Source: Psammoneis japonica | Lineage: Eukaryota | NCBI GenBank assembly: GCA_008632985.1 | Contig: QPGO01000118.1 | Coordinates: 124,001-188,000 of the forward strand | Direction: 5' to 3' | Length of the DNA stretch: 64,000 bases | Shown: one piece after another, positions 1 to 64,000 of the stretch | Numbering within the stretch: the first letter of the stretch is position 1 | How the letters are laid out: each line of letters starts with the position of its first letter | Notes under the pieces: model-generated | Seen by the model: only the letters and a program-made list of their open reading frames with translations | Database searches by the model: none | Told to the model about the DNA's origin: nothing | Made by a program: the position numbers and the translations under genes

Positions 1-880
1 GACAACAGCACATTGTCAAGTTCAATGATTGGCATTTGAAGGTTGACAAGGGCCATTTGCACACAGGTCCAACACCCCCTGATGGGGGGCAGAGACACTT
101 GCAAGTGTCAGCAGGGGCAGTCAGATGCGCCACAAAATGACACTGGCAAAGTGTGGGAAAACTGCAAAATCATGAGCTGTCAAAAAAAAGATCAAACCAA
201 TGACCCACTCTCAAGAACCCCTCTCTGATGTGATGGAATTTGCATGTCAGAGGCAAATCTTGGCTCCCTCAATTTGAGTGCTTTGGGAAACATGGGTCAT
301 GTGATCATGAAAATCAAACTGCACACAAATTTGGGTGTGCATGAGTTTGCCAAATTTTGGGCACAAATTTGGACATTCCTCCCTCTGTCACTTGAGATTT
401 GGTCACAAAAACAAACCACAGCTCCCTCTTCAGCAAGCCTCCAATGACCACACAAGAGCATTGATGAACACAAAAACTGCAAGAACACCCAAGAGTGATG
501 ATGTCAGCACTGTGATGTGACTTGATGTTGACTTTGGTGCTTCAACATGTTGTGTGCTGCCACCAGCTGGTGCCCACAACTGCCACAATCTTGCCCCCCT
601 GTCTCCTGTGCTGCAAGACCTGGGGCATGTCCATCTCAGCAGTCAAGCAAAAAATTGACAGCTGGCGAAGAGAGAGCTGCAGCAGAAAAGCAGCAGTGGG
701 TGTTGCCAAGACCCCCACCACAAGTGCTTGCTTTCTCTTTGGCACAATCTCACCACTTTCTTCTTCAACAACAATGGACCCGCAAGAAGATTTTCTGTTT
801 TCATGTTCTCCATTCGCTGTTCTAAAAGATCCCTGCCGGCACAAGGTGTCATTGCGCTGCGATTCTCGCTTTTCGTTTTC
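1..880. other. TpA-depleted, TpG/CpA-rich (hypermutated) domain, runs off the window start
   Basis: Essentially no TA dinucleotide until about 823 and 888; overlapping Cys/His-rich, Tyr-free spurious ORFs. Confidence 0.85.
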
Positions 881-884
881 AGGT

Positions 885-900
885 CTGTAGGGCCCTACAG
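885..900. promoter_or_regulatory. Perfect 16-bp palindrome CTGTAGGGCCCTACAG, with the recurring core TAGGGCCCTA
   Basis: Core recurs exactly at 10975-10984, 13185-13194 and 25336-25345; three copies lie about 200-260 bp upstream of an ATG. Regulatory role is inferred. Confidence 0.4.
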
Positions 901-1099
901 CAAGTAAGTGGTGCTTCATAGACGGACAGACCTAAGATAGATTTAACCATCGCGGGACTGGACTCGTGACTCATCACCGACTGTCCGCGTTCGGCAGGCA
1001 GCGATGATGGATGATGCGTTCAATGTTCAATGTACTGTATGTGGATGATGATGATGTTGTGTTTTGGAGTTTGTTTCTCGATGCAAGTCTTCATTTAGC

Positions 1100-2418
1100 A
1101 TGATGCGTTTGAATGTTGCCTTCCATCTTGTTTGCGCTCTTGGCGCTCTGAGCGGCACTGTTTCTGGCTTTGTGTCGCCTTCTCTTGATGCAACCATCAA
1201 ATTTGGGGTGAGAACGAATTGCCCTCTTGCATCACCACTGACAAAATGGGCGTCAGCTTCTGAAGATCACGAAGAAGATGCACGACAGGGAGGTTCTAGA
1301 TTCAAGGAAATGATGCAACAGGCACAGGCATCCGGCAGTTCATCTTTGCAGCGTGTACCTCCTCCACAGTATGAACCTTATGAGGAGCCACAGCAACCGG
1401 CGTCTCAGCCAAAAATCTCCGTGGATAACTTGTCTGTGGAAGATCAGGCTCTTTTGTTTCGACAATTCATGGCCAATCAGCAGCAGCCAGCCGTACTGCC
1501 TTCTCCTCCAAAGCAAATGAGGGGGGGAGTCGATGCACAGGGACGAAAGATTGGACGCAATAGGGATGCCGATTCGATTGCAAACTCCTCCGATGTGTAC
1601 TTTGCCCAGCTCAAAAGGGATTCGACTATACGGATACAGGCACGCATGCGTGGAGATGAAGAAACAGCTCAAAAAGTCTTTGCTGACCCAAGTATAAAGG
1701 AAATTGAAGAACAGTTAAGGAAGAATCCATACTTGACCGAGTAAGTTTGAAACGAGCCATGAATTTTCGTAACGGTTCCTATGTACCTTGTGATACTTTC
1801 TGACCACCATTCTTTATGTCATGTACTACTCTCTACTCTAGGCAGGAAGCTAGAAGCCGCTCGTTCATTGAGGGCACTTCTCAAGAAGAATCGTTGATTG
1901 TCGTTCCGGAGAAGGATAAGACGGACAAGCCTGAGACATACGCTGGAGTCAGCTTTCGCAAAAAGCTGGAGGAGGCGAAACGAAAAACGGCTGGAAGTGG
2001 TGGTGCATCAAAACACGCTCCTACCAATGCTGCTCCAAAAGCCCCTGTCCAGAAAGCCGTCACGCTAAAGCCAGCAGCAGAAAATTATGAGGATGTCCGT
2101 GGTTCACCGTCAACAGCCTATCCCAGCAATGCTGCTGCTGCTTCAAAAGGTGCTTCACCCAAACCAGCTGTGCCAAAACCAACGACAGAGTATGGAGACG
2201 CCCTTGATGCAACAATTGCCTGTGTGGAAGGTGCGATTACAGCGTACAAAAAGACACCTGAAAGTCTTCGAGAGGGTGCCGTCGTGACTCTGCATGCGGC
2301 TCTCATGGCAGCTGCCAATACTTGCGGTGTAATTATTGCGGAGAACAAGGAAAACCAACCAATCGCAGTACCGCAAGAGCTAGCCACCTCTTCCGTCCTC
2401 GAAGTAGTTTGTGAATAA
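1100..2418 (+). CDS. Hypothetical protein, probably plastid-targeted (2 exons: 1100-1740, 1842-2418)
   Basis: Signal peptide followed by VSG-FVSP (ASAFAP-like cleavage site); GTAAG...CTAG intron 1741-1841 joins ORFs 1064-1744 and 1816-2418 in frame. Confidence 0.75.
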
Positions 2419-2429
2419 TTTCGTGACGT

Positions 2430-2553
2430 CAGGTCCCTGACAAGATGCTCTTTGTGGGACGCCTAGGATGTCAATTGAGCATGCAGCACTCGCCAGGTCC
2501 TGACAAGACGCTGCTTGTGGTACGCATAGGATGCCAATTCAGCATTCAGCACT
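2430..2553 (+). repeat. Imperfect tandem duplication of about 60-64 bp between convergent genes
   Basis: caggtcc(c)tgacaaga...taggatg.caatt.agcat.cagcact at 2430-2490 and 2494-2553. Confidence 0.8.
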
Positions 2554-2652
2554 ACTTCAAGTGAGAGAATAAATATCGATTTCGTTTACATTATTTCAAT
2601 TTGGTGCGCATCTACCTTCACATGGTGGCAACACTTTTTCTCCATCAAAAGC

Positions 2653-5566
2653 TCACATGGTAAAGCACGTAAGTCCTTCGTACCTCCACGTATTAAACGT
2701 GCTCAGTTTTCTTGCTTTCAAGGTCTTTGGGTCGATTTTAACGAATCGGTCCGGATCCTGCTGCATGGCGTAAAGGAAACCTCCTGGTCCAAACTTGATG
2801 TCACTGACCACTATCCTCCTGCCATTTTCAGTTGCCCAAAGATTGCCCTTGATGAGATCACCAGTTGTGGCATCGTACTTGACTATTTCGCGGTCGTAGT
2901 GTTGCGTTGTCCACAATGTTGAAGAAGTAGCGTCATACGTAACGAAGTCACTGACAGGTGGGTCAATCAAAAAGTCAAACTCGAACGGAGGATTGGTTGC
3001 ATTCATGGTTACAATGCCGATCCCCTTACTCTGAGCTTGTCCTGCCGGTCGCCATGCTCCATAGAGTGAGTCACCTACAAACTCCATGTCCCACATTGAA
3101 CCGTACGGAAATTTGGAAGTGGACTTGAGTTTGAATGTTGATCCATCAAACCCCATCAGTCTTTGTTCCTCACAACATTCCGAAACATAAAGAGTGTTGC
3201 TATTGACATCATACGCAACTCCACTGAATCCCATGTTGCCTTGTGACGCGAGGTCAAGGTTCACAAGATACTGTCGTTTTCCCGTTTTAGGGTCGATGAG
3301 CGTCATGTCATAATCTCCGCATCCACATGTACTTCTAACTGCAAGCAAAGCGTTACCACATTCTTGCTTTATGTCATCTTCTGAAAGAAGCAAGACTTTC
3401 TTCATGATTTTGTTATAATCGCTCAAGACTGGGACGCGCTCCCGTAGTTTGCCCCGAATACATCGGCGAAACAGCGCTTGACTCTGGGAAGGGCTGCCCT
3501 CCTGATCGGAACACGAACGCAATAGTCTTAACATCACCTCATTGAGTGAGCAACCCGGATCGTCTTTCATCATGAAATTCTTAACACCAGGAACTACATA
3601 ATCTAGCACGGCTACCTCTTCGCTCAAATCTGTGAAAGGACATCGATCCCAAGCGTCAGGCGTTCCATCTCCGTCTCGATCACGCGAGAATATCTTGATC
3701 TTGTAGGGAATCGGGGAGGCGTCGGAGGCTACACCGTCTCCGCGAAATACCTCTATTGTGTATTCTCCGGAGTACGGAAGCTGTCTTATTTTCATTCTAG
3801 CGGGATCTCGGCCCGAGCTTCCCGCGGGACACTTCCGAGGCTCTTCCACACCGTGATGATGTGCAATGTACTCAAGTTTCTTGCCTCTTCCGGTACCATA
3901 GTAGAGCACAATGGTTAGGGGGTCGCCATTGCAATTCCCTGTTCGCTCTACAATGAACTCAGCGCTTCGACCTGCTTGGAGAACTGCCTTCCATCTCTGG
4001 TGCGACTTTGTTAGTTTCCTTCGTCTCCCTTGATTAGAACTGTCGAGGGTCCCCGCGTATCCAAGACTCCCTCTGCTGTCCGTCTGTGGAGTAAAGAAGA
4101 AAGGTACCAATGTGTGAGAAAAGAAAGAGTCAATCTTGCCGAGGTTCTCATTAACTACCTTACCTGGATCTCAAGATAAGACTTTAGCCCGTAGATCCCT
4201 TTTGAGCCTTTGCCACCGACTTGAACTGTGTATATTCCGGTATAAGGAATCCTACCAAGATTCAGCTGAGCGCCTCTCGAAGGTGTCTCTTGGCTGCAAT
4301 GGTTGGGAACAAAATTTCCTTCGACCCGTCTAACAGACTCCAAACCAGTTTTTGTGATACCTCCCCAGAATAACACGACGTTGTATTCTTTCTCCGGGCA
4401 ATCTTCAACTGGGCTGACATTTATCTTCAGGCTCCAACCGGCATGGAGAAAGACACTATACCAGCCTTTTCCTTGTCTGTTGAGTTCAAGGTAGGGATTG
4501 GTTGTAATCCATTTATCCGCCTTTCTAACCAAGGTTCTATCGGCAATCCGAATCTCTATAGCTTTCGAATAGTCGAGGAGGAAATCATTCTATTTCGGTA
4601 AAGAGAGCAATTCGCCAGCTTAGTGAGACAGAGATTACGAGGAGAAATTCGAATTCAACGAATGGGGCGTCTTGGTTGCCCAGCAAATCATGCTGAAGGC
4701 TTACCTCCATTAAAACCACGTAAGAAAAATCATGGATATTGAACTCTGCACCCCAGGGGTTCTGACTCCTCCTCTTGTTGACGACGATGGCATACTCACC
4801 ATCGTAAGGAAGTCTTTCAACCATTAGTTTTCTGGCTGCGCTTGTAGCAAAAGTCGAGCAATATTGGCTCCACTGTTCGCTCCATTCTTCTTCTTTGACT
4901 ACAATGAGATCGTCATTTTTTGGGTTTATGTAGTACAAACGGATTTCAATTCCATAGAAGTCGCAACGACTGCTTCGAGCACGGAACACTGTGACTTGAA
5001 GGTTCGTTCCCTTTTTCAGATTCAATGTCTTGTAGTGATCACTCCACACGGCGTTAAATCGATAGTACGGTTTGTCATTTTCTAGCGTAGCCTCGTACGA
5101 TTGTAGCCGCCTCGAACTCGAGTCAGAAATCTGATGCACGGAGTCAAGAATAATCTGAAAAAAATCTATGAGTTTCACACACAGGTCGAGCTGATACAGA
5201 GAGAGTTGGTACGTACACTGCTGGGTGTTTCGTCGGCAGCTTCCACGGTGCCAGGGTTGTCTTTTGAGGCCTCCTTGAAAAGTAGTAGGAACAACATTGA
5301 GACATTGACACTTCATAACTCTGAATACATAGCATAGTCTTACATTTGAAGTTGTCATTTCGCCCAGGATAGAACCTAGAAAATAAGCACAATCAAGAAA
5401 GAAGTGGATTGTGAGTTCCGAGGGCGTCAATTCTCGGACAAAGGCACTTAAAACAAGGATTACAAAACCACTCACGAATCCTCCCCACCAAATTACGGTC
5501 AGAATCGCACTGCTTACCTAGAAGAAAGGCGAATAGGATCGCCAATGGCATAATGCTGGATCTCAT
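2653..5566 (-). CDS. Multi-exon secreted protein: repeated beta-sandwich (PPC-like) modules, a DxDxDG/TSP3-like Ca-binding motif and a probable C-terminal beta-propeller
   Basis: Signal peptide MRSSIMPLAILFAFLLG with GTAAG donor at 5517; ORFs 4585-5475, 4155-4532 and 2653-4110 each contain a (L/I)PY.G.Y.I.V module; DRDGDGTPDAWDRCP motif. Internal exon borders not fully resolved. Confidence 0.65.
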
Positions 5567-6344
5567 GGTCTTTTTTTCACGGTGTGATTTGTTTTGAATT
5601 GTGTTTTGGACAGCTGATTCTTTGTTCTCTATGACCAGACGAGTGTGGGTTCGGTTTTGTGACACGAAAGAGAACTCGCGAATTCTCGACTGTTGAGGCG
5701 TTGTTCGTTTTTTACACATCGACAAATCGGGTGCATTGATCTCTTTCTTAAGTGTTTAGTGTCGAAAGTCATCCATATTTTGTCAATGGACACTGATGAA
5801 GGAGTCACCGTGTCCTACCTGCCGGCCCTTCACCCTCGTGCCTCGTGCCGTAACCGACCTTGGACGAGCAGGAGAAGGAAAACGCACTTGCGTGGCCGTT
5901 CACGCGGTCGCCCCTCGGCCCACACAAAACAGTGGTCGCTCTGGTGGGGCAGCGACAGCAGCAACATCAAGGAAGCTCCCACCTGCAAAGGAGCTTGCAA
6001 GGTCATCATGATCAAGAAGGACCTTGGCACGATGCACTCAAACACCTTCGGTCACTTGCCGGGGCAAAAGAAAAGCTCAAAAGACCCTCATCACAACAAG
6101 GTGCTGCAACAAGAAACTTTGGCAGGGGAGGTGGGCACCACAGCGGCAAAAAGCAAGCCACAGCTCACCCCGCAAGTTTGCTGCTGTGCACTGCCCCACA
6201 GTGGACAGACAATCGCTGCAATTCAGATCCCCAGCTTTGCAAGGGTTGGCAGAAAACTTGGCTCTGAGAAAGACAGCAGGTGCGCAGAAAAGACAAGAAT
6301 GCTGGTGTGTTGTGCTTTCTCTTCACATTCTCAAGGAGGCCACG

Positions 6345-6985
6345 TGTGCCATGAGCATGCTTGGTGCACTTGCCCTTGTCATGCTCTTCTTTTCTTTGGT
6401 GCCAGCTCTGCTGGAGACCTGAACTGTTGGTTTGACATCACTTTGGTGCACGCTTTTAGCTCTTGTGGCATTCCTCTCTCACAGAGATCATCACACCCAC
6501 AACTGTGCGCTGCAGTGTGATGTGATGGTTTGTTGCAGATGATCCCTTTTGGACAACAACTGGGCATGTCTCTCAAAGATGCCACATGAATCATGAGTGC
6601 ACACAGCGCAGCTGCTCTTGTCACACTCTTCTTTCCTTTGGCACGCACAGCGCAGCTGCTCTTGTCACACTCTTCTTTCCTTTGGCACCAGCTCTGCTGG
6701 AGACCTGGATGACCATTGGTTTGATGTCCCTTCAGCGTGCACTTTTGGTTGTGGCACAGCTCTCACAGAGATTGTCGCCTGTGGCTGCAGACTGCAATGT
6801 GGCGGCAGTTTGTTGCAGGTGACACCTTTTGGACAACAACTGGACATGTCTCTCAAGGATGGTGCACAAGCCATGAGTGCACACACAATGCCCTTGCTGT
6901 TGTCATGCTCTTTTTTTTTCCTTTGGCACCAGCTCTGCTGGGGTCCTGAACCTGTGGTTTGATGCCACTTTGGTGCGAGCTTTTG
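6345..6985 (+). repeat. About 2.5 tandem copies of a ~240-bp unit with an internal ~45-bp duplication (6599-6688)
   Basis: ttgg(tg/ca)ccagctctgctgg.g.cct at about 6396, 6682 and 6923; copies differ by TG/CA swaps. Confidence 0.75.
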
Positions 6986-8338
6986 GTTGAGGGTGCATCT
7001 CTGACCGAGACTGTTGCCCACAACTGCAAGAAGCTGCAGCATGACAACAGTGTGCCTCAAGTGCTCGTCTCTCCTGCCTCTGGCTTGGAAGAATTTCTGT
7101 TTTTGGAAAATGCTCCAAAAGTGTCCATTGTGCTGCACTGCCGCTGTGACACTGTGCAACTTCCACCAACTGCCACATGCTGTGCAACTTCCACCAAATG
7201 CAGTGCCAGCCACAGTGCTCCAAACCTGCTGACGTCAAGCGACTTTTGCCAATCTCTGTGTCATTGTTGTGGCTGGATGTGAGGAACTGCTGGACAGCTC
7301 TTGCATTTTTCATGATGTGTGCAGTGCACAAAACTTTGTGACAAAATGCATCATCTGTCCTGGCACGTTTCTCTTGCAATCATGGCGTTCTCCACTTGCT
7401 CCATCTGCCGTTTTTGGTTTTTGTGTGCCATGTGCAACAACACGCTCACTGAACACAATGCCCCAACCAAAGACGAGCATTGTGCATCAACAAAATTTTC
7501 TGAAACTCCAAACAAGTCACTCGCTCAACCATTTCTCCAACTGCTTTTAATTCAAGATTGAAGATGTCCTCACCATTCAGCACCCTGCCCCCAAATTCAT
7601 TCGGCAGCTCCTGCAACTCAATGATTGTCTCAAAGAAGCCCAAACTGCCTGTTCAATCTTCGTTGCTGCTTGTCTTGCTCCACCAAAGGGATCAGAGTCA
7701 ATTCAGCATGAAGAAATTGCTGCTGCACATCAAGACATCATCTTCCCAACTGACGGAAGTGGAACTGGTGCTGCTGTCAACAATGATTGCCAACAATTTC
7801 ATCGTCAGAAGACAAACAACAGGCAATGTTTTCATTCTTGCATCAGAAGCATCAACTCAAAATGCTCATCGACCACATCACTGAAGCTCCGGCAGCCGGA
7901 GATCAAGCTGAAGCACTCTGAGATGTCATGCTTCAGCCATTGTCACAGAAAACTGTCTGCGGCTGCTGGCTGTGGTCATTTGTTTGCAAGAGCGGGGATT
8001 TCATCCCGGGTCCAAACAAGAGGATTCCAGATTGTTGTCAAGCTCTCCTCTCAAAACCTGGGATGGATGCACGGGCTGACAATGACACAACTGTGCCACA
8101 ATTTTTACATTGTTTGCAACAGCTCCATTCATTTGGTTTCAACATGACAACTCAACCATGTGCTGTGTTCTTTCTGCAGCGCAACTGATTCTGCACAGCA
8201 TGATGATGAAAAATCCTGCAGCAGATCATGCAGAACAGATTCACCTCTGTTGTTTGAACATTGGCCGACATGTGCAAAACTCCATTTTGGACAAGGATGT
8301 TTTCAAGCATGTCTGCAAGGGAGACAGAGGAGATCCCA

Positions 8339-8457
8339 GACAAGTGCTTGACAACCTCCTCAAACCTTGTGAAACATCACAACAAAAGAAGAGGTTTTGA
8401 CAAGTGCTTGACAACCTCCTCAAACCTTGTGAAACATCACAACGAAGAAGAGGTTTT
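8339..8457 (+). repeat. Near-perfect 60-bp tandem duplication
   Basis: gacaagtgcttgacaacctcctcaaaccttgtgaaacatcacaac...gaggtttt at 8339 and 8399. Confidence 0.9.
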
Positions 8458-11244
8458 GCCAGCTGATTAATCTGCAGCACCTCATGAAAAGTGGAGTCGA
8501 CAATGTTTGCATGAATGTTGTCAGTGCCTTGAAAGAGTGTGGTCTGTTGATGATTGCCAAATTTCTGCCGTTCGAGGAATGCATGGATGCAATCACTTTC
8601 AAGTTCGATGGTCAATGGGAGGACAAGAAACCAATTTTCAAGCAAGAATTTGGGTCCAGATTGAAACTTTCACAGCCTCCACCTCTGACTCATGAAAATC
8701 TCATTGTTGGAGTCCAACAACAGACTGACGACAGCTTTGGTGGCGGGCTGTTGTTTTTGGTTCAAGATTCATTGGTTTGCCGACCCTTCACTGATGTTGG
8801 TCTTGACTCACCACTTTCAATGAAGGTTGCATGTTTGCACTGCCTTGTGCCAGGCTTGGCATTCACAGCCAATGCAGATGAGTTGGACCACGTTCCATCA
8901 TTGATGAGAAGTGGAAGACTTTCTGAGGACTCCACCCCAACCAGTGAATGCTCCCCAGTCAAGGCCGGTTCCAACAATCACCGCGCTTTTTGAAAGAATT
9001 TGGATTGCTGCTTCTCCACAACATCGAAGAAATTTGTAAAAATGGGTCTGTCATTTTCTCTTGAGACAAATTCAGAGAAGAGACATGGTGCATTGACATG
9101 AAATTCCGGTCTCTGAGAGCTTCCCCAAAACATCTCCTTGCCTCCCAATGACAAGATGACGGCATCTAACTGTAAATTCACAATGCATCTCCTCATTGAC
9201 AATCAACCGCACATTGTTTGCCATTCTTCCGTTGATCTTTGTGGTGATGGTCACAGCTGACGCAACAGCAAAATGCATCACCGACACTCACAACAATCCC
9301 AAGAAAATGCCAGGAAGCATTTTTGACTTCAGAAAAGACTTGGGGGGGGGGGGGTGCCAACTGGTGCCCCAGAAGACAGATTTGGAACATGCTGATTTCA
9401 GGAGTGTTGCCAAAGTGTAGCTCCTCTGAAGTTCACCACCTTTGTTTGTGACATGCAATGATGCACTGTGTGATGGAGCCAAGACGCACTTTAGCACATC
9501 ATTGCAAAGAGACAACTGGGTTCCTGGCAGCTTGCATGGATCCAAAACAGAGAAAAACTCATTGTGGTGCACTGAATGTGCAGAAAAGAATCTGCTTGAA
9601 GAATTGTTCAAACACCTCAGATCAAAGTGATGAACAAGCACAAGGCAAGAACTGTTGGAAGGATGGAGAAGGATGAAAAACTTCCACTGGGGGGGTCATC
9701 AGTTGACTCAGAATGCTGGTGCATGACTGATGCTGGAAGGAGGGTTGTCATGACCATTGTTGGGGCAACAGACCACAAGGAAGGAACCCGCATTGGATGC
9801 TGTGATGTCACTGCTGGTGTTGGAGGAGCCAAAGTTGCTGGTTTCATTGTTGGCTCTGAGCCACCAGTGCCAGTCAGAGCCAATGATGGAGACTCATTCA
9901 TCTCTTCTAAATCCAGCACCCTTGCATTTCCTTCCCAATCATGTCATCCATGTCACGTGTGGCCCAACAACCCTTTGTGCAGTTGAATGACAATGCAAGA
10001 GCCACAGCTGCTGAGACTTGCAATCCACCCTCAACATTTTAAGTTTCCCATTCCATGCTCACCAGACAAGGAGTCACCAAGCATGATCCAGTCACAGCCA
10101 TCATGCTCTTCTTCTTCTTTTTCTTCTTGACACTCCAGCAGCTGTCAAAGTCACAGCAGCACATCACGGGATGTGAACACAGCCTCCTCCCTTTGACACT
10201 CAAGAACAACAAGGGCCTGACCCTGTCTGTCAACATTGTGGTCATCAACAGCATCCCTTTCTTTCTCATCTCATTGAATTTTTAAGTTGGTCATTTTTGA
10301 CTTCTCCTGGACTGGCGGAAGCATGTCTCCAAACACCAAGATGTGAGCTGCAGCTTGTTGCTCCTGCACTGTCACAAACAATCCAAACAAATGCTGTGAG
10401 CTCATGGGATGCACCCCATGCTCTCAATCAGCAAAAGCTGTGCAGGTGTTGCTGCCACTTCCCACACACCAGAAGCCAAGGCTTTCTTGCTTGTGAAGCC
10501 AACTGTGTGACAGAATTTGACCCCAAAAAATGTTGAAGTGAACAGCTGTTCACCAGTGGCAACAGCCCATGATCCCATTTGGAAGCTCTGCACACAAGAA
10601 AGAAACCAAAATTTGAAAAGATCAGCCCCATTGTCTCCCTTTGGTCTCCCTCTTACAGCCTGCTCAAGAGCACAATCTGTCCATCGATTTGCAGTGGGTG
10701 CCCACACACACTGGACTGGAAGGCAACAAAAGACCTCACCAACCTTTGTCGAGAACAAAAACCAATTGCAAATCAAGTCATGCTCCCGCAACACTGAAAA
10801 CCTTTCTGAAAACAAAGAGAACACAGTGCAACACGTTGCCGCCATCGCCGCTGACACTCTCACCTGTGCACCGTACAAGAGTGTTAATAAAAAATGAAAA
10901 ATAACATGTCGTGAGTCGTGAGCCAATGTGAGTGTCCGACCGTGTCTCAGCACAGTACCGGTACGGCTGTACTGTAGGGCCCTACGAAACGATGGTACGA
11001 CTATGCCACACGTAACGGTAAATCTTATGTTAGATATGCGACATTGAAGAATCAAAAATGAGTTGAATCTCGCGTGCCTGTCAATTTTTGGCGGGGAATC
11101 TCCATGATTCGATGAAACTCACATTTTGAGACGAAACCACACGAACATCGGAATGTTCCGTCCACGCTGCAACAAAAATTCTTGTGTAAGAAAAGAAGTA
11201 ACACAAAGAATTTGAAGGGAAAAAGTGGCAGAATCGCAACCAAG

Positions 11245-12909
11245 ATGGTGGCGCAACATTGTCTCTTTTTGATGTTTGGTTTGCTGTCGGTGAGCGTCGT
11301 GGCCACTCGTACAGCATCACGATGTGGTCAGCCCAAGCACATTCATCTTGCCGTGGGAACAGACTCATCCACCAGCATGACTGTATCCTTCTCATCCTCA
11401 CCCTGTAAAGGTGACCCAATGAAGCCATCAGGTGCCGTGATGATTGGCACTAGCAAGGACCGCACGGATCGTATCGTTGTTTCAGCAGATATGCCAATTC
11501 GAGACGAATTTGTCCTATTTCCCGACAGGAAGGGGCGATCGAACGGGAATTACACGTCGGATTACTATCATCATATTCAAATTACAGGCCTCGAACCAAA
11601 TCAAAAGTACTACTACAGATGCCTTGTCACTTGGGGAGGTTTGAAGGACCAAGAATTGTCGGACGCGCCTCAAACGATCGAGCGACAAGACTCAGGTAGA
11701 CGAATGTTAAGAAGCGAAACGCAGCTGACAATCGCAGAGTCTGAACCAAGATTTTTTTGGACAGCCCCTGCGCCAGGACAAGGAGTAGGTCCAACACGCC
11801 CCATCAAGGGTATTCTCAAACTAGCCATTCTCGGCGACTTGGGTTATCAACAACGAGGAAAGGACACAATGGCCACTCTATCTAGCCAGCGAGACGAGAT
11901 TAGCGCCGTTCTTCTAGCCGGTGATATCGCATATCCAAGGTCAAGGCCAGAAGGTTGGGATGAATGGTTTGACGCCATGGAGAGTTTCCCGGCCTTTTCA
12001 GAGCTGCCGATACAGATTGCGGCCGGTAACCATGACATTGAAGCGAGACGAAATGGTGACGTGTTTATGGATGTAAGCTACAGCACCTTTTTGATTTGAC
12101 AAACCACCTTGCTTGGAGCATGAATCTCATTCAGTTTGACTCGCTCTGTCTCTATTTTTCAGTATGAAAACAGGTTTTACATGCCCAAGATTAAAGCACC
12201 AGAGACAAGGCCGTACAAGTTTTCAGACCCCCACCGATTCCCACCGTTGAGCTTGGATTCAATTCCATACCCACTCGAGTACGACTTTGGCAATTCCTTC
12301 TACTCCTTTGTCTATGGACCGACTCACAATGTGGTCATCAACTCGTACGCCAACTTCAACCCCGGATCTAATCAATACAAGTGGCTCGTATCGGAACTCG
12401 GTTCGGTCAATCGAAGCTTGACGCCGTGGCTCTTTGTGACTATGCACGTTCCCATTTATAATACCTATCATGTTCATCACAAGGATATTCAGCTACTCAT
12501 GGCCAAGGAGCACTTGGAAGCTTTGTTCATCAAGCACCAGGTCAATATCGTTTTCTCGGGCCATGTCCACGCCTATCTCCGAACGCATCCAGTTGTACAT
12601 GACGAGTTGAATTCCAAAGGACCCATTCATATCGTGGTGGGCGACGGTGGCCGAGCAGCCGAGGCTCCCTTTAAATGTCAAGCGGGAGAAGAATGGGTTG
12701 CCGCTCGTGATGCCACGTATTTTGGATACGGGACCATTGAAATCTTGAATCATACACACTTGCAATGGGAATGGGTTCACAGTGCTCGTAATGACGATGA
12801 CAATCGCGTGTGGCATCCCCGACCAAAAGTCAACCAGACGTTTGACGAAATCACGTCGCCACCCGTGGAACACGACAGTGCCATTATTCAAAATCAATAC
12901 TTTTTGTAA
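11245..12909 (+). CDS. Purple acid phosphatase, secreted metallophosphoesterase (exons 11245-12072, 12163-12909)
   Basis: Signal peptide; FN3-like N-domain (PKHIHLA, YYHHIQITGLEPNQKYYY); motifs GDLG, GDIAY, GNHD, MH, GHVH; GTAAG...TTCAG intron 12073-12162. Confidence 0.93.
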
Positions 12910-13420
12910 AATAGAAAATAATGCCCATGTTTGTACAGTTCCATCTCCATCGTTTCAGTAATTGTACAGCTTTCTTTTTTGTCGCTCCACATGCCCCAAG
13001 GCGAGTGAGAAATGGAGCTTTCTCGCCACAACGCGTATCCAATGGCCTTTTCTAGACAAAGTCACTCTTTATCACTCATTGCTCGATTCTTTTCAGGATT
13101 TTGACGCATCACAAGGCAAGATCACTGCATGTGCAAGTCCCAAACTAGCTTTCCACCTTGTTTCTTCTATTCTCGTTATCACCATAGGGCCCTACTAGCT
13201 ACTTCCATACTGTACTCGCACGATCGCGTTGACGGTTTCCTTGATTATTCATGCGGGGGGGCGGACAGGCGTCGTCGGAGGGAAGTTCTGCGATATTATC
13301 TGTATTCGAAACTGAGGTATATTCATTTTTTCCCGCGCTTCTCCACCGCAATCAAAAGAGGCACCATGCACAAATAAATCAACGCAACATTTATGGTCAA
13401 CAAGATCGGCATCGGCAACC

Positions 13421-14719
13421 ATGACGACATTATCTGCCGAAAACACCTCGTCCATTGCTACACTCGTCAAGGATGCCAAGACCTTGTATGAGAGTCTCCA
13501 TGACGCTAGTAGTACTTCTGCTAACGCTATAACGACGGTCGCCCCGGGCCGAGTGAATTTGATTGGAGAGCACACGGATTACACGGGTGGCTACGTGTTG
13601 CCGCTCGCCATTGATTATTCCACCGTGGTGTATGGAACGGGAGAACTAGTTGATGGAGAAGAAACTACTGTACAATTGACAAGTACCAAGAATCCTGACG
13701 AGCGAAAAGAATTTACGCTAACCAGAAATTCAACACCACCAAAGGATAGTAATCACACTGATTGGACCTTGTACGTCAAGGGGGTCGTGGCCATGTATTT
13801 GCCAGATTTGCCACTTCATCAATCATTCAATCTCGTTCTCGCCATTGCCGGTAACGTTCCGTTGGGTGGGGGCTTGTCAAGTAGTGCGTCGCTCGAAGTG
13901 GCCGTGGCAAGGATGCTAGAACAAGTCTTGGCAAATCACGCGTATTCGTCGTGCCAAAAGGATGATGATTCGTTTTCACCAAGCAAACAACGAGCCCTGC
14001 GTTGTCAAGCAGCCGAAAATAATTGGTGTCATTCACCTTGTGGAATTATGGATCAATACATTTCCTCCGCCGCCTCGCAAGGTACACTACTCTTGATTGA
14101 TTGCCGCTCGTTGGAGTTTGAACGCGTCCAAATGGCCCCACAACAACAGCCTGTTTTGGTTGTCACGAATTCACACGTCAGTCACTCCATTGGTGGAGGT
14201 GAATATCCCAAGCGTGTTGAGCAATGCAAGACGGCAACAGCAGCCTTGCAAAAGCAAAACAGCAACATTCAATCGTTGCGCGATGCCACGTTGGAAAATG
14301 TCGAAAACGCAAAAGAAAGCATGGACGATACTACTAGTTACAAGCGTGCCAAGCACGTGGTGACGGAAAATGCTCGCGTCTTGCGTGCCAAGACTTGTTT
14401 GGAATCGGGTGATTGGAAACAATTGGGAATGCTCTTAAATGAAAGCCACACCAGCATGAGAGACGATTACGAGGTGAGCTGCAAGGAAATTGACATCTTG
14501 GTGGATTTGGCCCAATCCTTTTCCGGCGTGTATGGATCGCGCTTGACGGGTGGAGGCTTTGGTGGATGCACCGTGACCTTGGTGGAAAAGTCACGTGTGA
14601 CGTCTCTCATGGAGCATTTGAAAAAAGAGTACAAGTCCAAGACTGGCAAGGATTGCACCTGTTTTGAAACGACTCCGTCCGAGGGAGCAAGGGTGCTTGA
14701 CGCAGAATCAATGCTGTAA
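13421..14719 (+). CDS. GALK: Galactokinase
   Basis: APGRVNLIGEHTDY, PLGGGLSSSA, CGIMDQ and GSRLTGGGFGGC GHMP-kinase motifs; single exon of 432 aa. Confidence 0.96.
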   Translation: MTTLSAENTSSIATLVKDAKTLYESLHDASSTSANAITTVAPGRVNLIGEHTDYTGGYVLPLAIDYSTVVYGTGELVDGEETTVQLTSTKNPDERKEFTLTRNSTPPKDSNHTDWTLYVKGVVAMYLPDLPLHQSFNLVLAIAGNVPLGGGLSSSASLEVAVARMLEQVLANHAYSSCQKDDDSFSPSKQRALRCQAAENNWCHSPCGIMDQYISSAASQGTLLLIDCRSLEFERVQMAPQQQPVLVVTNSHVSHSIGGGEYPKRVEQCKTATAALQKQNSNIQSLRDATLENVENAKESMDDTTSYKRAKHVVTENARVLRAKTCLESGDWKQLGMLLNESHTSMRDDYEVSCKEIDILVDLAQSFSGVYGSRLTGGGFGGCTVTLVEKSRVTSLMEHLKKEYKSKTGKDCTCFETTPSEGARVLDAESML

Positions 14720-15153
14720 AAGATTCCTTTTTCCGATATTATTCGCTCTTCTTTCCCCGAATTGGTCCGTGCTGTTTGAGACCACTTCAAAGCTTACTAT
14801 AAGTTTCGGCACGGTCTGTTCTGGCATCTGCGCCAATCATGCTTTCTCGAGACAAGTCGATTTGCTTTCCAGACGCACACTTGCTTGTTTTATTGCCTCT
14901 GCGCGCGCGCGGCGCTTTTCTACTAAAGCACTAGGCCCTAAGGTGTATCGCACTGTATGTTGAAAACTCGCGCAGAACGGCGTGTCGTTTTTCGAGCTCG
15001 ACAGCGACTTCGAGCTTATTGCGTTGTCTCTCATAGCAGTGTGTTCGGTGGTGTTGTTGTTGCAATTTGCTGTATAGCGCTGATCATTGCGGCCTGCTCC
15101 TGTGGCGAACGTCTCCCCTCTGAACTCTCTGTGAAAAAGCGTAGACTGAAGTA

Positions 15154-15900
15154 ATGACGAGCAGTGATAACAACAAGACGGCTGGACGCAAGCGCCCGAA
15201 CCAAGACGAAGAAGCAGAAGCGGACTGTCGATCGAGCAAGTCTGCCCGAGTCAATATCGACAATGTTGTCGATTTAACTGGAAGCGACGACGACAAGCTT
15301 GGTGACACTACTGCCAATGATGAGTACCTTGAGCCGATGCAGCCCATTCCAAACTACACGTTTCAGGGATACGGAGTATGCAAATTTGTCATTTATCTCG
15401 CCATCAAGGAAAAGAAGGACTCGCCGTTTTCGCGTGGCCTGCAGCAGTGCGAGTTGTCGTGTCCTGGAAGTATCCATAACCACTGTTTTCAACGTGATGG
15501 AACTCGTCACGTTACCATGTGTGATGGTGTCTTGACGTACGAGCAAGCTCGTGGATTGCGCTTTGTGGGTGAGGAATTTGCTCCCGTCAAGGTCGAGATT
15601 GAGGGGTGGACCCGTTGGCAAGCGGGCTGCTATTTGAAACTCAAACCGTCCACGACAAAAAAGCTCAAGTCGTTGCTTGGACAGATTGAGGGACTACCAG
15701 CGGGGAAACAATCCTGTGACCACTTGTCGCTCTATCGCCTCCGTGGCTACCACAACGCCGCGGTAGCCAAACAAAACTTCAAGACGATTCGCGATGAACT
15801 TGCACGTCATGACTGGGGCAGCGTGCAGGGAGTATCCATTCGAATCAAAGCCATGGGGCCACCGGGATATGACGAATGCATGGTTCTTGCTGGCGTTTAG
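15154..15900 (+). CDS. Hypothetical protein, candidate 2H phosphoesterase (two HxT/S motifs), with a basic NLS-like N-terminus
   Basis: 248-aa ORF of normal composition; RHVTM and DHLSL about 70 aa apart; GRKRP near the N-terminus. Confidence 0.6.
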   Translation: MTSSDNNKTAGRKRPNQDEEAEADCRSSKSARVNIDNVVDLTGSDDDKLGDTTANDEYLEPMQPIPNYTFQGYGVCKFVIYLAIKEKKDSPFSRGLQQCELSCPGSIHNHCFQRDGTRHVTMCDGVLTYEQARGLRFVGEEFAPVKVEIEGWTRWQAGCYLKLKPSTTKKLKSLLGQIEGLPAGKQSCDHLSLYRLRGYHNAAVAKQNFKTIRDELARHDWGSVQGVSIRIKAMGPPGYDECMVLAGV

Positions 15901-16194
15901 ACACAAGATAGCAAAAAGCGTTTCAGTGGCTTTGGTAGCGTTCAATTGACTTTGTCGCATGAATGAGCAACCTCAAACCATCTCCCAGCATCAATCTCAA
16001 AAATCGGTATTCTGAATCCGTATTTCATTGACGCTTGGACGACTTTTCTAAGGAGACGAGTCTCGCTCTTTCTGTACAGCAATCTAAGTCCTACTATAAG
16101 CAACTATGAAGTAGTCAAAGTGTGATCCATCGTTAGATATGCGGACCTGTAAAATTGACCCACATCGTTTTCGACTAACTTCTATATTTGTTGG

Positions 16195-18973
16195 CTATGA
16201 AAACACACCAGAGCCCTCATGCTCGCTTTCACCTTGATAAATCTCACCGCTACTGAACGTTGCATTCAAGGACGTGTCGAGAACGTGCTGATTGGAAAGC
16301 ACTGGGGTGCCGTCACTGGAGTCGGGAGGATGAGCTTGGCCCAGTTCATCCGGAACTGTAGCAAACGACGGACCAAAAGCATAAACACTGGCGGGTAGTT
16401 TCTTGTCGTCAAATTGGGCAGGGGTTTCTGCCGTGCCTTCTCCAATGGTCATGTCGCGCACCGACCGGTTCTGACTGCCACTTCCAGCTGAGGATACGGG
16501 AACCTCTATAAACATATCGTGCTCACCAATGGAAGATTCATATTTATATACCTCTTCCTCCTCCTCTTCACTATCAATAGAGGTAAATGGAACAGCAGAA
16601 ATTCCTTCCGCGTCACGTTCTCGCGTCCGTCGCTTTCTTATTCTGAGAATAACAAACGCAAGAACAAAGAAGCCACAGACGCCCATTGTGGCCCAAAGCC
16701 AGGTAAGGTTGGAACTACCACCTCCGCTTCGATCTCGCGTTCCGGGCTCTCCAGATCCGGCTACAATGGATTCCTTGTCGGTTTCATTTCGGAACGTCAC
16801 TCTGATTATATCGGGATGCAAGTCGTCAAAATCGCCATTGTCCATGGCTTCTCGAATGGCGCTTCTCGCCGTCTCGATTTCTTGCGCTACATTGGATACT
16901 TCGGCAGTAAAAAGTGTACCACCACCGTCAATCAAAAAACAGCCAGCTCCCTCGACAATCCTAGGACCCTGACAATTGACTTTGTATTCAATCCTCACCC
17001 GTTAGAAACATGATGGATCGATGATGAAAAATCCCAGAGACCAGCAGGGACTTACCTCCACCCAAGATCGCGGCAGCTGGAAATCGACTGTAACCAACCG
17101 TTTCCAGCCTTCGTTGTCGTTTTGCCATGGCAGCGCATTCTCGAGGGAATAGCGCTGGTAGTAGCCTACGACTGACGGCATCATCTATAACAGACAGAAA
17201 CCCATTCACTGTCTCTTCATCCGCTTGAGTCTCAACTTGATAAAAATATTCAAGCTCGGTGCCAGCCTGGTCGGTAGCACCAAAGAGACCAGAAGATCCT
17301 ACCGTACACATTTCTAATGGTTGAGATGGCTTTGCGGTTGCTGTCGGCTCTGTCGATGGAATCATGGACTGTGGAGCGGCCGTTGCGGTGGGTGCCGAGG
17401 ACAAGGATGGTACCAAAGATGGATTGGGTGTGCTCGTTGGCATGGGACTTGCTGTTGGTACAAAAGGAAATGTCGCTGGTGGCGGCGTTCTAGTTGGAAC
17501 ATTGGGTGGGTTCGTAGTAGATGACGGAGAACCAGGTGACATTGTGCTTGGTGAAAAATTCGGGGAAGCGTTTGGCGCCAAAGTGGACCCATTCGGAGAA
17601 GTTGTAGTGCTTGGTGTAGATGGAATCCCTCCTGGATTCAAATTTGGTGAGGATGTTGGTGAGCCATTCGGTCCCTGAAAAGGTCCATATGGAGATGAAG
17701 TTGACTGCGGTCCACCTGGGTTTAAAGATGGCGAGGGATTTGGCATGCCATTGGGCGGCTGAGACGACCCATCTGGGGAAGGTGTAGTTTGAGTTCCACC
17801 TGGGCTCAAAGATGGAGAAAAGTTTGGTGAATTATTTGGCGGCTGAGAAGATCCATCAGGCGGCAGTGTTGTTCCTGGCGCGGTTGGTGTTCCTCCAGGG
17901 TTGAAACTCTGTGAATCATTGGGCGGCTGAGAAGATCCACCAGGCGAAGGGGTTATTCCCGGCGAGGTTGGGAACCCGCTAGGATTTGAATGCGGAGAGC
18001 CCGGGGTTCCAGGTGAATTATTTGGCGGCTGAGAAGATCCATCAGGCGGCAGTGTTGTTCCTGGCGCGGTTGGGGTTCCTCCAGGGTTGAAACTCTGTGA
18101 ATCATTGGGAGGCTGAGAAGATCCATCAGGCGACGGGGTTATTTCCGGCGAGGTTGGGAACCCGCTAGGATTTGAATGCGGAGAGCCCGGGTTTCCAGGA
18201 GTTGGTAAAACATTGGGTGGCTCAGAGGTGCCGTCCCGCGTCGGGGAAGTTCCTAGTGAGGTTGGGACTGCACTAGGAATTGAGTTTGGTGTGGTGTTCG
18301 GTGATTGAAAGGGACCAGTGGACGAAGGACTGGTTCCCGAATTGGTAGGAAGACCTCCTGGATTTGGGTTCGACGGAGGATCTGAACCTTGAATTCTAGA
18401 CCCAGATGTTCCAGACGACTGGCCAGCAGAAGAAGGAGCAGGGTGGGGGTTCGGGCGTTCAAAGAGGTTGTTGGAACCATTGCCACTGCTGGATTTAACT
18501 GGAGTCGATGTATTACTAGATCCTCCTGCACTGGATGGACTCTGAGAACCAGGCTTGATCTGACTCGATGGTTTTGTTTTGCTCCGATTGGATGGCCTTG
18601 GATTAGGCTTAGGTGCTGGCTTTGGAGCTGGCTTCTTTGTTCTGCTCTGACTTGGAGGTTCTGGCTTCGGTTTTGGTCTTGGCTGCGGAACAGGTCGCTT
18701 TGTCTTCTTTGGCGTCGGGGGTTTAGGTTTTTGGATTGGTCTTCTTGTTTTGTCTGGGATTGGAGGCCTGGGTTTCGTCTTTTTCGATGGTCCTCCCTTC
18801 TTTCCCGAACCGCGTGACCCTCCCTTCTTACCCCCCTTGCCACGCCCTCCTTTCTTGCCGGCTTTTGATCCCAGCTGGCGTTCTTGTATCAATGACAAGA
18901 ATGTCGTCTCTCCGCTGCAATCATCAGTATTTCGTCGACGCACATTTCCGACGAAAACAGCCTCTTGATCCAT
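16195..18973 (-). CDS. Pro/Ser/Thr/Gly-rich mucin-like single-pass membrane protein (intron 17055-16980; true start probably further upstream)
   Basis: 661-aa and 267-aa ORFs join in frame via GTAAG...AAAG; TM segment WLWATMGVCGFFVLAFVIL followed by RIRKRR; 186-bp internal tandem repeat at about 17826-18195. Confidence 0.75.
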
Positions 18974-19609
18974 GCCACCTATTTTGGGTGCGATTTTCTA
19001 CAACCAATCACACGACAAGAATACCTCGTCAATTTCTATGTCATCGATTTGTTGTGACTTTGGAACTTCTTTGTGGTTTTATAAGACTTCCAATCTGTAA
19101 CGCAAGACACCAGTCACTGCTGTCGGCCAAATTTTGAGTTTGTGTACGGTTGTCTTCCAATCAGTCCCACCCAGTCGTTCAAATTTTTACTATTGATTAT
19201 TATGAGGTTTCCTTAGGAAATGAAAGTTGTATAGACTTTAATTATTGAATATTTCAACGGAGATTTATTATGACGAAAATTTTCGATGATTCGTGATAAA
19301 TCCTCATAAAAAGAGATATGGAAGATTTTACTATCTCGAAATTTGGGCGATTCACATCTAAATTAAGAATGACAAAAATTCCGAAAGACCTCGAATCATC
19401 ATCAATCCGTGATCATCCTGCAAAGCACATAATGTACAACTAGATCGTACTCGGTACGAAAGAAGTTAACCACATTCATCACACGATGCTACGTTGTCGT
19501 CGGTGGTTGCCATCATTATAATAGTGCCCCATATTGTACGTCGGTCGTCGGTGGAGGTGCCAAACTAGGACGTAGTCTCCTTTGCCCTCCACAAATCGAG
19601 AGTGTGACA

Positions 19610-20847
19610 ATGGCAGAGAGCTATGACAAAAAAGTTACCAAGGCGATTCGGGCAGACGTGAAAATTATATCAGTGAGCGAAGATCCTCAGGCTTCTTTTG
19701 ATGTAGGAGGAACAGAACTGCCGCTGACATTAAGCAAGACGGGTGGCCGATGTACCTCGGCGTTGTTAGATGCCGTTAAAAATGAGTCCCTTCAGGGCAA
19801 ATCATGGGTAGAAACACTACAACAAATGAAGAAAGTTATGGGAAGCACGCAGATGCCAGTGCTGTCGAGTTCAAGAATGCTTGATGTCAACGAGTCGTTT
19901 CGTGTTGCTCCGCCGCACTCAGTGAAAGGAGGCACCCGCCGGGCTGTTCTGGTAGGCATCAACTACGGTGGCAAAAAGGGTGAACTCAGCGCATGCCACA
20001 AAAGTGTACTCGGTGTACATGGGTTTTTGACGCGCTCAGCAGATTTCAAGGATTCGAACATTGTGGTGCTCATGGATGATGGCATTAACAACTCGCCGAC
20101 CCGCGAAAATATTCTCAACGCGTATGAGCATATTGTTCGACAAAGCCAGGCTGGTGATTCTGCCTTTTGTCAATTTGTGGGTACGTGTGTGTGTAAAGCG
20201 ATTGCTTCTCGACAAAATGGACTGCAATATCGCCCGTGTGTTGGAGCCTGTTAGTAACGCCTTTTCTTTTGCTTGGACCTTCTATAAAGGCCACAGCGGC
20301 AGAATTGACAACCCAAAAAGTATGTTCTTCGATTCAGCATTAATATCGCAGTAATATATTAACCTCAACAGCACTTCCATTTGCTTTAGGTGGCAGCAAA
20401 GATGGACATCACAAGACTCTGATCCCGGTTGATTTTGACACTTCGGGGCACATTCTCGACAAAGACATTTTTGAGCAGCTTGTGTGTCCCATGCCGGCGG
20501 GTGTCACAATGACATGTCTAATGGATTGCTGCCATGGGGGAGCAATTGTCGAGCTGCCCTATCGATTAATGCTAGATAAGGAGAACCCAGGAATGTTTCC
20601 AAATGAAGAATGCAACGTTAGCTTCATATTAGGAATGACGATTGGACTGGGTATAATTGGCGGAGTGATGGCTGTCACTGGAAACAACAACGAGGGTGGG
20701 ACTACTGCCGACGCCCCTGCTGGTGCTACGACGGTGGAGGCGACATCGGATGCTGCCCCCGACTCGGGAAATGATGCAGGAGAATGTTGTGAATGCGACT
20801 TATTTAGTGGTTGCTGGGAGGAGCTCTTCGGGGGCTGCTGTCCATAG
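19610..20847 (+). CDS. Divergent type III (p10-p20 swapped) metacaspase-like protein (exons 19610-20180, 20290-20319, 20390-20847)
   Basis: [26 protein letters not shown], spliced FVGHSG, TLIPVDF and CLMDCCH; same intron positions as the paralog at 28402. Confidence 0.85.
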
Positions 20848-21199
20848 CATTCACGACCTCGAACAGATCAAATCACTATCGTTTTGCACGTTGAAGAAAA
20901 GATCCGCCTTTTTTGTTTCGTCGGCTCATTGAAAACGTCGTATCGGCGGGTATAAATCAGGCTCCTTCACAAAAAGCTGAACTTACAGCTGGATTTCTAA
21001 CGCAGCGGGGTCTAATTTGTTGTGGAGACTCAGATCTTGTTTCGTGGATGCGTTTGGTGTCTCAATAGTACAGTTGTCGGATGGGTGTGTTGTTACGTCA
21101 CTCTATCCCCTTTGCTAGTTGTAATCAAAGCTAAATGACACGTCTAAATTATCACAGACCTTCGAGAGATGCCCTCATGATAAATGTAGCTTGCAAGCG

Positions 21200-22720
21200 C
21201 GAAAAGTCGCACTTCCATTGGCAATCGCAACGCCAGCATCACTGCATGAAAAGCAGAGGAGATCTGACAGCTTGGGGCCACATCATGCAATGATTGCAGT
21301 GGAGGAATTCAAAAAGTCACACACAGTGTTATGATGGAAAGATCCACTGCTGCGGTGCTTTGCAGACATTCTGCAGACCGCATTATGTCGACACTTCATC
21401 CTTGGATGTGCGCCATTTTGTGAGTGTTTCATTTGGATGCAAAACACAATCAAGGCCTCAAAGATCCATTTCACTTGAGGAATGCCGTTCTTGTTGTGAG
21501 TCTCTGTCCTGGCAAATTTCTAAGATGTCCTTGGCACTGTGGACACTTGACCCATCAAAAAGCATGAGGCCATTCTTCCAGGGATCGGGGGTCTTTCCTG
21601 AGGATGCCAGGTGTGTCAAACACAAAGCCATCTTGAAGACGCGTTCCAGGTCTAGGTGGGACCTCGTACTACTGAACTGTGACATCGATAGTTTTTTGAA
21701 TCTCGTCGTATGTCGCGCACGTAGAATTCTACGTGATTTTTTGATATTTTGTGTCATTTTACGGTACACTTATTGAGCGATCCGTCCAAAAACTTTTGAC
21801 ATTTTTTGTTACAGCGCGATTCTATAATGTCTTAAGAATCGCGTAGGGCAGGTGCATTTGCAAAAACGTCGAGTGGTAAGAGGCATAATTGTACCACAAA
21901 CTTGGCCGTTTATTTGATGTTGAAGATAAATATATCCATTAATTAAATTCTCGTACTACGGAGCTCGCACGTAGAATTCTACGGGCCAAATGTCACACGG
22001 AGTCCCACCTAGGGCTGGAACGCGTCTGAAGAACTTTGTCTTTTGCTTTTTGCAGAGTGGACAAACAACCATCTTCAGTTGCTCCAATGATTGTGTCATG
22101 GTTTTTACCTGTTGTTCAAAGAATGACAGTGTCGCCAGATTTGAGGCAAGCAAAAGCAAACATTTTGTTGATGCAAGCACCACCCCTCTCTGCTGCTGCA
22201 ACCTCTCCTTTTCTTCACCATTCTGCTCACTTTCCTCTGCAAGCATGTCTCAACATCATGGCATTCCAGCCTGGACAGTGAACAAATGGTGTCATCAACT
22301 GGCTGCATCAAACACCTTTGAGTGTTTTCATGAGAGGGGCTGCTCCTCGGCTGGCGGGGGCACGGCACAAAGAGTCCTTCTGCCTTGTGGTGGCGGCGCC
22401 AAAGGCCGAGCAAAGAATCAACCACAGATGAGGGTCATGAGCACATCTTTGAAAACCATTTGCAACATGATCATTCTGTTCAAAAGATCTTGATTGATGC
22501 GGCTGAAGTCCAGCCTGCACCATCTGATTGCTGCGCTGCTCCTGGCGTGCAGCCGTGGCTGGGCTGGAGTTGCCCCCTGTTGCCCTGAATCAAGCTAACC
22601 CAAATCTGGCACCTGTGCAGATTGCAGATGAATCAGGAATGGGATGAATGCAAGCACAAATGTGACTTCCCACGACATCCTCAACCAATGCATGTGCATG
22701 GTGTTTTTCGATCTCGTGTT
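21200..22720. other. TpA-depleted patch interrupted by a TA-retaining MITE
   Basis: TA rare at 21200-21637 and 22030-22720 but abundant at 21638-22026. Confidence 0.75.
21638..22026. mobile_element. MITE, copy A (389 bp, 25-bp TIRs, 4-bp TSD TGAA)
   Basis: Left GACGCGTTCCAGGTCTAGGTGGGAC; right GTCCCACCTAGGGCTGGAACGCGTC (2 mismatches); TGAA at 21634-21637 and 22027-22030; second copy at 38601-38952. Confidence 0.92.
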
Positions 22721-22817
22721 GCGCAACGTAAGATTTCAACGGAAGCATGTCCAGACGTACAGTGCGGTAGATGCAGCGTAGGCAGCGGTTATGTACCTAA
22801 AAACATCTGAAATTAAC

Positions 22818-22935
22818 AGGAACGACCATTCAAAGATGACAGCACCGCTTCCCGTCTGCTCAGCGAATTTAAGCATCTTCTGGCCCGGTTAGTACTACGG
22901 TGGGGGACCACGTTGGAATCCCGGGTGTTGTTCTT
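22818..22935 (+). rRNA. 5S rRNA: 5S rRNA gene (single, dispersed copy)
   Basis: About 118 nt; 5' GGAACGAC pairs with 3' GTTGTTCT; internal CCGCTTCCCGTCTGCTCAGCGAATTTAAGC and GTTAGTACTACGGTGGGGGACCAC; followed by a T-run terminator. Confidence 0.93.
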
Positions 22936-23352
22936 TTGTTGATGATTTCAAAAACGAGTTGTTGTTTTGTGTATTGCAGTTCATTCTGTCCATCGTTTCC
23001 GCTCGTTCGGATGACCGCCATGCTGGGAGTTGGAGTCCAAGCCATGGATGTGCTTTTTTGTGCAGTTTTTTTTTTTCGATGTGGGAACGACTTGCTTGGC
23101 ATTGCTAATTTTTAAAATTTAACTGACAAACGTTATATTTATTCAAGTTAAAAGCCGTTAATAAAACCGTTGAATCGATAAAATTTTAAATAGTAATGAA
23201 GATTATTTTAACTGCAATGCACGTGTCTCCTAAGTATGTACCAGGTAAGTACTGTGATTCTCGTATGTGGCTTATGGTACTTTGCCTACGGGAGGACGGC
23301 ATCGCGTTATTACGAGCTCGAGCTCAGAAGATATCCGACACAGCCTCAAGCC

Positions 23353-26300
23353 ATGATGATGATGAAGCGGCTTTCGGCGGCGACGCTGTTGTTGATGACT
23401 GTTGCTGCTGCAGTGACAGCCGATCAGGATAAAGTCAATCATGGTAACGCTCTGATTGATTGGTTGCGTTCCGAGGGCGGCTTTGTGAGTGATAAGCTCG
23501 AAATCAAAACGATCGGTGATGAGGTGAATGGTATTTTTACCAATGCCGATTTGGAACAAGACGAAATCATTTTAAAATTCCGTACGAATGTCTCATTACG
23601 TCTGATTCAAAAATCAAAAAAGAATCATTCCAATTGGGCGATCGCATCGAAGCTATTGATCTCGAAGATGACGTGTGGTATGCCGGTGTGATTGCGAAAG
23701 TTCACGAGAATAACACGTATGGTATTGATTATGACGATGGTGATATTGACGCCAGCCTCCCTCTTGATCGAATCCGCGTCGAGCACAAGTCTGCGGGTGC
23801 TATGGATTGTACTACGGCCCGTATTTTGATTCAGGAAATGTCAAACCCCGACGAGTCGCCGTATGGACCGTATGTAAAGTACCTGTTGGAACAAGAGCAT
23901 GGCCAGCTTCCGAGTGGATGGTCGCTCCCTGGCCAGAGACTCTTGGAGGAAATGTTGTCAAAAATACAAGTAGCGGTAGAAGGAGGTGAGGATGATGAAG
24001 AAGTAGAAGAAGCATTGCTGCCTCCGAACGACGTTACGAATTGGAAAAACGATTGGCCCAACACGTGCGGTGGAACCAGAGATAATCCCTTTGAACTAAA
24101 CGCGGCGCTCATGGTGGTGCAGCGTGGTTGGGATGATATTCTGATTCCGGTTTTTGACATGATGAATCACCGTAATGGCAAGTGGCTCAACACAAAGAGC
24201 AATCAAGTTCAAGAGGTTTCCGAGGGGGGACACGTGGAGGTGCGTGTGTCTCGCAAGGTGGAGGCAGGAGAAGAGCTGCACACCACGTACAATTTTTGTG
24301 AGGATTGTGGAGCCAGGCTAGAATCGTATGGAACGCCTGAGATTCTTAGGGATTATGGGTTTGTAGAACAATTTCCACAGCGTTGGATTTTTCATAGAGA
24401 AGAAGTAGCGTTTGATTTGGACGAAACTGAAACAGGTGAATTTGAAGTGACCTGGTTCAAGGAAGAACCCGACGACGAGGGTATCGAATTCCTTCAGGAA
24501 CAGCTGTTGCGGCTGCAGCAATTTGCAGAAACCGATTTGGTAACCAAGCCCCAATCCGTCCCAGAAAAGGAATTTCAGGTCCTCAAAAAGTACAATGAAG
24601 CGCTCGTAACGGCCATGCGTCTCGCCATTCAAGACGTGAATGGCGAAGACGACGCGTGTGCCACGGGCAATGGCGAATGCCCCGTGTCCTTTGACAGGTA
24701 CGATCAGTTTGAATGGCGCGATGGCGATTTGCAAACCATGTATTCTTGCGATGTCGACAAGAACATGGAATTTCACGGATACGTAGATTTGGAAACTATC
24801 GACTCTCACTATCAAAATATGGATTGGTTCAAGGATCCAAAGAACAACGATACGTGCTTTCAATTGGAGAAGATTGTTCAGATTTGCAGCAGTTATCGTC
24901 CGCATTACCACGAGTCGTCGGTCCATTATGCTGCGCGATTCCTCAAGGAAGGTATGTAATTGATATTTGCAATTGGTGATGGTGCGTTATGACTTGGGGG
25001 TATTTTGATTTGCGACAAATATTCCATTTTTGCCTTGTGTTTTTGCTGCAGTGAAACGAGTGATTTTTATTGGCGGCGGTGATTCGATGCTCTTGCATGA
25101 AGTCCTCAAGTACCCCAGTCTGGAAAAGGTGGTTGGCCTCGAGCTTGATCAAAAAGTAGTAAGGTCCAGTTTTAAGTACTTTGGCTCGCAGCCACATTGG
25201 GACGATGACAGGGTAGAATGGTGGTTTGGGGATGCTACGAAGAGTCTACTCATGCTGCCAGAAGACTACTCTGGATCGTTTGACTTGATTCTGGTCGATC
25301 TCTCCGAAACAGTCAGTACGTACATCGGTGAAGCATAGGGCCCTAGATTGCTTCTTCTCTCGTCTGTGTTGTTGTATGGGTCCGTTCTGGAGTCTAATTT
25401 GTGTTTTATTCTCCTTATAGTGTCATTTCCGGTTACAAAAGAACTGGATATCATGGAAGCCCTTTCGCTGCTTCTTAAGCCTGAAGGTGTCTTTCTCAAG
25501 AACGAGCTATACTTTGAGAAGCTGAGCAACATTTTTGAGTACACGGTTGAGTTCCACTACTACGATTGCCCCTTGATTGGTTCTCAATCCATGGTGATAT
25601 CTAGCAACAAGATTGATTTCCTCGAATGGGACCTTACGGATCATAATGTGGACACGCTATGGTTGCCGTCCCTTGAAGAAACGGACAAGTACTTGTATTT
25701 CCACGACTATAGGAGGAATCACACGAGTATTCAAAAGCATTGTGCAGATGAGCTGGAGCCGATCCCAGAGCCTGAGGAACAAGAAAAGAGTCCTGGTATT
25801 CTAATGATTGTCGAGGCCGAGAATATTTCGGAAAGCCTGTCGCCTCCAGAGAAGTTCAAGGATACAATCGACGCGGCCCTCAAGAAGGGCGGCCTTAATC
25901 CACAGACTTCTGTTTTGTCTGAAGCAAAAGGTGGCACTGTAGTGACCATTTTGAAGGAAGGGTATGTAGTGGCTCGAATGTGGCCGGAGCACAAGTATTG
26001 TGCGTTTGATATTCATTTGTGGAGCAAATTCAGCCTCCACGAAAATGTAAAGAAGGCACTGTTAGATGCTGTTGGGAGTGCCTCGCCCTCCTCCTTTCGT
26101 ATCGTTGCGGGCGGAATGTTCAGCGCGCCCACATGGAAAGAGGACGAGATTGCCCGTGGTCCGCGCATTACTCAGGTTTGTGACCGACCGGCCGCAATTG
26201 ACCGGGATGCCGATTCCGACATGAAGAACATTGAGGCAGCGTTGGACGAAAGCTTGACCCTCGCCCCAAACAAGATTAAACTCGCGTTGGTTCTTTGTGG

Positions 26301-27363
26301 ACTCGAAAAAAAGAAAAAGGACTGCAAGAGCTTGGATGTCCTCAAGAAGAACAAAAATGTTGTGGGCGATATTCTACCCGTGTGGTCGTGTCCTGATTTG
26401 GAGGACAATGAGTATGTCGAAGGAGCTTTCAAGAAAATGTTTGAGTGTGAAAAGGTGATTCTCAACCAGATCAAGGAAGCAGTGGCAAAAAATAATGGAC
26501 TGGTCGATGCAATTGTTGTCGACTTGGACGCACCCCGTGCACTTGCTCAAATTGTGTACAGGATCTTTGACAATGGGTTCAACAGGCACGAATTGCTGGC
26601 CAAAGATATTTTTGTCGTGGCTCCAATGGTTGACCAGGATGACGCCTGGAGGAGGGAGTTTTTGCAGAGGTTCAAATACGAAGTAATTTACGATGATCCC
26701 GTTTCACGAGCTGAAATACAATTCAATAGCTCGGACAGCAGCTTCGAATTGGGTGTCACCACATCCGGCGATAAGGATTTCTTCATTCATTTGACCGGTG
26801 TGATCGAGAGAATTGAAAAGCGAACGGGACTTGTCTCCGACCTCAGGAACGTCGTCTCTGGATTCTGGATTTTTCAGCACAACTTTGTACCGACACAGTT
26901 CTTTTTGCCCGGTGACTATGATCAGAGCGGTCCCCTTGAACAGTATGTCGCGCAACAGCCTTTGGGACATCAAAGCATCTTCCAGCTCGAGGACGAAGGA
27001 AAGAGTCGGGACATTTCTTGCGCTCAAGTCAAGGAAGATTTGAAGCGATCTGTCAACGAAACGTTTTCCGTTGAGGATGCGCTGGTGACTGAGTTTTCAG
27101 ACGGTCTCGAAGGATGTGTTGTTGTTGTCACAATGGAGGAAGGCGGTGTAATTGCGTTGTGGGACGGAAAGATCCACATTGACATTAACCTATTCACTTA
27201 TTCCGAGAGTGTGGATAATGCAAACAAGTTCGTTAATACGTTCAAGGCGAGAACGCCCTCGTTGAAAGTTGTGCTCAGAGACGAGCAGCCGAGAGGTTTT
27301 GGTCGCGTTGTGAATTTTTTGAGCGAAATTGAGCCACGGGCTCCTCCTCACTGGTCTTTTTAG
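23353..27363 (+). CDS. Long-chain polyamine synthase-type fusion: signal peptide, SET domain with Tudor-like insert, spermidine-synthase-like aminopropyltransferase, AdoMetDC-like domains (introns 24952-25051, 25316-25420; 1-bp frameshift at about 23574-23577)
   Basis: SET motifs LIPVFDMMNH, GEELHTTY and ILRDYGF; VIFIGGGD, LELDQKVV, GDA and FDLILVDL; EGYVVARMWPEHKYCAFDI and WDGKIHIDINLF (AdoMetDC-like). Confidence 0.88.
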
Positions 27364-27759
27364 GGTCGCATTAATGGTGAGCATTATTCTGTGTATCAAG
27401 CTCGAAGTGGTGCATGCGGAAGAGGCGTTTCGCTGCAGCCTCTGTAAGGCAAATAAGTTTTAAGGGTCTGTTATTCTATCTCTGCTAGAGCAGTGCGAAA
27501 GTACTTTACTGTAAGTCACGTTTCAAACTGAACGTCATTCGAAGTTACTGCTACGGTGCTCCCACGTGTACTTGTAAAGTGAGGAGAATAGCTAGAGCAA
27601 GTTGCTGACAGGAGACTCCTGTCAATCTAAGACTTGTTGCAGCAACAATCGTGTTAGAGAGATAAAGAGTGAACGAATCCGTGACACTGCACCTCTTCTC
27701 TCTCTTCTTCTTTAGTTGGTAGGACAGGTTCGAGACCTCTCTAGCTGGCCCCACTCCAG

Positions 27760-27960
27760 TTAGCTATAGCTTTTTAATAGGTGCTGCTCTAGAGCTAGAG
27801 TAGAGAGCACCTCTACTCTTTCTACTCTCTCTACAGCAGCAACCTTACCGGTAGGAGAGAGAGAGTAGGTCTACTACGGAACTATAACTAGCTAGCTAGC
27901 TCTCTCTCTCTCTCTACTAGAGTAGAGAGTACAGTAGTCTAGCTCGCTCCGAGAGAGAGG
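27760..27960. repeat. Low-complexity CT/AG/CTAG-rich tract
   Basis: ctagagctagagtagagag, ctagctagctagc, (ct)n and (ga)n runs. Confidence 0.7.
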
Positions 27961-28401
27961 GCATGTAGTCGCATGAGTCAAAATAATGAAGTTACATCAT
28001 TGAATATGTTGATACTTCTCAATTGATCGCTCATAAGTTTTCAGTTTCGTGTTTCGTCTTGTTTTGTTGCTGTGTTTGTCAATCAACAAGGTGGGTTATT
28101 AGAGAATTTTTTTGCTTATGAGAAGGTCGTGTCAAAATTGCAAGTGGTCAGTGTGTTATTGGACTGTTGTAAAAGTGGTGGTGAAAAAGATCGCGGCCGG
28201 GTCATCAGCATCACGCATCACACAGTCGTGCTTCAATTTGCCGCAGAAGATGTGTATCCGCAGTCACAGAGTATTCTGTGCATTCGTTCAGAAAGAGTTG
28301 TCGCTCAAATCTCACGTTGCTTGTTTTCTACTTTGATTTCAACAGAGCTTCTTATTATCATCGTATCGATATCGATCTGATAAACTATAGCTAGCCACAG
28401 C

Positions 28402-29516
28402 ATGTCTGATTTTGACGAACGCGTCAAAAAGGCCATTCCGGCTGATTTTCACATGATTTCGGGCAGTCATGATGCTCAAACCTCTGCCGATGTTTCCAAT
28501 GTCGGCTCCTTTCAATTGCCAGATCCCAAGGGCAGGGCGGGTGGAGCCTGTACGTCAGCCTTGCTCCAGGTATTGTATAGAGATCACACGGTTCCCTCGG
28601 AGCAGCTCACGTGGATTGATGCACTTCAAAAAATGAGAGGCGTGCTACGGTCCAAGGGATTTAATCAGATTCCCCAATTGACGAGTTCCCGTATGATTGA
28701 CGTCAAGAAACCAATGTACATTGTTCCGCCGGGGTACAATGGACGGAGGCGTGCTGTGCTTGTGGGGATCAACTATACCGGACAGCAGGGACAACTAAGT
28801 GGGTGTCACAACGATGTCGGCAATATCAAGGAGTACCTGACCAAAGTGCAGGGCTTTCCTGAACAAGACATGCTGATTCTAATGGATGATGGCCGTCACC
28901 ATGCTCCAACCAGAAGCAACATTCTCAAAGCGTACGAGCGCGTGGTTCAATACAGTCAAGCCGGGGATGTTGTCTTTATTCACTACTCGGGTGAGCAGCT
29001 TTTTTTTGGCACTGTTGATTTATCAAAAGACATTGCGCTGAGTCTCTTCTCACTTGCTTTTGCTTATGTTGTGTGTTTGTGTGTTGAAACGCAGGGCACG
29101 GTGGGCAAGTGCGGGATACGAGCGGTAAGAAAATTCCGTTCTTTGCCTGCTTTCGTTTCTCCTCAATTACAAACTCACAAGAATACCAATGCAATTTCCG
29201 TATTTCAGGCGACGAGGACGATGGATATGATGAAACATTGATTCCTGTCGATTTCCGTTCGGCGGGACAAATTACGGACGATGTCTTGTACGAAGAGTTG
29301 GTGAAGAAAATGCGAGCCGGTGTCATGGTTACGTGCCTCATGGACTGCTGTCACAGTGGGACCGTCCTTGACTTGCCCTATCGTTTCACGGCGGATGGAT
29401 CCGATAAGATGGTGCGGGATGAAAACAACAATATATTCAAATTGGCGAGTCCCGAGGCGGTGATTGGGTGCTGTCTGTGTCTGTACTGTATCTTGACTAC
29501 CTTTTTGGATGGTTAA
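28402..29516 (+). CDS. Type III metacaspase (exons 28402-28990, 29095-29124, 29209-29516)
   Basis: p10 first ([29 protein letters not shown]), then p20 ([17 protein letters not shown], spliced [35 protein letters not shown]). Confidence 0.93.
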
Positions 29517-29767
29517 TGAAAGCAGTGTTCAAGAGATAGTTGTTGCGTGATTGATACCGGGCTGATCCTGGATCTGTATATGGATCGTTTCAGTTTGATC
29601 AGTCGTCATTTGAGAAGAGTACCGGTCGTAATGAGCGTCACACAGGGAGTTGTTAAATGGAAATGTACCGGGCTGTTCCTCGATGACTAAAGGATTTACT
29701 GTAGTCGTCATTTTACAGAGTACTTCTAGTTATTAAGAATTTCAAACACAAAGCATAATTCACTGTC

Positions 29768-30288
29768 CTAATTTCGCGGTGGCAAGCTTCCGTCTCCACC
29801 ACGACAAGACGGAGACGGATCAATCTTTTTCGACGAGGCTTCCCACTGAGCGGGTGTCTTGGCTACAATCGCCATGGCATGAACAGGCCCCGTCATTTCT
29901 TCCTCTAAAACATTATAAATGTACCGATGTCGTGCAACGGGAGTCTTTAGAGAATCTTGTGTAAATTTCTCAGAGACAACAACAACCTTAAAGTGAGTTT
30001 CCGAATTTTCTGGACTGGAGTGAGAAACGAGATAAAATACCGAAAAAAGTCGTGAACGAAACTGTCGTGATCAAAAGAAGAAGTTCCATATTCTGAAACT
30101 CACACATTGTGCTTGTGAGATTCATTAATAACGTCCAAATGAACGGGTTGTAGGTCTGTGCTAAGTTTGGCCCGAATGCTAGCTTCGACAGGAAAACTCT
30201 CTGCCGAGGTAGCAGCAGCGGAGGAACTCATTCTTGCGCTGATTCTCTGAATTGACCGTGAAAACGAAGACCTAACGACTGCATTCAT
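29768..30288 (-). CDS. BOLA: BolA-family protein, probably mitochondrial (exons 30288-30104, 30014-29768)
   Basis: Spliced translation ...[29 protein letters not shown]...VARHRYIYNVLEEEMTGPVHAMAIVAKTPAQW...SPSCRGG; Arg/Ser-rich presequence. Confidence 0.9.
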
Positions 30289-31090
30289 GCCCTGAACCTT
30301 GATTCTAGCAACGGCGAGTTAATGTTTTGCGTAAAGCAACAATGAAGAAAAATTTGATAGCGAACCGCTCCTCAGCACATGACATGGGCAACATAACACG
30401 AATGCTGCACAGAAAACACAGTGTAAGCTAGGGCACCCCTGATCAGGCAATAACATAACAATCATTCCTAAATCACATGTTCAGGGGTGGATCTTCTTAG
30501 AGAAGATGCTTTTCTCTCCGCGCGCAAATCTGCCAAAATCGCGACCAACGCAGGATCCATCAGGACGATGGTATTCGACGGATTCCTCCTGACTCCTAAT
30601 CGCACTTGAACCTGTTCGAAGAAACTAGCGAAATTTTACAGATGGAGCAAATGGTGCCTCTCGGTCAAAATCGATACAGTGCACGGCGTTGAAACACGAG
30701 AGATTTCGTACGACCGATCTGGCATTGTTGGGTTGGTATGGGCGATGAAGCGAAAGTCAAGCTATCATCGAGGGGGCGAAGAGAGCTGTGGTCTTTTTTT
30801 CTTTTCCTCAGTGACGGCGAAGCAGTCGAAGCGACTTAGAAAGAATAACGAAGCAGCAGAGTTCGAGTTCAATCAACCGGTGGCTACAGATGAAAAGGAA
30901 TGGATGGAATTCCACGATTTGTGAGCCAGGCCAGCGATTGTTTGATCTCACCGTTCGATCGGCAAGTACAAGGAGTATCATCCCGGGATAGATTACAATG
31001 ACATCCATAATTTCTAATTTCATCGTTACAGTTTTTAAGGATGTACACACAATAATTGGCTTTGGTGCCAAGTGAAAATCAATATAACTC

Positions 31091-31735
31091 TTAACCCGCA
31101 ATAGCGCCAAGTTCTGAATCTAATTGCCTCAGCAATCCCGGCGTTTTATCTTCGTCGCGCACCTTGGCAACGATATTTCCAAGTTTGTCTTCACTGTCTA
31201 CTTGCTCTAGATGAAACGGCTGCAAAAAAGCCATGAGGGAATAATCATGACAGGCCTGAGCTGCATCTGCTAGATTCAATAGAGATTGCGTATTTTGCTT
31301 CTCCGAATGCAAGCAAGCAGTCCACACATCAAGCGCTGTTTTCCACTTGTGCTTTTCGGGCGCTTCCACGTCTTGCAACTCAATCGGCATGCCCCGTTTG
31401 GAGGCAAAGTCGACAAATCCCAACGCGTGCTGCCGTTCCTCATCGGATTCGCCACGCATATACTTTGCCATTCCTACCATTTCTTCCTGATCAAACCACA
31501 TGGATGCAGCCAGATAGAGCTGAGAGGCTTCAAACTCACGAGTAACCTGAACCGTGTACAGGTCAAAGAGCGTGTCCCGATGGCTCTTGTCCACGGTGGG
31601 TGCTTTGACGTCCGCGCGTGTCATGTGCAGGGTCTGGGTCGACGACCTCTGCGGCAGTTTAGGAGGCGAGAAAGCGCTCGCACCCTGCAAAAGAACGACA
31701 GCAAGTGCAACACAGGATAGAGCCGACTGATTCAT
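31091..31735 (-). CDS. FTN: Ferritin, plastid-targeted
   Basis: Signal peptide plus ASA-FSP; ferroxidase motifs EFEASQLY, ESDEERQHA, E..NT..L and FHLEQVDSE. Confidence 0.93.
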   Translation of the reverse strand: MNQSALSCVALAVVLLQGASAFSPPKLPQRSSTQTLHMTRADVKAPTVDKSHRDTLFDLYTVQVTREFEASQLYLAASMWFDQEEMVGMAKYMRGESDEERQHALGFVDFASKRGMPIELQDVEAPEKHKWKTALDVWTACLHSEKQNTQSLLNLADAAQACHDYSLMAFLQPFHLEQVDSEDKLGNIVAKVRDEDKTPGLLRQLDSELGAIAG

Positions 31736-32415
31736 AATGGCGATTGATTCGGAAGAGCGGCGGTGTGGGTAATGTTGTGATGTTGCTGATGTTTAGTTGT
31801 TATGTAGTGCAGAAGATGCGTACAGTATCTTTCCGATGTCAACTTCGTGACGTTTTTATTTGCGCGCGCGAAAAACTTCGCAGTCTTTGTTTATGACGTC
31901 ATGATGACGAGGCAGAGGACCCAAAAATACGATACTTTGAAAATTAAAACAAAACTTTACACAAAAAAGTAAAAAATGACCGACAACTCCAAAACTGAAA
32001 AACCGACAAAACGGAAAAACGAACACACAGGCAGACGTCTTCGGAAGTGAGACTGTCGAAGAAAGTTACGTAGAATTTGTACTAAAACAGTCTGTCAATC
32101 AGTGCGATTGGGTATTTGGGACCTCTGGACAGATCCTACGTGTTTTCTTGTGCGTACAAATTGTACTGGGAAAACCCCAAAACGCACTGGCGATCAGACC
32201 GCCTTCGACGATCTCACTTCCAAAGACGCCCCCCAGAACACACCACTGCACACCGCACGTACGCCGCACACTCGTACGTACCGGTACACCCCATTACACT
32301 CTTTCATGTTTTGTTACTGCTTGTTGCGACGCTCTTGTTACCATTGAAGGGCCTTATACCAGAGTAGTGAGTTGATAAAAGAGAGCCCACACTTTGAAAG
32401 TTGAGAGCAACAAAG

Positions 32416-33627
32416 ATGCAAGCGAGGATTCAAATGGAAGAAGCACACCTCCGACGTTTCCGTGCCGCTTTTCTCCTTCTCAGGCAGGCATCAGAAGAGG
32501 AAATTCTTTCTCTTCCTGAACGAATAGCTTCAAACGACCCGACCATCAATGTTGTGCGCGATTCCTTTGACGATATAGGCGCTGAAGAACTGGGTGGGGC
32601 ATTGAGGCAACGAAACTCCTTCGAAAAGCCAAACTTGATCAACATTCTCGTCTTGGAACGCAACAGTGAGCTTTCTTCTCGTGGAGTACGAGCCGTTGCC
32701 CCATATCTACAAGGTTGCGTCAAATATTTTGATTGCTTTGCTGAGATTGGAGACGAGGGAGCTGCAGAGATCGTTCGTGGGTTGTCTCTAACCAGGGAAG
32801 AAGAAGCACGCAACACTGTGAAGTGGCTACATTTATGCGATAATCGGATTGGAGACGAGGGGCTCACGAATATCTCTAACAATCTCCTTGCAAGTCCTTC
32901 CTGCACTCTAAGTACTTTTCGCTTCAAGTCAGCGCACGTTTCGTTTGCAGGATGGCAATCTCTTGGTCGAGCCCTGCGCATCAATACGTCGCTTACGGAA
33001 CTGGCACTCCAAGGTGTTGATGAAAGAAGTTCGTGTGTGCTTTTCGAAGCAATAAAGCACAATACAAATCTCACTGCGTTAAAGTTAGACTCTAACAAAG
33101 TGGGGGACGCGGGAGCAGCGGTTCTTGGAGATGTGCTACGATTGGGGCACAAAACGAGTGCCTCTGCTCCATCCGGGCCGCCGCTTAATCACATTGGCCT
33201 CCGTCACAACATGATTACTGACGAGGGTGCTATTGCGATCGCCCAAAGCCTCAAAGACAACGCCTCTCTGTTGACTCTTGATCTTGTTGGGAATGACATT
33301 TCCGAGACTGGGGCTTTGGCTCTTCTGCATGCTGTTGAACAGAACTGCATCGTTGAAGATGTCCACATTAGTCGCTTTGAGACTACGGCCTCATTGGCGA
33401 GGCGCATCGGGTACTACTGCATGTTGAATCGTATGGGGCGTCGCCACGTTGGAAACGCGTTTATGCCTTCATCTTTGTTGCCCCTCATTTTGGCCAAACA
33501 AAGCATCAACAAAGAACCAGGTGTGTTGTTTGGAATGCTTAGAGAGAGGCCTGACATTTTTCAGCGACAAGACAAAATCGCCGCACCAGAGTGCGAAAGG
33601 CGAAAGCGACATCATGAAGATATGTAG
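32416..33627 (+). CDS. Ribonuclease-inhibitor-like leucine-rich repeat protein
   Basis: Repeated LxLxxNxIGDEG units (LHLCDNRIGDEG, LKLDSNKVGDAG, IGLRHNMITDEG, LDLVGNDISETG); C-terminal LNRMGR and LRERPD. Confidence 0.85.
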   Translation: MQARIQMEEAHLRRFRAAFLLLRQASEEEILSLPERIASNDPTINVVRDSFDDIGAEELGGALRQRNSFEKPNLINILVLERNSELSSRGVRAVAPYLQGCVKYFDCFAEIGDEGAAEIVRGLSLTREEEARNTVKWLHLCDNRIGDEGLTNISNNLLASPSCTLSTFRFKSAHVSFAGWQSLGRALRINTSLTELALQGVDERSSCVLFEAIKHNTNLTALKLDSNKVGDAGAAVLGDVLRLGHKTSASAPSGPPLNHIGLRHNMITDEGAIAIAQSLKDNASLLTLDLVGNDISETGALALLHAVEQNCIVEDVHISRFETTASLARRIGYYCMLNRMGRRHVGNAFMPSSLLPLILAKQSINKEPGVLFGMLRERPDIFQRQDKIAAPECERRKRHHEDM

Positions 33628-34517
33628 ACTTTTTCATTTTATCTTTGAGTTGTTTACTTACAAATGAAACTGTGACACCCTGGGTTCTCCTGTTGGTTGA
33701 TCGAGACAGGAAAGAATCATCTCCGTTTCTTATCCGTGTAGCTAATAGATCCTGGCTCCCTTTTGATACAAAGCCCACATTTCTTCTTGCACATTATGGA
33801 TGTCTACCAGCATTCTGTATTGTCATTGTGTAAGAGGTCAAACTCGATGAAACTATTGATTGCTCCAGCTTTGACGAACAATGAATGACTCTACCGTTTG
33901 TTACAATCAACCATAGGCCAAAAGCCGAAAGTATAACGTACCTCGCGGAATCACTCGGCAGGAGTGTCTGGAATGACGAATGGCGCGCTTGTTGTATGAG
34001 ATCTGGAGCTTGGATCCCTGGGCTCTACTTACATTTCCTCGATTTTGCAGCGACTCAATAACCGCCTCCCTTGGGTCGCTAAAATTCAACATGGCAGCAG
34101 GAGCAAGGAGCACCCTCGAGCACACGATGCAAAGTCGCGGATCCTTCATAACCCACGGTGTGTTTTCGTGCCATGTAGCAGCGAAGAAGCGTGATTTAAG
34201 TGGGATGCATGATCAACAAACATGAGTTCTAGATTCCCTGAGCACCTGTCACATTGCTTTTGCGCTTCGGCAAGTGCGTCATGATGGCTGGATGCCATCT
34301 CGCTCTCACACACAACAACTTGCTTTCTGATTCCATTTGTTCTTTTTGCGATGGAAGAGATGCTAAAACGTTCAATAAATGCAGAGCCATCACATGAAAA
34401 CATGCAGTGTCGGCAAAGAATCTGACCACCAGTGCCTTCTCACTCCTTGCCCACATGCAGCAGCTGCCGGCACCATTCACCAGACCAGCACCGTCCGCAT
34501 CATTGCACGGGTGGTCC

Positions 34518-35021
34518 TCAGGTGCCGCAGCATGAGAACTGAGAACGCTTGAAGCAGCAAGCTTTGCAGTTGCAGCCATTTGGCGCAATGGCACCGACAA
34601 AACCAGTGCACTCTTTTTTCGCCGTTGCAAGGCCAGCTCTTTTAATCTTCAAACTGTTTTGCCTTTTACGGGCATTCTCCGCATTGCAGCTCTCACAATT
34701 GATTGCACTGTTGACAGCCTCAGTGCAGCAATGGACATTGCTGCAAGATTTCAACCCAACGAATGAGTGTTGTTGAGAATGACACGAATGACCATCATTG
34801 CAACTGTGGTCATGAATCTTCATGCTGAAGAGACACCTGCATGATTCGCCGCCATTGTGTGATCTGTTGGCAACCAGCCAATTCACCTGGCCGGCACATG
34901 AACAACTGCCAGTGTCGCTGCAGTCATCTTTTTTTTCATCACTCTGCACTGTTGACAGAATCGCAAACACAAAAATCATTGCAAGAACTGTTGCAGATGG
35001 TTGATTCTGCAGCCTCCACAC
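34518..35021 (-). pseudogene. Decayed secreted Cys-repeat protein fragment (SCN...SC pattern)
   Basis: Hydrophobic leader followed by periodic SC motifs; uncertain because the mutational process itself creates Cys codons. Confidence 0.3.
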
Positions 35022-36088
35022 ATGCTGCTTGAACGAAATCGCAGCTCTTCTCTTTCACTTTGGTGTTGACAAGTCCAAAATGCGAGCCCCACCCATTGCA
35101 GCTCTTGTTGACCAAGCCACCCCCACAAAAGTCCACAACATGCCATCTCGCCATTGCAGCTGCCATTGTTCACCTTGCCATTGGCCATTCCTGAACAAGC
35201 ATCAATGTCATCACAAGAGCCTTTTCCAACTTTGGTTTGTCACATTTGCACACGAGCTCCTTGTGCTTTGCAGCTGTCATGACCAAAGAAAATTGGGCAA
35301 AACCTGCACCCATCAGCAACTCCATTGCAGGGATTCTTGGGCATCATGGCATGAGCACAAAATGCTCAGGATCCATCACAGTTGTAAAACTGTTGTGCTC
35401 AACGGCTGCACTGAGCATTCCTTTGCACACATGTTTCTCATTGCAAGACCCTGCTTGCAAAACAAGGCTCAGTGAGAGCATCATCCATCTCACCAACTGC
35501 AGCAGTGCTGGCACCAACCAACACACATGACACATGACTTTGGGAGAGCCCAAGGGAGAGCCAAAGATGACCAGCTGTGCTCCTTCTTGCTTGACCCAGC
35601 AGACTGAACCCACCAAGAGCATTCACTCTAAGTTGTGTCAAGTCAACAGATCCTTGGAGAACAGCAAAGATGCAAGAGAAACAAGACTCCACCAGTGAAA
35701 ATAGAGTCGTTCTTTCTCAAAATGACCATGCCCATCTCAAACACTTTTTTCCAGCCAGCAACCATGGATTTGACAAGCACTCGATTCAAATTTTAATCCC
35801 AAGGCCAAGTCAGCAGTGTCAGATGGAACCCAGAAAAGAGCTCCGCACAGTCATCAGTTCCCATGGCATCACTTCAACAATGCCCCACACAGGAACACCA
35901 GAAGAACAAGCAAGCCAATTGCAAGCAATCTTTGACTCAAAAGTCCATGCAGCAACACTCAAGACTTGCTTTCCTTGACAGTGTAACACCATTTCCTTGA
36001 ACAAGAAAGAGAAACATCATCACCAAAGGCACGGGGTTCCCTTCACTGTCTGAAATGCAAAACACTCACATGCACAAGATTCACATCA

Positions 36089-36632
36089 ATGGCAACTCCT
36101 CCTCCAGAACTGCCACTCAAAGAATTTCCCCACAATTGTCTGTTCAAAGTGCTTGTCATTGGCGATGCATTGAGCATCAGTTGGCAAGGCAAGCAGCAGC
36201 TGATGATCAGCTTCTGGAAAGCTCCTCTCTGTGTGAGAGAAACTGATGGCTTCTTTCTCATGTGCATTCTCAACCTTGCCATTTGTTCCTCTTCATTTTC
36301 AGCCCTCCATGTCACTCTGCAGTTCACAGATGGCATTTTTGATGAACACATTCATCCAACAATTGGTGTGGATTTCAAAGTCAAACACATCAACGTGGAT
36401 GGCAAGCATGTCAAACTTGCAATTGGGGACACACAGCCTTGCAAAAGCACTTTCGAACTCTGACATTGCCACTTTGCTGAGGCACTCATGGAGTGGCGCC
36501 AGTGTGGCTGCAATGTTTCACAAACAGGCAGCTTTAAAAATTTGGAACAATGGTTGAAAGAAGCACAACTGTGCTCTCCCAACAATGGAGAATCTGTCAT
36601 CAAACTGTTGGTGAGAAATGAAATTGATCTAG
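36089..36632 (+). pseudogene. Rab GTPase (Rab18-like) pseudogene
   Basis: LFKVLVIGD, FTDGIFDEHIHPTIGVDFKVK...KLAIGDT, SFKNLEQWLKE, VIKLLVRNEID; Tyr positions read as H/C; frameshifts; intron-like insert at about 36195-36302. Confidence 0.8.
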
Positions 36633-37000
36633 ACCACGTTCTTCTTGACACTGCTTTTCACTGGGCGTTTCATTTGCTTCTTTCTCTTGCAACCATTTGA
36701 TGATGTCATCGCAAGTGGGTGGCTCCTCTTGCCCCTTTGCATCACTCTCTTTGGCCTTGTCAAGTGAAACTTTTGCATGACTCATCTTCTCCATTTGCAC
36801 TTCTGGCAATGTGCACTGGGGTGCTTTGCCACCATTCTGTTCTTGTGGCTCTTCATTTGCTGCTTGAGCTCCCTTTTTTTGCAGCTGCTTGAAAGACATT
36901 GTGCAACACACAGCTACTAATAAGAGTTAATGTATCACGGCGACGTGTTACAGCCTTAGAAAACATGAATTCATAATGCAGCATGCATGCAGACAAAACC

Positions 37001-38471
37001 TCATTTGATGGGACATTGGGAGAATGGAAGGGAGAACCCTACCATGTCCAACTCAAGGAGGGTGTAGAACCACACCACGCTCGTCCGTATAAAGTACCTC
37101 GTGCGTACGAAGCAACGCTACGTAAAGAAGTAGAACGCCTAGTACGTATCGGTGTTCTCAAACGCGTTAACCGATCCCAATGGGCAGCTCCATCATTTAT
37201 CATACCGAAGAAAGACTTAACGGTACGCTTTATTAATGATTTGAGAGAGCTGAATAAACGGATCAAGCGATTACCTTATGCGATTCCTCATATCCAAGAT
37301 ATGCTACTTAAGCTCGAAGGCTTTATGTGGGCTACATCGCTGGATTTAAACATGGGCTATTATCATATCCGATTGGATGCTGATAGCAAGAAGCTTGCAC
37401 GCTCATCTTCCCGTGGGGCAAGTATGAGATGCAGGTATTGCCCATGGGGTTATGTAATTCGCCAGACATTTTCCAAGAACGCATGTCAGGCTTATTTGAA
37501 GATCTATCGTTCGTTCGAACGTACTTAGATGACCTTCTCGTCGTGACGAAAGGCACCTATGAAGATCACCTCAACAAACTTGAAGAAGTTTTATTGAGGG
37601 TCCAGAAAGCAGGACTAAAAGTTAAAGCAACTAAATCTCATTTCTGTCAAACCCAATTAGAATACTTGGGTTATCTGGTCAACAGAGACGGCACACGACC
37701 AATACCTAATAAAGTCGACGCCATTAAGTGAATCGCGACCCCAACCAATAAACGCGACCTAAGGTCATTTATTGGTATGGTGAACTACTACCGTGACGCG
37801 TGGATTAGACGTTCTGAAGTCTTGGCTCCGCTAACACGACTCGTAAGCGAGACTGTTAAGTGGGAGTGGACGTCCGTTGAAGACGAGGCGTTCGAAACCG
37901 TTAAACGGGTGATATCGGATGATGTTTTATTATCACATCCTGATTTTAATAAACCCTTTGAGATACATACCGATGCCTCTGAATATCAATTCGGAGCAGT
38001 GATATCCCAAGATAATAAACCTATCGCCTTTTTATAGCAGAAAGCTTAATAGTGCGCAATTAAATTATACAACAACGCAGAGAGAATTACTCGCCATTGT
38101 GGAGACGTTGAAAGAATTTCGAACGATTCTCCTGGGTCATCGTATACTTTTATTCAATGCCGAGCGCGTTATGCGCTGGCGGTTAACATGCGAAGAATAC
38201 GGTCCCGAATTACGCTATGTTAAGGGTACCCATAACCTAGTCGCTGACGCTCTTAGTCGCCTTCGGCTAGCACCCAGCTTGCCTTCCGAGGCCAATCCGG
38301 ATGTAAAAGACACTCCATCGAGTCGTCCTTTGCATGAAGCTTTTAATGCAGACGCGCAAGACGATGCATCTCTGCCTGTCAGCTTCAAGCGCATTCAAAA
38401 AGAACAACAAAAGGACAAGCACCCACTCTCACGAGCCAAGGACTCGTCCGACTGCTCCACTCGCGCGCATC
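37001..38471 (+). pseudogene. Ty3/Gypsy pol fragment (RT, RNase H, start of integrase linker), disrupted but mostly TA-intact
   Basis: SLDLNMGYYHI, LPMGLCNSP, YLDD, EYLGY, HTDASEYQ and NLVADALSR; same family as 57279-62352; frameshifts and a TGA at 37729. Confidence 0.92.
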
Positions 38472-38536
38472 GTAGCGGAGTGGTTCATCGCAACCATTGG
38501 GCAGGAGGCCAGGGGTTTGAAACCCTGAGTGGGAGT
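38472..38536 (+). promoter_or_regulatory. tRNA-like sequence with Pol III A and B boxes inside the TRIM
   Basis: A box TAGCGGAGTGG (38473); D-stem GCGG/TCGC; B box GGTTTGAAACC (38514) inside a CAGGG/CCCTG stem; anticodon region too short for a functional tRNA. Confidence 0.55.
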
Positions 38537-38600
38537 TGTCTGCAGCAACGTTGATCACTGTCGAACGCGTGAAACTCTGTGCAGTTCTGCACGTTCCTTC

Positions 38601-38952
38601 GACACGTTCCAGCCCCAGGTGCGAGCTCCGCAGTGCGAGAATTTAATCAATGGACACATTTGTCTTCAACATCAAATAAACGCCCAAGTTTGTGGTGCAA
38701 TCACGCCTCTTGCCACTCGACATTTTTGCAACTTCGCCTGCCCTGCGCGATTCTTAAGACATCATAGAATCGCGCTGTAACAAAAAATGTCAAAAGTTGT
38801 TGGACGGATCGCTCAACAAGTGCACCGTAAAATGACACAAAACATCGAAAAAATCACGTAGAAATCTACGTGCGCGACATACGACGAGACTCAAAAAACC
38901 ATCGATGCCACAGTTCAGCAGTGCGAGGTCCCACCTGGACCTGGAACGCGTC
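38601..38952. mobile_element. MITE, copy B (inverted relative to A, short internal deletion, TSD CTTC)
   Basis: Reverse complement of 21638-21971; TIRs GACACGTTCCAGCCCCAGGTG and CACCTGGACCTGGAACGCGTC; CTTC at 38597-38600 and 38953-38956; empty site visible in the TRIM paralog at about 44060-44075. Confidence 0.92.
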
Positions 38953-40359
38953 CTTCACACGCACCCACACTGTTCCGCCAAAACCGTGCAGTGTCAGCAC
39001 ACGTCAGCAAAGAGCCACATGGACGCGTGACACATGGGGAGGAGTGCAACATGCAGCCACCAGTGAGAGTCAATGTGTCACGGCGACGTGTTGCAGCCTT
39101 GGAAAATGTGAATTCACAATGCAGCATGCACGCAGACAAAAACAACCTTTTGTCTGCATGCGTGCTGCAATTGACTTGATTTTCAGAAACCTGGCCAATC
39201 TTCAATTGAGCTTCTGCTCACAGTTGCTGCTTGTCTTGCTCATGTTGTTGCTGGTGCATTCCTGGCAGCACATCAATGTGAGTGACAAGAGCACTTGCAT
39301 GTCAGCCAGTGCACCATGTTGGGGCTTGGTTTGGTGGGGTGACACCCATCTCAGCTTGCTGGCCAGGTGAAAGGTTGCTCTTGACTTTTGAACAGTGGAT
39401 GATTGGCAATGCATGCGCGGGGTTGGTTTGGTCTAATTCATTTCTGAACCCATCTGGCAACATTGTTGGATTGCACCAGAGCACTCTGATTGAAGGTTTG
39501 GCCAGGATGTTGAATGACACCAAAGCAAAGCTGGTCTTTCCACAAAGGGTCCATGCAATTCTGCCTCACCTTTGTCCATTTCTAATCCATTCAGCAAACC
39601 TCTACATTGCTGATGAACAGAGGGATTCCCATCACCAGGACAAACATGAAGTTGATCAGCGGGAACACACTGTGGAGGAAAAATGATGTCCACAACATGA
39701 TGAGAATGACTCGGAAGACACCATTGACCTTGTGGCAACGACACATGTTGAGCTTGCACAGGAGATTCATCACATCCTCTTTGTTTCTAATGAAAGAATC
39801 ATTTTCTGTGCTTTTGCATTCTTCTGGTGGGGAAGCTCCAGGCATGACATTCAAAGCTTCAGCAACAATTTTGGCAACAAATGTTGCACCAGAACTCTCT
39901 TTGTCACCCCCAGTCTGAATTTGATCTGTCAAAAGAGATGACTTGGATTTCATCCCTCACATTTTGATTGTGTCATAGATGACAAAAATCTCAAAAGGTG
40001 CTCGGCCTCAAGCATTCCCAGTTTTCCTTGTCTGCATGGCAAGGTTGAAAGTTGGAGTGATCGTGACTTGTTGGAATGCACTCAACTCTTGCATCAGGAA
40101 TGGGCCTGCACCACAGACAGTCAAATGCAAGATTGTTGAACTTCCTTTCAAAAAAGCAACTTTGGCAAGTGAGAAATCCCTTGTGAACTTTGGAGGGTCT
40201 TGCCACAAACATTCTTGTTGTCTGGATGGATTGGAAGGAAATGTTCAACCAGCCTTTGGAACTGCACCCAAGCACTCTTTCCACTTGCCAATTTCCAGTC
40301 ATGCCACACCATTGACGCAAGATGCCCACCACCAACAATGGTCTTCCCAAGCTGGCTGA

Positions 40360-42060
40360 AAGCACAAAAAGGCCGCTGTGATGAAGAATGTGCAATGACC
40401 AAAAGAACGAACACCAGCAAGAGAATTCCATTGAGAGAGCAAATCTGGTGTCCCCGCATGGAAGCAAAAATGCAGTGAAGCTCAGTGCAAATTGCTGAGA
40501 ACAGAGGGAATCCTGCAATCAAGACTTGGAATTGTTGAGATCTGCGCCATGGAACCTCTGTTGGGATTTCACGGGCAACCCCAAAATTGGCACTTGCACA
40601 GTTTTTTGCTGTGACAATTCCACCAAAGACAGTGAGGGGAAAGGTGATAAAAACAAATGGCGCAGTTGCAGCCACAATGAGCAAGCACTGGCAGATCCAT
40701 GTGCAAGCACCGCCAAATTCACCCACATGAAGACAGCAACACGTAGACCAGGGAACAAGAGTCCAGTGGCGAGGATGCACTGGACCCAATTTTGTCAGCT
40801 CATTGTTGCCCAAAGAGGCAAACCAACAATGTGTGTCCACCAACAAAGGAGGTGAGGCAGTGCAAGGCCACAACTCCAGCCAGAATTGACCCTCTTTAAG
40901 TGGCAGAGATGCGCTCAGCAAGAGCCAAACAAAGATGAAAGAATGTCATCATGTGGAGCTGGTTTCTGATTCTGACTGCAGCACAGAACAAGGTGGGATT
41001 CCAAGGGAACCTGAAAACATCACCATGGACAAGCTTCCTCCCCCTGACTCTTCTTTTTCCATGACATCATTGTCCTCAAGTTCCATGCATCAAGAGAAAA
41101 ATCATTTTTGAGAACTCCAAAAAGGACAATGGCCAAGAGTGCTGTCAAAAAAAGAACCAAGACAAAGGAGTTGATGATTGACAACCAGCGGGTCTCAAAC
41201 AAACTCAGCAAGAAGCAAGATTTGGTGCACTGGAACATTCTGTGTCTCTGAGTGAGGTTGGGCTCTTCAAACCATTTGATGGAATGTGAAAACTGAACAT
41301 GGTGTGGCTTGTCAACCTCAGTGACATCCACCAGGCAGTCCATCTGTTTGAACAGAGGGCAAGAATGTGAGCATGGGGTGCATCTCTTGTGCCCCCCAAT
41401 GACAAACATGAAGAGTTTCTTAAATCAGCCCAACACAATTTGCCTGTTGTCACACCTGATGCAAAAATGAAGGTGGGCAAAAAGAAAGGGTTTTGCTTCC
41501 TTCAATTTCTCCTGCAGTGACATCTTGATCAGCAGTGTCACCAGTGCAGCCCCACATGGGAAGATCTCCCACAAACATTTCAAAAAACCAGCTGCTTTGT
41601 GAGTTGCATCCTTCAACTTTTCCAAGTCTTTCTTTGTCAGAAGCTCCTTGCACAAAAGATGCCACTCAACACTGTTGGTGCCATGAGACACTTTGTGCAG
41701 TGAAGTCTCATGACAATTGCCAAGAATGGACTCTCCAAACCATTTTGCTCATGACATTGACTTCCCAATCACTTCTCCTTTTTGAGACCCCCACGATCTC
41801 CAGCAATTGTTGAAAGGACTGCTCAAAGCAATGCAAAGTGCAAGTGAACAAGATGGTTCCACAAATCATTGGTTCTTGTTCACAAGGTCATTTCATGCAA
41901 AGCTCTGCTGTGGCAGCACTGTGGGCAAAATCCATGCACGGCAGAAACACAACCAACTCACCTGACTTTGTTGGCGACAATGTGAACAGGGTCATGTTCT
42001 CTGCAAACCTTTTCTGCTTTGGCTCTTTTAACCTTGGCACCATCCATCAAGGCAAAGGAA
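40360..42060 (-). pseudogene. TM9SF/EMP70 (nonaspanin) pseudogene
   Basis: DPVHIVANKV (followed by a GTGAG donor), FFEMFVGDLPMWG, WLSIINSFVLVLFLT, GFPLFSAICTELHCIFASMRGHQIC (family pattern FSAIYIELYYIFAS.WGH.IY). Confidence 0.85.
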
Positions 42061-43878
42061 CAAAACAGCCGCCAAAAAAGCAAGAGTTGGTTGTGTGACA
42101 TGGTCAAAATGTTGCCATTGCACAACAAATGAGAGCACCATGTGTCTGACCATTCACATTCCTGGTTCGGGCTCACAATGGAGTCTGATGGGGCAAACTT
42201 GGTCAATGGCACATTTTTGCATGTGCGCGCTGAATGCCAGTGGTTGGATTCTTGGATTGGTTGGCGGCTGAACCAGCAAGCCAAATCCAACCCAATTTCA
42301 CAGTTTTGGGAAAGGTGGAGGGGAGCCTTTTAAACAAGAGGTTCTCATCTTTGACAAGACTGTGTGTTGTGCAGTTTGCAATGTGTGCTCTTGTCTTTGG
42401 TGCAGACGGGACATCTGGGACATGGCCACGGCAATGCTGTTGTGTAAAAAGTGTGATTCATTCCATCAATGAAATTCCCCCATTAGCTCAGTCAACTGCT
42501 GCTTGCCAACTCCTTGCCAAAAAGAAAAAGTTGCTGTCGGAATCCTCGCCCACATCACAGAAGCATCTGGCATGGTCTGTGTTCAGTCAATTTGGTCATG
42601 TGCCAGTTTTTGACAGGATTTCAGTGTGGCTGCTGTGCAAAATCCATCAACAGATTTTGACACCAACCAAAGATGTCTCCTTTTGATTGGCTTCCATTTC
42701 TGTTCTGCCATCATGAAGATGAAACTTTGTTTCATGTTGTCTCTTTTCAGAAGATGAAAAAGGAGAAAAAGGAATTGGGAACTCAAGCAGAGCCAGTGGA
42801 AGAATCCATTTTCTTGAAAAAACCAAGAAGTTGAACAAGGAGGACAAGAAGAAAAAGAAGAAATGCAAGTGCAGTTCTTTCAAGGCTCCAAAGAGCAGCA
42901 GGGCAGCAACAAGAGTGCAAAAGATCATTCCCACAAGAAGAGAAAGAAAGGAAACAGCAATGACGTCACACTGAATGATGGCTCACCTGATGCTGAATCT
43001 GAAGCACCTGTCCTTGATGGTTCAATGGTGGGTGGAATGATGGCATTGATTGACCAGACAAATGGAGCAGTTTGCTCTGCCACCAACCAGCTGGAGAGCG
43101 GCAAGTGCAAAGAAGTTGGTGTTGCACCCAAATCTGGGTCCATTGACTTGCATCTTGCTGAAGATGGTGAGTGCTCAGTTTCATTTTGTTTGCAATTGCA
43201 TGCATGGAAGACATTGGGCATTCTGCAGTTGCCCTTGATCAGTCAAATGTTGTGCCAGAGCAGTGGTTCTGCATTGTTCCTAAAATGGGATCATTGTTTT
43301 GCCAGCTGATTGGCGAGTGTGACATTTGAATCAAGTGCATCCATGGAAATGTTCTCGGCCTTTTGCACATTTTTTTGAACTGCAAATGATGACAAGAGAC
43401 CCAACTTTCCTTTTGCCACCAATGCTGATGACCACTGTGAGAGTCCTCTGCAAGCATGCCAGGATGTGTTGGCACTTCTGAAAGACTGCGTGAAAAGAAG
43501 CTCCAAATTTTGATTTGTGATCCACATTTCTGCAATGGAGCAATTGTTCAGAACCTGGGCTCTTTGGGCTTTCCCAGTGTGTGCAATTGCAAAGAAGATT
43601 GCTGCCAAATCTGGGGAAGTTCCAGGTGTCCTGCCCATGACATGCTGGCGACCAACCCACATTGCAGCGGCAACCACATGTTGAACGATTGGTTGACCAC
43701 GTGATGTTGAAATCATTCAGCAGCGAACCATGGATGTCATTGCTGCTGCACAAGGGTTGTTGCATCTCCAAGACAAAAGGAACTCAACCCTTTTACATTG
43801 TTCCTCTCACAGGAGGCATGTTTGCACACCACCACGATCTTTTCAAGAGAGCAAGAAAAGCAACATCCACAAGAAATT

Positions 43879-44265
43879 TGCAACACACAGCCACTGGTGA
43901 GAGTCAATGCATCACGGCGACGTGTTGCAGCCTTCAAATGTCACAAAGGGCGTGGCAAAAACAACCTTTTGTCTGCGTGCATGCTGCGCTGTGAATTCAC
44001 AGCGGAGTGGTTCATCGCAACCATCAGGCAGGAGTGCGCAAAACTCTGTGCAGTTCTGTGTGTTCCTTTGCACACCCACACTGTTCCGCCAAAACCGCAC
44101 AGTGTCAGTGCACGTCAGCAAAGAGCCGTGTGGACGCGTGACACATGGGGAGGAGTGCAATGCACAGCCACTGACAAGAGTTGATGCATCACAGCAACGT
44201 GTCACAGCCTTTAAATGTCACAAAGGGCGTGACAAAAACAACCTTTTGTCTGCATGCACACTGCA
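43879..44265 (+). mobile_element. TRIM-like element, copy 2 (387 bp, 110-bp terminal direct repeats, TSD AATT)
   Basis: Repeats at 43879-43988 and 44156-44265; PPT GGGGAGGAG at 44147-44155; AATT at 43875-43878 and 44266-44269. Confidence 0.85.
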
Positions 44266-44864
44266 AATTGTCCCCGTTTGCAAACATGTGGTGCTTGTGG
44301 GGAGGAACAAACCAGCAAAATCAGCAATGGTTGTCGACAATTGCTTGATGAATCACCAACCGATGTTGCAAGAAGCAAGAGTGCTCTGCATGACTTGAGG
44401 CAAAAGGGAAATTGGAAGAAGAAGCAGCCAGCAAGAGTGGAGCAAATAGAAAGAAAATTGGTCTGCGCTGGTTTCTTGAATGGTTGAGCCAGCCAGCTCT
44501 CCTCAGCAGTCAAAATTGCTGCTTGCCATTCACCAAAATGCAAATGGCATCAATTTTGATGGCAGTGCAGGGCAGGACACCTTGAATTGACAAGGGTGAG
44601 GATGAGCTGCAGTGGAAGCAGGCAAGGTTGAGAAACATGATGGGGAAGAGAAACTGCTTTCTGCAGCACAGCCGCACAAATGTTGCGCCATTGGAGAGCC
44701 ACTCATCTCACATTTTTGCTGCATGGTTTGTCATTCATCAGGATCTCCCACCTCCCTCCACCTCAACTTTGTCCATGCATGCTCCATGGTTCATGTTTCA
44801 CTGTTGCACGCGTCATTCTTCCCTCAAATTCATGTGTCAGTTGTTGAGAATGTTGATGTTTGCC

Positions 44865-45725
44865 ATGCCTTACATTGCCCCCAATGCTGACTCTTGGGGT
44901 CCACCAGATTTCATTGACAAAGCAAGTCCAAATGCTCCTTCCAGCTTGGCCAAGTTTGCTGACTTGCCCTGTGCTCCCTTTGGCCAATCTGACCACCTGG
45001 GCTGAGCTGCTGACTTTGTTTCTTCCAACCACCCTGGTCACAGTTGACAAGGAAGATGCAGCAAGGGAAAGGTCTTCAAAAAGGAAACAGAAGAAGGAGA
45101 AAAAAGTTTCCACCTGGTGGATGCTTCCAAAACTGCAACCACCAAAAGATTTGTTGTGCCTGCTGCTTGTCGGTGCCAACACACTGCTCTTTTGCATCAA
45201 GTCAGTGCTCATTGCCAGCAAACTGCTGGAAGTGCTGCTCTTTCCAAGGAGACTTTGACTCAGCAAAAGGAGGTCCCGGCAGATGTGGCAGACATGGAGG
45301 CAGTCGTGGAGGCGGTTGCAGTGGCTGTGGTGGCCGAGGAGGGCATCATGGCAACAATGACTGCACTGGTCAAAGTCCATCTGTTGTGGTGCAGCAAGAC
45401 TGGGTCAAGGTGGAGGAGTTGGATCTTGCCAAATTGACAAAGCACTTGTGCACCTCAACAGATTTTCCCATGGCTGAGTGTGTTTTGTGGTGTGGATTCT
45501 TGGATCCACACAATGACCCCAATGTCTTGAGTTGGGAGCATGTGAAATTTTCCAGTTGCTGAAGTGAGCTCTTTGCAGAGAGAACATCTGGGATGCCAAC
45601 AATCTGGGTCTGACCTTCTGCCACAATCTGGGCATTTGTTGACTTCAATGCCAGATCATTGTTGGCTCATGAGCCAAGTCTCTCCTTAAACATGACATGA
45701 GAACCAGACAAGTTCACAAGCTTCT
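44865..45725 (+). pseudogene. eIF3 subunit D 5' fragment pseudogene
   Basis: NADSWGPP...FADLPCAPFGQSDHLG, SVVVQQDWVKVEELDLAKLTK and LWCGFLDPHND match the eIF3d N-terminal blocks with Y to C/H. Confidence 0.75.
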
Positions 45726-47539
45726 AAAACCCAAATCGCTTCCCACTTTTAAGCATGGTCATTCTTTTCACACAATGGTGTCCTGCGCCCCTTCCCAGAA
45801 CGCCTCCGGTGAAGATGTCATGCTCCTTGGCTCCTGCAGAACTGATTTCATGTGATCTCCTCCTGAAGTGAGTTCTTGATCGAAGATTGTGAACTTGCGA
45901 TGCGGCCAAACACTTTCATTGATTGCCTTTGTCAGCATCGATGCTGTCAATTTCTTGCCCACCACTGGTGCATGATCCAACACAAGACATCCCTCTGTGG
46001 GAGTCACCGCTGAACTCGAATCCCCACCTGTGCACTGGAATCTGTTTAATTCCCCATGTTCATTTCTTTGTGCACTCAACAAGGCTGCCACCGCAGGACT
46101 CATGGTGACTTCATGTGACACCACACAGGTGAATCCAATTCTGTCAGTTCATCAGCAACTCTTTGTCATGTCCTTTCTCAACCTTGCTTGCCACTCGAGA
46201 AGCTGCGCTTCCTCCCTTCATTGCTCCTGTGAGAACTGTCTCCTCCATCTTTTTTGCCTTCCCAATGGCTTCCTCTCATTTGGAGCTGCTGTCCTTTCCT
46301 GTTGCTTTATGAACAGGTGAGTTGCAAAATGAGTGCACTTTGCATGTGATGTTCTCTGTTTTGTCATTGCTCGCGTGTCCTCTCTCGATTCAAACAGGTG
46401 TTTGTGTCATTTTTGAGTGCTCATTCCCAACCCCATGTTTGAATTTCTGTCAACCTTCCACTGTTTTGAATTGTGCACCTTTGCTGGCCAATCCAATGCC
46501 TCAATGAAGATTGCAATGTCATTCAAATCAATGTCAAACAACACATTTTACATTCTTGTGTCAATGCATGCATTTCAGTCCTCCAACGGCTGACAAAGCA
46601 TCTTGTTGTCACCAAGATGTGGTTGTTGTGAGTCGTTCCCATTGCAGGAACGCGCGTTCCCTCCATTGCAATGACATGCCGCCAATTGACAATCAAATGG
46701 GTTGTTTTGCTGGTGGTGGCGTGGAACCACACGGTGGTGCGGCAAGCTTTGCCTTCTTTGCCAAGGTCATTTGCAGCCCAGCTCTCCTTGTGGCCCAAAC
46801 TCGCAGCCCTTTTAATTTCCTCAACATTGGTGGTTGTGCCAGTTTTGCGATTGCCTGTTGTTTGCTTGTTCCTTCCTGCAATGCCTGCAGCATCAAGTTC
46901 CACCACCCCCATCATGATTTGGGCTCTCAGTGGTGCAATGCCATCTGGCCTAACCCTGCCGGTTGTTGTCCTGCCCTGATCAATGAGGACTTCCTCTCTG
47001 AAGATGATGCTGTGCATTGGTTGCACCATCAGAACAACTTAAAAGATTTTCTTCAACAACCACAATGGGCGAATGCTTTTTGACAACAACGCAGCACAGA
47101 ACCAACTTGAGGAGATGCTGTCCAATGAGTGTCCTGAAGGCACTGTCATCATTTCACTGGACGTGATGTTTTGTGTGTGTGCCCACAAATGGAGGCACGA
47201 AGCATTCTTTGTTCCTGCCTGTCCAGACGATCTGTCTCATGGGGAGGTGGTGTTGACAGGCACCTGCTTCACAAGCACACCAAGAAAAGAGATGGTGCCA
47301 TGGAGCCAAGGCATTCCACTGGGAACGACCTGGGGACTGACATCAAACAAAAATTCAAGCCTGCCAAAAGTGGGTGACTTGGCACTTTCCCTTTTTTTTT
47401 TTAAAGGCAACTTTCTTCCATGCAAGCAATGCATTGTGTCAATCAGCCATTTGCACAAACTTGCTTTTTGCCTTTGCCAACTTGCTGCTTGGCCAGTTTT
47501 GCATTCCAACAACCACTTGTTCACACGCTTGCTGTGTCA

Positions 47540-48183
47540 AAATTGTGGACTGGACATGCCATGTTCCTTCAACCCAAATTCGTTTTGTTGGGCAAAGCTT
47601 GGTGCAACATTCTTGCATCAAAAACAAATGCAGTGCCTGCTTCTCCAACCAGTGATTGTTTTTCCAAACCCAACCCAACCAAGCATCTTTCGCGTTCCTT
47701 CTCATTCAACATTGCCTCACAACCATCCAGCCAAGCCTCAACTGCACCGTTGTCCTCCGTTGTGTCGTTGAGGAACAGAAACATGGTGAAAATTTTGTCA
47801 CCAGGAAATGACTCTGTTTCCACATGATCATGATGAATTTTGCCCTTTGACCAGAAGTTTGATCTTGAACTTGAAGCAGGAGCGTTTGCGGCTGTGTGCC
47901 GGGATGTCTTTGTGCCCAAATCATCTGCTGGGGGAAAGCCAGGAATTAACTCCAACATTTTTTCTGCCAGCTCAACACCTTCCGCCTTGTCCTTTTTGTC
48001 AATGGCAAACTCACCAACAAAACGGTGTCCTTCCTTCTCTTGCTTGCTGCTTGGTGCCTTGTTTGCCAGGGTTGCAATCTTGTTGAGTGGGTGGTTGTGG
48101 AGTTTTGACTTTTTGTGGGTGACCTTTTTTTCCTTCCTGGTGCACTCTTTCTTTGCACCCGGCTGTCTTGCTCTTGACGACAT
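47540..48183 (-). pseudogene. 2OG-Fe(II) dioxygenase (PhyH-like), decayed
   Basis: IHHD (HxD), TMFLFLNDTTEDNGA, GEAGTAFVFDARMLH.ALPNKT, then a TGA (plausibly CGA) and R. Confidence 0.7.
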
Positions 48184-48712
48184 GAGATTTCACTTCACCC
48201 AGGCATGTCAGTGACTTGCCATGTTTCTGACATGACGTTGTTGGCCAATGGGCAAATTTCTGGCATCCGTCAACAGAGCACTTTCGCGCCATTCTCTGAA
48301 CACGCCGGCTCCACCAAATCAAACAGAGCCTGGTCTTTTTTTTTAAGCAGAACGCACCCAATTCAGCAAAAGTCTGCATCCATTTTACTGTGCAACAAAC
48401 ACGACTTTCTCGCAAAATCTGTGTTGCCAACGGCATCTGTCGGGTGCACGGCAGACGTTTTTTTTGCAAACAGTCCCGTGTGACATGATCTTCGTCCATC
48501 CAGTTTACTGCATGATTTCATCAAATGGGTCATCCTGGCCATCTCAAAGCATGGAAAACAATTTGCTTGCACACTGTCTTGTTGGGGTTGTTGTGTGACA
48601 TTTTCATCATGTCGACACCACCGCTGACACAAAGGAACAGCCGCCATCCACCATTCATTCCACACCAAAAACAAACTCTTTGAGATTGATGCGTGCAACA
48701 AACAATTGCAAA

Positions 48713-48852
48713 TGACACACCTGTCTGTCAACAGATCAATTTGGCATCACTTTTTTGTTGTCACACACATCTGTCATCAGAACAATTTGGCACCACTTTT
48801 TCATTGACACACCCATCTGTCAACAGATCAATTTGGTGTCACTTTTTTGTTG
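48713..48852 (+). repeat. Three tandem copies of a ~46-bp unit
   Basis: tgacacacc(tg/ca)tctgtcaacagatcaatttgg(ca/tg)tcacttttttgt. Confidence 0.85.
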
Positions 48853-49805
48853 GTGCACTGAACAAAAGCCGGCACATTGTCGTGACATGAAGCGCATCTC
48901 CCGCAGCAAACCACAGTCTCCCAAATCTGGTCCAAGTTGCTGATCAACGCATGTTGAGCAGTGAACGGATGATGTTGGGGTGACACTGTCTCTTGTCCTC
49001 TGCAGCTGTGTCATTCCCTGTGTGAAACAACAACCTCAACATGATCCCACCCCATGGAATGCTGCCCAATCCCTTGCCTGTTGTGCCACGTTGCCGAAAT
49101 GGATCTGACGAATCTCTTTTTCATCAGACACATCGCACTTCTTTCCCGATGACATTCCACCCAACTCAACCTGGTGTTGCTTTGCCGCTGCCATGTCACA
49201 AAACAGCGTTGACCAATGTTCCATCTGGCCATTGCCCCCCCCCCCCCCCCCCCCCCCGGTGCATCTGGCCCTGTTCAGCATGGAGAACAGCCTTGACACA
49301 AAATTGAGGCTGTGTTGTTCTCCCACATGTTGGGTGAACAAACGCGGTCACGTGTTTGTTTGTCACTCAAAAAAGGGGTTTGACAGACCATTTCATCCGC
49401 AGCATTGTGCTGATGATGTTTGATGCAAAAATCTTTGCACTCAAGAGCAGTGCAGTGGGAAGAGCAATGTGCACAATCCAAACCACCTTGGTGACTTTGC
49501 AAAATGGCTGGTGCATCCAAGCCACATTAGATTGGCTTTGAAGGGAAAAAAGGCACGCAGAAAAATCATTGATGCGCACTGCTTTCAAACCAAAGAATGC
49601 AAAAGATCCACAGTGGCTGAGGCAAGGGACTGCATCAAGTGCACTGCTTCCATTTCCCATCTGTTCCTTGCCTGACAAAATGCATGTTGATGCCTCCTAG
49701 AATGAAAGCCAAGCTCAAAGTCAAACGATTGCCACTGGCATCAACTCCGGTGAGGAGGCTGCCCATGACTGTGACAATGACACAACTTGGGCGGAGACGG
49801 ATGAC

Positions 49806-50615
49806 ATGGATGACGAACATCAAATTTTGACTGGGGCAGAGAGTGAAGAAGTGTTCCACAATGCTGGCAGATTGTTGGCAATTGGCATGGAAGTCAGTGG
49901 CAATTTAAATGGAAGTGACAAAGATGCGCGCGATGGCATTCAAACTCAATGCCTGCAGGAACTTGGACATGACGTTTGCACAATTGACAAGAGGATGCAC
50001 TGTGCTTCCTCACCAAAGCACACAGAGTGCGATGTTCTAAGTTTGCACAGATCAGCAGAATGGAAGAGATCATCCAAAGAGACAAAGTTTGATCACATTT
50101 GCTTTGACTGCGTGCATTCAAACCCGGTGCATCTCTCGGCTTCAGCTCCAAAGGGACCTTTTTTCCGAGATGCACTCAGGGAGCTGCTGCTGTTGCTGAC
50201 GGAAACTGGGATTTTCTTCTTGCATGTGCACAATCTTGCTTTTTTGGAGTTTTGGGTCAAATGGAAGAAACGGCATGTGTCAGAAGAGTGCACTGTTTGC
50301 TTCTTGTGTGAAGAGCAAGTGTGCGACGAGGTCCCCATCCTTCGAGATGAGGCACAAGCAGACATCTCTGCCTGTGGAAAGTTTTGCACAAGGGAGGAGT
50401 GCATGAAGGATCATGAGTTAAAACAGGAAGAGGTGAAACGTCTTGCACAAACAGGTGAAGCTACATTGGCGCATTTTCCAAATTTTGGAGGTCCAGTCAA
50501 ATGTGTCGGATTGGCCAGACAAAGAAAGGACCCTTGCCATGTTCCAGTTTTTGCCGGTGACAACTGTGAGTGTTGTCCAACATGCAGTCTCAAGAGACAC
50601 AAGCGTTTTCTGTGA
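49806..50615 (+). pseudogene. Class I SAM-dependent methyltransferase-like ORF, decayed
   Basis: LLAIGM, LQELGHDVCTID, ECDV, KFDHICFDC and LRELLLLLTETGIFFL follow Rossmann MTase strand order once H/C are read back as Y. Confidence 0.45.
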
Positions 50616-53600
50616 TGCCCACATTGCAGGCCAGCTCCCATCCAAAAGACTGTGCAGTTTGATCTTGACTGCAAAGATGCACCTGACTCTGCATGTGGAA
50701 TAAAAAACAGCAAGAAAACCAAGGAAGAATCTTTCCTCCAGGAAATCAAACAGCACGACGCCGACATCTTGTCAGTTGTTGGAGGAAGAAGGACCAACCA
50801 CATGGGGTGGGAGGCAAGAACTGGGGTTTGTCATCAACACGTCCCAAAAGCATTGGCAACAATTTGAACAACAAAAGAGAAGTCAAGCAAAAATTCTGCC
50901 TGAAACAACCTCGCCGGAAGTCCAACAAGCCATCTGACACGTTCGACAATGAAATCCTTTTTGTTGAAAAACCAGGCAGGGAGGGAACAAGGTGTTCCCT
51001 CATCATCCAATTCAAGCTGCGTGCAATGGCACACAGTGCAATGGGTCTGAATGCTTTAGAGCAAATGTGTTGGCACCTTCAATGCAAGCAGAGATTCTAC
51101 GTTTGGATGCAAATCACCCCCATGCCGGGCAGGTGATCCAACTCATCCACTCGTTTTGAACCCAGACGCAATGGAGGGAATTGCCAACGATGACGTGTTC
51201 AGGTTGTGCAAGTTTGACAAAAGAATTCTTGGATTGGGTTTGTCAACACAGCTTGGAAACATTGTTGAACAGGGGCTGAGCAGTGGGTCAGCACGAGAGT
51301 TTTTACTTTCTGCAAAGTTTGACCGTTCATTTTGAGGGACTGTTGCCAAAGATTTTGGCATGAATGGAGTGATTGCTCAAGGTTGGAGCCGCAATGGTGG
51401 ATCAGGTGTTGCAAAACCTGGAATGATGGAAAAGGAAAAAGATCTCTCTGCCAGGTGCAGACAGTGGATTTTGCAACTGACCAAGATTTTGGTTCACGTC
51501 ATGTGCCAAAAAGCTTTGCAGGGAACACCAAGGTCTTCCCAAGGAGAAATGTTGGAAGAAAGATGAAGGTTGTCTGAGAAATGCCAAGCCGGGTTGGGTT
51601 GCCCAGAACAATTGCGAGGTGTGTCAAAACTCAATGAGGCGGGATCTCACATGACCAGTTGCCCTCTAAAACACTTCGACTCAGAAAACAAGTGGGAATT
51701 CCTCTTGGATGACATCAGCAATGGTGTTGTGTTCATTGATGATTGGCGGGATTACAACATTGGTGAAGATTTGGTGGATGAGCTGAAAAGGCATTCTGTG
51801 CCCATCACAAACACAATGTTCAACCATGCATCGTACAACAGAGAGATTGTCGGAATCCAGTTGTGAAAGCCACTGTTCAAGATGGATTGTGAACATGCAA
51901 ATGCCCTGTTGGAACAACTGGAATCGCCGGCAGATGGCTTCAACCTTTCCACAATGGAGAACACTGATGATGTTCAGTGCACCACCCAACACATTGGGGA
52001 TCACCTTCAGCAATTTGACAGTGGCGATCATAAGGGCATGACCTTCTCCTGGGATCAATCGCCCACAGCTGGTTCAATTTCACATTTTGCTGTGAGGGAT
52101 GCGTTGCTTTCCACCACAGAGACGAACTCGCGGCATTTGTGGGTGTGGAATTCAGTGGTGCACCTCTTGTTGCTCTGGTTGCATTGAGGGAATCTGTGAA
52201 ACCCGAAAACCAAGAATCTGTGAAGACTTTGTTGCAGAAAAATGAAATGGGATTGTTGCATTGCTAATCAGTGTCGATGATGAAGCAATTGAAGAACAAC
52301 GGTGACATGAGCGGAACAACGTGCTTGATGTTGCAGAGATTTCAATGCATGGATCCTTCGTTGACCAACATTGAGGAGATGTGAATCTGCTGTGCATTCA
52401 TTTCCAGTCAATTTGATGTTCTGCAGGTGCAAAGGATGCTGATGGAAGTCATGAATCTGCCAGGGAACTTTTGTTTTGTCGCGAAGCCAGGAAGAAAAAC
52501 TCACCCAAGCAGTGGTTGCCGAGCGTGAGGTTGGACAATGTGCACGTGGCTTTGACGATCCAGTTGGCTTCCATGATGGGACAAATCCCCCCTTGAAATG
52601 CCGCAGAGGCGCGCATGTCCAAGGGCAATTCTGGACTTGTCTCTTTGTCGACATGTGTGTTGTGGGGAAGGAAGCACACGCGAGAGGTGAACGGATCTCC
52701 TCATTGAAGGCAAGGGAAGTTGTTCAAAATGCAATTGAAGTTGCAAGAAAAAATGGCAGAAGACCAACTTGGGCCAAATGTGACCCACCAGGCTGCAGGG
52801 AATGTCAATCGATGAACAACATGTTGCACAAGGATCCATGCCACCTCGCATCTGGCGAGCGTGGTGTGTTGCCCATTCGCTCTTTGGAACATTCGAACAA
52901 GTCGACAAGCGGTTTGTAGCCTGACAAATCGGAGCACAGGATTGAACATTTCATTGGTGATCAATGGCATGATTTGTCAACTCATGTTGATGTTTGCTTT
53001 TGTGGCAAGTCAAAGCATGACTTGACAAAGCACAAGGGTTTGTTCGAATTCCGAGAATCAAAACTGAGTGGGACCAACCAGTGCTTTTAGACAAATTAGC
53101 AAGTTTTTGCTGATCACTCTAGTCACTGACAGAAGGAGCAACAAGGAGTGGAACCAACAGATGCTTTTAGACAGGTTGACATGCTTTTGCAGCTAACTCA
53201 TCAGAGCGCTGACAGAATGCTTAAAAAACATTTACGAGTGTTTCCTTTTTCCCAAGGTGCGTTGTCGTTTCTCTTTTCCTCACTTCCTGCATTTGTCTGA
53301 GTGAAGCTGGAGCACTTTGTTGGACAGGAAATAATTTGGCCAGTCATTGTGTCTGTCAGCAACAAACAACAATGAGTTCGAGCATCCCACCACTTCAACA
53401 TTGTCTCCATTGCAGTTGTCAGGAACCAGGACAGAAAAAACCCCATTGCAATTGCGTCTCTGCCAGCACACCAAAATTTTGGGATTGTCTGAGAATCTCT
53501 GCCACAACCAACAGTTGTTGTTTCAAGTTCCCAGTGCTCAACCGCACCATTGGAAGACATGTCACGCAACGTCTTCGTCTGTTCCTTGCATGACTGTCCT

Positions 53601-56600
53601 GCGGCAAGTGGCGTTGTTCCGTCATCAGCCAACACAAAACCACGGAGCACAAAAGGGCACCTTTTCTTCTGACCAGTTCCCTCTTTGTACAAGACCCTGG
53701 GTGTGTCATGCCACAACCCATTGTTGTTGCAATTGGGGTGTCCCCGCATTAAAATCCCTTTCTCTGGGCCGGTGTGGCAAACTCCGAGCAAACAACAACT
53801 TCGCTGCACTTGGTGGACAGTTCCTCCGTTGGCGACAACAAAAAATGCAGCAGGGTAGAGTCCAACTCTGCAGTTTCCGGGACGACCAGGATCTTGTTGC
53901 TGCCTGAACACTGGTGGCAAGTTTGGGCAGTTCTGTTCAAAACAAACAAGGGGTGCATCAATTTTTCTTCAGAGGAAGACACGCTCGCCTGACCAACTGT
54001 GGGAGGGATGAGAAGGCCACGTGCCTTCTCAAGAACTGCCATGTCATGCAAACGAACAACAAGTTGGTCCAAGAAATTGTCTGCACCCAATGCAACCTGG
54101 CAAGTTTTTGCCAGAAGCTTGGCCCAGAACTTCAGGTGACTCTCTCCAGTCATGGCAGAGAAATTCGCAATCTGGCCACAAAGGAAAGAGTCGATGATGA
54201 GATGCAGCATAGAGTGGAACTTGGCAGTCCCGAACAAGCAAGTGTTCCTTGCATGACAAAGGCATGATTTTATCTTGAACATGAGCAGGACGATGCAGCA
54301 CTTGAAATCCACCTTTCCTGTTTTTCCATGGAGTCCCTTGCCGTAGAGACAAAACAAATGGAAAAGCAGCATGTGATGCAACAAGTCCAACAATTCATCA
54401 ACTCCACAATCGATGGATTTTTCAGCTGTCGTTTTGTCATCTACGATCTTCATGAAGGTGTCCAGAAGTTTGTTTTCTGTTTCAGCACAAATGACAGTGC
54501 TTGGCAATTTTGTCTTTGCAAGAAGAAAGTGCTGTCTGTCTGCACACCTTGCAAAGTTGTCCCGATCATCCACTGAACCAACGACAAGACCATGTGGTCC
54601 GGGCATCGACAATTGATCAGGTGAAGTCTCAACAGTGCGTTGTTTCCGTCTCAATGATTTGGTTTCACCCCATGCAATCTTCTGGCACAACAAAAAGCGA
54701 TTGTCATCTGGTTGATTGGAAAATGGTTCCCAAAATTCAGAAAGGCCGTGACCATGCATCTGTTGCATCACACAGTTGCGGTGATGGAAATCGGATGGAT
54801 CGTGGGCAACATCAGACCATGTCTCTTTAGGAAATGCAACAGGCGCATTCTCATCAACCGGGGTTGTGTTTGTTTTGCCAGTTTGTTCATTTGATGGTTC
54901 AACAGGATCAGGGTCCTCATTGTTGGGTTCACTTTCTGATGATTTGGCGGGTTGTTCTTCTTGTTGCTTCTTTCCTTTAAAGCCGTCAGCCGTCTTTTTC
55001 TTTTTGCTGTCAAAGGATGGATCGCACCTTTTTTCCAGCAGTTTTCTGCCAGCATGTGTGTGGCCAATGATTGCAAGTGCAAGAAGCTTGCCCATCTTCT
55101 CGTCACATGCAAGTTGACCAAGTGTGGAAAGTCCCCCGTTAACTCAAATTCGTGGATGGTCACGTCTCTGACCTGGACGGCAATGGGATGAGCAGAACAA
55201 TTCAGATGCAATCCAGTTGTGCTCCTCTTTCTGTTTGGCGGACATCTCTCCTGTCATTGCCTCCATCATTTGAGGGACAATGCTCACCTCCAACACACGC
55301 ATCATGTCAGCAACAGTCATGCCAAATGCACCACGTGGGTTGTCGCCCATGTCAAGTGGAAAGCAAGCATTGTCCACTGCATGCTGTCCAAACACTTTCC
55401 TCAACATTTTGGAGCACATGGTCATTCGGCAAATGAGGGAGGAAGCTGGCTCAGTCTCAGCCTTTTTTTTAATGTCATTGCACAGTGCTTCAGTGCTTCC
55501 GGGCAACACTTTTAACACACTGGTGCCAACGGCTGTTGTCATCCTCTGGATCGGGACCCAATGCAGCAACAGTGAGCAACTCAATGAAAGCTTGGTTGAA
55601 GAATTGGCAGACATGGAGGGGATCATCAGACAGGTGGGAGGGCACATGGCAGTTGTGAGACAACCTCTCAGTCTTGCTTCGGCTCATGACTCTTCCACAA
55701 ATGCATTCTTGATCAAGGACATCCCCCAACAGGGAGTTGCAATGTGTCATGGCTCTGACACAGTGGCATTGAGTGCCTGTTGTTGCATGAACAATGGGTG
55801 GATTCGCCTGGCAATGAAGCAGACTGTGGAGAACCTCCTTGAGAATGCAGCGACAGTTGGCAACAACAAGGTGCCCAAGCTTGTCTTTCTTGTCCAAATT
55901 GGGTGTGAATCCAAGTGGATGCCAACAACGACAGTCACGGCATGCATCCTCTTGAATCATGGCAAGTGAGCACATTGCAGGCTCCATCCCATGAGGATTG
56001 ACCACATCAATTCCGGTCTTGTCCGAGCAATTGACAAGGTGAACGTGAAAATCAGAGGCTGTTTCCTTGGCATTGGAGCAACATTGTTGCCACTCGCCAT
56101 CACCCATGTCTTGACTTTGAGTGGACAATCACCAGTCACCAGGATGGTCCGGGAACGACATCTCAACATCCTCAGCCTAGCTGGCGTTGGAGTCCAAATT
56201 GCCATCAGTGGGGGCTGGCACACAAGGTGACCAAATGTCGTTTGGATTGACCTGCAACTTGGAAAGATCACGGAACATTGGCTTGGTGAAGAGATCCTGC
56301 AGGGTCTCGGTGAAACTGCAAACTGGGAAAGCTGGGGAGCGATGACATTTGGTCCATCCTTCTGTTGCTGTGTTGGGTTGTTGCATTCAAGCATCACAGC
56401 AGCAGTGCGGGGGAGAGGAACATTGGGGGGTGGCCCCAGGAGTTGCTTCATTGCCACGGCGGTGTGATGGGGGGCTTTGACACATCCAGTCTTTTTTCTG
56501 CATGCTCTTTGTGCAAAATTCTCATCACTTTGACAATGAAGTCAATTGCAACACCTGACCGACGACACAAATGCAGCAAACATGCCATGGGTGCAATGCT

Positions 56601-57278
56601 GGGTGAGCAAACTGGAGGTGCATCAAAGTCCTCATCGGGTGCAACATCACGTGCCAGTCCCAGAGGATTGTGTTGATCAAAGGAAAAAACAGGCTCTTCC
56701 ATCAGATGGGAGATTGAGGGGGGCCCACAACTGCCATCGAGACGGTTGGCTCCAATGAACTCGGGGACATCCACAGGACTGTCCTCTCCAGTGGCAGACA
56801 CACCATCATCTGCAAACAAAACAAATCAATGGGCGTTTTGGGCAGCTGCGCTGGCGGCATCAATGTTGGCGGCTGAATGCAATCAACCAGAGCATCTGAT
56901 GGAGGGTGGGCGTGGTCCATTTCTGGCAGAGGGAGGGCCAGCTGGAGAAGAATTGTCAGATGGTGTGGGATGAGATGGAGCTGGATTCCAAAGGACTTCG
57001 GGGAGGGGAGGGGGGGGTTCATCGTCGGTGAAACCAAACCCAGCAGGATCATCTTGGTTGTCCAGTGATTCGTCGTCTGGAGGGGGGAGTGCATTTGTGG
57101 CATCAGAAGATGCGGCATGCCGGTGAAGGGACATTTCCTCCTTTTCGCGGCAGGGTGAGTGCTTCTGTAGATGAAGGGCAATGTTGGAAAAGGGGGCACG
57201 GCAATGGGGGCATTTGGGTTTGTTGGTGTTGGACCCAAGGGAGCCAACTGAGGTGGAATCCAGAGCATGAGAGGAAAG

Positions 57279-57710
57279 TGCCCCATGTGTGCACCAGGCG
57301 CTGAAAAAGAAGATGTGTCACGACTTTGTCGTTGTGAAAAATATGAGCTAGTTTAGAGTAGAGAAAATGGGATCGTGCGAATAGGGAATCTTGCCAAATC
57401 CCTATTCGTTCGCATTTGGATCGTATTAAATCGATCGTGCGTTCGCATTATGGATCGTGCGAATCAAGCCATCACGCGCCATGCACGAGTGATATCATCG
57501 TGTGGAATCACGCTACCATCGTGGGCCAGACGACGGGCTAGTGTGCTTCACACGGATGCTCTCTTAGCATCCTTCTGGAATTGCCTAAGACCTAGAGCCA
57601 CGCCCTCCTGTGGTCGTGCTTCCCAGGTACGTGTTAACAATACTACGTTGCCACGTACAAGAGGCTTATGCACGGTCTCGCCGTGTTGTCCAGTAGCGAG
57701 GCATACTGCA
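57279..57710 (-). repeat. Gypsy 3' LTR (mostly TA-retaining)
   Basis: Colinear without indels with 61921-62352. Confidence 0.95.
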
Positions 57711-57879
57711 CACTCCCCCATGATGAGGGCCGTTAAGTGACAGAATGTCTTACTGGTGATAGGGTACAATCTGCCGTAGATTATACGTATCTATCAGCGC
57801 TCCGTTCTGGATACGCAACGTGCCGTTGTCATATACACGGACAACTCTGGCGGGTCCTGCATAGCTGTCAGAACCGTAT

Positions 57880-60842
57880 TTATTTAGAGGATTGTTCCTG
57901 TTTGATAAGTACTAATTGCCCTACGGTATATTGATACTCCTTGCGTTTCTGATTTTCACGCTTGTTGTTTAATTGGATAAGCTTCTGCTTTCTGGTTTTT
58001 ATGTACTTCCACTTAGTACGATAGGCAATAGATAAAACCGCATCGCGTCCGAAGACCAATTGCATGGGACTTGCACGCGTGGTCGTGTGTACCGTAGCTC
58101 TAATAGCGAAGGCTACTGCGGAGAGGATGCCACTCCATGGGTCATCTTCGTCCAGTTCCATATCCTGTACTGAAAAGGAACGTACCATGTTACCAAGTGT
58201 CTGGTGTACACGTTCCACTATGGCATTTGCCTGTGGATTCCGTTTACTTATGGGTTTCTTCAAAATCCCATAGTCATTTTTAATCATCATCTGGCTAAAT
58301 TCTGCCATAAATTCTGTCCCACGGTCATAAACCACCTGGGTTGGCCACGGATATCTGCATAGCCACGTTTGTTCCACGACGTTTGCTACGACGTCTGCGC
58401 GTTTCGTAGACACTTTTTTAATCTCGAACCACCCGGTTGCTGGGTCAATCATTGTGACTGCCCATAATTGCAAGGTGTCCTTTCCGCCCTATCATATCTA
58501 TGCATAGAGTTTCCCATGGAATTATCTCTGCGACCTTTTCTGGTAGCTTCCCATAACGCTGCGTTCGGCGTTTTGTCTTCTGGCATCGATCGCACTTAAC
58601 GCACGTAGAATGCACCGTAGACCTCATACTAGGCCAATAGAAGTGCTAGGCAATAGATATTTCCGTACGTGTCTCACCTGGATGACACAGTGTCTCGTTG
58701 TACCATTCAGTTAGCGGAACCTGCAATGACTGTGGTACTACGATTTTGTCCTTATGACAGATTAACTGTCGTGATGACCCTCCCCCAAGATACGCGCGAA
58801 TGGAGTAGTCGGACGAGTCCTTAGCTCTTGAGAGTAGGCGCTTGTCCTTTTGTTGTGCTTTTTGAATGCGCTTGAAGCTAACAGGCAGAGATGGCTCATC
58901 TTGAGCGTCTGCATTAAAGGCTTCATGCAAAGGACGACTCGATGGAGTGTTTTTACATCCGGATTGGCTTCGGAAGGCAAGCTGGGTGCCAGTCGAAGGC
59001 GACTGAGAGCGTCAGCGACCAGGTTGTGGGTGCCCTTGACACAGCGTAATTCGGGACCGCACTCTTCGCATGTGACCGCCAGCGCATAACGCGCTCGGCA
59101 TTGAATGCTTTGTACGTAAGATTTTTATGATCAGTGTGTGTGACCACATGATGACCAAGGAGAGTCGTTCGAAATTCTTTCAACGTCTCCACAATGGCGA
59201 GTGATTCTCTCTCCGTTGTTGCACAATTTAATTGCGCACTGTCAAGCTTTCTGCTGTAAAAGGCAATGGGTTTGTTATTTTGGGACACAGCTGCTCCCAA
59301 TTGACATTTAGAGGCATCGTCATGTGTCTCAAAGGGTTTGTTAAAATCAGGATGTGATGACAAAACATCATCCGATGTCACCCGTTTGACGGTTTCGAAC
59401 GCCTCGTCTTCAACGGACGTCCACTTTGCGAGTCGTGTTGGCGGAGCCAAGACTTCAGAACATCTAATCCACGTGTCACGGCAGCAGCTCACCATGCCAA
59501 CAAATGAACGCAGGTCGCGTTTGTTGGTTGGGGTCGCGATTCGCTCAATGGCATCGACTTTGTCAGGCATTGGTCGTGTTCCGTCTCTGTTGACCAGATG
59601 ACCCAAGCACTCTAATTGGGTTTGACAGAAGTGAGATTTAGTTGCGTTGGCTTTTAGCCCTGCTTTCTGGACCCTCAATGAGACTTCTTCAAGTTTGTTG
59701 AGGTGATCTTCACAGGTGCCTTTCGTCACGATGAGAAGGTCATCTAAGTGCGTTCGAACGAACAACAGATCTTCAAATGAGCCTGACATGCGTTCTTGGA
59801 AAATGTCTGGCGAACCACACAATCCCATGGGCAATGCCTGCATCTCACACTTGCCCCACAGGAAGATGAGCGTGCAGAGCTTCTTGCTGTCAGCATCCAA
59901 TCGGACATGACAATGGCCCATGTTTAAATCCAGCGATGTAGCCCACACAAAGCCTTCGAGCTTAAGTGGCACATCTTGGACATGAGGAATCGGATGAGGC
60001 AATCGCTTGATCCATTTATTCAGCTCTCTGAAATCATCAATGAAACGCACCGTTAAATCTTTCTTCGGTGTGACAAATGATGGAGCTGCCCATTGGGATC
60101 GGTTGACGCGTTTGAGAACACCGATGTGCGCTGGGCGCTCTACTTCCTTGCGCAGCGTAGCTTCGCATGCACGAGGTGCTTTATGCGGACGAGCGTGGTG
60201 TGGTTCTACACCCTCCTTGAGTTGGATGTGGCAGGGTTCTCCCTTCCATTCTCCCAATGTCCCATCAAACAAGGACTCATGGCGTTTCAACAGTGCCAAA
60301 AGGTTGTTTTGTTGAACTGTAGAAAGTCCCATTGCCCCTCGCGTCATGTCCTCGAGGCAGGCCGGTGCGCACTTAGCGTCCAAAATGCGCGAAATCCGGT
60401 CGGTTTCCGAAGATGAGGCTTCTGGATCTTGAAGATAGAAGGAGGTTTCCACCGCAGCATCTACGTGCCTCATTGGCACTTCTCCATTGACTGATGGCCA
60501 CTCTGTCATCTGTTTAGAGAAGACAATGTCAATGCCTCATGTCTCCAGAATGTCACGTCCAACAATCATGTCGCACTTGCCCAACTTTCCGTTGTGCACG
60601 TGGACGGCATGCTTGGGTTCTGCAGTTTCGGATGATTCTGGTGACCGAAATTTAACGGCACAGTCGTCAGACGCACTGAATGAGCCTGCCACCGTAGTCC
60701 AGTTTGTCTCAGCCGTTGAATGGCTTCGCAGATGTTTGCAGTGTCGACTGTCGAGCAGAGTGCTGCCAGCGCCACTGTCTGGCAGTGCCTCAATGGTTTG
60801 AGTCTTGCCCTTGCCATGTTTGGTGTTCATGGCCACAAACAA
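57880..60842 (-). pseudogene. Gypsy pol: protease (ALPDSGA), RT (HLDD), RNase H, integrase (HPG..R, C..C, YDRGTEF, NPQANAIVER)
   Basis: ORFs 60537-60842, 58953-60509, 58646-58930, 58445-58627 and 57880-58473; frameshifted. Confidence 0.93.
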
Positions 60843-60973
60843 GATTGGAGCAAGATGAGTCTTTTTAACTCGTTTGGGGATTGGCCTGCAACACGTGTAC
60901 GATGGTAATTCAGTTGCTCATTTGTACATTCATCTGATGCATTAAAACCACCTGCATCATGTCGGCCCCCTTC

Positions 60974-61813
60974 TCAGGCGTCCGAATCTTCGGAACCACT
61001 TAAGTTGAGGTCGCGGAAGTGATTGAGCTCCTCCTTGTGGGCCTTGCGCTTTTTCTGAGCGTTGGCAAAGCACTCCTCGACCTTCGATCCGATGAGAGCA
61101 TTGGTGTCTTCCTCATTCCGAGGTTTTGCATCAGGCTTGCCGCCTCCGTCATTGGAATGTCCAGTCTTGACACGTTTCACGTGGTGCTTGAGCTGACGGC
61201 AATCTTCCGCATCATGTCCACAGTCAGTCCCGTGTGGCACACACGACTTCTGGGTGTTCCGCTGGGTCGTGATCAACGACTCAGGATTGTCCATTCTACG
61301 TCCCCGCTTGCGTGGAACCTTGGCATGTTGGTCCTGGTTACCTTCGGCAAGCTCGACCTGCTCGATGCGCTCGCAGAACTGCACAAATTCGGTGATGGCA
61401 TGCGCCAACGGGTCAAAATTCTGTAGCGTCATGAACTTCTGCCATGCGTTCGGCACACCGCACTCGAACATGTCGCACAGTTCGTCATTGGGCAATGGTG
61501 CCGGTGTTTCTCCATCCTCCATCACGGGTGGAAACTGAGAGATGTGGCCGTTAATTTCAACAGCCCTCGCGACACAGTCACGAGCAGAAACCTCTGCGGG
61601 CTTGCGCATGAAGCGCCGCAGATGACGCTTCTGCAGCAGCACCGCCCCATTTGGGAAGACACTTTCCTTTAGCTTCGCGATGCATGCTGCGCACGTAGCG
61701 TTGGTTTGGGATGCCTGCTTGTCAGCGGCATTGTCAAATGACGTCAGAGCATCGCCCTGTGGCAAGTCACGCTTCTTTCTTCTCCGGCCGTGCGAACGGA
61801 ATCGGCGGCTCAA
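60974..61813 (-). pseudogene. Gypsy gag, with a C-terminal CxxHxxxxxHxxxxC knuckle
   Basis: VFP..AVLLQKRHLRR.MRKP, GVPNAWQ, FCERIE and CVPHGTDCGHDAEDC; lies between the 5' LTR and the protease. Confidence 0.85.
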
Positions 61814-61920
61814 CCCGCTTCTTCATGGTCGTTTTGAGATTTGTCGGTCCTGCCAACATTTCGTAGTTTCGTTTCTGTAGATTTCGTCACCTCGCACAAC
61901 ATGCGGGAGCAATGTTGCTG

Positions 61921-62352
61921 TGCCCTGTGTGTGTGCCAGGCGCTGAAAAAGAAGATGTGTTGCGACTTTGTCGTTGTGAAAAACATGAGCTAGTTTAGAG
62001 CAGAGAAAATGGGATCGTGCGAATGGGGAATCTTGCCAAATCCCCATTCGTTTGCACTTGGATCACATTAAATTGATCGTGCGCTTGCATTGTGGATCGT
62101 GCGAATCAAGCCATCACGCGCCATGCACGAGTGATGTCATCGTGTGGAATCACGCTACCATCGTGGGCCAGACGACGGGCTGGTGTGCTTCACACGGATG
62201 CTCTCTTAGCATCCTTCTGGAATTGCCTGAGACCTAGAGCCACGCCCTCCTGTGGTCGTGCTTCCCAGGTGCGTGTCAACAATGCTGCTTTGCCATGCAC
62301 AAGAGGCTTGTGCACGGTCTCGCCGTGTTGTCCAGCAGCGAGGCACACTGCA
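61921..62352 (-). repeat. Gypsy 5' LTR (TA-edited)
   Basis: Colinear with 57279-57710; differs mainly by loss of TA. Confidence 0.95.
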
Positions 62353-64000
62353 AAAGAGATGTTCCGCTGGATGGGGAAGATGATTGGGTTGTGCGGCGCA
62401 ACTGTGTCAATGGGGGAGGGAGACCAGATGCAGCAGTGCAGTGCCGAGACAGGTGATGCTGCACATTGTTTTCGGAGTCAAATCCACGTTGTCCACAATG
62501 AGGACAACTGAAAGACTTGGTGGGAATGGTGGAACGGAGGCAGCCAGTTGCAATGTGCCTGCTGAGACCACGTTTGGAAAAGAAACCAGTTCGTTCACAC
62601 CAAGGACAAACAAGACCATCAGACAACATGGCCAATGCACAGAGACAAAGGAGTTGAGAAGAGAATCAAAAGGAAACAGTGTGTGCAGCAACAATCACTT
62701 GGGGATTTGGTGAGGGTGGAAAGATGTGAAGAGAAACAAGGTGCGATTGATGGGGGAAGGCGTCATGGCTGGACAGGACAGAAGGATGGAATGGGCAGGG
62801 AGAGAAAGTTTAGAAGACTGCCTTGACGAATGCATGCGACAATTTTGATCCAGAAAGTTGATTGACACACAATCCAGAAATCAACATGGAACTGAACAAA
62901 CACATGAGGCTTGTTGGATGGGGGGGGGGGGGGGGGGGGGGGGGTTGAATGGTTGAATTGGGGAGTGCAGATGTTTGTTGTTGAACATTTCACAAATGCT
63001 GACTTGACAAATCAGCATGATCATGGATTGGGGGGAGAGCATGTCGGGTTTAATTTCAAGCAATCTTGACGGCTGGTGCGACACCTGGATTGTTGGTGTC
63101 CCAGATGTGACTTCATCACATGCACTTTCTGTGTGGCATCCCGGATGGTTTCAGAAAAGCTGTGCTTGTGAACCTCATCACATGATGAGGGGGAGAGCTC
63201 CTCCATGCCCCTGTCATGCTTGAGGTGTTTGATCCCTTGACAATGAGTTTGCCATCCTTTGCAACTTCCAAACAAAATTCATGATTGCAGCTGTCAACAT
63301 TCTCAGCATGGGCAATTGCCTCTTTGAAAAGAGTGCAAACAGGGTGAGTTTTGACAGTTGAAACCATGTGCACACAATTGAACAATGGAGTCCAAGAATG
63401 AGAGTGAAGCTTGAGTTGCTGCTCAATCAGCACAACAAACTCAAAAACAAACATGACAACATCCCAACTCACCATCTTGCTGCCTGTGCTGATGATGATG
63501 ATCAAATTGAGTGCATGTAAAACTTTTTTGCAAGAAGTCCCAAGTGTTGAATTCCCCAGCTCTCACTTGGCAGTCTTCAAGCCATTTTTGCACTTTGCAC
63601 CAGCAACTGGTTCCCAAGGAGGCATTGTGGTGAATCTTGTTGTTCTTCCTTCTTCCTCTTCTTCTTTCCAGCTTGTTGCTTGCTTGGACAGCCCACTGGA
63701 AATTGCAAAATTCAGACTTGGGCATGCTGGTGCCCAAACAAGAAACAACAGCAACACACGCATAAATTTTTGCATGACCCCAGTGTGCATGATGCATGCA
63801 TGACATCTGCTGCATGTTCAGCACCAGACTCCACAAGGGAAAAAACAGACAGATGCAAGGGGGGAGAGATCCGTGATGACCAGAAATGTGTGGTGGGAAT
63901 GAAAGTGCAGTGACAGCCAAGTTGCCCACCCTCCTGCATTGAGAAGCCTCTGAGTGGCCATCATGTGCTGTTGCATGCTGCAAAGTTGTGCACACATTCT

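Follow-up and report, generated by a model that had tools for sequence, protein, structure and literature searches.

The window analyzed here, a whole stretch of 64,000 nucleotides of diatom nuclear DNA, consists to 48% of sharply bounded domains from which the dinucleotide TpA has been erased, among them the domain at 5852-10873. Domain limits were set by HMM segmentation on TA density, and the edges are sharp to 35 bp or less. Within the erased domains the observed/expected ratio (o/e) of TpA is 0.02-0.10, the TA loss amounts to at least 94%, and CA/TG are raised to about 1.7-2.0 times expectation. Neighboring genes and flanks have an unedited-like composition, with a TA o/e of about 0.57 and a CG o/e of about 0.9-1.0. 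The features of the window are as follows:

1..822, no strand: TA-erased domain, cut off at the window start, 0 TA
5848..5852, plus strand: CCGTA at the left edge of domain 5852-10873, TA intact
5852..10873, no strand: TA-erased domain described in the initial annotation, 13 TA left, TA o/e 0.04, CG o/e 0.29
10871..10875, plus strand: identical CCGTA at the right edge of domain 5852-10873, TA intact
21634..21970, plus strand: unedited copy of a 337-bp repeat (pair P3), ancestral proxy of that pair
22011..22728, no strand: small TA-erased island, 2 TA
34231..36914, no strand: TA-erased domain with a Ras-like fragment at 35987-36460, 11 TA
37004..38480, plus strand: unedited RT paralog lying between two erased domains, TA o/e about 0.9, ancestral proxy
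38619..38957, minus strand: edited copy of the 337-bp repeat (pair P3)
38881..57341, no strand: TA-erased domain of 18.5 kb, 70 TA, TA o/e 0.06, CG o/e 0.35
40308..42044, minus strand: EMP70/TM9SF pseudogene inside the 18.5-kb domain
57278..57710, minus strand: 3' LTR, essentially unedited
58953..60509, minus strand: RT/RNase H ORF of the LTR element, 518 aa, still open, about 75% TA-edited
61002..64000, no strand: TA-poor stretch in two parts, 61002-62354 and 62355-64000
61920..62354, minus strand: edited 5' LTR, belonging to the element of the 3' LTR above

The CCGTA pentamers at the two edges of 5852-10873 may represent a target-site duplication, a match with a chance probability of about 1 in 64. 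Terminal repeats were looked for in this domain and none were found; 22 of its ORFs, included among the 100 of the window's 155 stop-to-stop ORFs taken into a Pfam search, matched no Pfam family at E <= 0.01, and an Atlas search with the ORF at 7551-8144 recovered only noise-level matches (score 0.80). As only TGA stops remain in the erased domains, long ORFs there are spurious. The 18.5-kb domain is from 45335 onward mainly repeat DNA, with many diverged copies in sequencing run X1, and it also contains dead host-like genes. One of these, the EMP70 pseudogene, retains none of the 19 tyrosines of its diatom homolog P0122 (8 have become Cys and 3 His) and 23 of its 34 phenylalanines. The segment at 44237-45613, single-copy as judged in run X1, is likewise TA-poor. 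Among the run X1 variants relative to the stretch transitions dominate (1706 vs 422 places), many diverged copies being present. The TA-poor end of the window joins the 5' part of the LTR element (61002-62354), partly edited and with CpG intact, to an old domain (62355-64000) from which both TA and CpG are gone.

Three paralog pairs, all from this one window, provide ancestral proxies, the less edited copy of each being taken as the proxy. The first comprises 57278-57710 and 61920-62354, which are likely both LTRs of one element; this falls short of proof because the target-site duplication (AGGAA vs AGAGA) was not confirmed. The 3' LTR has 23 TAs in 369 aligned bases, 17 of which have become CA (8) or TG (9) in the 5' LTR, along with 5 of 29 CpGs that have become TG/CA. 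In the second pair the RT ORF of the element shows Cys or His at 15 Tyr codons of the paralog at 37004-38480, and in the third, P3, 18 of 27 TAs have become CA/TG and 1 of 23 CpGs has changed. In total 109 of 148 TAs became CA/TG in the edited copy (17/23, 74/98 and 18/27), and the reverse, a TA present only in the edited copy, occurs at 0, 6 and 0 sites. Across 64 outgroup RT loci the TA-rich copy is favored 21:4 at TA codons and 15:14 at other codons, which supports TA as the presumptive ancestral state and the edited copies as derived. A RIP-type pattern, with C-to-T change at CpA and TpA excess, is not what is found here, the same 21:4 polarization marking TA as ancestral.

Changes at ancestral TAs of the three pairs comprise 110 transitions and 2 transversions, and the non-CpG G:C>A:T transitions in the edited direction, 14 in number, are background-like. 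TG and CA outcomes stand at 9:8, 37:37 and 11:7, so that both strands are affected alike; strand-coordinated bursts were not seen in runs tests (z = 0.07, +2.1 and -0.8), and the dispersion of CA versus TG in edited DNA is no greater than in normal DNA. As read from these alignments, editing is shown to act at the DNA level, with the outcome of either strand equally frequent. ADAR-like editing of repeat transcripts, returned to DNA by reverse transcription, would account for the order of preference at the -1 base, T > A > C > G, which is also that of ADARs. However, the two LTRs of one element differ, which signifies a change in DNA; pseudogenes and the single-copy segment identified in run X1 are erased too; and TG and CA outcomes occur equally often and are intermingled. 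Moreover, ADARs favor G at +1, and this base is among the least favored here (rate 0.96, vs 3.2 for C and 2.8 for T). We accordingly regard an origin in edited RNA as very improbable.

The initial annotation had claimed that residual TAs lie mostly in TTAA, TTTA, TAAA, TTAG or CTAA, and this is borne out by 11 of the 13 TAs in domain 5852-10873. Each of the positions it cited (7546, 8467, 10039, 10281, 34641, 35791 and 36533) is 1-3 bases off a real TA, namely those at 7548, 8468, 10040, 10283, 34643, 35794 and 36535, all of which are in TTAA. In all edited domains together the five context classes account for 79 of 114 TAs, against 328 of 1358 in unedited DNA (Fisher p = 5e-22), and they still account for 68 of 101 when domain 5852-10873 is set aside (p = 2e-18). 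TTAA is seen 31 times among the 114 where about 8 are expected, whereas RTAY (ATAT, GTAC, ATAC/GTAT) is seen twice where about 30 are expected. Grouped by flanks, the residual TAs comprise 2 RTAY, 47 mixed and 65 YTAR sites, the corresponding counts for unedited DNA being 388, 692 and 278. A null model in which normal-like TAs survive uniformly is rejected for these contexts (chi2 141, df 9). It could be argued that the residual TAs are new mutations or chance occurrences whose context says nothing about editing, as CA/TG are abundant in old domains and a single transition makes a TA from them. But the contexts predicted from the NCAN/NTGN neighbors of such transitions, or from those of transversions, are also rejected (chi2 113 and 159, df 9 each), and the ranking of contexts is identical where the ancestral TA is known, both in the paralog pairs and in a transposable element (TE) family from a metagenome. 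This explanation is hence barely credible.

In the three pairs TA was kept at 1 of 37 RTAY, 17 of 70 mixed and 18 of 37 YTAR sites, which upholds the earlier claim that flanks matter for TA survival and constrain the mechanism. At the mixed sites editing had hit the strand with Y at +1 in 36 cases and the opposite strand in 17. A competing-risk maximum-likelihood fit to 144 sites from the three pairs yields a strong effect of the +1 base (LR 28.1, p = 3.5e-6; relative rates A 1, C 3.2, G 0.96, T 2.8), to which the +2 base adds an LR of 23.2 (p = 3.7e-5; A 1, C 4.6, G 4.5, T 3.2). The fit shows that the A in 5'-T-A-Y-3', equivalent to the T in 5'-R-T-A-3', mutates at about 3-4 times the rate of the A in T-A-R, and that an A at +2 slows the change by a further 3-4 times. 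It follows from these two effects that RTAY sites are lost first, and that YTAR sites in T-runs/A-runs (TTTAAA-like) persist longest. The half-site model is too low at mixed sites, predicting about 11 survivors where 17 are seen. The listed contexts are thus truly enriched, and the rule is better stated as fast loss of RTAY and slow loss of YTAR. Among the 67 ancestral TA sites of an independent TE family from a metagenome, the fraction kept was 0.22 for RTAY, 0.51 for mixed and 0.70 for YTAR sites (Kruskal-Wallis p = 2.5e-6), with the Y-side strand edited 35 times vs 19, and at six TA-poor metagenome loci RTAY makes up 2 and YTAR 67 of 117 TAs. Judged by these counts, both the family and the loci show the same flank rule.

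The specificity for T at -1 is pronounced: per available A, A-to-G changes in the three pairs number 110/294 after T, 15/328 after A, 6/251 after C and 3/286 after G, a preference of T over A of at least 8:1. The initial annotation had also held that the non-TA changes fall mostly at AA, which is true of 15 of 24 in the pairs. The secondary AA excess is nevertheless weak: AA differs from GA in the pairs with p = 0.014, and AA changes in the forward and reverse directions (15 vs 5) with p = 0.04, and the excess is not replicated in the metagenome TE family (AA 7/143 vs GA 6/137). These data bear on the proposal that 5-methylcytosine deamination generates T:G mismatches and that non-canonical mismatch repair then fills the gaps with a WA-erring, pol-eta-like polymerase. 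Like pol eta at WA in somatic hypermutation, the process here makes A-to-G changes at TA more than at AA; the possible AA excess and the depletion of CpG in the domains also fit. The review PMC6423074 gives pol eta error rates of 1e-1 to 1e-2 at template TW, which would make the required mutation rates conceivable, and places a quarter of its in vitro errors at C/G. A mixed spectrum would hence be expected, in contrast to the 2 transversions among 112 changes at TA, the near absence of non-CpG G:C change and the stronger T specificity observed here. The dependence on the 3' flank at +1 and +2 is likewise unexpected if the primer end sets misinsertion, and editing shows no link to CpG distance (p = 0.77; for lost CpGs p = 0.29), though the power is low at a median CpG distance of 6 bp. 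The flank rule and the spectrum thus disfavor pol-eta patch repair, one of the three mechanisms originally proposed, and we consider it quite improbable.

CpG decay accompanies TA loss in the same domains, and the edited copies of the pairs have lost more CpGs than their partners (18 vs 4). Both observations would suit a T:G-mismatch glycosylase of the TDG/MBD4 type that is concentrated on methylated DNA and removes the T opposite a misincorporated G at TpA, or the T of a normal TpA, with repair fixing a C; among the contexts that human TDG accepts, TpG/T ranks second to CpG/T. However, TA is lost about 7 times faster than CpG decays, its loss being about 70% complete where the CpG o/e is still about 1, and T:G mispairs would have to arise continually, and at TpA in particular, for such an enzyme to act on. 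We therefore view this as an unlikely alternative.

Taken together, the pattern of residual TAs may be interpreted as the trace of a hypermutation that acts on DNA and turns A:T into G:C specifically at TpA, plausibly effected by a DNA adenine deaminase, a reading to which we give slightly less than an even chance. Its targets would be silenced repeat and pseudogene DNA, with neighboring genes spared, and its agent would be an enzyme that handles single bases and reads both neighbors of each. The most likely candidate is a TadA/ADAT-type polynucleotide adenine deaminase operating on DNA in marked chromatin, whose inosine product would then be copied as G. TadA editors prefer YAC. As in TadA/ADAT enzymes and the base editors, A-to-I would be read as G and T/U is needed at -1; according to the review PMC10027721, TadA-type editing requires U at -1 both in bacteria, at UACG, and in fungal mRNA editing. 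T-A-C is indeed fast here, but the match to UACG is partial: T is as good as C at +1, G is not preferred at +2, and the natural substrates of TadA are RNA loops. The preference for both C and T at +1 is also the opposite of the A/G favored at this position by fungal ADAT-type mRNA editing, according to the same review. The initial annotation had offered, besides the deaminase, a mutagenic modified base at TpA, and both are compatible with the data; they are inseparable at this level because the A of T-A-Y on one strand is the T of R-T-A on the other. If the T (or A) of TpA were enzymatically modified in heterochromatin, as by a TET/JBP-type oxygenase that produces 5hmU or 5fU, the altered base would mispair with G at replication and yield T-to-C at 5'-R-T-A. 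Pure transitions, strand symmetry and a flank rule centered on the trinucleotide all agree with this, and a modified thymine would fit the sequence data equally well. The 5hmU of dinoflagellates occurs preferentially at TpA and TpC, and 5-formyluracil forms mispairs with G. On the other hand, 5hmU itself is weakly mutagenic, and a TA loss of at least 94% would demand a very efficiently mispairing lesion; we judge a modified base to be rather unlikely, if worth serious consideration.

The deaminase reading finds a parallel in the TpA-only hypermutation of Bigelowiella natans (Mettrop et al., 2026 preprint, 10.64898/2026.01.13.699255), which the diatom process matches. In that preprint A>G/T>C changes restricted to TpA were observed in mutation-accumulation lines, and an ADAT2-like enzyme was proposed; continuing de novo mutation at about 1000 times the background rate counts among the defining marks of the Bigelowiella type. 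In both organisms the changes are confined to TpA, yield TpG/CpA on either strand and stay within bounded stretches of foreign or selfish DNA, which in Bigelowiella is the integrated DNA of giant viruses and virophages; host genes are spared in the present case. Both display long-term TpA depletion with a gain of CpA+TpG, and for each a DNA deaminase resembling ADAT/TadA has been proposed as the agent. The two differ in host, a diatom as opposed to a chlorarachniophyte from another supergroup lineage, and in targets, which here are transposons and dead host-like genes instead of viral DNA. Erasure is also far deeper here, with a TA o/e of 0.02-0.10 compared with the 0.45 given for a Bigelowiella viral region, and CpG decay accompanies TA loss here. 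The words flank, context, trinucleotide, CpG and diatom do not occur in the main text of the preprint, and a limited collection of literature yielded no report of TpA hypermutation in a diatom.

A second parallel is RIP of ascomycetes, likewise a mutational genome defense that loads repeats with transitions at one dinucleotide, on both strands and in sharp tracts. The direction, however, is the opposite: RIP converts CpA to TpA and creates stops, whereas in the diatom TpA is destroyed, and stops and Tyr codons are lost with it. Furthermore, one RT copy has stayed unedited even though 10,087 run X1 contigs match the stretch at 80% or more, and the single-copy segment 44237-45613 is TA-poor nonetheless; a many-copy family thus keeps unedited members, and duplication alone would not seem to be the trigger. 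As a tentative proposal, diatoms and chlorarachniophytes might share an enzyme-driven "reverse RIP", in which, within silenced DNA, the A of T-A-Y is converted to G by a chromatin-targeted DNA editor.

Evidence for TpA-only hypermutation has so far come from one preprint on one alga. The diatom case is far more advanced and keeps intermediate stages, which turns the phenomenon into a comparative problem. What is new here is the flank rule, a quantitative fingerprint (T-A-Y vs T-A-R) for candidate enzymes that allows the Bigelowiella enzyme to be compared with that of the diatom. For annotation, pseudogenes in erased domains read as Cys/His-rich, Tyr-free proteins. If our proposal is true, reverse RIP would remove TAA/TAG stops, Tyr codons and signals resembling TATA or AATAAA while making no new stops, and the T-A-Y/R-T-A fingerprint would be a handle for finding the enzyme across SAR lineages. 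The enzyme could then be a DNA adenine deaminase that works naturally in a double-strand context, which would make it directly relevant to base editing.

We partitioned the window using per-kilobase dinucleotide odds together with a two-state HMM of TA density. Normal DNA shows an observed-to-expected ratio (o/e) of about 0.57 for TA and about 0.9-1.0 for CG. Its ORFs (16 scanned, 6 without a match) encode purple acid phosphatase, galactokinase, metacaspase and LRR proteins; the closest relatives of the galactokinase are at most 64% identical and come, where a source is named, from pennate and other diatoms. Six domains, summing to 30,706 of the 64,000 bases, are erased of TA (mutated to TG or CA), with TA o/e of 0.04-0.10, CG o/e of 0.09-0.61 and CA and TG o/e of about 1.5-2.0.

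TA-erased domains (HMM on TA density)
1-822, domain 1
5852-10873, domain 2, the domain under study
22011-22728, domain 3
34231-36914, domain 4
38881-57341, domain 5
61002-64000, domain 6

The limits of domain 2 agree to within 8 bases with those of the initial annotation. Its edges are sharp: on the left TAs occur every ~30 bp until 5851 and then not before 6457, and on the right the final inside TA is at 10654, with TAs again from 10874. Both edge TAs lie in an identical 5-mer, CCGTA, which may be a target-site duplication (chance about 1 in 64). CpGs remain dense for ~100 bp inside the left edge (5855-5953) and ~40 bp inside the right edge (10834-10872), so that the CpG-depleted core is slightly narrower than the TA-erased tract. 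At 6329-6990 and 8339-8461 the domain carries internal tandem repeats of two unit sizes, one of ~240-290 bp (~2.5 copies, 73-85% identity) and one of 60 bp (2 copies, 95-98% identity). Two further features lie to the right of domain 3.

22818-22936, + strand, 5S rRNA gene (Rfam RF00001, 92.7 bits), 90 bp right of domain 3
23634-24959, + strand, ORF weakly matching PF18359, a histone-methyltransferase Tudor domain, below threshold (E 4.5e-5; 23.6 bits, cutoff 31)

The product of this ORF could be a chromatin reader; no evidence ties it to the editing.

Self-comparison of the window yielded 15 repeat pairs, three of which join a TA-rich with a TA-poor copy.

57278-57710 versus 61920-62354, the two LTRs of element 57278-62354
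RT region of element 57278-62354 versus fragment 37004-38480
21634-21970 versus 38619-38957, a 337-bp repeat

In the LTR, RT and 337-bp pairs, respectively, TA of the richer copy is CA or TG in the partner at 17/23, 74/98 and 18/27 sites, and TA of the poorer copy is CA or TG in the richer at 0, 6 and 0 sites. The TG:CA outcomes are 9:8, 37:37 and 11:7, and only 5/29, 12/97 and 1/23 CpGs have been lost. Pooled over the pairs, TA shows 110 transitions against 2 transversions and CpG 18 transitions, over a small, symmetric background; the pairs display no strand clustering of edits and, at low power, no relation of TA editing to CpG distance. The polarity of the change is supported by 64 distant RT loci: at codons differing as TA versus CA/TG they side with the TA-rich copy in 21 cases, with the edited copy in 4 and tie in 5, and the other differing codons split 15:14. 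In the edited RT copy 15 Tyr codons have become Cys or His; outgroups overwhelmingly have Tyr at positions 171, 198, 220, 253, 341, 342 and 428, and favour His at 108, 114 and 303. Likewise, of 19 Tyr in its diatom homolog, an EMP70/TM9SF pseudogene in the old 18-kb domain retains none (8 are Cys, 3 His), against 23 of 34 Phe.

As the LTRs of one element are identical when inserted, their difference points to a change in DNA after insertion, which is likely rather than proven because a target-site duplication of this element was looked for and not confirmed. Alteration of TA by RNA editing is contradicted by this pair and by the strand symmetry. Between LTR segments 57284-57320 and 61926-61962, three sites are CA in one and TG in the other, as would be expected of independent opposite-strand mutation of an ancestral TA (or CG); contigs of sequencing run X1 display the same swaps at 51254-5, 54803-4 and 60538-9.

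The 114 TAs that remain in the erased domains are strongly biased in context compared with the 1358 of normal DNA. The initial annotation assigned most of them to TTAA, TTTA, TAAA, TTAG or CTAA, and this is borne out: these classes account for 11/13 residual TAs in domain 2, 68/101 beyond it and 79/114 overall, against 328/1358 in normal DNA (p = 5e-22), and the seven positions it cited are all TAs within TTAA, 1-3 bases off the coordinate. TTAA is seen 31 times in erased domains against ~8 expected, and T at +1, the base after the A, occurs in 2/114 residual TAs against 370/1358. Grouped by purine (R) or pyrimidine (Y) flanks, the erased domains have 2 RTAY, 47 mixed and 65 YTAR sites, and normal DNA 388, 692 and 278. 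Uniform survival fails as a null (chi2 141), as does the origin of residual TAs as new sites from CA/TG by transition (chi2 113) or by transversion (chi2 159), each with df 9.

At the 144 ancestral sites of the three pairs, TA is kept in 7/12 CTAA/TTAG, 9/18 TTAA, 4/10 GTAA/TTAC, 6/18 CTAC/GTAG, 2/7 CTAG, 6/30 ATAA/TTAT, 1/12 ATAG/CTAT, 1/16 ATAC/GTAT, 0/10 ATAT and 0/11 GTAC. Where the two strands have unlike flanks, edits fell 36 times on the strand with a pyrimidine after the A and 17 times on the other, so the preference concerns the mutated base pair's own neighbour rather than a symmetric 4-bp motif. Fitting a competing-risk likelihood model in which each pair has its own time gives relative rates by +1 base of A 1, C 3.2, G 0.96 and T 2.8 (LR 28.1, p = 3.5e-6), a further effect of the +2 base (LR 23.2, p = 3.7e-5; A slowest, by 3-4.6 fold) and a weak one of the -2 base (p = 0.015). 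In the old domains YTAR and RTAY sites have -ln(survival) values of 1.4 and 5.2, respectively, implying by simple arithmetic a ratio similar to that in the pairs. The impression of TTTA and TAAA in the initial annotation is matched by the +2 effect and by the old domains, where T makes up 59% at -2 and A 48% at +2 around residual TAs.

The same rule recurs in metagenomes, in which the RT protein retrieved 80 loci. Seven of the 16 at 50-67% amino-acid identity are TA-poor (L002, L003, L004, L007, L015, L016 and L046; TA o/e 0.10-0.25), and almost all of those at 25-36% have TA o/e of at least 0.74. Seven loci constitute one family (85-92% nucleotide identity) with TA loss uneven between copies and TA, CA and TG co-occurring in many columns. 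Over its 67 inferred ancestral TA sites, the share of copies keeping TA is 0.22 for RTAY, 0.51 for mixed and 0.70 for YTAR (p = 2.5e-6), and the Y-side strand was edited 35 times against 19. Among residual TAs of six TA-poor loci RTAY accounts for 2/117 and YTAR for 67/117, against 27% and 24% in 63 distant loci. TTAA as such is not enriched among the residual TAs of these six, which makes the general rule one of R/Y flanks rather than of TTAA. Three close RT relatives (L005, L010, L013; CpG o/e 0.08-0.14, TA o/e 0.45-0.76) are from CpG-methylating hosts without marked TA erasure; hence, both processes can occur apart.

Per available A in the three pairs, A-to-G changes number 110/294 after T, 15/328 after A, 6/251 after C and 3/286 after G. 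A pyrimidine follows the mutated A in 11 of the 15 AA events, and five changes after 5' A run in the reverse direction (AA versus GA, p = 0.014; 15 versus 5 reverse, p = 0.04). The earlier claim that non-TA changes fall mostly at AA/TT thus holds in the pairs but not in the metagenome family, which has no AA excess (AA 7/143, GA 6/137, CA 9/99), and the secondary signal is suggestive only. An error-prone Y-family polymerase, another earlier proposal, fits poorly: set against expectations for pol-eta patches from a review (PMC6423074), the pairs have 110 transitions versus 2 transversions at TA and hardly any G:C change beyond CpG, their rates depend strongly on the +1 and +2 bases, T at -1 outweighs A by at least 8:1, and the AA excess does not recur in the metagenome family.

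With regard to targets, 10,087 contigs of run X1 match 44001-64000 at ≥80% likeness, only 1,807 of them being ≥99% alike; transitions predominate among the variants (A>G 437, T>C 438, C>T 401, G>A 430), each type of transversion occurring 38-68 times. Such numerous diverged contigs indicate that most of this interval (45335 to ~62676) is repeat DNA with many diverged copies. A trigger by copy number, as in RIP, may be less likely in its simple form: 44237-45613, with one identical contig at single-copy depth, is TA-poor, and an RT fragment of the abundant family (36915-38880) is unedited though nested between erased domains. The erased domains also contain dead host-like genes (EMP70, Ras, 2OG oxygenase, C2H2 finger), found on scanning 100 of the 155 stop-to-stop ORFs of ≥90 aa that overlap them. 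Editing deletes TAA and TAG and cannot make new stops, leaving TGA as the sole stop in these domains; two TAG stops of the unedited RT copy are TGG in the edited one. Most of the long ORFs overlapping erased domains are surely spurious. The LTR element is itself a mosaic, with TA o/e of ~1.0-1.25 up to ~58750, then 0.2-0.4 as far as 62354, and CpG o/e of ~1 throughout; TA loss is therefore much faster than CpG decay, and arithmetic from the three pairs gives a rate ratio of ~7. The step at ~58.75 kb, from unedited to ~70% edited with CpG untouched, suggests tract-wise editing or recombination between copies.

As judged from these comparisons, the change at TA is a DNA-level, strand-symmetric and transition-only process with a trinucleotide-centred preference for T-A-Y. 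The agent would be an enzyme acting on one base and sensing both neighbours. A TadA/ADAT-type adenine deaminase is a candidate that would account for the strict need for T at -1 and for T-A-C being a fast context, and a review (PMC10027721) gives the bacterial deaminase motif as UACG and that of fungi as U at -1. Its fit to the flank rule is partial: T is as good as C at +1, there is no G preference at +2, and fungal ADAT-type mRNA editing favours A/G at +1 (same source), in contrast to Y here. A mutagenic modified thymine in R-T-A, which is T-A-Y read on the other strand, fits the same data as the adenine deaminase.

No diatom report of TA-erasing hypermutation was found in the literature searched. 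The process matches the TpA-only hypermutation of Bigelowiella natans mutation-accumulation lines, for which an ADAT-like enzyme is proposed in an April 2026 preprint (10.64898/2026.01.13.699255), whose main text lacks the terms 'flank', 'context', 'trinucleotide', 'CpG' and 'diatom'. To what is known of TpA hypermutation the present data add the flank rule with its replication, a test of polarity and intermediate stages.

Follow-up and report, generated by a model that had tools for sequence, protein, structure and literature searches.

In the alga Bigelowiella natans, integrated DNA of NCLDVs and virophages has been reported to undergo hypermutation specific to TpA (Mettrop et al., bioRxiv 10.64898/2026.01.13.699255). 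According to that preprint, mutation-accumulation lines acquired 231 de novo mutations across two regions, of which 230 were A>G or T>C, all of them on TpA, at a rate about 1,000 times that of the genome and with activity in 11 of 15 lines; reverse-transcriptase and DDE domains were enriched among TpA-poor genes. Our literature search for TpA-to-TpG/CpA hypermutation in diatoms found no report, and TpA-erasing hypermutation has so far been reported only this once, in 2026 and in an unrelated alga. A preliminary description of the locus analyzed here knew of no account of such a process, which holds for diatoms and not for the signature itself.

Several other systems offer partial parallels. 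RIP in Neurospora and other fungi likewise leaves irreversible transitions at one dinucleotide in sharply bounded blocks of silenced or invasive DNA, but its C-to-T changes fall on CpA, so that TpA and stops are gained and the DNA becomes AT-rich, and it is duplication dependent, premeiotic and marked by strand-coherent runs. Deamination of 5-methylcytosine at CpG occurs in methylated transposons. APOBEC3 and AID also restrict mobile DNA through hypermutation in a dinucleotide context, acting on C in single-stranded cDNA in a strand-asymmetric, clustered manner. TadA/ADAT2-ADAT3 and ADAR, natively RNA enzymes, turn A into I, read as G, at natural sites with U 5' of the edited A; the tRNA deaminase target is U33-A34, and ADARs favor a 3' G.

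Here, we analyze a 64,000-nucleotide stretch (the window) of the pennate diatom Psammoneis japonica and argue that discrete silent blocks of this chromosome probably undergo a localized, DNA-level process that changes T:A to C:G only at TpA, yielding TpG or CpA. These blocks hold defunct transposons, host-type genes in decay and young LTR elements that inserted there. The process is presumably enzymatic and of the same kind as in the B. natans mutation-accumulation lines, in a stramenopile host here as against the chlorarachniophyte (rhizarian) host of the preprint.

Depletion of TpA and CpG in discrete domains

Observed/expected ratios (o/e) of TpA, CpG and TG+CA were computed in 1-kb windows, and borders were taken from 200-bp bins. 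Read support comes from X1, a DNA sequencing run whose library type is not on record and which may be the assembly's own source data rather than an independent platform. The window contains the following features.

1–800: old TpA/CpG-depleted domain, continuing past the window start; first four 200-bp bins free of TA; TpA o/e 0.12, CpG 0.29 (1–1000)
5900–10800: old depleted domain between two genes; TpA o/e 0.01–0.19, CpG 0.19–0.36, TG+CA 1.69–1.86; none of 17 ORFs of at least 110 aa in 5663–10894 has a Pfam domain
21200–22600: small depleted domain, interrupted at 21634–21970 by an undepleted copy of a very abundant repeat; TA per 200 bp 2, 1 / 11, 18 / 2, 0, 1
34300–36892: old depleted domain, from TpA o/e windows, 200-bp bins and X1 contig 32229–36930
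35987–36460, plus strand: Ras-family pseudogene piece (Pfam Ras, 7.2e-09)
36893–38340, plus strand: fragment F, unmutated left part, with a 100-bp repeat (R) followed from 37004 by a Gypsy RT-RNase H piece; TpA o/e 0.94, CpG 1.22; RVT_1 and RT_RNaseH matches; motifs MGYYHI, YLDD, EYLGY and VNYYRD
38380–39170, plus strand: fragment F, TpA-mutated right part, with the RNase H end, an abundant repeat (38619–38957) and a second R copy (39044–39141); TA 1, 5, 4 and CG 14, 12, 17 per 200 bp, CpG still normal
39171–57278: main old depleted domain, with relics of host-type genes and a DNA transposon; TpA o/e 0.01–0.16
40308–42101, minus strand: EMP70/TM9SF pseudogene, nearly full-length, with frameshifts and stops (Pfam EMP70, 4.7e-15 and 1.9e-12)
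47569–48189, minus strand: weak PhyH/2OG-Fe(II) oxygenase-like relic (Pfam PhyH, 1.5e-4, barely above cut-off)
53749–55143, minus strand: longest open frame of the old domain (464 aa), perhaps left by a Plavaka/KDZ-type transposase, a lead only
57279–62352, minus strand: Gypsy LTR retrotransposon E; LTR pair 92.8% identical over 433 bp; Pfam rve, RVT_1, RT_RNaseH; 4-bp TSD AAAG
57278–57710, minus strand: element E, 3' LTR (from the LTR pair)
57880–58488, minus strand: element E, integrase (Pfam rve)
58953–60536, minus strand: element E, PR-RT-RNase H (Pfam RVT_1, RT_RNaseH)
60974–61822, minus strand: element E, gag-like ORF
61920–62352, minus strand: element E, 5' LTR (from the LTR pair)
57279–58950, minus strand: element E, unmutated tract (3' LTR and integrase); TpA o/e 0.79–0.90, CpG 0.90–0.99; TA dense to 58835
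58990–62352, minus strand: element E, TpA-mutated tract (RNase H, RT, gag, 5' LTR), CpG nearly intact; TpA o/e 0.22–0.30, CpG 0.84–1.02
62279–62665, minus strand: C2H2 zinc-finger relic (zf-C2H2_4, 5.8e-07)
62353–64000: old depleted domain, continuing past the window end; TpA o/e 0.04–0.09, CpG 0.11–0.58

Summed over the old domains (1–800, 5900–10800, 34300–36800, 39200–57200 and 62400–64000; 27,804 bp in total), TpA occurs 98 times against 1,910 expected, compared with 1,019 against 1,800 in the 25.9 kb of genic DNA. This loss of about 95% is near saturation and leaves the adjoining genes untouched: TpA o/e is 0.01–0.19 at 6001–11000, 35001–37000, 39001–57000 and 62001–64000, and 0.31–0.86 in the intervening gene windows. 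Borders lie at about 800, 5800–6000, 10800, 34300, 36800, 57200–57400 and 62400, each within one 200-bp bin, in agreement with the sharply bounded TpA loss of the preliminary description. Discrete regions beside DNA with ordinary TpA, long-term TpA depletion and CpA+TpG enrichment are likewise features of B. natans, where the preprint gives an o/e of 0.45 for the NCLDV region as against the near-total depletion seen here (0.01–0.1). That description had treated 34230–64000 as one domain and 21200–22720 as another. Depletion holds in both and uniformity in neither: the former includes tracts with normal TpA (o/e 0.79–0.94; 36.9–38.3 kb and 57.28–58.9 kb) and tracts with partial depletion (0.22–0.30) and normal CpG (38.4–39.0 kb and 58.9–62.35 kb), and the latter consists of two pieces, 21200–21600 and 22000–22600, that flank an undepleted 340-bp repeat.

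The old domains have lost most of their CpG as well (485 observed, 1,573 expected), the excess of TpG and CpA matches the TpA and CpG losses, and the two products are nearly equal (TG 2,928, CA 3,073). Because the TpA and CpG losses cancel, GC content is unaltered (47.6%, against 47.3% in genes), which, with the opposite direction of change, led us to reject the C-to-T chemistry of fungal RIP. 5-Methylcytosine deamination at CpG, which operates here too, explains the CpG loss and some of the TpG/CpA excess; this coupling of TpA loss to CpG decay is unlike B. natans as described in the preprint. As a sole cause such decay was rejected, since it cannot remove TpA and since TpA change outpaces CpG-to-TpG decay about 9–12-fold per site within the young tracts.

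The process removes TAA and TAG, which are rarer in the old domains than in genes (TAA 2.0 against 8.9 per kb, TAG 0.9 against 7.8); where RIP creates TpA and stops, it destroys TpA and adds no stops. TA to TG/CA makes no in-frame stops because TGA arises only from TAA, and the heavily mutated pol frame of the 59-kb copy is still open over 527 codons, as expected from the earlier proposal that elements are disabled by means other than creating stops.

Direction of change

The direction of change is TA to TG/CA. Three copy pairs pooled give 109 such changes (57 to TG, 52 to CA) against 6 in reverse, the same nearly pure A>G/T>C at TpA, giving TpG or CpA by strand, as the preprint reports for B. 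natans. The two LTRs of element E differ at 31 positions in 433 bp: at 17 of the 23 TA sites of the left LTR, the right LTR has TG (9) or CA (8), with no reverse case; 5 further differences are CG to TG/CA with the same polarity; three sites with CA in one LTR and TG in the other account for 6 more and fit TA as the ancestral state, struck in both LTRs; and the remaining 3 are of other kinds. Sorted by type, 22 of the 31 are A>G or T>C, 5 are CpG transitions, 3 are the C>T halves of CA-versus-TG sites and 1 is a transversion. Between the two pol copies, TA is altered in the 59-kb copy at 74 of the 98 TA sites of the 37-kb copy (37 TG, 37 CA), with 6 reverse changes, and A>G/T>C outnumber G>A/C>T by 94 to 26. 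The repeat at 38619–38957 has lost 18 TA relative to its homologue at 21634–21970, with none in reverse (9 and 27 TA remain, respectively). CpG is altered at 5 of 32 sites in the mutated LTR and at 12 of 96 in the mutated pol copy.

Conserved tyrosines point the same way. All eight protein motifs on which the preliminary description had based its polarity are present at 37.0–38.3 kb and 59.0–60.3 kb. At 14 Tyr positions of a metagenomic outgroup (L001), the 37-kb copy has 11 Tyr and the 59-kb copy 1 Tyr, 6 Cys and 5 His; over 18 consensus-Tyr columns of 118 database homologues, the median match is 94% Tyr, compared with 2 of 16 for the 59-kb copy. Residue changes in the EMP70 pseudogene (tblastn) include Y>C (7), Y>H (4), I>V (9) and R>C (4), and two public, unrelated protein records, P0192 and P0220, show the same Tyr-to-Cys/His pattern. 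The copy pairs, the outgroup, the database homologues and the pseudogene together uphold a separate, localized A:T-to-G:C process that is confined to TpA, opposite to RIP and distinct from CpG deamination.

Strand balance, site context and rate

Each site is struck independently, on either strand with equal chance. TG and CA number 37 and 37, 9 and 8, and 11 and 7 in the three pairs, runs tests for clustering gave z = +2.1, −0.2 and −0.8, and the window pairs showed no strand-coherent runs of changes. Such hits alternate between strands, unlike those of RIP, and they are post-integration, symmetric and A:T-directed, unlike those of APOBEC3/AID.

Sites of the form T-A-Y (RTAY in duplex) mutate earliest and YTAR latest. 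In the young pairs, TA is retained at 1 of 40 RTAY, 17 of 70 mixed and 18 of 38 YTAR sites (p = 2e-5), and RTAY makes up 2 of 98 surviving TA in old domains against 309 of 1,018 in genic DNA. Counted per strand, change occurred in 73 of 150 opportunities with a +1 pyrimidine and in 36 of 146 with a +1 purine (p = 2e-5), with G the least favored 3' neighbor (0.23). The main text of the B. natans preprint makes no mention of such a rule ("flank" and "trinucleotide" have 0 occurrences there). BjADAT2 from amphioxus, described as the only experimentally supported eukaryotic DNA-editing ADAT2, acts in the contexts GAA (adenine) and TCG (cytosine) (PMC10354150); with T-A-Y found here we rejected ADAT2-type DNA editing, and the deaminase named in the preprint is unsupported by context because ADAT2, as reported, prefers GAA and not TA.

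TpA change runs about 420–1,270 times above other substitutions, a ratio from one LTR pair with 1–3 background substitutions. That pair is also what suggests ongoing activity, and the rate ratios are indirect: the preprint measured about three orders above background in B. natans, whereas the diatom value comes from a sequence ratio.

A repair or replication defect in silent, late-replicating or methylated chromatin, for example G:C-biased mismatch correction, strongest at the weakly stacked TpA, would need no dedicated enzyme. It would suit the spatial overlap of TpA changes with CpG decay and the independent single-site events on both strands. We nevertheless consider it improbable, given the extreme specificity (only 2 of the 31 LTR differences are A:T-to-G:C changes outside TpA), the four-base context rule, a rate hundreds of times background and, in the preprint, the restriction of B. 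natans activity to 11 of 15 lines. For the enzymatic process that we favor, the likeliest chemistry would be adenine deamination to hypoxanthine in DNA, or oxidation or modification of the paired thymine; the earlier statement that the process acts on adenines goes too far, as the sequence does not separate adenine from its paired thymine as target. Its likely effect would be a permanent erosion of silenced DNA that adds no stops, through missense change (Tyr to His/Cys, Ile to Val/Thr, Leu to Ser/Pro) and the removal of signals that contain TA.

Changes made in chromosomal DNA

The mutations arose in integrated chromosomal DNA and did not pass through RNA or cDNA. Post-integration action on DNA follows from the difference between the two LTRs of element E, which has the TSD AAAG, and DNA-level action from the presence of both Y>C and Y>H in the host-type EMP70 pseudogene and from the similar TG and CA counts of the old domains. 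Differences outside the TA and CG classes number 3 per 433 bp in the LTR pair versus 46 per 1,456 bp in the pol copies (p = 0.003).

A-to-I editing of transposon RNA by an ADAR-like enzyme, fixed by reverse transcription and re-integration, would share the 5' U preference of ADAR noted in the Discussion of the B. natans preprint (bioRxiv 10.64898/2026.01.13.699255), and the best-resolved targets here are retrotransposons. This reading is already at odds with both the LTRs and the pseudogene and has a negligible probability: the LTRs of a single element differ from each other, and a host pseudogene that is no retroelement and entire intergenic relics are affected. The strands are also struck equally and without runs. 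Moreover, G is the least favored 3' neighbor here, although it is the one that ADARs favor.

The depleted letters are present in the reads of X1 and are not an invention of the assembly. Contig 32229–36930 has depth 64 and 5 differences to the window, and contigs 39135–43893 (1 difference) and 44237–45613 (none) have depth 68–69; depleted single-copy stretches thus show depths of 64–69 (62–67 in genes) and 0–5 differences per 1.4–4.8 kb. All 5 of the differences between X1 and the assembly within the depleted domain set TA or CG against TG/CA. X1 contains 0.46 of the words of 54001–64000, close to the fraction of this interval outside element E, 0.49; element E itself may therefore not occur letter for letter in X1.

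Element E and fragment F switch between the unmutated and mutated states at the same homologous place, reciprocally (alignment A1, columns 201–300), which a plain in situ tract model does not predict and which counts against our preferred explanation. The switch could reflect an assembly join and so lend something to the idea that sequencing, basecalling or polishing on modified DNA produced the signature over a chromosome that truly reads TA, as could the facts that the assembly platform is not on record and that X1 is possibly its source data. We regard such an artefact as highly improbable. X1 contigs of up to 4.8 kb, with k-mer depth 64–69, match the depleted sequence closely, unlike noisy reads, and the changes behave as inherited mutations that differ between LTRs and copies, scale with CpG decay and obey site context; in addition, P0192 and P0220 carry the same substitutions, and the preprint states that the B. 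natans signature was called from Illumina data.

Targets and targeting

The struck targets comprise Gypsy elements, a possible Plavaka-type relic and host-type EMP70, Ras, PhyH and C2H2 relics, whereas the preprint describes giant-virus inserts. The preliminary description had called the process repeat-directed, and a repeat-induced system like fungal RIP with another chemistry, recognizing duplicates by homology, perhaps in a sexual phase, with every TpA at risk, would account for the abundance of transposon relics in the depleted domains and for mutation of the abundant repeat 38619–38957 and of the Gypsy family. The host-type pseudogenes could have begun as old copies of genes still intact elsewhere, and diatoms are reported to have RID-related DNMT4 genes (PMC9998398).

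We find this version unlikely, and the data do not support direction by repeats. The RT-RNase H pol fragment at 36.9–38.3 kb belongs to a family whose summed X1 depth (copies of at least 85% likeness) is about 100–400 times single copy, yet it is unmutated. Conversely, the mutated domains include host-type pseudogenes whose read depth indicates a single copy: no second copy of 39135–43893 at 85% likeness or above was seen in X1, where depth is flat at 69. The mutated tract of element E (58990–62352) does not match the extent of its homology to the other window copy (58780–60269), strand-coherent runs are lacking, and the main B. natans target is single-copy according to the preprint. CpG decay and the mixed content of the domains instead suggest that the process is aimed by silent, cytosine-methylated chromatin rather than by sequence homology. 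The process may serve in genome defense.

Among the relics, the EMP70 pseudogene is closest to diatom EMP70 (63–65% identity, with tblastn spanning residues 2–565). The 464-aa frame at 53749–55143 has no match in a Pfam search and shares 154 features, below the 170 typical for true family members; with an Atlas feature score of 0.94 to clusters in which 14–71% of members carry PF18759, it is possibly a Plavaka/KDZ-type transposase relic.

TpA and CpG are depleted together in sharply bordered domains

The window has an overall G+C of 47.7% (whole 64 kb). In 1-kb windows, the observed/expected (o/e) ratio of TpA falls to 0.01-0.19 at 6001-11000, 35001-37000, 39001-57000 and 62001-64000 and to 0.12 at 1-1000, whereas the intervening gene windows show 0.31-0.86. 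The edges are abrupt, with TpA dropping from ~5-15 to 0-2 per 200-bp bin within at most one bin. Summed over the 27.8 kb of old domains (blocks depleted in both TpA and CpG, at 1-800, 5900-10800, 34300-36800, 39200-57200 and 62400-64000), 98 TpA are observed against 1,910 expected from base composition, along with 485 CpG (1,573 expected), 2,928 TpG (1,679 expected) and 3,073 CpA (1,789 expected). The corresponding counts in genic DNA (25.9 kb) are 1,019 TpA against 1,800 expected and 1,395 CpG against 1,445 expected. G+C is nearly the same in old domains (47.6%) and genic DNA (47.3%), because the gain at TpA is balanced by the loss at CpG.

Features of the depleted domains and of the Gypsy copies, with the evidence for each in brackets
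~800, 5800-6000, 10800, 34300, 36800, 57200-57400 and 62400: domain borders (200-bp TpA counts)
57279-62352, minus strand: element E, a Gypsy LTR retrotransposon, the 59-kb copy (LTRs, flanks, Pfam)
57278-57710 and 61920-62352, minus strand: the LTRs of E (92.8% identity over 433 bp)
37004-38480, plus strand: fragment F, an RT-RNase H piece of the same Gypsy family as E, the 37-kb copy (copy comparison)
36893-36998 and 39044-39141: two copies of a 100-bp repeat, R, bracketing F
35987-36460: Ras (Pfam)
40148-41424: EMP70, in two pieces (Pfam)
47569-48189: PhyH / 2OG oxygenase (Pfam)
62279-62665: C2H2 finger (Pfam)

The preliminary description had drawn one depleted interval from 34230 to 64000. 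Depletion is indeed present there but is not uniform, since the interval includes unmutated and partly mutated tracts: TpA and CpG are both normal at 36.9-38.3 kb and 57.28-58.9 kb, while at 38.4-39.0 kb and 58.9-62.35 kb most TpA is gone (o/e 0.22-0.30) and CpG is retained (0.84-1.02).

TAA and TAG occur only 2.0 and 0.9 times per kb in old domains, and long spurious open frames therefore arise; 110 frames of at least 110 aa lie in or overlap the depleted domains and islands (~37 kb), where gene predictors may annotate them as genes.

Old domains hold mixed content

Element E is flanked on both sides by a 4-bp target-site duplication, AAAG, and encodes an integrase, an RT-RNase H and a gag-like frame. 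When 112 frames (18 + 94) of at least 110 aa in or overlapping the depleted domains and islands were scanned against Pfam, 13 gave a match; five of these are transposon domains, all within the young Gypsy copies E and F. The EMP70 relic (40308-42101) is near full length: interrupted by frameshifts and stops, it aligns to residues 2-565 out of 632 in a Nitzschia protein, and its nearest relatives are diatom EMP70 proteins (63-65% identity). The depleted domains are thus silent blocks with mixed content, not transposons alone, because few transposon genes are recognisable and host-type relics are present. As a lead, the longest frame (53749-55143) may resemble Plavaka/KDZ transposases, as suggested by a language-model feature score of 0.94 with 154 shared features, the sole basis for this likeness.

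TA is the ancestral state

We report that four independent lines (LTRs, copy pairs, an outgroup and database homologues) place TA as ancestral to TG and CA, the polarity initially proposed for this locus. Comparison of the two LTRs of E gives 31 differences in 433 positions. At 17 sites, TA in the left LTR faces TG (9) or CA (8) in the right one, with no case of the reverse, and five further sites pair CG with TG/CA in the same direction as the TpA changes. Six differences form three adjacent CA-versus-TG sites, best read as single ancestral TA steps that would have been struck on opposite strands in each LTR, and the last three comprise two T>C changes outside TpA and one transversion.

The same asymmetry is seen between copies. 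At the 98 TpA sites of the 37-kb copy, its 59-kb counterpart reads TG 37 times, CA 37 times, TA 21 times and another dinucleotide 3 times; six changes run in reverse, five of them within the terminal segment past a reciprocal switch described below. Likewise, of the 27 TpA in the 21634-21970 repeat, 18 are gone from its homologue at 38619-38957, with no loss in the opposite direction.

Protein comparisons agree. All eight conserved motifs listed in the preliminary description were found in place. Relative to L001, a metagenomic relative used as outgroup (59-67% identity in pol), the 37-kb copy keeps Tyr at 11 of 14 Tyr positions, whereas in the 59-kb copy a single Tyr survives, alongside 6 Cys and 5 His. 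We also defined 18 columns with Tyr in at least 70% of 120 pol-frame homologues: the median homologue retains 94% of them, and the 59-kb copy 2 of 16, with 5 His and 7 Cys. Outside the retrotransposons, the EMP70 relic differs from a diatom orthologue by seven Y>C, four Y>H and nine I>V changes. These polarity lines support the core of the original reading, a TpA-specific A:T-to-G:C process opposite in direction to RIP.

Changes arise in the chromosome, on both strands and in a T-A-Y context

The two LTRs of one element are identical upon integration. Outside TA/CG, the LTRs of E differ at 3/433 positions and E and F at 46/1,456, a contrast with Fisher p = 0.003. Because its LTRs started identical, E has a target-site duplication and other differences are few, the right LTR lost 17-20 of its 23-26 TpA while in the chromosome. 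The TpA loss extends to host-type pseudogenes and to relics that could not be classified. An RNA or cDNA route cannot be the general cause, since the LTRs diverged in place and host-type pseudogenes are affected.

Both strands are hit equally, with TG/CA outcomes of 37/37, 9/8 and 11/7 in the three young pairs (37-kb versus 59-kb copy, LTRs of E, and the 21634-21970 versus 38619-38957 repeat), and the 2,928 TG and 3,073 CA of old domains show the same symmetry. Along the sequence, TG and CA alternate at chance level or slightly above (runs tests z = +2.1, -0.2 and -0.8): hits are independent single-site events without strand-coherent tracts. Double hits turning TA into CG are rare (1/98 between the 37-kb and 59-kb copies).

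For context, each event was oriented to the strand with A to G and counted relative to the opportunities available. The immediate 3' neighbour of the A matters most: fractions are higher with C (0.52) or T (0.46) there than with A (0.26) or G (0.23), and pyrimidines give 73/150 against 36/146 for purines (p = 2e-5); the position before the T, two bases 5' of the A, has a weaker effect (0.28-0.45). Read as duplex words, the young pairs kept 1/40 RTAY, 17/70 mixed and 18/38 YTAR sites (chi-square p = 2e-5). As the end point of this process, the 98 surviving TpA of old domains comprise 2 RTAY, 39 mixed and 57 YTAR, against 309, 521 and 188 among 1,018 genic TpA (p = 1e-20).

TpA is lost far faster than CpG, with 1.47 against 0.17 hits per site in the mutated LTR of E (ratio 8.6) and 1.54 against 0.13 in the pol region (ratio 11.5), and ~420-1,270 times faster than other sites, an estimate with very wide error as it rests on 1-3 background substitutions in a 433-bp LTR pair. 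Because TpA loss outpaces CpG decay, the window holds three states: young and untouched, TpA-depleted with CpG intact, and old with both depleted.

A reciprocal switch between E and F

Element E is unmutated from 57279 to ~58950 and mutated from ~58990 to 62352, where ~60 TA persist, while F is unmutated from 36893 to ~38344 and mutated from ~38380. The two switches (58880-58990 and 38270-38380) are reciprocal and ~40-110 bp apart in homologous coordinates; in window coordinates, E and F are each mutated on their right side only. The arrangement resembles what a crossover between copies in inverted orientation, or a join made in assembly, would give; it may stem from a crossover or inversion, from a join in the assembly or between haplotypes, or from a true barrier that the process meets. 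Inversion or crossover as the simplest reading is rejected on the strength of the matching 4-bp target-site duplication of E and the disparity in non-TA/CG differences (3/433 between its LTRs, 46/1,456 between E and F). The duplication and the near identity of the LTRs outside TA/CG speak for E being a single element mutated along part of its length.

The depletion is present in sequencing reads

We placed a public DNA run, X1, on 28001-48000 at 85% likeness, permissive enough to admit TA-bearing reads. The X1 contig over genes (28001-32063) has a depth of 62 and 3 differences from the assembly; contigs over depleted single-copy DNA have depths of 64 (32229-36930, 5 differences), 69 (39135-43893, 1 difference) and 68 (44237-45613, no differences). 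The five differences inside the depleted domain are one TA-versus-CA, three CG-versus-TG/CA and one CA-versus-CG. Since these contigs reproduce depleted stretches at genic depth, the pattern therefore exists in accurate reads, of a run that may be the assembly's own data and whose library type is unrecorded. Polishing by reads of other copies is ruled out by the same pol segment being unmutated in F and mutated in E. X1 contains 0.46 of the sampled words of 54001-64000, close to the 0.49 of that stretch lying outside E, and E may be absent from it letter for letter or differ there, for example by being less or more mutated.

The ~340-bp repeat at 38619-38957, also found at 21634-21970, reaches a summed X1 depth of up to ~87,000 against ~65 for single-copy DNA. 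A tiny run, X3, covers only this 38.6-38.95 kb repeat, where its contigs, 47-154 letters long, fall on both strands, and could be a small-RNA library. A further run, X2, is probably RNA because its contigs skip introns: at 28989-29208 and 30014-30104 they lack stretches of 104, 84 and 89 bases bounded by GT..AG or CT..AC, which belong to a metacaspase gene (28.4-29.3 kb) and to a gene on the minus strand at about 30 kb. It gives spliced contigs over genes at 28-33.7 kb and nearly none over 34-48 kb, and no RNA run is listed as matching 54001-64000; we draw no inference on expression from such gaps.

Candidate chemistry and targeting

Taken together, these patterns show a process acting on duplex DNA: its sites obey a four-base rule, both strands are treated alike, each site is hit independently, specificity is extreme, and the sharp domain borders track neither gene nor repeat identity. 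The preliminary description called it repeat-directed, which is not established. Depletion overlaps in space with CpG decay, which usually marks cytosine methylation, and we infer an enzyme aimed by the silent chromatin state of the domain. The proposed action on adenines is likewise not established, an A and its paired T being inseparable as substrates by sequence, and the term defence also goes beyond what is established.

The simplest chemistry would be adenine deamination to hypoxanthine; given that the process is real, we hold an adenine deaminase to be a plausible agent, at slightly less than an even chance. The T-A-Y context fits the UAC found in substrates of bacterial TadA. ADAR-like enzymes are disfavoured because a 3' G is the least favoured neighbour here, and so is the amphioxus ADAT2 precedent because its DNA-editing contexts, GAA and TCG, differ from T-A-Y (PMC10354150). 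As for N6-methyladenine as a target, the literature searched yielded nothing on TpA or diatoms. The main alternative would be oxidised thymine, as 5-hydroxymethyluracil or 5-formyluracil, either of which mispairs with G. 5-Hydroxymethyluracil occurs at TpA in dinoflagellates; the literature searched yielded no paper on this. On the same premise we consider thymine modification unlikely, with the absence of any dedicated enzyme improbable to the same degree and another enzyme a little less probable still.

A similar process in Bigelowiella natans and signs of breadth

To our knowledge, mutational genome defence through A:T-to-G:C DNA editing was unknown in eukaryotes until one rhizarian alga was described in a single preprint of 2026. 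That study followed 15 mutation-accumulation lines of Bigelowiella natans, in which an integrated NCLDV and a virophage region together received 231 of the 302 nuclear mutations; 230 of them were A>G or T>C changes, each on TpA and yielding TpG or CpA (Mettrop et al., bioRxiv 10.64898/2026.01.13.699255). The preprint gives a rate of ~6e-7 in target regions against 3.5e-10 elsewhere, with activity in only 11 of the 15 lines, and describes 124 genomic clusters of TpA-poor, CpA+TpG-rich windows, with TpA-poor genes enriched in reverse-transcriptase and DDE domains; its authors propose an ADAT2-like DNA adenine deaminase, and its main text leaves flanking bases unmentioned (bioRxiv 10.64898/2026.01.13.699255). 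The TpA-specific A:T-to-G:C signature in this diatom matches that of B. natans. The preliminary description knew of no earlier account in diatoms, which holds, as the literature searched yielded no diatom report of TpA loss with CpA and TpG gain; the signature as such has been described. The window extends the B. natans case to a host that is second and distant and to transposons and pseudogenes as targets, and it adds saturation, the T-A-Y rule and the GC-neutral coupling of TpA loss with CpG decay.

Among the 120 database pol homologues, two from environmental assemblies carry the same signature: P0192, on a 15.6-kb contig, and P0220. At 17 consensus-Tyr columns, P0192 has 4 Tyr, 10 Cys and 2 His and P0220 has 2 Tyr, 8 Cys and 4 His; changes of the TA to TG/CA kinds make up 39% and 47%, respectively, of the residues by which they deviate at strongly conserved columns, compared with 9% for the remaining 118 homologues. 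The process probably exists in other organisms or strains. Motifs of the two resemble those of the mutated copy (MGCCH, CIDD/HVDD, ECLG), and Ile-to-Val/Thr changes occur too. A metagenome scan with the unmutated integrase gave five loci, none of them TpA-depleted (TA o/e 0.54-0.93), in a search biased to intact copies; it is uninformative on breadth because its peptide patterns came from the intact protein, making decayed copies unlikely to be found.

The recurrence of this signature in a pennate diatom, where it is saturated and affects transposons and pseudogenes, suggests that it is not a one-species curiosity, and the process may be a widespread feature of SAR algae. Tentatively, and with the balance tipping mildly against it, diatoms and chlorarachniophytes could share an old chromatin-directed base-editing defence, in which a putative enzyme reads duplex T-A-Y in silenced DNA and converts T:A to C:G. 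If so, transposons, integrated viruses and trapped genes would be eroded at ~1000 times background, with no GC footprint because CpG decay offsets it, which may explain why genome surveys overlooked it, and P0192 and P0220 would be a first sign of its wide spread in the sea. The constraints from the diatom (T-A-Y rule, strand symmetry, single-site independence, speed relative to CpG) can be used to search for the enzyme, which would be a natural duplex-DNA A:T-to-G:C editor. In practice, TpA-free, GC-neutral blocks escape GC- or RIP-index scans, and TpA loss distorts transposon dating and mutation-spectrum estimates in diatom genomes.

Neighbouring genes

The galactokinase at 13421-14719 has at most 64% identity to any database protein, and its best named matches are pennate diatoms (Synedra, Fragilaria, Nitzschia, Cylindrotheca and Seminavis), in agreement with the EMP70 relic. 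On the minus strand, 16988-18997 holds a 669-aa Pro/Ser/Thr/Gly-rich frame with internal direct repeats at 17600-18300 (~85-190 bp spacing, 65-87% identity), which resembles a repeat protein of mucin-like or frustule-associated type. A pair of metacaspase (Peptidase_C14) paralogues, at 19433-20254 and 28384-29241, is separated by 8 kb and lies near a ferritin gene at 31091-31792.

Follow-up and report, generated by a model that had tools for sequence, protein, structure and literature searches.

Repeat-induced point mutation (RIP) consists of C-to-T changes, mainly CpA-to-TpA, that create TA, and is triggered by sequence duplication. APOBEC3 causes C-to-U changes in minus-strand cDNA and ADAR A-to-I changes in double-stranded RNA, and both leave strand-asymmetric changes that are common to both LTRs of an element. 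In the accessible parts of the fungal literature, RIP is described for Neurospora and other ascomycetes (PMC6714961, PMC7882544), and in the part available of a further article it appears only as fungal background (PMC9998398). The closest match to the pattern reported here comes from Bigelowiella natans, for which the available part of a preprint by Mettrop et al. describes hypermutation restricted to TpA in integrated DNA of giant viruses and virophages, measured de novo TpA-to-TpG/CpA mutations, and an enrichment of reverse transcriptase and DDE domains among TpA-poor coding sequences (bioRxiv 10.64898/2026.01.13.699255). Our search of the literature on diatoms found no account of TA-specific hypermutation or TA depletion, and B. 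natans is the sole published case that we found.

We analyzed a 64-kb window, a stretch of 64,000 nucleotides from the pennate-like diatom Psammoneis japonica, in which TRIM-like LTR pairs very probably record a tract-wise conversion of TA to TG or CA in chromosomal DNA after integration, with a gene island spared. As far as the accessible text of the preprint goes, the pattern resembles that in B. natans in three respects: the changes are almost exclusively A-to-G or T-to-C and turn TpA into either TpG or CpA, according to which strand is affected; the long-term outcome is TpA depletion with an excess of CpA and TpG; and the effect is confined to particular regions, the window here being bimodal, with the genes at 11–34 kb spared.

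The four LTR copies listed in the first-pass annotation form two pairs, one belonging to a larger element of 2268 bp (36902–39169) and the other to a related short element of 387 bp (Table 1); a MITE is nested within the larger element, which has also captured an RT fragment of gypsy type. Both lie between perfect 4-bp target duplications, ATTG at 36898–36901 and 39170–39173 for the larger element and AATT at 43875–78 and 44266–69 for the short one. The LTRs of 110 and 125 bp run from TGCAAC to CTGCA, and the tract GGGGAGGAG adjoins the 3' LTR in both elements. The 5' LTR of the larger element opens with TGCAAC directly after ATTG and breaks off within the LTR hairpin, at the start of the RT fragment, and the final 50 nt of its 3' LTR form a 22-bp hairpin (z = −5.8). 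Segments 38474–38507 and 38962–39044 align to the interior of the short element and differ from it by transitions only, and the deletion form seen in the short element, with 38601 joined to ~38958, also occurs in public-run contigs. When the window was scanned in purine/pyrimidine coding for older copies saturated with transitions, whether of the LTR, the interior, or the hairpin, only the four known copies were found.

Table 1. Features of the window discussed in the text, with positions counted from its first nucleotide
Feature	Position	Strand	Remarks
MITE reference copy	21636..22032	.	TA-rich, unmutated partner of the nested MITE at 38602-38960
5' LTR of larger element (c36911)	36902..36998	+	First 97 of ~125 nt; 8 TA left; TA-rich copy
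Captured gypsy RT/RNase H fragment, copy A	36999..38473	+	Pfam RVT_1; almost unmutated, TA o/e ~0.9-1.0
Internal region of larger element	38474..39044	+	Nested MITE at ~38602-38960; 3' end is the polypurine tract GGGGAGGAG
3' LTR of larger element (c39054)	39045..39169	+	0 TA; terminus ...CTGCA, then ATTG (39170-39173)
TM9SF/EMP70 pseudogene	40308..41736	-	Pfam EMP70; in TA-free DNA
5' LTR of 387-bp element (c43888)	43879..43988	+	0 TA; AATT just before (43875-43878)
Internal region of short element	43989..44155	+	167 bp, noncoding; 3' end GGGGAGGAG
3' LTR of short element (c44165)	44156..44265	+	One TA left; then AATT (44266-44269)
Gypsy element B	57282..62352	-	429-bp LTRs at 57282-57710 and 61924-62352; mutated partner for the RT pair and second LTR before/after pair

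TRIMs, terminal-repeat retrotransposons in miniature, have terminal direct repeats of ~100–250 bp, a short noncoding interior, and a target-site duplication of usually 5 bp. With TG..CA termini, repeats of 110–125 bp, the polypurine tract GGGGAGGAG at the 3' LTR, and target duplications, the label "TRIM LTR" proposed in the first-pass annotation is a fair one. The short element in particular resembles TRIMs in its total length of 387 bp, 110-bp LTRs, and 167-bp noncoding interior. Unlike TRIMs as usually described, it has a duplication of 4 instead of 5 bp, and one relative, the larger element, carries a captured RT fragment. TRIMs also have a primer-binding site complementary to a tRNA 3' end; none was confirmed here, although a conserved stretch starting with TGG lies ~20 nt into the element interior, and no tRNA gene for comparison was found within the 64 kb.

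The first-pass annotation had singled out six sites at which c36911 retains TA and the other copies have moved separately to CA or TG, and its readings held at every site. By alignment and direct reading, c36911 has TA at 6/6 sites, in the contexts CTAC, CTAA, ATAA, TTAA, GTAT, and TTAC, and c39054 reads CA,CA,TG,CA,TG,TG; c43888 reads CA,TG,TG,CA,CA,TG and c44165 CA,TG,CA,TG,CA,CA. TA is thus gone from 18 of 18 site-copies. The CpG cluster ACGGCGACG is unbroken in c36911, c39054, and c43888 and becomes ACAGCAACG in c44165, which accounts for both of the CpG losses among nine site-copies in the cluster (two of its three CpGs are gone). The claim that TA is the ancestral state also stood, as CG occurs in 0 of the 24 site-copies although adjacent CpGs survive. 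When three copies were compared over 60 aligned nucleotides, differences occupied 21 of the 42 positions that lie within TA dinucleotides, versus 10 of 138 elsewhere (Fisher p = 4e-9, with one change per TA site as the ceiling of the test). In purine/pyrimidine coding, the four copies have 0, 0, 1, and 1 mismatches per 60 nt, and nearly all differences are therefore transitions; only two of the copies have a transversion, at a single site each.

The LTRs of single elements differ at TA sites in all three pairs, with 8 TA versus 0 in the larger element, five CA-versus-TG sites in the short element, and 17 sites in gypsy element B, and the change therefore occurred in DNA after insertion. In the larger element, two further TA of c36911 (36957–58 and 36974–75) are gone from the partner LTR, so that 8 of 8 TA of c36911 have been lost in c39054. 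The copy c36911 is itself partly mutated, with CA at two sites where c39054 has TG; TA must therefore have been present there at insertion and has since been lost from both LTRs. The LTRs of the short element, identical at insertion, now differ at their five CA-versus-TG sites, which bears out the claim that the sites were resolved independently: each TA was resolved once, on its own, which is why a given ancestral TA may be CA in some copies and TG in others. At a seventh site, c43888 reads TTCAAA and c44165 TTTAAA, and the one TA retained in c44165 is in a TTAA context.

Three further pairs within the window provided before/after comparisons. The RT fragment of the larger element (copy A) is 87% identical to 60269–58780 in gypsy element B (copy B), and 78 of its 99 TA are CA, TG, or CG in copy B, compared with only six sites in the reverse direction. 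TA-to-CA/TG changes make up 80 of the 154 mismatches, 40 of them to TG and 40 to CA. One LTR of gypsy element B has lost 17 of 23 TA and the nested MITE 19 of 29 relative to its reference copy, with 0 in the reverse direction in both pairs. Polarity was assessed in the RT pair with 40 outgroup RT proteins: among 50 replacements due only to changes at TA sites, the outgroups backed the TA copy in 41 and the CA/TG copy in 5, with 4 ties. For the six LTR sites, parsimony, the logic of the LTR pairs, and composition identify TA as ancestral, the outgroup test bearing on the linked RT pair only.

The four comparisons also confirmed that TA loss outruns CpG decay. TA and CpG were lost at 20/20 and 2/9 sites in the TRIM LTR copies, 78/99 and 12/97 in the RT pair, 17/23 and 5/32 in the gypsy LTR pair, and 19/29 and 2/26 in the MITE pair, giving 134/171 and 21/164 when pooled. 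Per site, and as estimated from copies inside the 64-kb window only, TA was lost ~6 times faster than CpG decayed in the same tracts.

The context of the changes was narrow. In the RT pair, the A-to-G rate by 5' neighbor was 0.398 for T, 0.049 for A, 0.030 for C, and 0.010 for G. ApA is a weak second target, with ApA-to-ApG at 11 of 224 sites versus 2 of 196 for GpA. On the 3' side of the A, the mutated fraction was 24/42 for C, 28/58 for T, 19/66 for A, and 8/32 for G. The TA remaining in depleted DNA (94 in 27.5 kb) are 31% TTAA, compared with 6.5% of the 1178 TA in normal DNA, and none of the 94 is in ATAT or ATAC. T-A-pyrimidine is thus preferred, and TTAA, TTAG, and CTAA survive the longest. 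The two outcomes were about equally frequent, with TG:CA ratios of 40:40 in the RT pair, 9:8 in the gypsy LTR pair, 7:12 in the MITE pair, and 9:10 in the TRIM LTR copies. The RT pair contained 49 strand runs compared with 39.5 ± 4.3 expected; given this lack of strand clustering, we rejected one processive single-strand event as the origin of the saturated tracts. In lightly mutated patches, a post hoc count gave CA:TG = 10:1, which suggests that single events may be clustered on one strand.

The composition of the window is bimodal, with TA o/e of ~0.03 in repeat and pseudogene DNA versus about 0.3–0.8 in the 23-kb gene island (11–34 kb). Counted in 500-bp bins, 55 bins contain <=5 TA and 52 contain >=14, the depleted bins having o/e of 0.00–0.14. 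The tract boundaries are sharp and fall at 36902, ~38960, ~57320, and ~58990; within gypsy element B, TA loss spans ~58990 to 62352, and 57330–58990 is unmutated. The TM9SF pseudogene has frameshifts and TGA stops and retains 0 of 19 Tyr (tblastn, diatom homologue P0243). As it is free of TA, non-transposon DNA has been mutated too. When 20 long ORFs from TA-free DNA were compared with Pfam, only EMP70 scored above its curated cut-off and PhyH just at its own, the remaining hits being weak and below threshold. Public data consisted of contigs from runs of one sample, three of which contain all or part of the stretch; no RNA run containing it was present among the public runs listed. In contigs of one run, which reflect other genomic copies but give no copy numbers, 96 of 142 variable places were A>G or T>C, and 5 of 5 such places in the RT region, among those listed, fall on TA.

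Several other processes could produce CA and TG in place of TA. If the sites had been CG, ordinary methyl-CpG deamination would give CA and TG in one transition each and the TA copy by double deamination, and some CpG has indeed been lost from the mutated tracts (21/164 pooled). Yet CG is kept in none of the 24 site-copies while neighboring CpGs survive in three of the four, and the outgroup proteins favor the TA codons (Tyr, Ile, and Leu) 41 to 5. The TA copy would also need 12 extra hits, but the element interior adjoining it has CpG o/e of 1.0–1.4 and TA o/e of 0.9–1.0; c36911 is therefore no deaminated product, and we give a CG ancestor practically no credence. Mutation before integration, by ADAR-like A-to-I editing of retrotransposon RNA prior to reverse transcription, would yield copies that are born mutated. 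ADAR prefers a 5' U, according to the available part of the B. natans preprint (10.64898/2026.01.13.699255), and the targets include retroelements. The LTRs of one element share one template and are identical at birth, however, yet they differ at 8, 5, and 17 sites; both strands are equally mutated within one copy, and the MITE, which is a DNA transposon, has been mutated as well, as has a host pseudogene, all of which makes RNA editing extremely unlikely. Equally hard to credit is an untargeted process, either a mutation bias at TpA that is uniform across the genome or selection that disfavors TA, with genes looking normal through selection for their TA. The gene island is itself TA-poor (o/e ~0.5–0.7), as such a process would have it, but intergenic DNA within the island is undepleted (o/e 1.21 at 27501–28000), dead and unselected RT and MITE copies retain TA next to saturated DNA, and the tract boundaries are sharp.

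A different chemistry acting on the same DNA is harder to separate from adenine deamination. If the T of TpA were oxidized or modified to a 5hmU- or 5fU-like base that mispairs with G, T-to-C changes would give the same tract-wise conversion of TA to CA and TG. T-modifying enzymes exist in other protists, the outcomes are symmetrical (40:40), and the attacked base of the T:A pair is indistinguishable from sequence, as a T-to-C change in either strand reads as A-to-G in its complement. On the other side, the second target ApA (11/224 versus 2/196 for GpA) suits an adenine enzyme with neighbor preference U > A > C > G, and the B. natans authors, in the accessible text of their preprint, favor A-deamination; neither point is decisive, and we regard thymine-directed chemistry as improbable, though less so than the other alternatives.

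In the preferred reading, a process acting on integrated chromosomal DNA changed A:T to G:C at the A of 5'-TA-3', in either strand. It acts in tracts with edges independent of those of the elements, such that one LTR may be saturated and the other nearly untouched, and has driven old repeat and pseudogene DNA near saturation (TA o/e ~0.03) while sparing the gene island. The chemistry would be enzymatic deamination of adenine in DNA to inosine, which is read as G, and a deaminase with U-A as its natural substrate, of TadA/ADAT2 type, is a candidate enzyme. TadA/ADAT prefer "U-A-C." By analogy with what has been proposed for B. natans, the enzyme may be directed at silenced or foreign chromatin. 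The window contains historical footprints only, and this chemistry is proposed from them.

The system differs from that in B. natans, as represented in the available part of the preprint, in several ways. The host is a diatom, a stramenopile, and not a chlorarachniophyte, and diatoms have no mention in that text; the targets are LTR/TRIM retrotransposons, a MITE, and a host pseudogene; TA loss is near saturation (o/e ~0.03), compared with a rho of 0.45 in its viral region, and is accompanied by slower CpG decay; the T-A-Y preference and the resistance of TTAA are absent from its main text, so far as accessible; and past footprints here stand against de novo events measured there. With RIP, the process shares dense, dinucleotide-specific transitions on both strands that disable transposon copies where they sit and spare genes, but the chemistry and direction are opposite, TA being destroyed rather than gained (TA ancestral 41:5 by outgroups). 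As to the duplication trigger of RIP, the mutated DNA here is mostly repeats, but some high-copy segments are unmutated and a pseudogene is mutated. The high-copy RT fragment (36999–38380) and the gene-island MITE are largely unmutated in places, a poor fit to a simple homology-triggered, RIP-like rule. Like APOBEC3 and ADAR, the process causes editing-type transitions with a nearest-neighbor preference in foreign or repeated nucleic acid. Those enzymes act on replication intermediates or RNA, whereas the LTRs of one element differ here and both strands are mutated; the substrate is therefore integrated chromosomal DNA.

A TA-specific natural DNA mutator of A:T-to-G:C type runs counter to the usual bias of mutation and in the reverse direction to RIP in fungi, and one has only just been reported, from one unrelated alga. 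The LTR pairs supply polarized single-site before/after data on flanking bases, strands, tract edges, and how fast TA is lost compared with CpG, which narrows the search for the enzyme, and an adenine deaminase that acts on DNA and prefers TA would be of interest for base editing. Repeat finders, LTR dating, and gene predictors will misjudge such genomes, as the LTRs here have diverged through hypermutation and not through age, and TAA and TAG stops do not occur in DNA that lacks TA. Transposons and dead genes are affected, beyond viral inserts, and most of the noncoding sequence of a genome can be reshaped in this way. A signature at saturation in a diatom suggests that the system is widespread in SAR lineages. 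We raise tentatively, and with more doubt than confidence, a bolder version in which diatoms and chlorarachniophytes would share a dedicated, chromatin-directed genome-defense deaminase whose target in double-stranded DNA of the chromosome is the A of 5'-T-A-Y-3'; short single-strand-coordinated bursts would enter new insertions from silenced flanks and accumulate to total TA erasure, a "reverse RIP" conserved throughout the SAR supergroup by which most of the nongenic DNA of this diatom may have been rewritten.

The four homologous LTR stretches form two LTR pairs, those at 36911 and 39054 being the 5' and 3' LTRs of a larger TRIM-like element and those at 43888 and 44165 the LTRs of a short one. 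All four copies are homologous from TGCAAC onward, and in both downstream copies the homology stops at CTGCA; each element is flanked by a perfect target duplication, and GGGGAGGAG abuts the 3' LTR at its upstream side in both. The TRIM label given in the first-pass annotation fits the dimensions of the short element under the TRIM definition. In the larger element, the 5' LTR is broken off within the terminal hairpin (22-bp stem, z = -5.8) and is followed by a 1.47-kb gypsy RT/RNase H fragment (Pfam), 87% identical to 60269-58780; the interior also contains, at 38602-38960, a nested copy of a MITE of ~390 bp, with a TA-rich reference copy at 21636-22032. This MITE has terminal inverted repeats of ~30 bp, and its family is extremely abundant among the public-run contigs. 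The short deletion form of the element is common across the genome, as seen in contigs of one public run. The RT fragment joins exactly at the hairpin loop, and this junction suggests that the hairpin is a point of breakage or template switching. No tRNA gene for comparison with a putative primer-binding site was found within the window.

Coordinates of the elements, mutated patches and gene remnants (window positions)
Feature	Position	Strand	Description
Larger element	36902-39169		ends and interior as in short element
Target duplication	36898-36901 and 39170-39173		ATTG, 4 bp, perfect; flanks larger element
Short element	43879-44265		387 bp; 110-bp LTRs, 167-bp interior
Target duplication	43875-78 and 44266-69		AATT, 4 bp, perfect; flanks short element
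LTR 3'-end hairpin	39120-39169; 43939-43988; 44216-44265		22-bp stem
Lightly hit patches	38380-38468; 36902-36970; 57284-57320		
Gene island	~11-34 kb		purple acid phosphatase, galactokinase, metacaspases, ferritin, LRR protein; intergenic DNA also TA-normal
TM9SF/EMP70 pseudogene	40308-41736	-	TA-free DNA; frameshifts, in-frame TGA stops
ORF, weak Pfam match	47569-48183	-	
ORF, weak Pfam match	45044-45562	+	
ORF, weak Pfam match	34518-35021	-	

At six sites the copy at 36911 reads TA throughout, and the other three read as first listed: CA,CA,TG,CA,TG,TG at 39054, CA,TG,TG,CA,CA,TG at 43888 and CA,TG,CA,TG,CA,CA at 44165. Over 60 aligned nucleotides in these three copies, 21 of 42 positions within TA differ from the copy at 36911, as against 10 of 138 elsewhere (Fisher p = 4e-9). 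With purine/pyrimidine coding, mismatches over the 60 nt fall to 0, 0, 1 and 1 in the four copies, so nearly all change among them consists of transitions. Two additional TAs downstream in the copy at 36911 are both gone at 39054, and the single TA remaining at 44165 has the context TTAA. The copy at 36911 is itself not pristine and has CA at two sites where its partner LTR has TG. Survival of the CpGs in two of the three edited copies was likewise borne out, the block ACGGCGACG being unbroken at 36911, 39054 and 43888; it reads ACAGCAACG at 44165.

Three independent lines identify TA as the ancestral state: parsimony and composition, a protein outgroup, and the logic of LTR pairs. The argument from parsimony, made already from the sequence alone, holds in that CG is found in 0 of 24 site-copies, and composition agrees, with CpG o/e of 1.0-1.4 in the DNA adjoining the copy at 36911. 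The captured RT fragment and the matching part of gypsy element B (57282-62352, minus strand) aligned over 1470 columns with 154 mismatches; 80 of these are TA in the fragment and CA or TG in gypsy B (40 + 40), the reverse direction occurs at 6 sites only, and 21 of the fragment's 99 TAs are retained in gypsy B. At the 50 replacements due solely to TA-site changes, 40 homologous RT proteins (~55% identical) favour the captured fragment in 41 cases and gypsy B in 5, with 4 ties; some late codons in this count follow a frame offset between the two copies and carry no weight. An example is an invariant Tyr-Tyr changed to His-Cys. The two LTRs of one element are identical upon insertion. Those of gypsy B (429 bp, 57282-57710 and 61924-62352) align without gaps and differ at 31 positions: 17 TAs of the left LTR are TG (9) or CA (8) in the right and none the reverse, 5 CpGs have become TpG or CpA in the right LTR, and 3 sites have CA versus TG. 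Similarly, 19 of 29 TAs of the reference MITE are gone from the nested copy, with no reverse case.

Other genomic copies were represented by contigs of one public sample, of which 4009 pieces matched 36850-39250 at a likeness of at least 80%. Their variable places comprise 46 A>G, 50 T>C, 18 C>T, 14 G>A and 14 transversions. Among the 11 places listed for the RT region, all five A>G or T>C changes with mixed support fall on TA (37273, 37455, 37493, 37506, 37522), and the other six are private to the window copy. At the first of the six LTR sites, other genomic copies have TG (39058 and 39059, among the places listed), as against CA at 39054, 43888 and 44165.

The change is post-insertional and on DNA, because LTRs of the same element differ at TA sites: the larger element keeps 8 TAs in the 5' LTR versus 0 in the 3' LTR, and the LTRs of the short element, 277 bp apart, have 5 CA-versus-TG sites. 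RNA editing before reverse transcription is ruled out by these differences within single elements. Tract edges run through elements, not along their borders. In the larger element, loss declines from the 3' end inward, from 8/8 in the 3' LTR and 19/29 in the MITE to five sites in 38380-38468, one in 37000-38380 and 2/10 in the 5' LTR. In gypsy B, ~75-80% of TAs are lost from ~58990 to 62352, with an abrupt stop, and none in 57330-58990, the spared LTR having three losses within its outermost 40 bp; the 7% divergence of its LTRs is a measure of hypermutation, not of age. The upstream edge of TA loss at 36902 is the insertion site of the larger element, and the flank was therefore TA-free before the element landed. 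The process has been active repeatedly over time.

In the RT pair, considering either strand, the A-to-G rate is 0.398 after T, 0.049 after A, 0.030 after C and 0.010 after G, and the C-to-T rate at CpG is 0.063. The base 3' of the edited A is C in 24/42, T in 28/58, A in 19/66 and G in 8/32 cases. Among the 94 residual TAs of depleted DNA, TTAA makes up 31% (6.5% in normal DNA), CTAA/TTAG 21% and GTAA/TTAC 18%, and ATAT and ATAC/GTAT are absent. Together these contexts give a hierarchy from RTAY, the most sensitive, to YTAR, with TTAA the most resistant. The strand outcome in saturated tracts is 40:40 and CA/TG alternation is at least at chance level (49 runs versus 39.5 +/- 4.3 expected), unlike in lightly hit patches, which are one-stranded (10 CA versus 1 TG; binomial p = 0.012, post hoc and including one ambiguous site). 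This hints that single events are short, strand-coordinated and accumulating. That TA loss outruns CpG decay, as first proposed for the LTRs, is upheld in the pooled LTR copies, RT pair, gypsy LTR pair and MITE pair, with 134/171 TAs (78%) and 21/164 CpGs (13%) lost (Fisher p = 2e-35, run with 134/172).

The window is sharply bimodal in TA content. The depleted class covers ~27.5 kb (55 bins of 500 bp) with 94 TAs in total, TA o/e of 0.00-0.14, CpG o/e of 0.04-0.66 and TG/CA o/e of ~1.8; the TA-normal class covers 26 kb (52 bins) with 1178 TAs and consists of the gene island and parts of young transposons. The intergenic bin 27501-28000 of the island has TA o/e of 1.21 and many CTAG/TAGAG motifs, so non-coding DNA is not TA-poor as such. 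With proteins from pennate diatoms (Synedra, Fragilaria, Nitzschia, Cylindrotheca, Seminavis) the galactokinase shares 57-64% identity, which makes the host a diatom that has no close sequenced relative among the database entries searched. Within the island, a TA-free patch of ~560 bp (22033-22590) directly adjoins the unmutated MITE. As the TM9SF/EMP70 pseudogene in TA-free DNA shows, erasure reached a host-gene copy and not transposons alone; this pseudogene keeps 0 of 19 Tyr of a Nitzschia homologue, with Cys at 7 and His at 2 of these positions, a count that is noisy at frame shifts. ORFs in TA-free DNA with weak Pfam matches to PhyH/2OG oxygenase, eIF-3 zeta and DUF7640 may be further mutated gene relics.

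These comparisons show a TA-specific A:T-to-G:C process that works on DNA already integrated, hits both strands, runs in tracts and spares gene islands; its preferred context is T-A-Y, and ApA is a weak side target. RIP is triggered by duplication; here some high-copy segments escape mutation in places, and a simple RIP-like trigger fits poorly. ADAT/TadA enzymes naturally act on U33-A34 of tRNA, and TadA-derived editors prefer T-A-C; by analogy, a preference of the ADAT/TadA type would fit the observed context, as a lead and not a test. The chemistry is probably an enzymatic deamination of adenine in DNA, which would be steered by chromatin state or by recognition of foreign DNA; a chemistry directed at thymine is less probable. 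The same directed adenine deamination is proposed for Bigelowiella natans, with an ADAT2-like candidate, in the accessible part of a 2026 preprint (10.64898/2026.01.13.699255), which describes the same TA signature and in that part does not mention diatoms. Our literature search for the signature found no other description and nothing on diatoms. Compared with B. natans, the host lineage, a diatom, and the targets are different and the mutation is near saturation. The signature in P. japonica is a further case of a very recently described phenomenon, to which it adds new detail on flanking bases, on how the two strands are hit, on where tracts end and on how TA loss relates to CpG decay.

Follow-up and report, generated by a model that had tools for sequence, protein, structure and literature searches.

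The two long terminal repeats (LTRs) of a retrotransposon in the window (the whole 64,000-nucleotide stretch analyzed here, from the diatom Psammoneis japonica) differ mostly at TpA dinucleotides. The questions raised by this locus are when these dinucleotides were changed, in which direction, and by what agent. All features are collected in Table 1.

Structure of the element

The element is a Ty3/gypsy LTR retrotransposon, inserted on the minus strand of its diatom host and bounded by an AAAG target-site duplication. The direct 432-bp LTRs have TG...CA ends, are 92.8% identical, and carry AAAG on both sides. The domain order on the minus strand is reverse transcriptase (RT), RNase H, integrase; the integrase is thus downstream of RT-RNase H, the Ty3/gypsy arrangement, although the integrase-core hit is weak and lies below the curated cut-off (Table 1). 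Because the element is on the minus strand, its left-hand LTR is the 3' LTR. The purine run adjoining this LTR resembles a polypurine tract, in keeping with the orientation, and the ORF at the protease position contains a DSGA motif. A total of 1292 homologues of the RT/RNase H product (P0001) were found, and these bear PF00078, PF17917, and PF00665.

Table 1. Features of the element and of the blocks around it (o/e, observed/expected ratio).
Feature	Positions	Strand	Remarks
TA-free block between ordinary genes	5950..10650		
TA-free block with decayed Rab-like gene fragment	34350..36900		
Copy 2, partial, same element family, RT-RNase H	37004..38480	+	87% identical to 60269-58780
TA-free block, left flank of element	39000..57278		TpA o/e 0.01-0.16, CpG o/e 0.08-0.6
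Target-site duplication, left copy	57275..57278		AAAG, direct reading; equals 62353-62356
3' LTR	57279..57710	-	TG...CA ends; little changed: 23 TA, TpA o/e 0.86, CpG o/e 1.18
Short purine run adjoining 3' LTR	57711..57719	-	Minus strand: GGGGGAG, then TG, then LTR; direct reading
Integrase-core ORF, untouched part of element	57880..58488	-	Pfam rve, E = 4.3e-5, 24.1 bits (below the curated cut-off of 32.6)
RT/RNase H ORF (P0001)	58953..60536	-	RVT_1 E = 2.5e-15, RT_RNaseH E = 2.8e-24
Converted tract within element	58985..62352		ca. 80% of TA to TG/CA; TpA o/e 0.27
ORF, protease position	60537..60917	-	DSGA in translation; no Pfam hit
ORF, gag position	60974..61822	-	Assigned by position only; no Pfam hit
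5' LTR, converted copy	61921..62352	-	6 TA, TpA o/e 0.26, CpG o/e 0.85
Target-site duplication, right copy	62353..62356		AAAG, direct reading
TA-free block, right flank of element	62353..64000		TpA o/e 0.04, CpG o/e 0.21

Comparison of the LTRs

The computational alignment of 57279-57710 with 61921-62352 was gapless, and of its 432 positions 31 differed, 30 by a transition and one by a transversion. The right LTR has lost 74% of the TA found in the left. The counts given in the original prediction were reproduced exactly: 17 of the 23 left-LTR TA are changed in the right LTR, nine to TG (57383, 57450, 57494, 57540, 57587, 57629, 57642, 57645, and 57668) and eight to CA (57342, 57359, 57403, 57424, 57635, 57656, 57694, and 57704), with none in reverse; not one TA of the right LTR coincides with any difference. 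The leftover differences were also as it had listed them, namely five CpG of the left LTR that read TG or CA in the right (57411, 57423, 57432, 57444, and 57654), three adjacent CA-versus-TG doublets (57284-5, 57292-3, and 57319-20), two other T>C changes (57415 and 57442), and the transversion (57647). Although TA occupies 10.6% of LTR positions, it accounts for 17 of the 31 differences (binomial p = 1.8e-9), and the 17:0 direction has a sign-test p of 1.5e-5. Outside TA and CG contexts, with the three doublets set aside, 2 of 322 positions differ.

The matching AAAG that had been cited against a joining of two different elements was confirmed at both ends. Because this duplication is shared and only 2/322 positions differ outside TA and CG contexts, both LTRs were assigned to one insertion; one of them is nevertheless missing most of its TA, which places the change after insertion and in DNA, as had been proposed. 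The expectation that LTR dating would return too great an age also held, as the raw divergence is 7.2%, compared to ca. 0.6% outside the hypermutable contexts.

Polarity of the change

Polarity was determined using 60 outgroup reverse transcriptases, among which 249 columns were conserved in at least 48 of the 60. At these columns, the focal copy alone deviates 38 times and copy 2 alone 7 times. The focal copy retains Tyr at none of the 14 conserved Tyr columns and copy 2 at nine; in those nine columns, the focal copy reads His (3) or Cys (6). P0001 thus bears Tyr-to-His/Cys replacements, along with others derived from TA. The outgroup proteins make TA ancestral, upholding the direction TA to TG/CA that had been claimed; the LTR sites themselves were presumably changed in the same direction, by analogy with the adjoining internal region.

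The TA content of copy 2 is normal, and this copy was used as the reference state; its few conversions are restricted to its right end, which adjoins a TA-free block. Compared to this reference, 77 of the 96 TA in 58986-60300 were converted (39 to TG and 38 to CA), 18 were kept, and 1 had become CG. In the same comparison, 11 of 80 CpG were converted, and 46 of 914 other positions differed.

Strand use and sequence context

Both strands were used, as had been predicted: the ratio of TG to CA is 9:8 in the LTR and 39:38 in the internal region, and the two outcomes are interleaved. The accompanying suggestion of strand-coordinated tracts failed in runs tests (z = -0.24 for the LTR, +2.31 for the internal region, and -0.64 for a metagenome copy), the internal value signifying more alternation than chance. 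Instead of strand runs, the neighboring base sets whether TG or CA results. On either strand, the site that is hit is T-A-Y, which reads R-T-A on the opposite strand. In three data sets, TA was kept at 1 of 52 sites preceded by A, 3 of 42 preceded by G, 21 of 49 preceded by C, and 15 of 50 preceded by T; resolved by strand, the fraction of sites hit was 0.58 with C 3' of the A, 0.49 with T, 0.32 with A, and 0.18 with G. The residual TA in the TA-free blocks is 58% YTAR and 2% RTAY, versus 19% and 30%, respectively, in the gene blocks (chi-square p about 1e-20). A TAY site becomes RTA when its complement is read, so the sequence accommodates the targeting of adenine and that of thymine equally.

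Distribution of TpA across the window

Within this one element, the TpA o/e drops from 0.97 (57711-58984) to 0.27 (58985-61920). The converted tract has a sharp left edge between 58955 and 58990, and its right side merges into the TA-free flank. TpA is distributed bimodally over the 64-kb window: the o/e is ca. 0.5-0.65 in gene blocks together with their intergenic DNA (intergenic 0.65, long ORFs 0.53), versus 0.01-0.08 in repeat and pseudogene blocks. In absolute terms, 100 TA are present in 28,079 bp of TA-free blocks and 1027 in 25,903 bp of gene blocks. Other repeat pairs within the window gave the same result, with TA to TG/CA accounting for 18 of 28 differences in one comparison and 8 of 14 in another, and none in reverse in either.

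The CpG o/e is 0.2-0.4 in the repeat and pseudogene blocks (ca. 28 kb; 0.08-0.6 over the TA-free blocks) and ca. 1 in the gene blocks. A CpG o/e well below 1, as expected of methylation-type CpG decay, is therefore found in the TA-free blocks; this decay is no more than a secondary component, and the TA loss is not explained by it. Because TA loss and CpG decay occur in the same blocks, the GC content of the TA-free blocks stays near 47%, i.e. unchanged.

Read data

Run X1 is a public run that is possibly from the source sample of the window assembly, and it is thus not treated as an independent organism. Contigs built from its k-mers at a depth of 64-68 (the level of the other low-depth single-contig stretch) had 0 differences to the TA-free segments 44237-45613 (1377 bp) and 63081-64000 (920 bp). 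The summed contig depth of the element family in X1 was 12,000-26,000, compared to ca. 68 for single-copy DNA. The left flank, which contains decayed EMP70, eIF3-zeta-like, and PhyH-like gene fragments, was mostly multi-copy in X1, as was the TA-free flank when it was examined in bins, 2 of 30 bins being listed as single-copy yet TA-free. Neither copy 2 nor the left half of the element, which is very high-copy, is mutated. Given the single-copy TA-free bins and the untouched high-copy left half, repeat number alone does not predict conversion.

Proposed explanation

A region-targeted, DNA-level A:T-to-G:C mutator acting at TpA probably hit the right-hand 3.4 kb of the element after its insertion. 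The Ty3/gypsy element would have landed in diatom DNA that was already TA-free, and its right-hand 3.4 kb, one LTR included, would later have been struck by the process that had cleaned the flanks. This process would act on the genomic DNA of particular regions, turning TpA into TpG or CpA with equal strand use and a preference for T-A-Y, at a rate inside the struck region of more than 100 times background substitution. Gene-rich blocks and their intergenic DNA are spared; silent repeat and pseudogene blocks are pushed to ca. 2-5% of the expected TA, with the slower methylation-type CpG decay running alongside. Codons for Tyr, as well as ATA, TTA, CTA, and GTA, would be ruined together with any further signals that contain TA, and TAA and TAG stops would be deleted.

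The present data show that insertion preceded the change, and they show its polarity, strand symmetry, sequence context, regional targeting, and presence in read data. The agent is most likely an enzyme that deaminates adenine in DNA, a chemistry that we infer: the resulting hypoxanthine would be copied as G. Such a deaminase may be recruited to silenced or repeated chromatin, constituting a genome defense of the RIP type with a different chemistry. The broader proposal, that some diatoms possess a RIP-analogous defense in which a natural DNA adenine deaminase acts on the A of 5'-TAY-3' on either strand, is advanced tentatively, and we judge it a little more apt to fail than to hold.

Alternative explanations

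In place of a dedicated mutator, a mutagenic epigenetic mark at TpA in silent chromatin could mispair at replication; we regard this as unlikely, albeit deserving of real weight. The candidate mark would be thymine oxidized to 5hmU or 5fU by a TET/JBP-type dioxygenase, with TA decaying like methylated CpG, only faster. 5-Formyluracil mispairs with G, and in dinoflagellates 5hmU is found preferentially at TpA. Loss of TA and CpG in the same blocks is expected of two chromatin-linked marks; a symmetric mark on the palindrome TA accounts for equal strand use; and RTA describes the motif as well as TAY does. However, the contrast in rates is extreme, with 80% of TA and 14% of CpG converted in one tract, and in a metagenome copy (L016) 54 TA were converted versus 2 CpG. 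In addition, the sharp edge inside a single element is more like the boundary of an event or domain than the product of slow decay.

It is also rather doubtful that the whole insertion was converted and that gene conversion by an unmutated donor then replaced its left 1.7 kb, most of the left LTR included. In that case, the LTR contrast and the edge near 58970 would mark a gene-conversion junction and not the place where mutation stopped. Donors exist, the family being very abundant, and the three CA-versus-TG doublets, all within the outermost 42 bp of the left LTR (57284-57320), look like the remnant of an old, independently converted edge. Nevertheless, the same DNA-level TA to TG/CA process would still be needed, the donor would have to be nearly identical (given the LTR divergence of 2/322 outside TA and CG), and the conversions in copy 2, which lie only beside a TA-free block, fit an inward spread from the flanks. 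Restoration by gene conversion would alter the origin ascribed to the tract boundary, not the DNA-level conclusion.

A sequencing or assembly artefact, e.g. the miscalling of a modified base at TpA, is highly improbable. Long-read basecallers can miscall modified motifs, and the TA-free blocks overlap blocks that are probably methylated; however, the X1 k-mer contigs reproduce the interleaved TG and CA exactly, whereas modification on both strands predicts all-TG and all-CA read versions. Further, TA almost never reads CG (1/96), and a metagenome assembly from elsewhere bears the same signature. Just as little credence is given to a mutation bias against TA throughout the genome, in which selection would keep TA only in genes: TpA is indeed somewhat low everywhere, even in long ORFs, but the intergenic value in gene blocks exceeds that of the ORFs, and the same-age comparisons of the two element halves and of the two LTRs (TpA o/e 0.86 vs 0.26) reject it.

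Editing before integration, either of the RNA intermediate by an ADAR-like A-to-I activity or of the cDNA by an APOBEC-like one, is very hard to credit. The 5' T of the A-to-G changes is like the 5' U/T neighbor preference of ADAR, but the 3' preference of ADAR is opposite to the pattern here, in which G is the rarest base 3' of A. Because reverse transcription uses the same template segments for both LTRs, such edits would be identical in the two, which differ at 17 TA sites; neither this identity nor the strand asymmetry of RNA-level A-to-I editing was found. The equal, interleaved strand outcomes and the logic of LTR copying therefore exclude editing of the RNA intermediate, and, outside retroelements, host-gene pseudogenes and flanks are TA-free to the same degree. 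Fungal-type RIP of the opposite polarity (CpA/TpG to TpA in the left LTR) can practically be dismissed: the two LTRs alone suit either direction, and some diatoms are described as encoding DNMT4 enzymes related to fungal RID (PMC9998398), but the outgroup proteins make Tyr (TAY) ancestral, the TA-rich LTR is the normal one and the other is depleted, and TA-free blocks with unchanged GC are the reverse of AT-rich RIP products.

Comparison with known mutation systems

The proposed mutator resembles RIP (Neurospora and other fungi) in that non-genic or repeated DNA would be hypermutated at the DNA level after entering the genome, on both strands, in a dinucleotide context, and at a large share of target sites, with coding ruined and neighboring genes spared. 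Unlike RIP, which is C-to-T (CpA to TpA) and yields AT- and TA-rich products, the change here runs the opposite way, from TpA to CpA/TpG, and leaves TA-free DNA with a GC fraction near 0.47, in a diatom and not a fungus. RIP is set off by sequence duplication, mutates both copies, acts premeiotically, and needs a RID-type DNMT; a cytosine methyltransferase-like enzyme such as RID is incapable of the change seen here. The decay of 5-methylcytosine at CpG in methylated transposons occurs in the same blocks and has the same end dinucleotides, TG and CA, and is here a slower second component (11/80 CpG in the young tract). However, it cannot remove TA, the loss of which is several times more complete and, in L016, was not accompanied by loss of CpG. 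ADAR hyper-editing fossils and APOBEC3 likewise leave clustered transitions in retroelements, and ADAR also makes A-to-G changes with a 5' U/T; those systems act on RNA or cDNA, strand-asymmetrically and identically in both LTRs, whereas the present changes are post-integration, symmetric, and found in non-retroelement DNA too.

In TadA/ADAT2-type deaminases and the TadA-derived adenine base editors, A is converted to inosine and read as G; this is a mechanistic likeness and not a claim of membership. In the natural substrate of TadA/ADAT2, the target A is preceded by U and followed by C, in agreement with the T-A-Y preference measured here. To our knowledge, natural members act on tRNA, with DNA activity known only from laboratory evolution. 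A literature search returned no description of a targeted DNA mutation that erases TpA.

Implications

If the process is genome-wide, the very few systems of programmed DNA hypermutation would be joined by one that has a second chemistry (A:T to G:C at TpA) and lies outside fungi. An enzyme acting on adenine or thymine in DNA would be implied, which is of direct interest for base editing. In such genomes, LTR-divergence dating and Kimura-distance repeat landscapes would be unreliable, old transposons and pseudogenes would be concealed from homology searches, and gene finders would meet long spurious ORFs in all frames owing to the loss of TAA and TAG. The TA-free compartment, being GC-neutral, would be overlooked by GC-based isochore or RIP-index scans. 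An adenine-deaminase defense, if true, would be a means by which TpA, Tyr codons, TAA/TAG stops, and further signals with TA are erased with no shift in GC. Among eukaryotes, it would be the first natural DNA mutator programmed for A:T-to-G:C changes, and natural editors of DNA adenine might be obtained from it.

Related sequences

When L016 was compared to two near-identical relatives, 54 of 99 differences were TA to TG/CA and 3 were in reverse; CpG was almost unchanged, with only 2 converted to TG or CA. Two public proteins, P0065 and P0093, have Cys or His at 12/16 and 11/16 conserved Tyr columns, respectively. Overall TA depletion was found in 1 of 78 metagenome loci, so the process is uncommon among relatives of the element. 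In one contig (L083), TA- and CpG-poor flanks surround a TA-normal gypsy copy, and several metagenome copies are CpG-poor with normal TA.

The focal retrotransposon and its LTR pair

ORFs of the element were taken from stop to stop on the minus strand, and domains were assigned using Pfam (see the table). The order of these ORFs and a short purine run adjoining the left LTR on the minus strand identify the focal element as a Ty3/gypsy retrotransposon lying on the minus strand; the right LTR is thus its 5' LTR. Neither the gag-position nor the protease-position ORF matched a Pfam family. The reading frame shifts within 58488-58953, from the ORF for RT/RNase H to that for the integrase core, and hence the element's pol is not a single open frame; the integrase zinc-finger region is encoded there by overlapping ORFs of other frames.

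The original prediction held that TA dinucleotides of the left LTR had been changed to TG or CA ("conversion") in the right one, and its description of the pair was borne out in every detail by a gapless alignment and a scripted count. The LTRs differ at 31 of 432 positions, and 30 of these differences are transitions. Seventeen of the 23 TA in the left LTR are changed in the right LTR (nine to TG and eight to CA), which retains six, and no difference falls inside any TA of the right LTR. The remainder comprises five sites that are CpG in the left LTR and TG or CA in the right, three adjacent CA-versus-TG doublets, two other T>C differences and one transversion; the AAAG target duplication is present on both sides of the element. 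TA positions account for 10.6% of the LTR yet for 17 of the 31 differences (binomial p = 1.8e-9), and the 17:0 direction has p = 1.5e-5. Outside of TA and CG contexts, and with the three doublets excluded, the LTRs differ at 2 of 322 positions. In the right-LTR lineage, the loss was ca. 1.3 per TA (6 of 23 remaining) and ca. 0.2 per CpG (26 of 32 remaining), and the change at other positions lay well below 0.01 per base. Ordinary methyl-CpG decay, which is present here as a companion process only, gives a far less steep ordering.

Because both LTRs are made from the same template segments during reverse transcription, editing prior to integration would appear in both. The TA loss is 74% in one LTR and zero in the other, despite the common target duplication; ADAR- or APOBEC-type editing was rejected on this ground. 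The TG and CA outcomes are equal in number and interleaved. The change thus took place at the DNA level, after insertion and on both strands.

Coordinates of features in the window (empty cells, no entry)
Feature	Position	Strand	Basis or match
Left LTR	57279-57710		LTR pair
Right LTR	61921-62352		LTR pair
ORF at gag position	61822-60974	minus	position
ORF at protease position	60917-60537	minus	DSGA motif
RT/RNase H	60536-58953	minus	RVT_1, E = 2.5e-15; RT_RNaseH, E = 2.8e-24
Integrase core	58488-57880	minus	weak rve match below curated cut-off
TA-free block	1-900
TA-free block	5950-10650
TA-free block	34350-36900
TA-free block	39000-57278
TA-free block	62353-64000
Host-gene fragment stretch in TA-free block	35987-36460
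Host-gene fragment stretch in TA-free block	40151-40945
Host-gene fragment stretch in TA-free block	41023-41424
Host-gene fragment stretch in TA-free block	45014-45559
Host-gene fragment stretch in TA-free block	47572-48189

Polarity of the change

A second, partial copy of the family (37004-38480; "copy 2") has a normal TA content and is 87% identical to 60269-58780 of the focal element. Across the aligned region 58986-60300, the 96 TA of copy 2 correspond in the focal element to 39 TG and 38 CA (77 conversions), 18 retained TA and one CG; CpG was converted at 11 of 80 sites, and the 914 remaining positions include 46 differences. Left of ca. 58970, there are few differences, and they run in the opposite direction, at the place where copy 2 adjoins a TA-poor segment. 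At this end of copy 2 (38380-38550, equivalent to 58712-58879), seven sites that are TA in the focal element are TG or CA, a second instance in which conversion reached a young insert from the flanking DNA.

The outgroup consisted of 60 proteins with 51-57% identity, and a column was defined as conserved if at least 48 of the 60 agreed (249 columns). The focal copy alone deviates at 38 of these columns, and copy 2 alone at seven. Fourteen conserved columns are tyrosine; the focal copy retains none of them and copy 2 retains nine, at which the focal copy has Cys (six) or His (three). The further focal-only replacements (Ile>Val, Leu>Ser, Leu>Pro, Ile>Thr and Val>Ala) are as predicted for TA to TG/CA. 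This comparison with RT-region proteins indicates that TA is the ancestral state and that the change is A:T to G:C.

Other repeats were compared. Between 21634-21970 and 38619-38957, 18 of 28 differences are TA versus TG/CA, with none reversed; between 36901-36998 and 39044-39141, the figures are 8 of 14 and none. The latter pair is a direct repeat (86% identical; eight TA in the left unit, none in the right) that flanks a TA-normal island (37000-39043), which contains the gypsy fragment (copy 2) and the repeat also present at 21634-21970.

Sequence context

Pooling of the LTRs, the element's internal region and one copy from a metagenome yielded 147 converted TA and 40 that were retained. Retention depended on the preceding base (A, 1/52; G, 3/42; C, 21/49; T, 15/50). 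Each TA offers two possible targets; hit fractions calculated on that basis vary with the base that follows the A on its 3' side (C, 0.58; T, 0.49; A, 0.32; G, 0.18). Together, these values define a preferred site of 5'-T-A-Y-3', equivalent to R-T-A on the opposite strand. Among TA surviving in the old TA-free blocks, 58% are YTAR and 2% are RTAY, compared to 19% and 30% in gene blocks (chi-square p ~1e-20), in independent agreement with the T-A-Y preference. The strand-coordinated tracts hinted at in the original prediction were not found: runs tests applied to the sequence of TG and CA outcomes gave z = -0.24, +2.31 and -0.64. The outcome, TG or CA, is set by the neighboring base and not by a tract.

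Two compositional states

For the whole window, the observed/expected ratio (o/e) of TpA is 0.34 and that of CpA/TpG is 1.43, with 1477 TA versus 4378 expected. This average masks two states, i.e. the window is bimodal. The gene blocks have TpA o/e of ca. 0.4-0.9 and CpG of ca. 1. In the TA-free blocks (ca. 28 kb), TpA is 0.01-0.16, CpG 0.08-0.6 and CpA/TpG 1.5-2.1, with GC unchanged at ca. 0.47; they hold 100 TA per 28,079 bp, compared to 1027 per 25,903 bp of gene blocks. The focal element sits in a TA-free block (TpA o/e 0.04 in each flank) and is itself divided, at 0.97 for 57711-58984 and 0.27 for 58985-61920. Each LTR resembles its half of the element (left, 0.86; right, 0.26).

A general bias against TA that is filtered by selection was ruled out as an account of the TA-free blocks, since TpA o/e in the gene blocks is higher in intergenic DNA (0.65) than in long ORFs (0.53); it also fails on the two element halves and on the two LTRs, which are of equal age and differ in TpA.

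Of the stop codons, only TGA is left in the TA-free blocks, TAA and TAG having been erased. As a consequence, long ORFs occur in each of the six frames (89 with 110 aa or more), and gene finders would over-predict in such DNA. A Pfam search of these 89 ORFs returned no transposon families and weak host-gene fragments only. The decayed fragments (Rab18-like, EMP70/TM9SF, eIF3-zeta-like and PhyH/2OG oxygenase) carry the same damage as the element; a search of PDB sequences with the EMP70 fragment found no relative.

Read data

Run X1, a public sequencing run guessed to be of DNA and stored in the form of k-mer contigs, contains 0.89 of the words sampled from 5000-14999, a stretch that is half TA-free. 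X1 contigs with depths of 64-68 were aligned on 44001-64000 and showed no differences across TA-free 44237-45613 and 63081-64000, although X1 is possibly the sample behind the assembly and is not an independent organism. The signature could be an artefact if a modified base at TA were misread, with reads differing by strand. Strand-dependent misreading predicts separate all-TG and all-CA versions, whereas a single interleaved sequence was seen; independent miscalls predict frequent CG, but CG was found at 1 of 96 sites.

The summed depth in X1 is 900-4500 over most of 45335-57340 and 12,000-26,000 over the element; most of the TA-free flank is thus multi-copy. In two of 30 bins, the DNA is single-copy in X1, yet TA-free. 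The TA-free DNA, with its gene fragments and mostly multi-copy status, may be a large amplified unit that carries pseudogenes. Copies within X1 differ by transitions at 1242 places and by transversions at 269; many adjacent TG/CA double differences, near contig ends, are among the 40 of 1514 differences listed, none of which lies in the LTRs.

The signature in other sequences

Two homologous public metagenome proteins have Cys or His in columns of conserved Tyr, P0065 at 12 of 16 and P0093 at 11 of 16; the next highest count among the 120 homologues listed is three. Of 78 loci obtained in a metagenome scan, one (L016) is TA-depleted overall (TpA o/e 0.29), and in three, TpA o/e drops below 0.25 in one or more windows of 600 bp. 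The contig encoding P0065 was not among the scan's loci, which held relatives at no more than 90% identity instead. L016 (1-1112) has 99 differences from two near-identical relatives, L006 and L001 (two sites differ between this pair); 54 are TA to TG/CA, and three are the reverse. TA falls from 75 to 19 in L016, with CpG changed to TG/CA at two sites only. P0065, P0093 and L016 are members of other gypsy families. Six gypsy loci of other metagenomes (L019, L026, L069, L017, L061 and L094) have CpG o/e of 0.05-0.29 and normal TpA; CpG decay and TA decay are therefore separable.

Among 17 loci of prokaryote-labelled assemblies, L083 and L092 have a whole-contig TpA o/e below 0.4. L092, with a GC content of 69% and a TpA o/e of 0.78 across the match, was set aside. 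In L083, a TA-normal gypsy copy lies between flanks (1-7000 and 11000-14567) with TpA of 0.06-0.35 and CpG of 0.14-0.5. This locus was filed in a bacterial metagenome bin but looks eukaryotic. Its mosaic resembles that of the window.

Mechanism and alternatives

Insertion preceded the change, which acted on ancestral TA, on both strands and in the T-A-Y context; conversion was targeted to silent blocks, had a sharp edge and proceeded at a rate far above that of CpG decay. A candidate enzyme would deaminate adenine in DNA to hypoxanthine, which would be copied as G, and would be recruited to silenced or repeated chromatin. The natural target of TadA/ADAT enzymes has T before the adenine and C after it. 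An adenine deaminase is favored on two grounds: the observed context fits this neighborhood, and so extensive a conversion looks enzymatic. Regarding chemistry, the main rival is oxidation of thymine within R-T-A, yielding a base that mispairs; the sequence fits either chemistry. Regarding the sharp edge, the main rival is replacement of the left 1.7 kb by gene conversion from an unmutated copy. The three CA/TG doublets, clustered within the outermost 42 bp of that LTR on the left side, fit such a gene conversion and short-range spreading from the left flank alike.

The process works functionally like fungal RIP. It differs from RIP in the defining chemical feature, the change here being A:T to G:C and thus its mirror image, and in lineage, as the host is a diatom. 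Some diatoms have RID-related DNMT4 genes, the function of which is given as unknown (PMC9998398). A full-text literature search, covering journals available without subscription, found no description of TA-to-TG/CA hypermutation in diatoms or other eukaryotes.

Gene content of the window

A long ORF on the minus strand (16988-18997), for which the Pfam search gave no family, encodes a repetitive protein very rich in Pro, Ser and Thr and has internal DNA repeats (17628-18266). Host genes in the window include those for galactokinase, purple acid phosphatase, ferritin (31091-31792) and metacaspases. Two metacaspase-like genes (Peptidase_C14; 19433-20847 and 28384-29241) are separated by 8 kb. 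The best named relatives of the galactokinase are from diatoms (57-63% identity).
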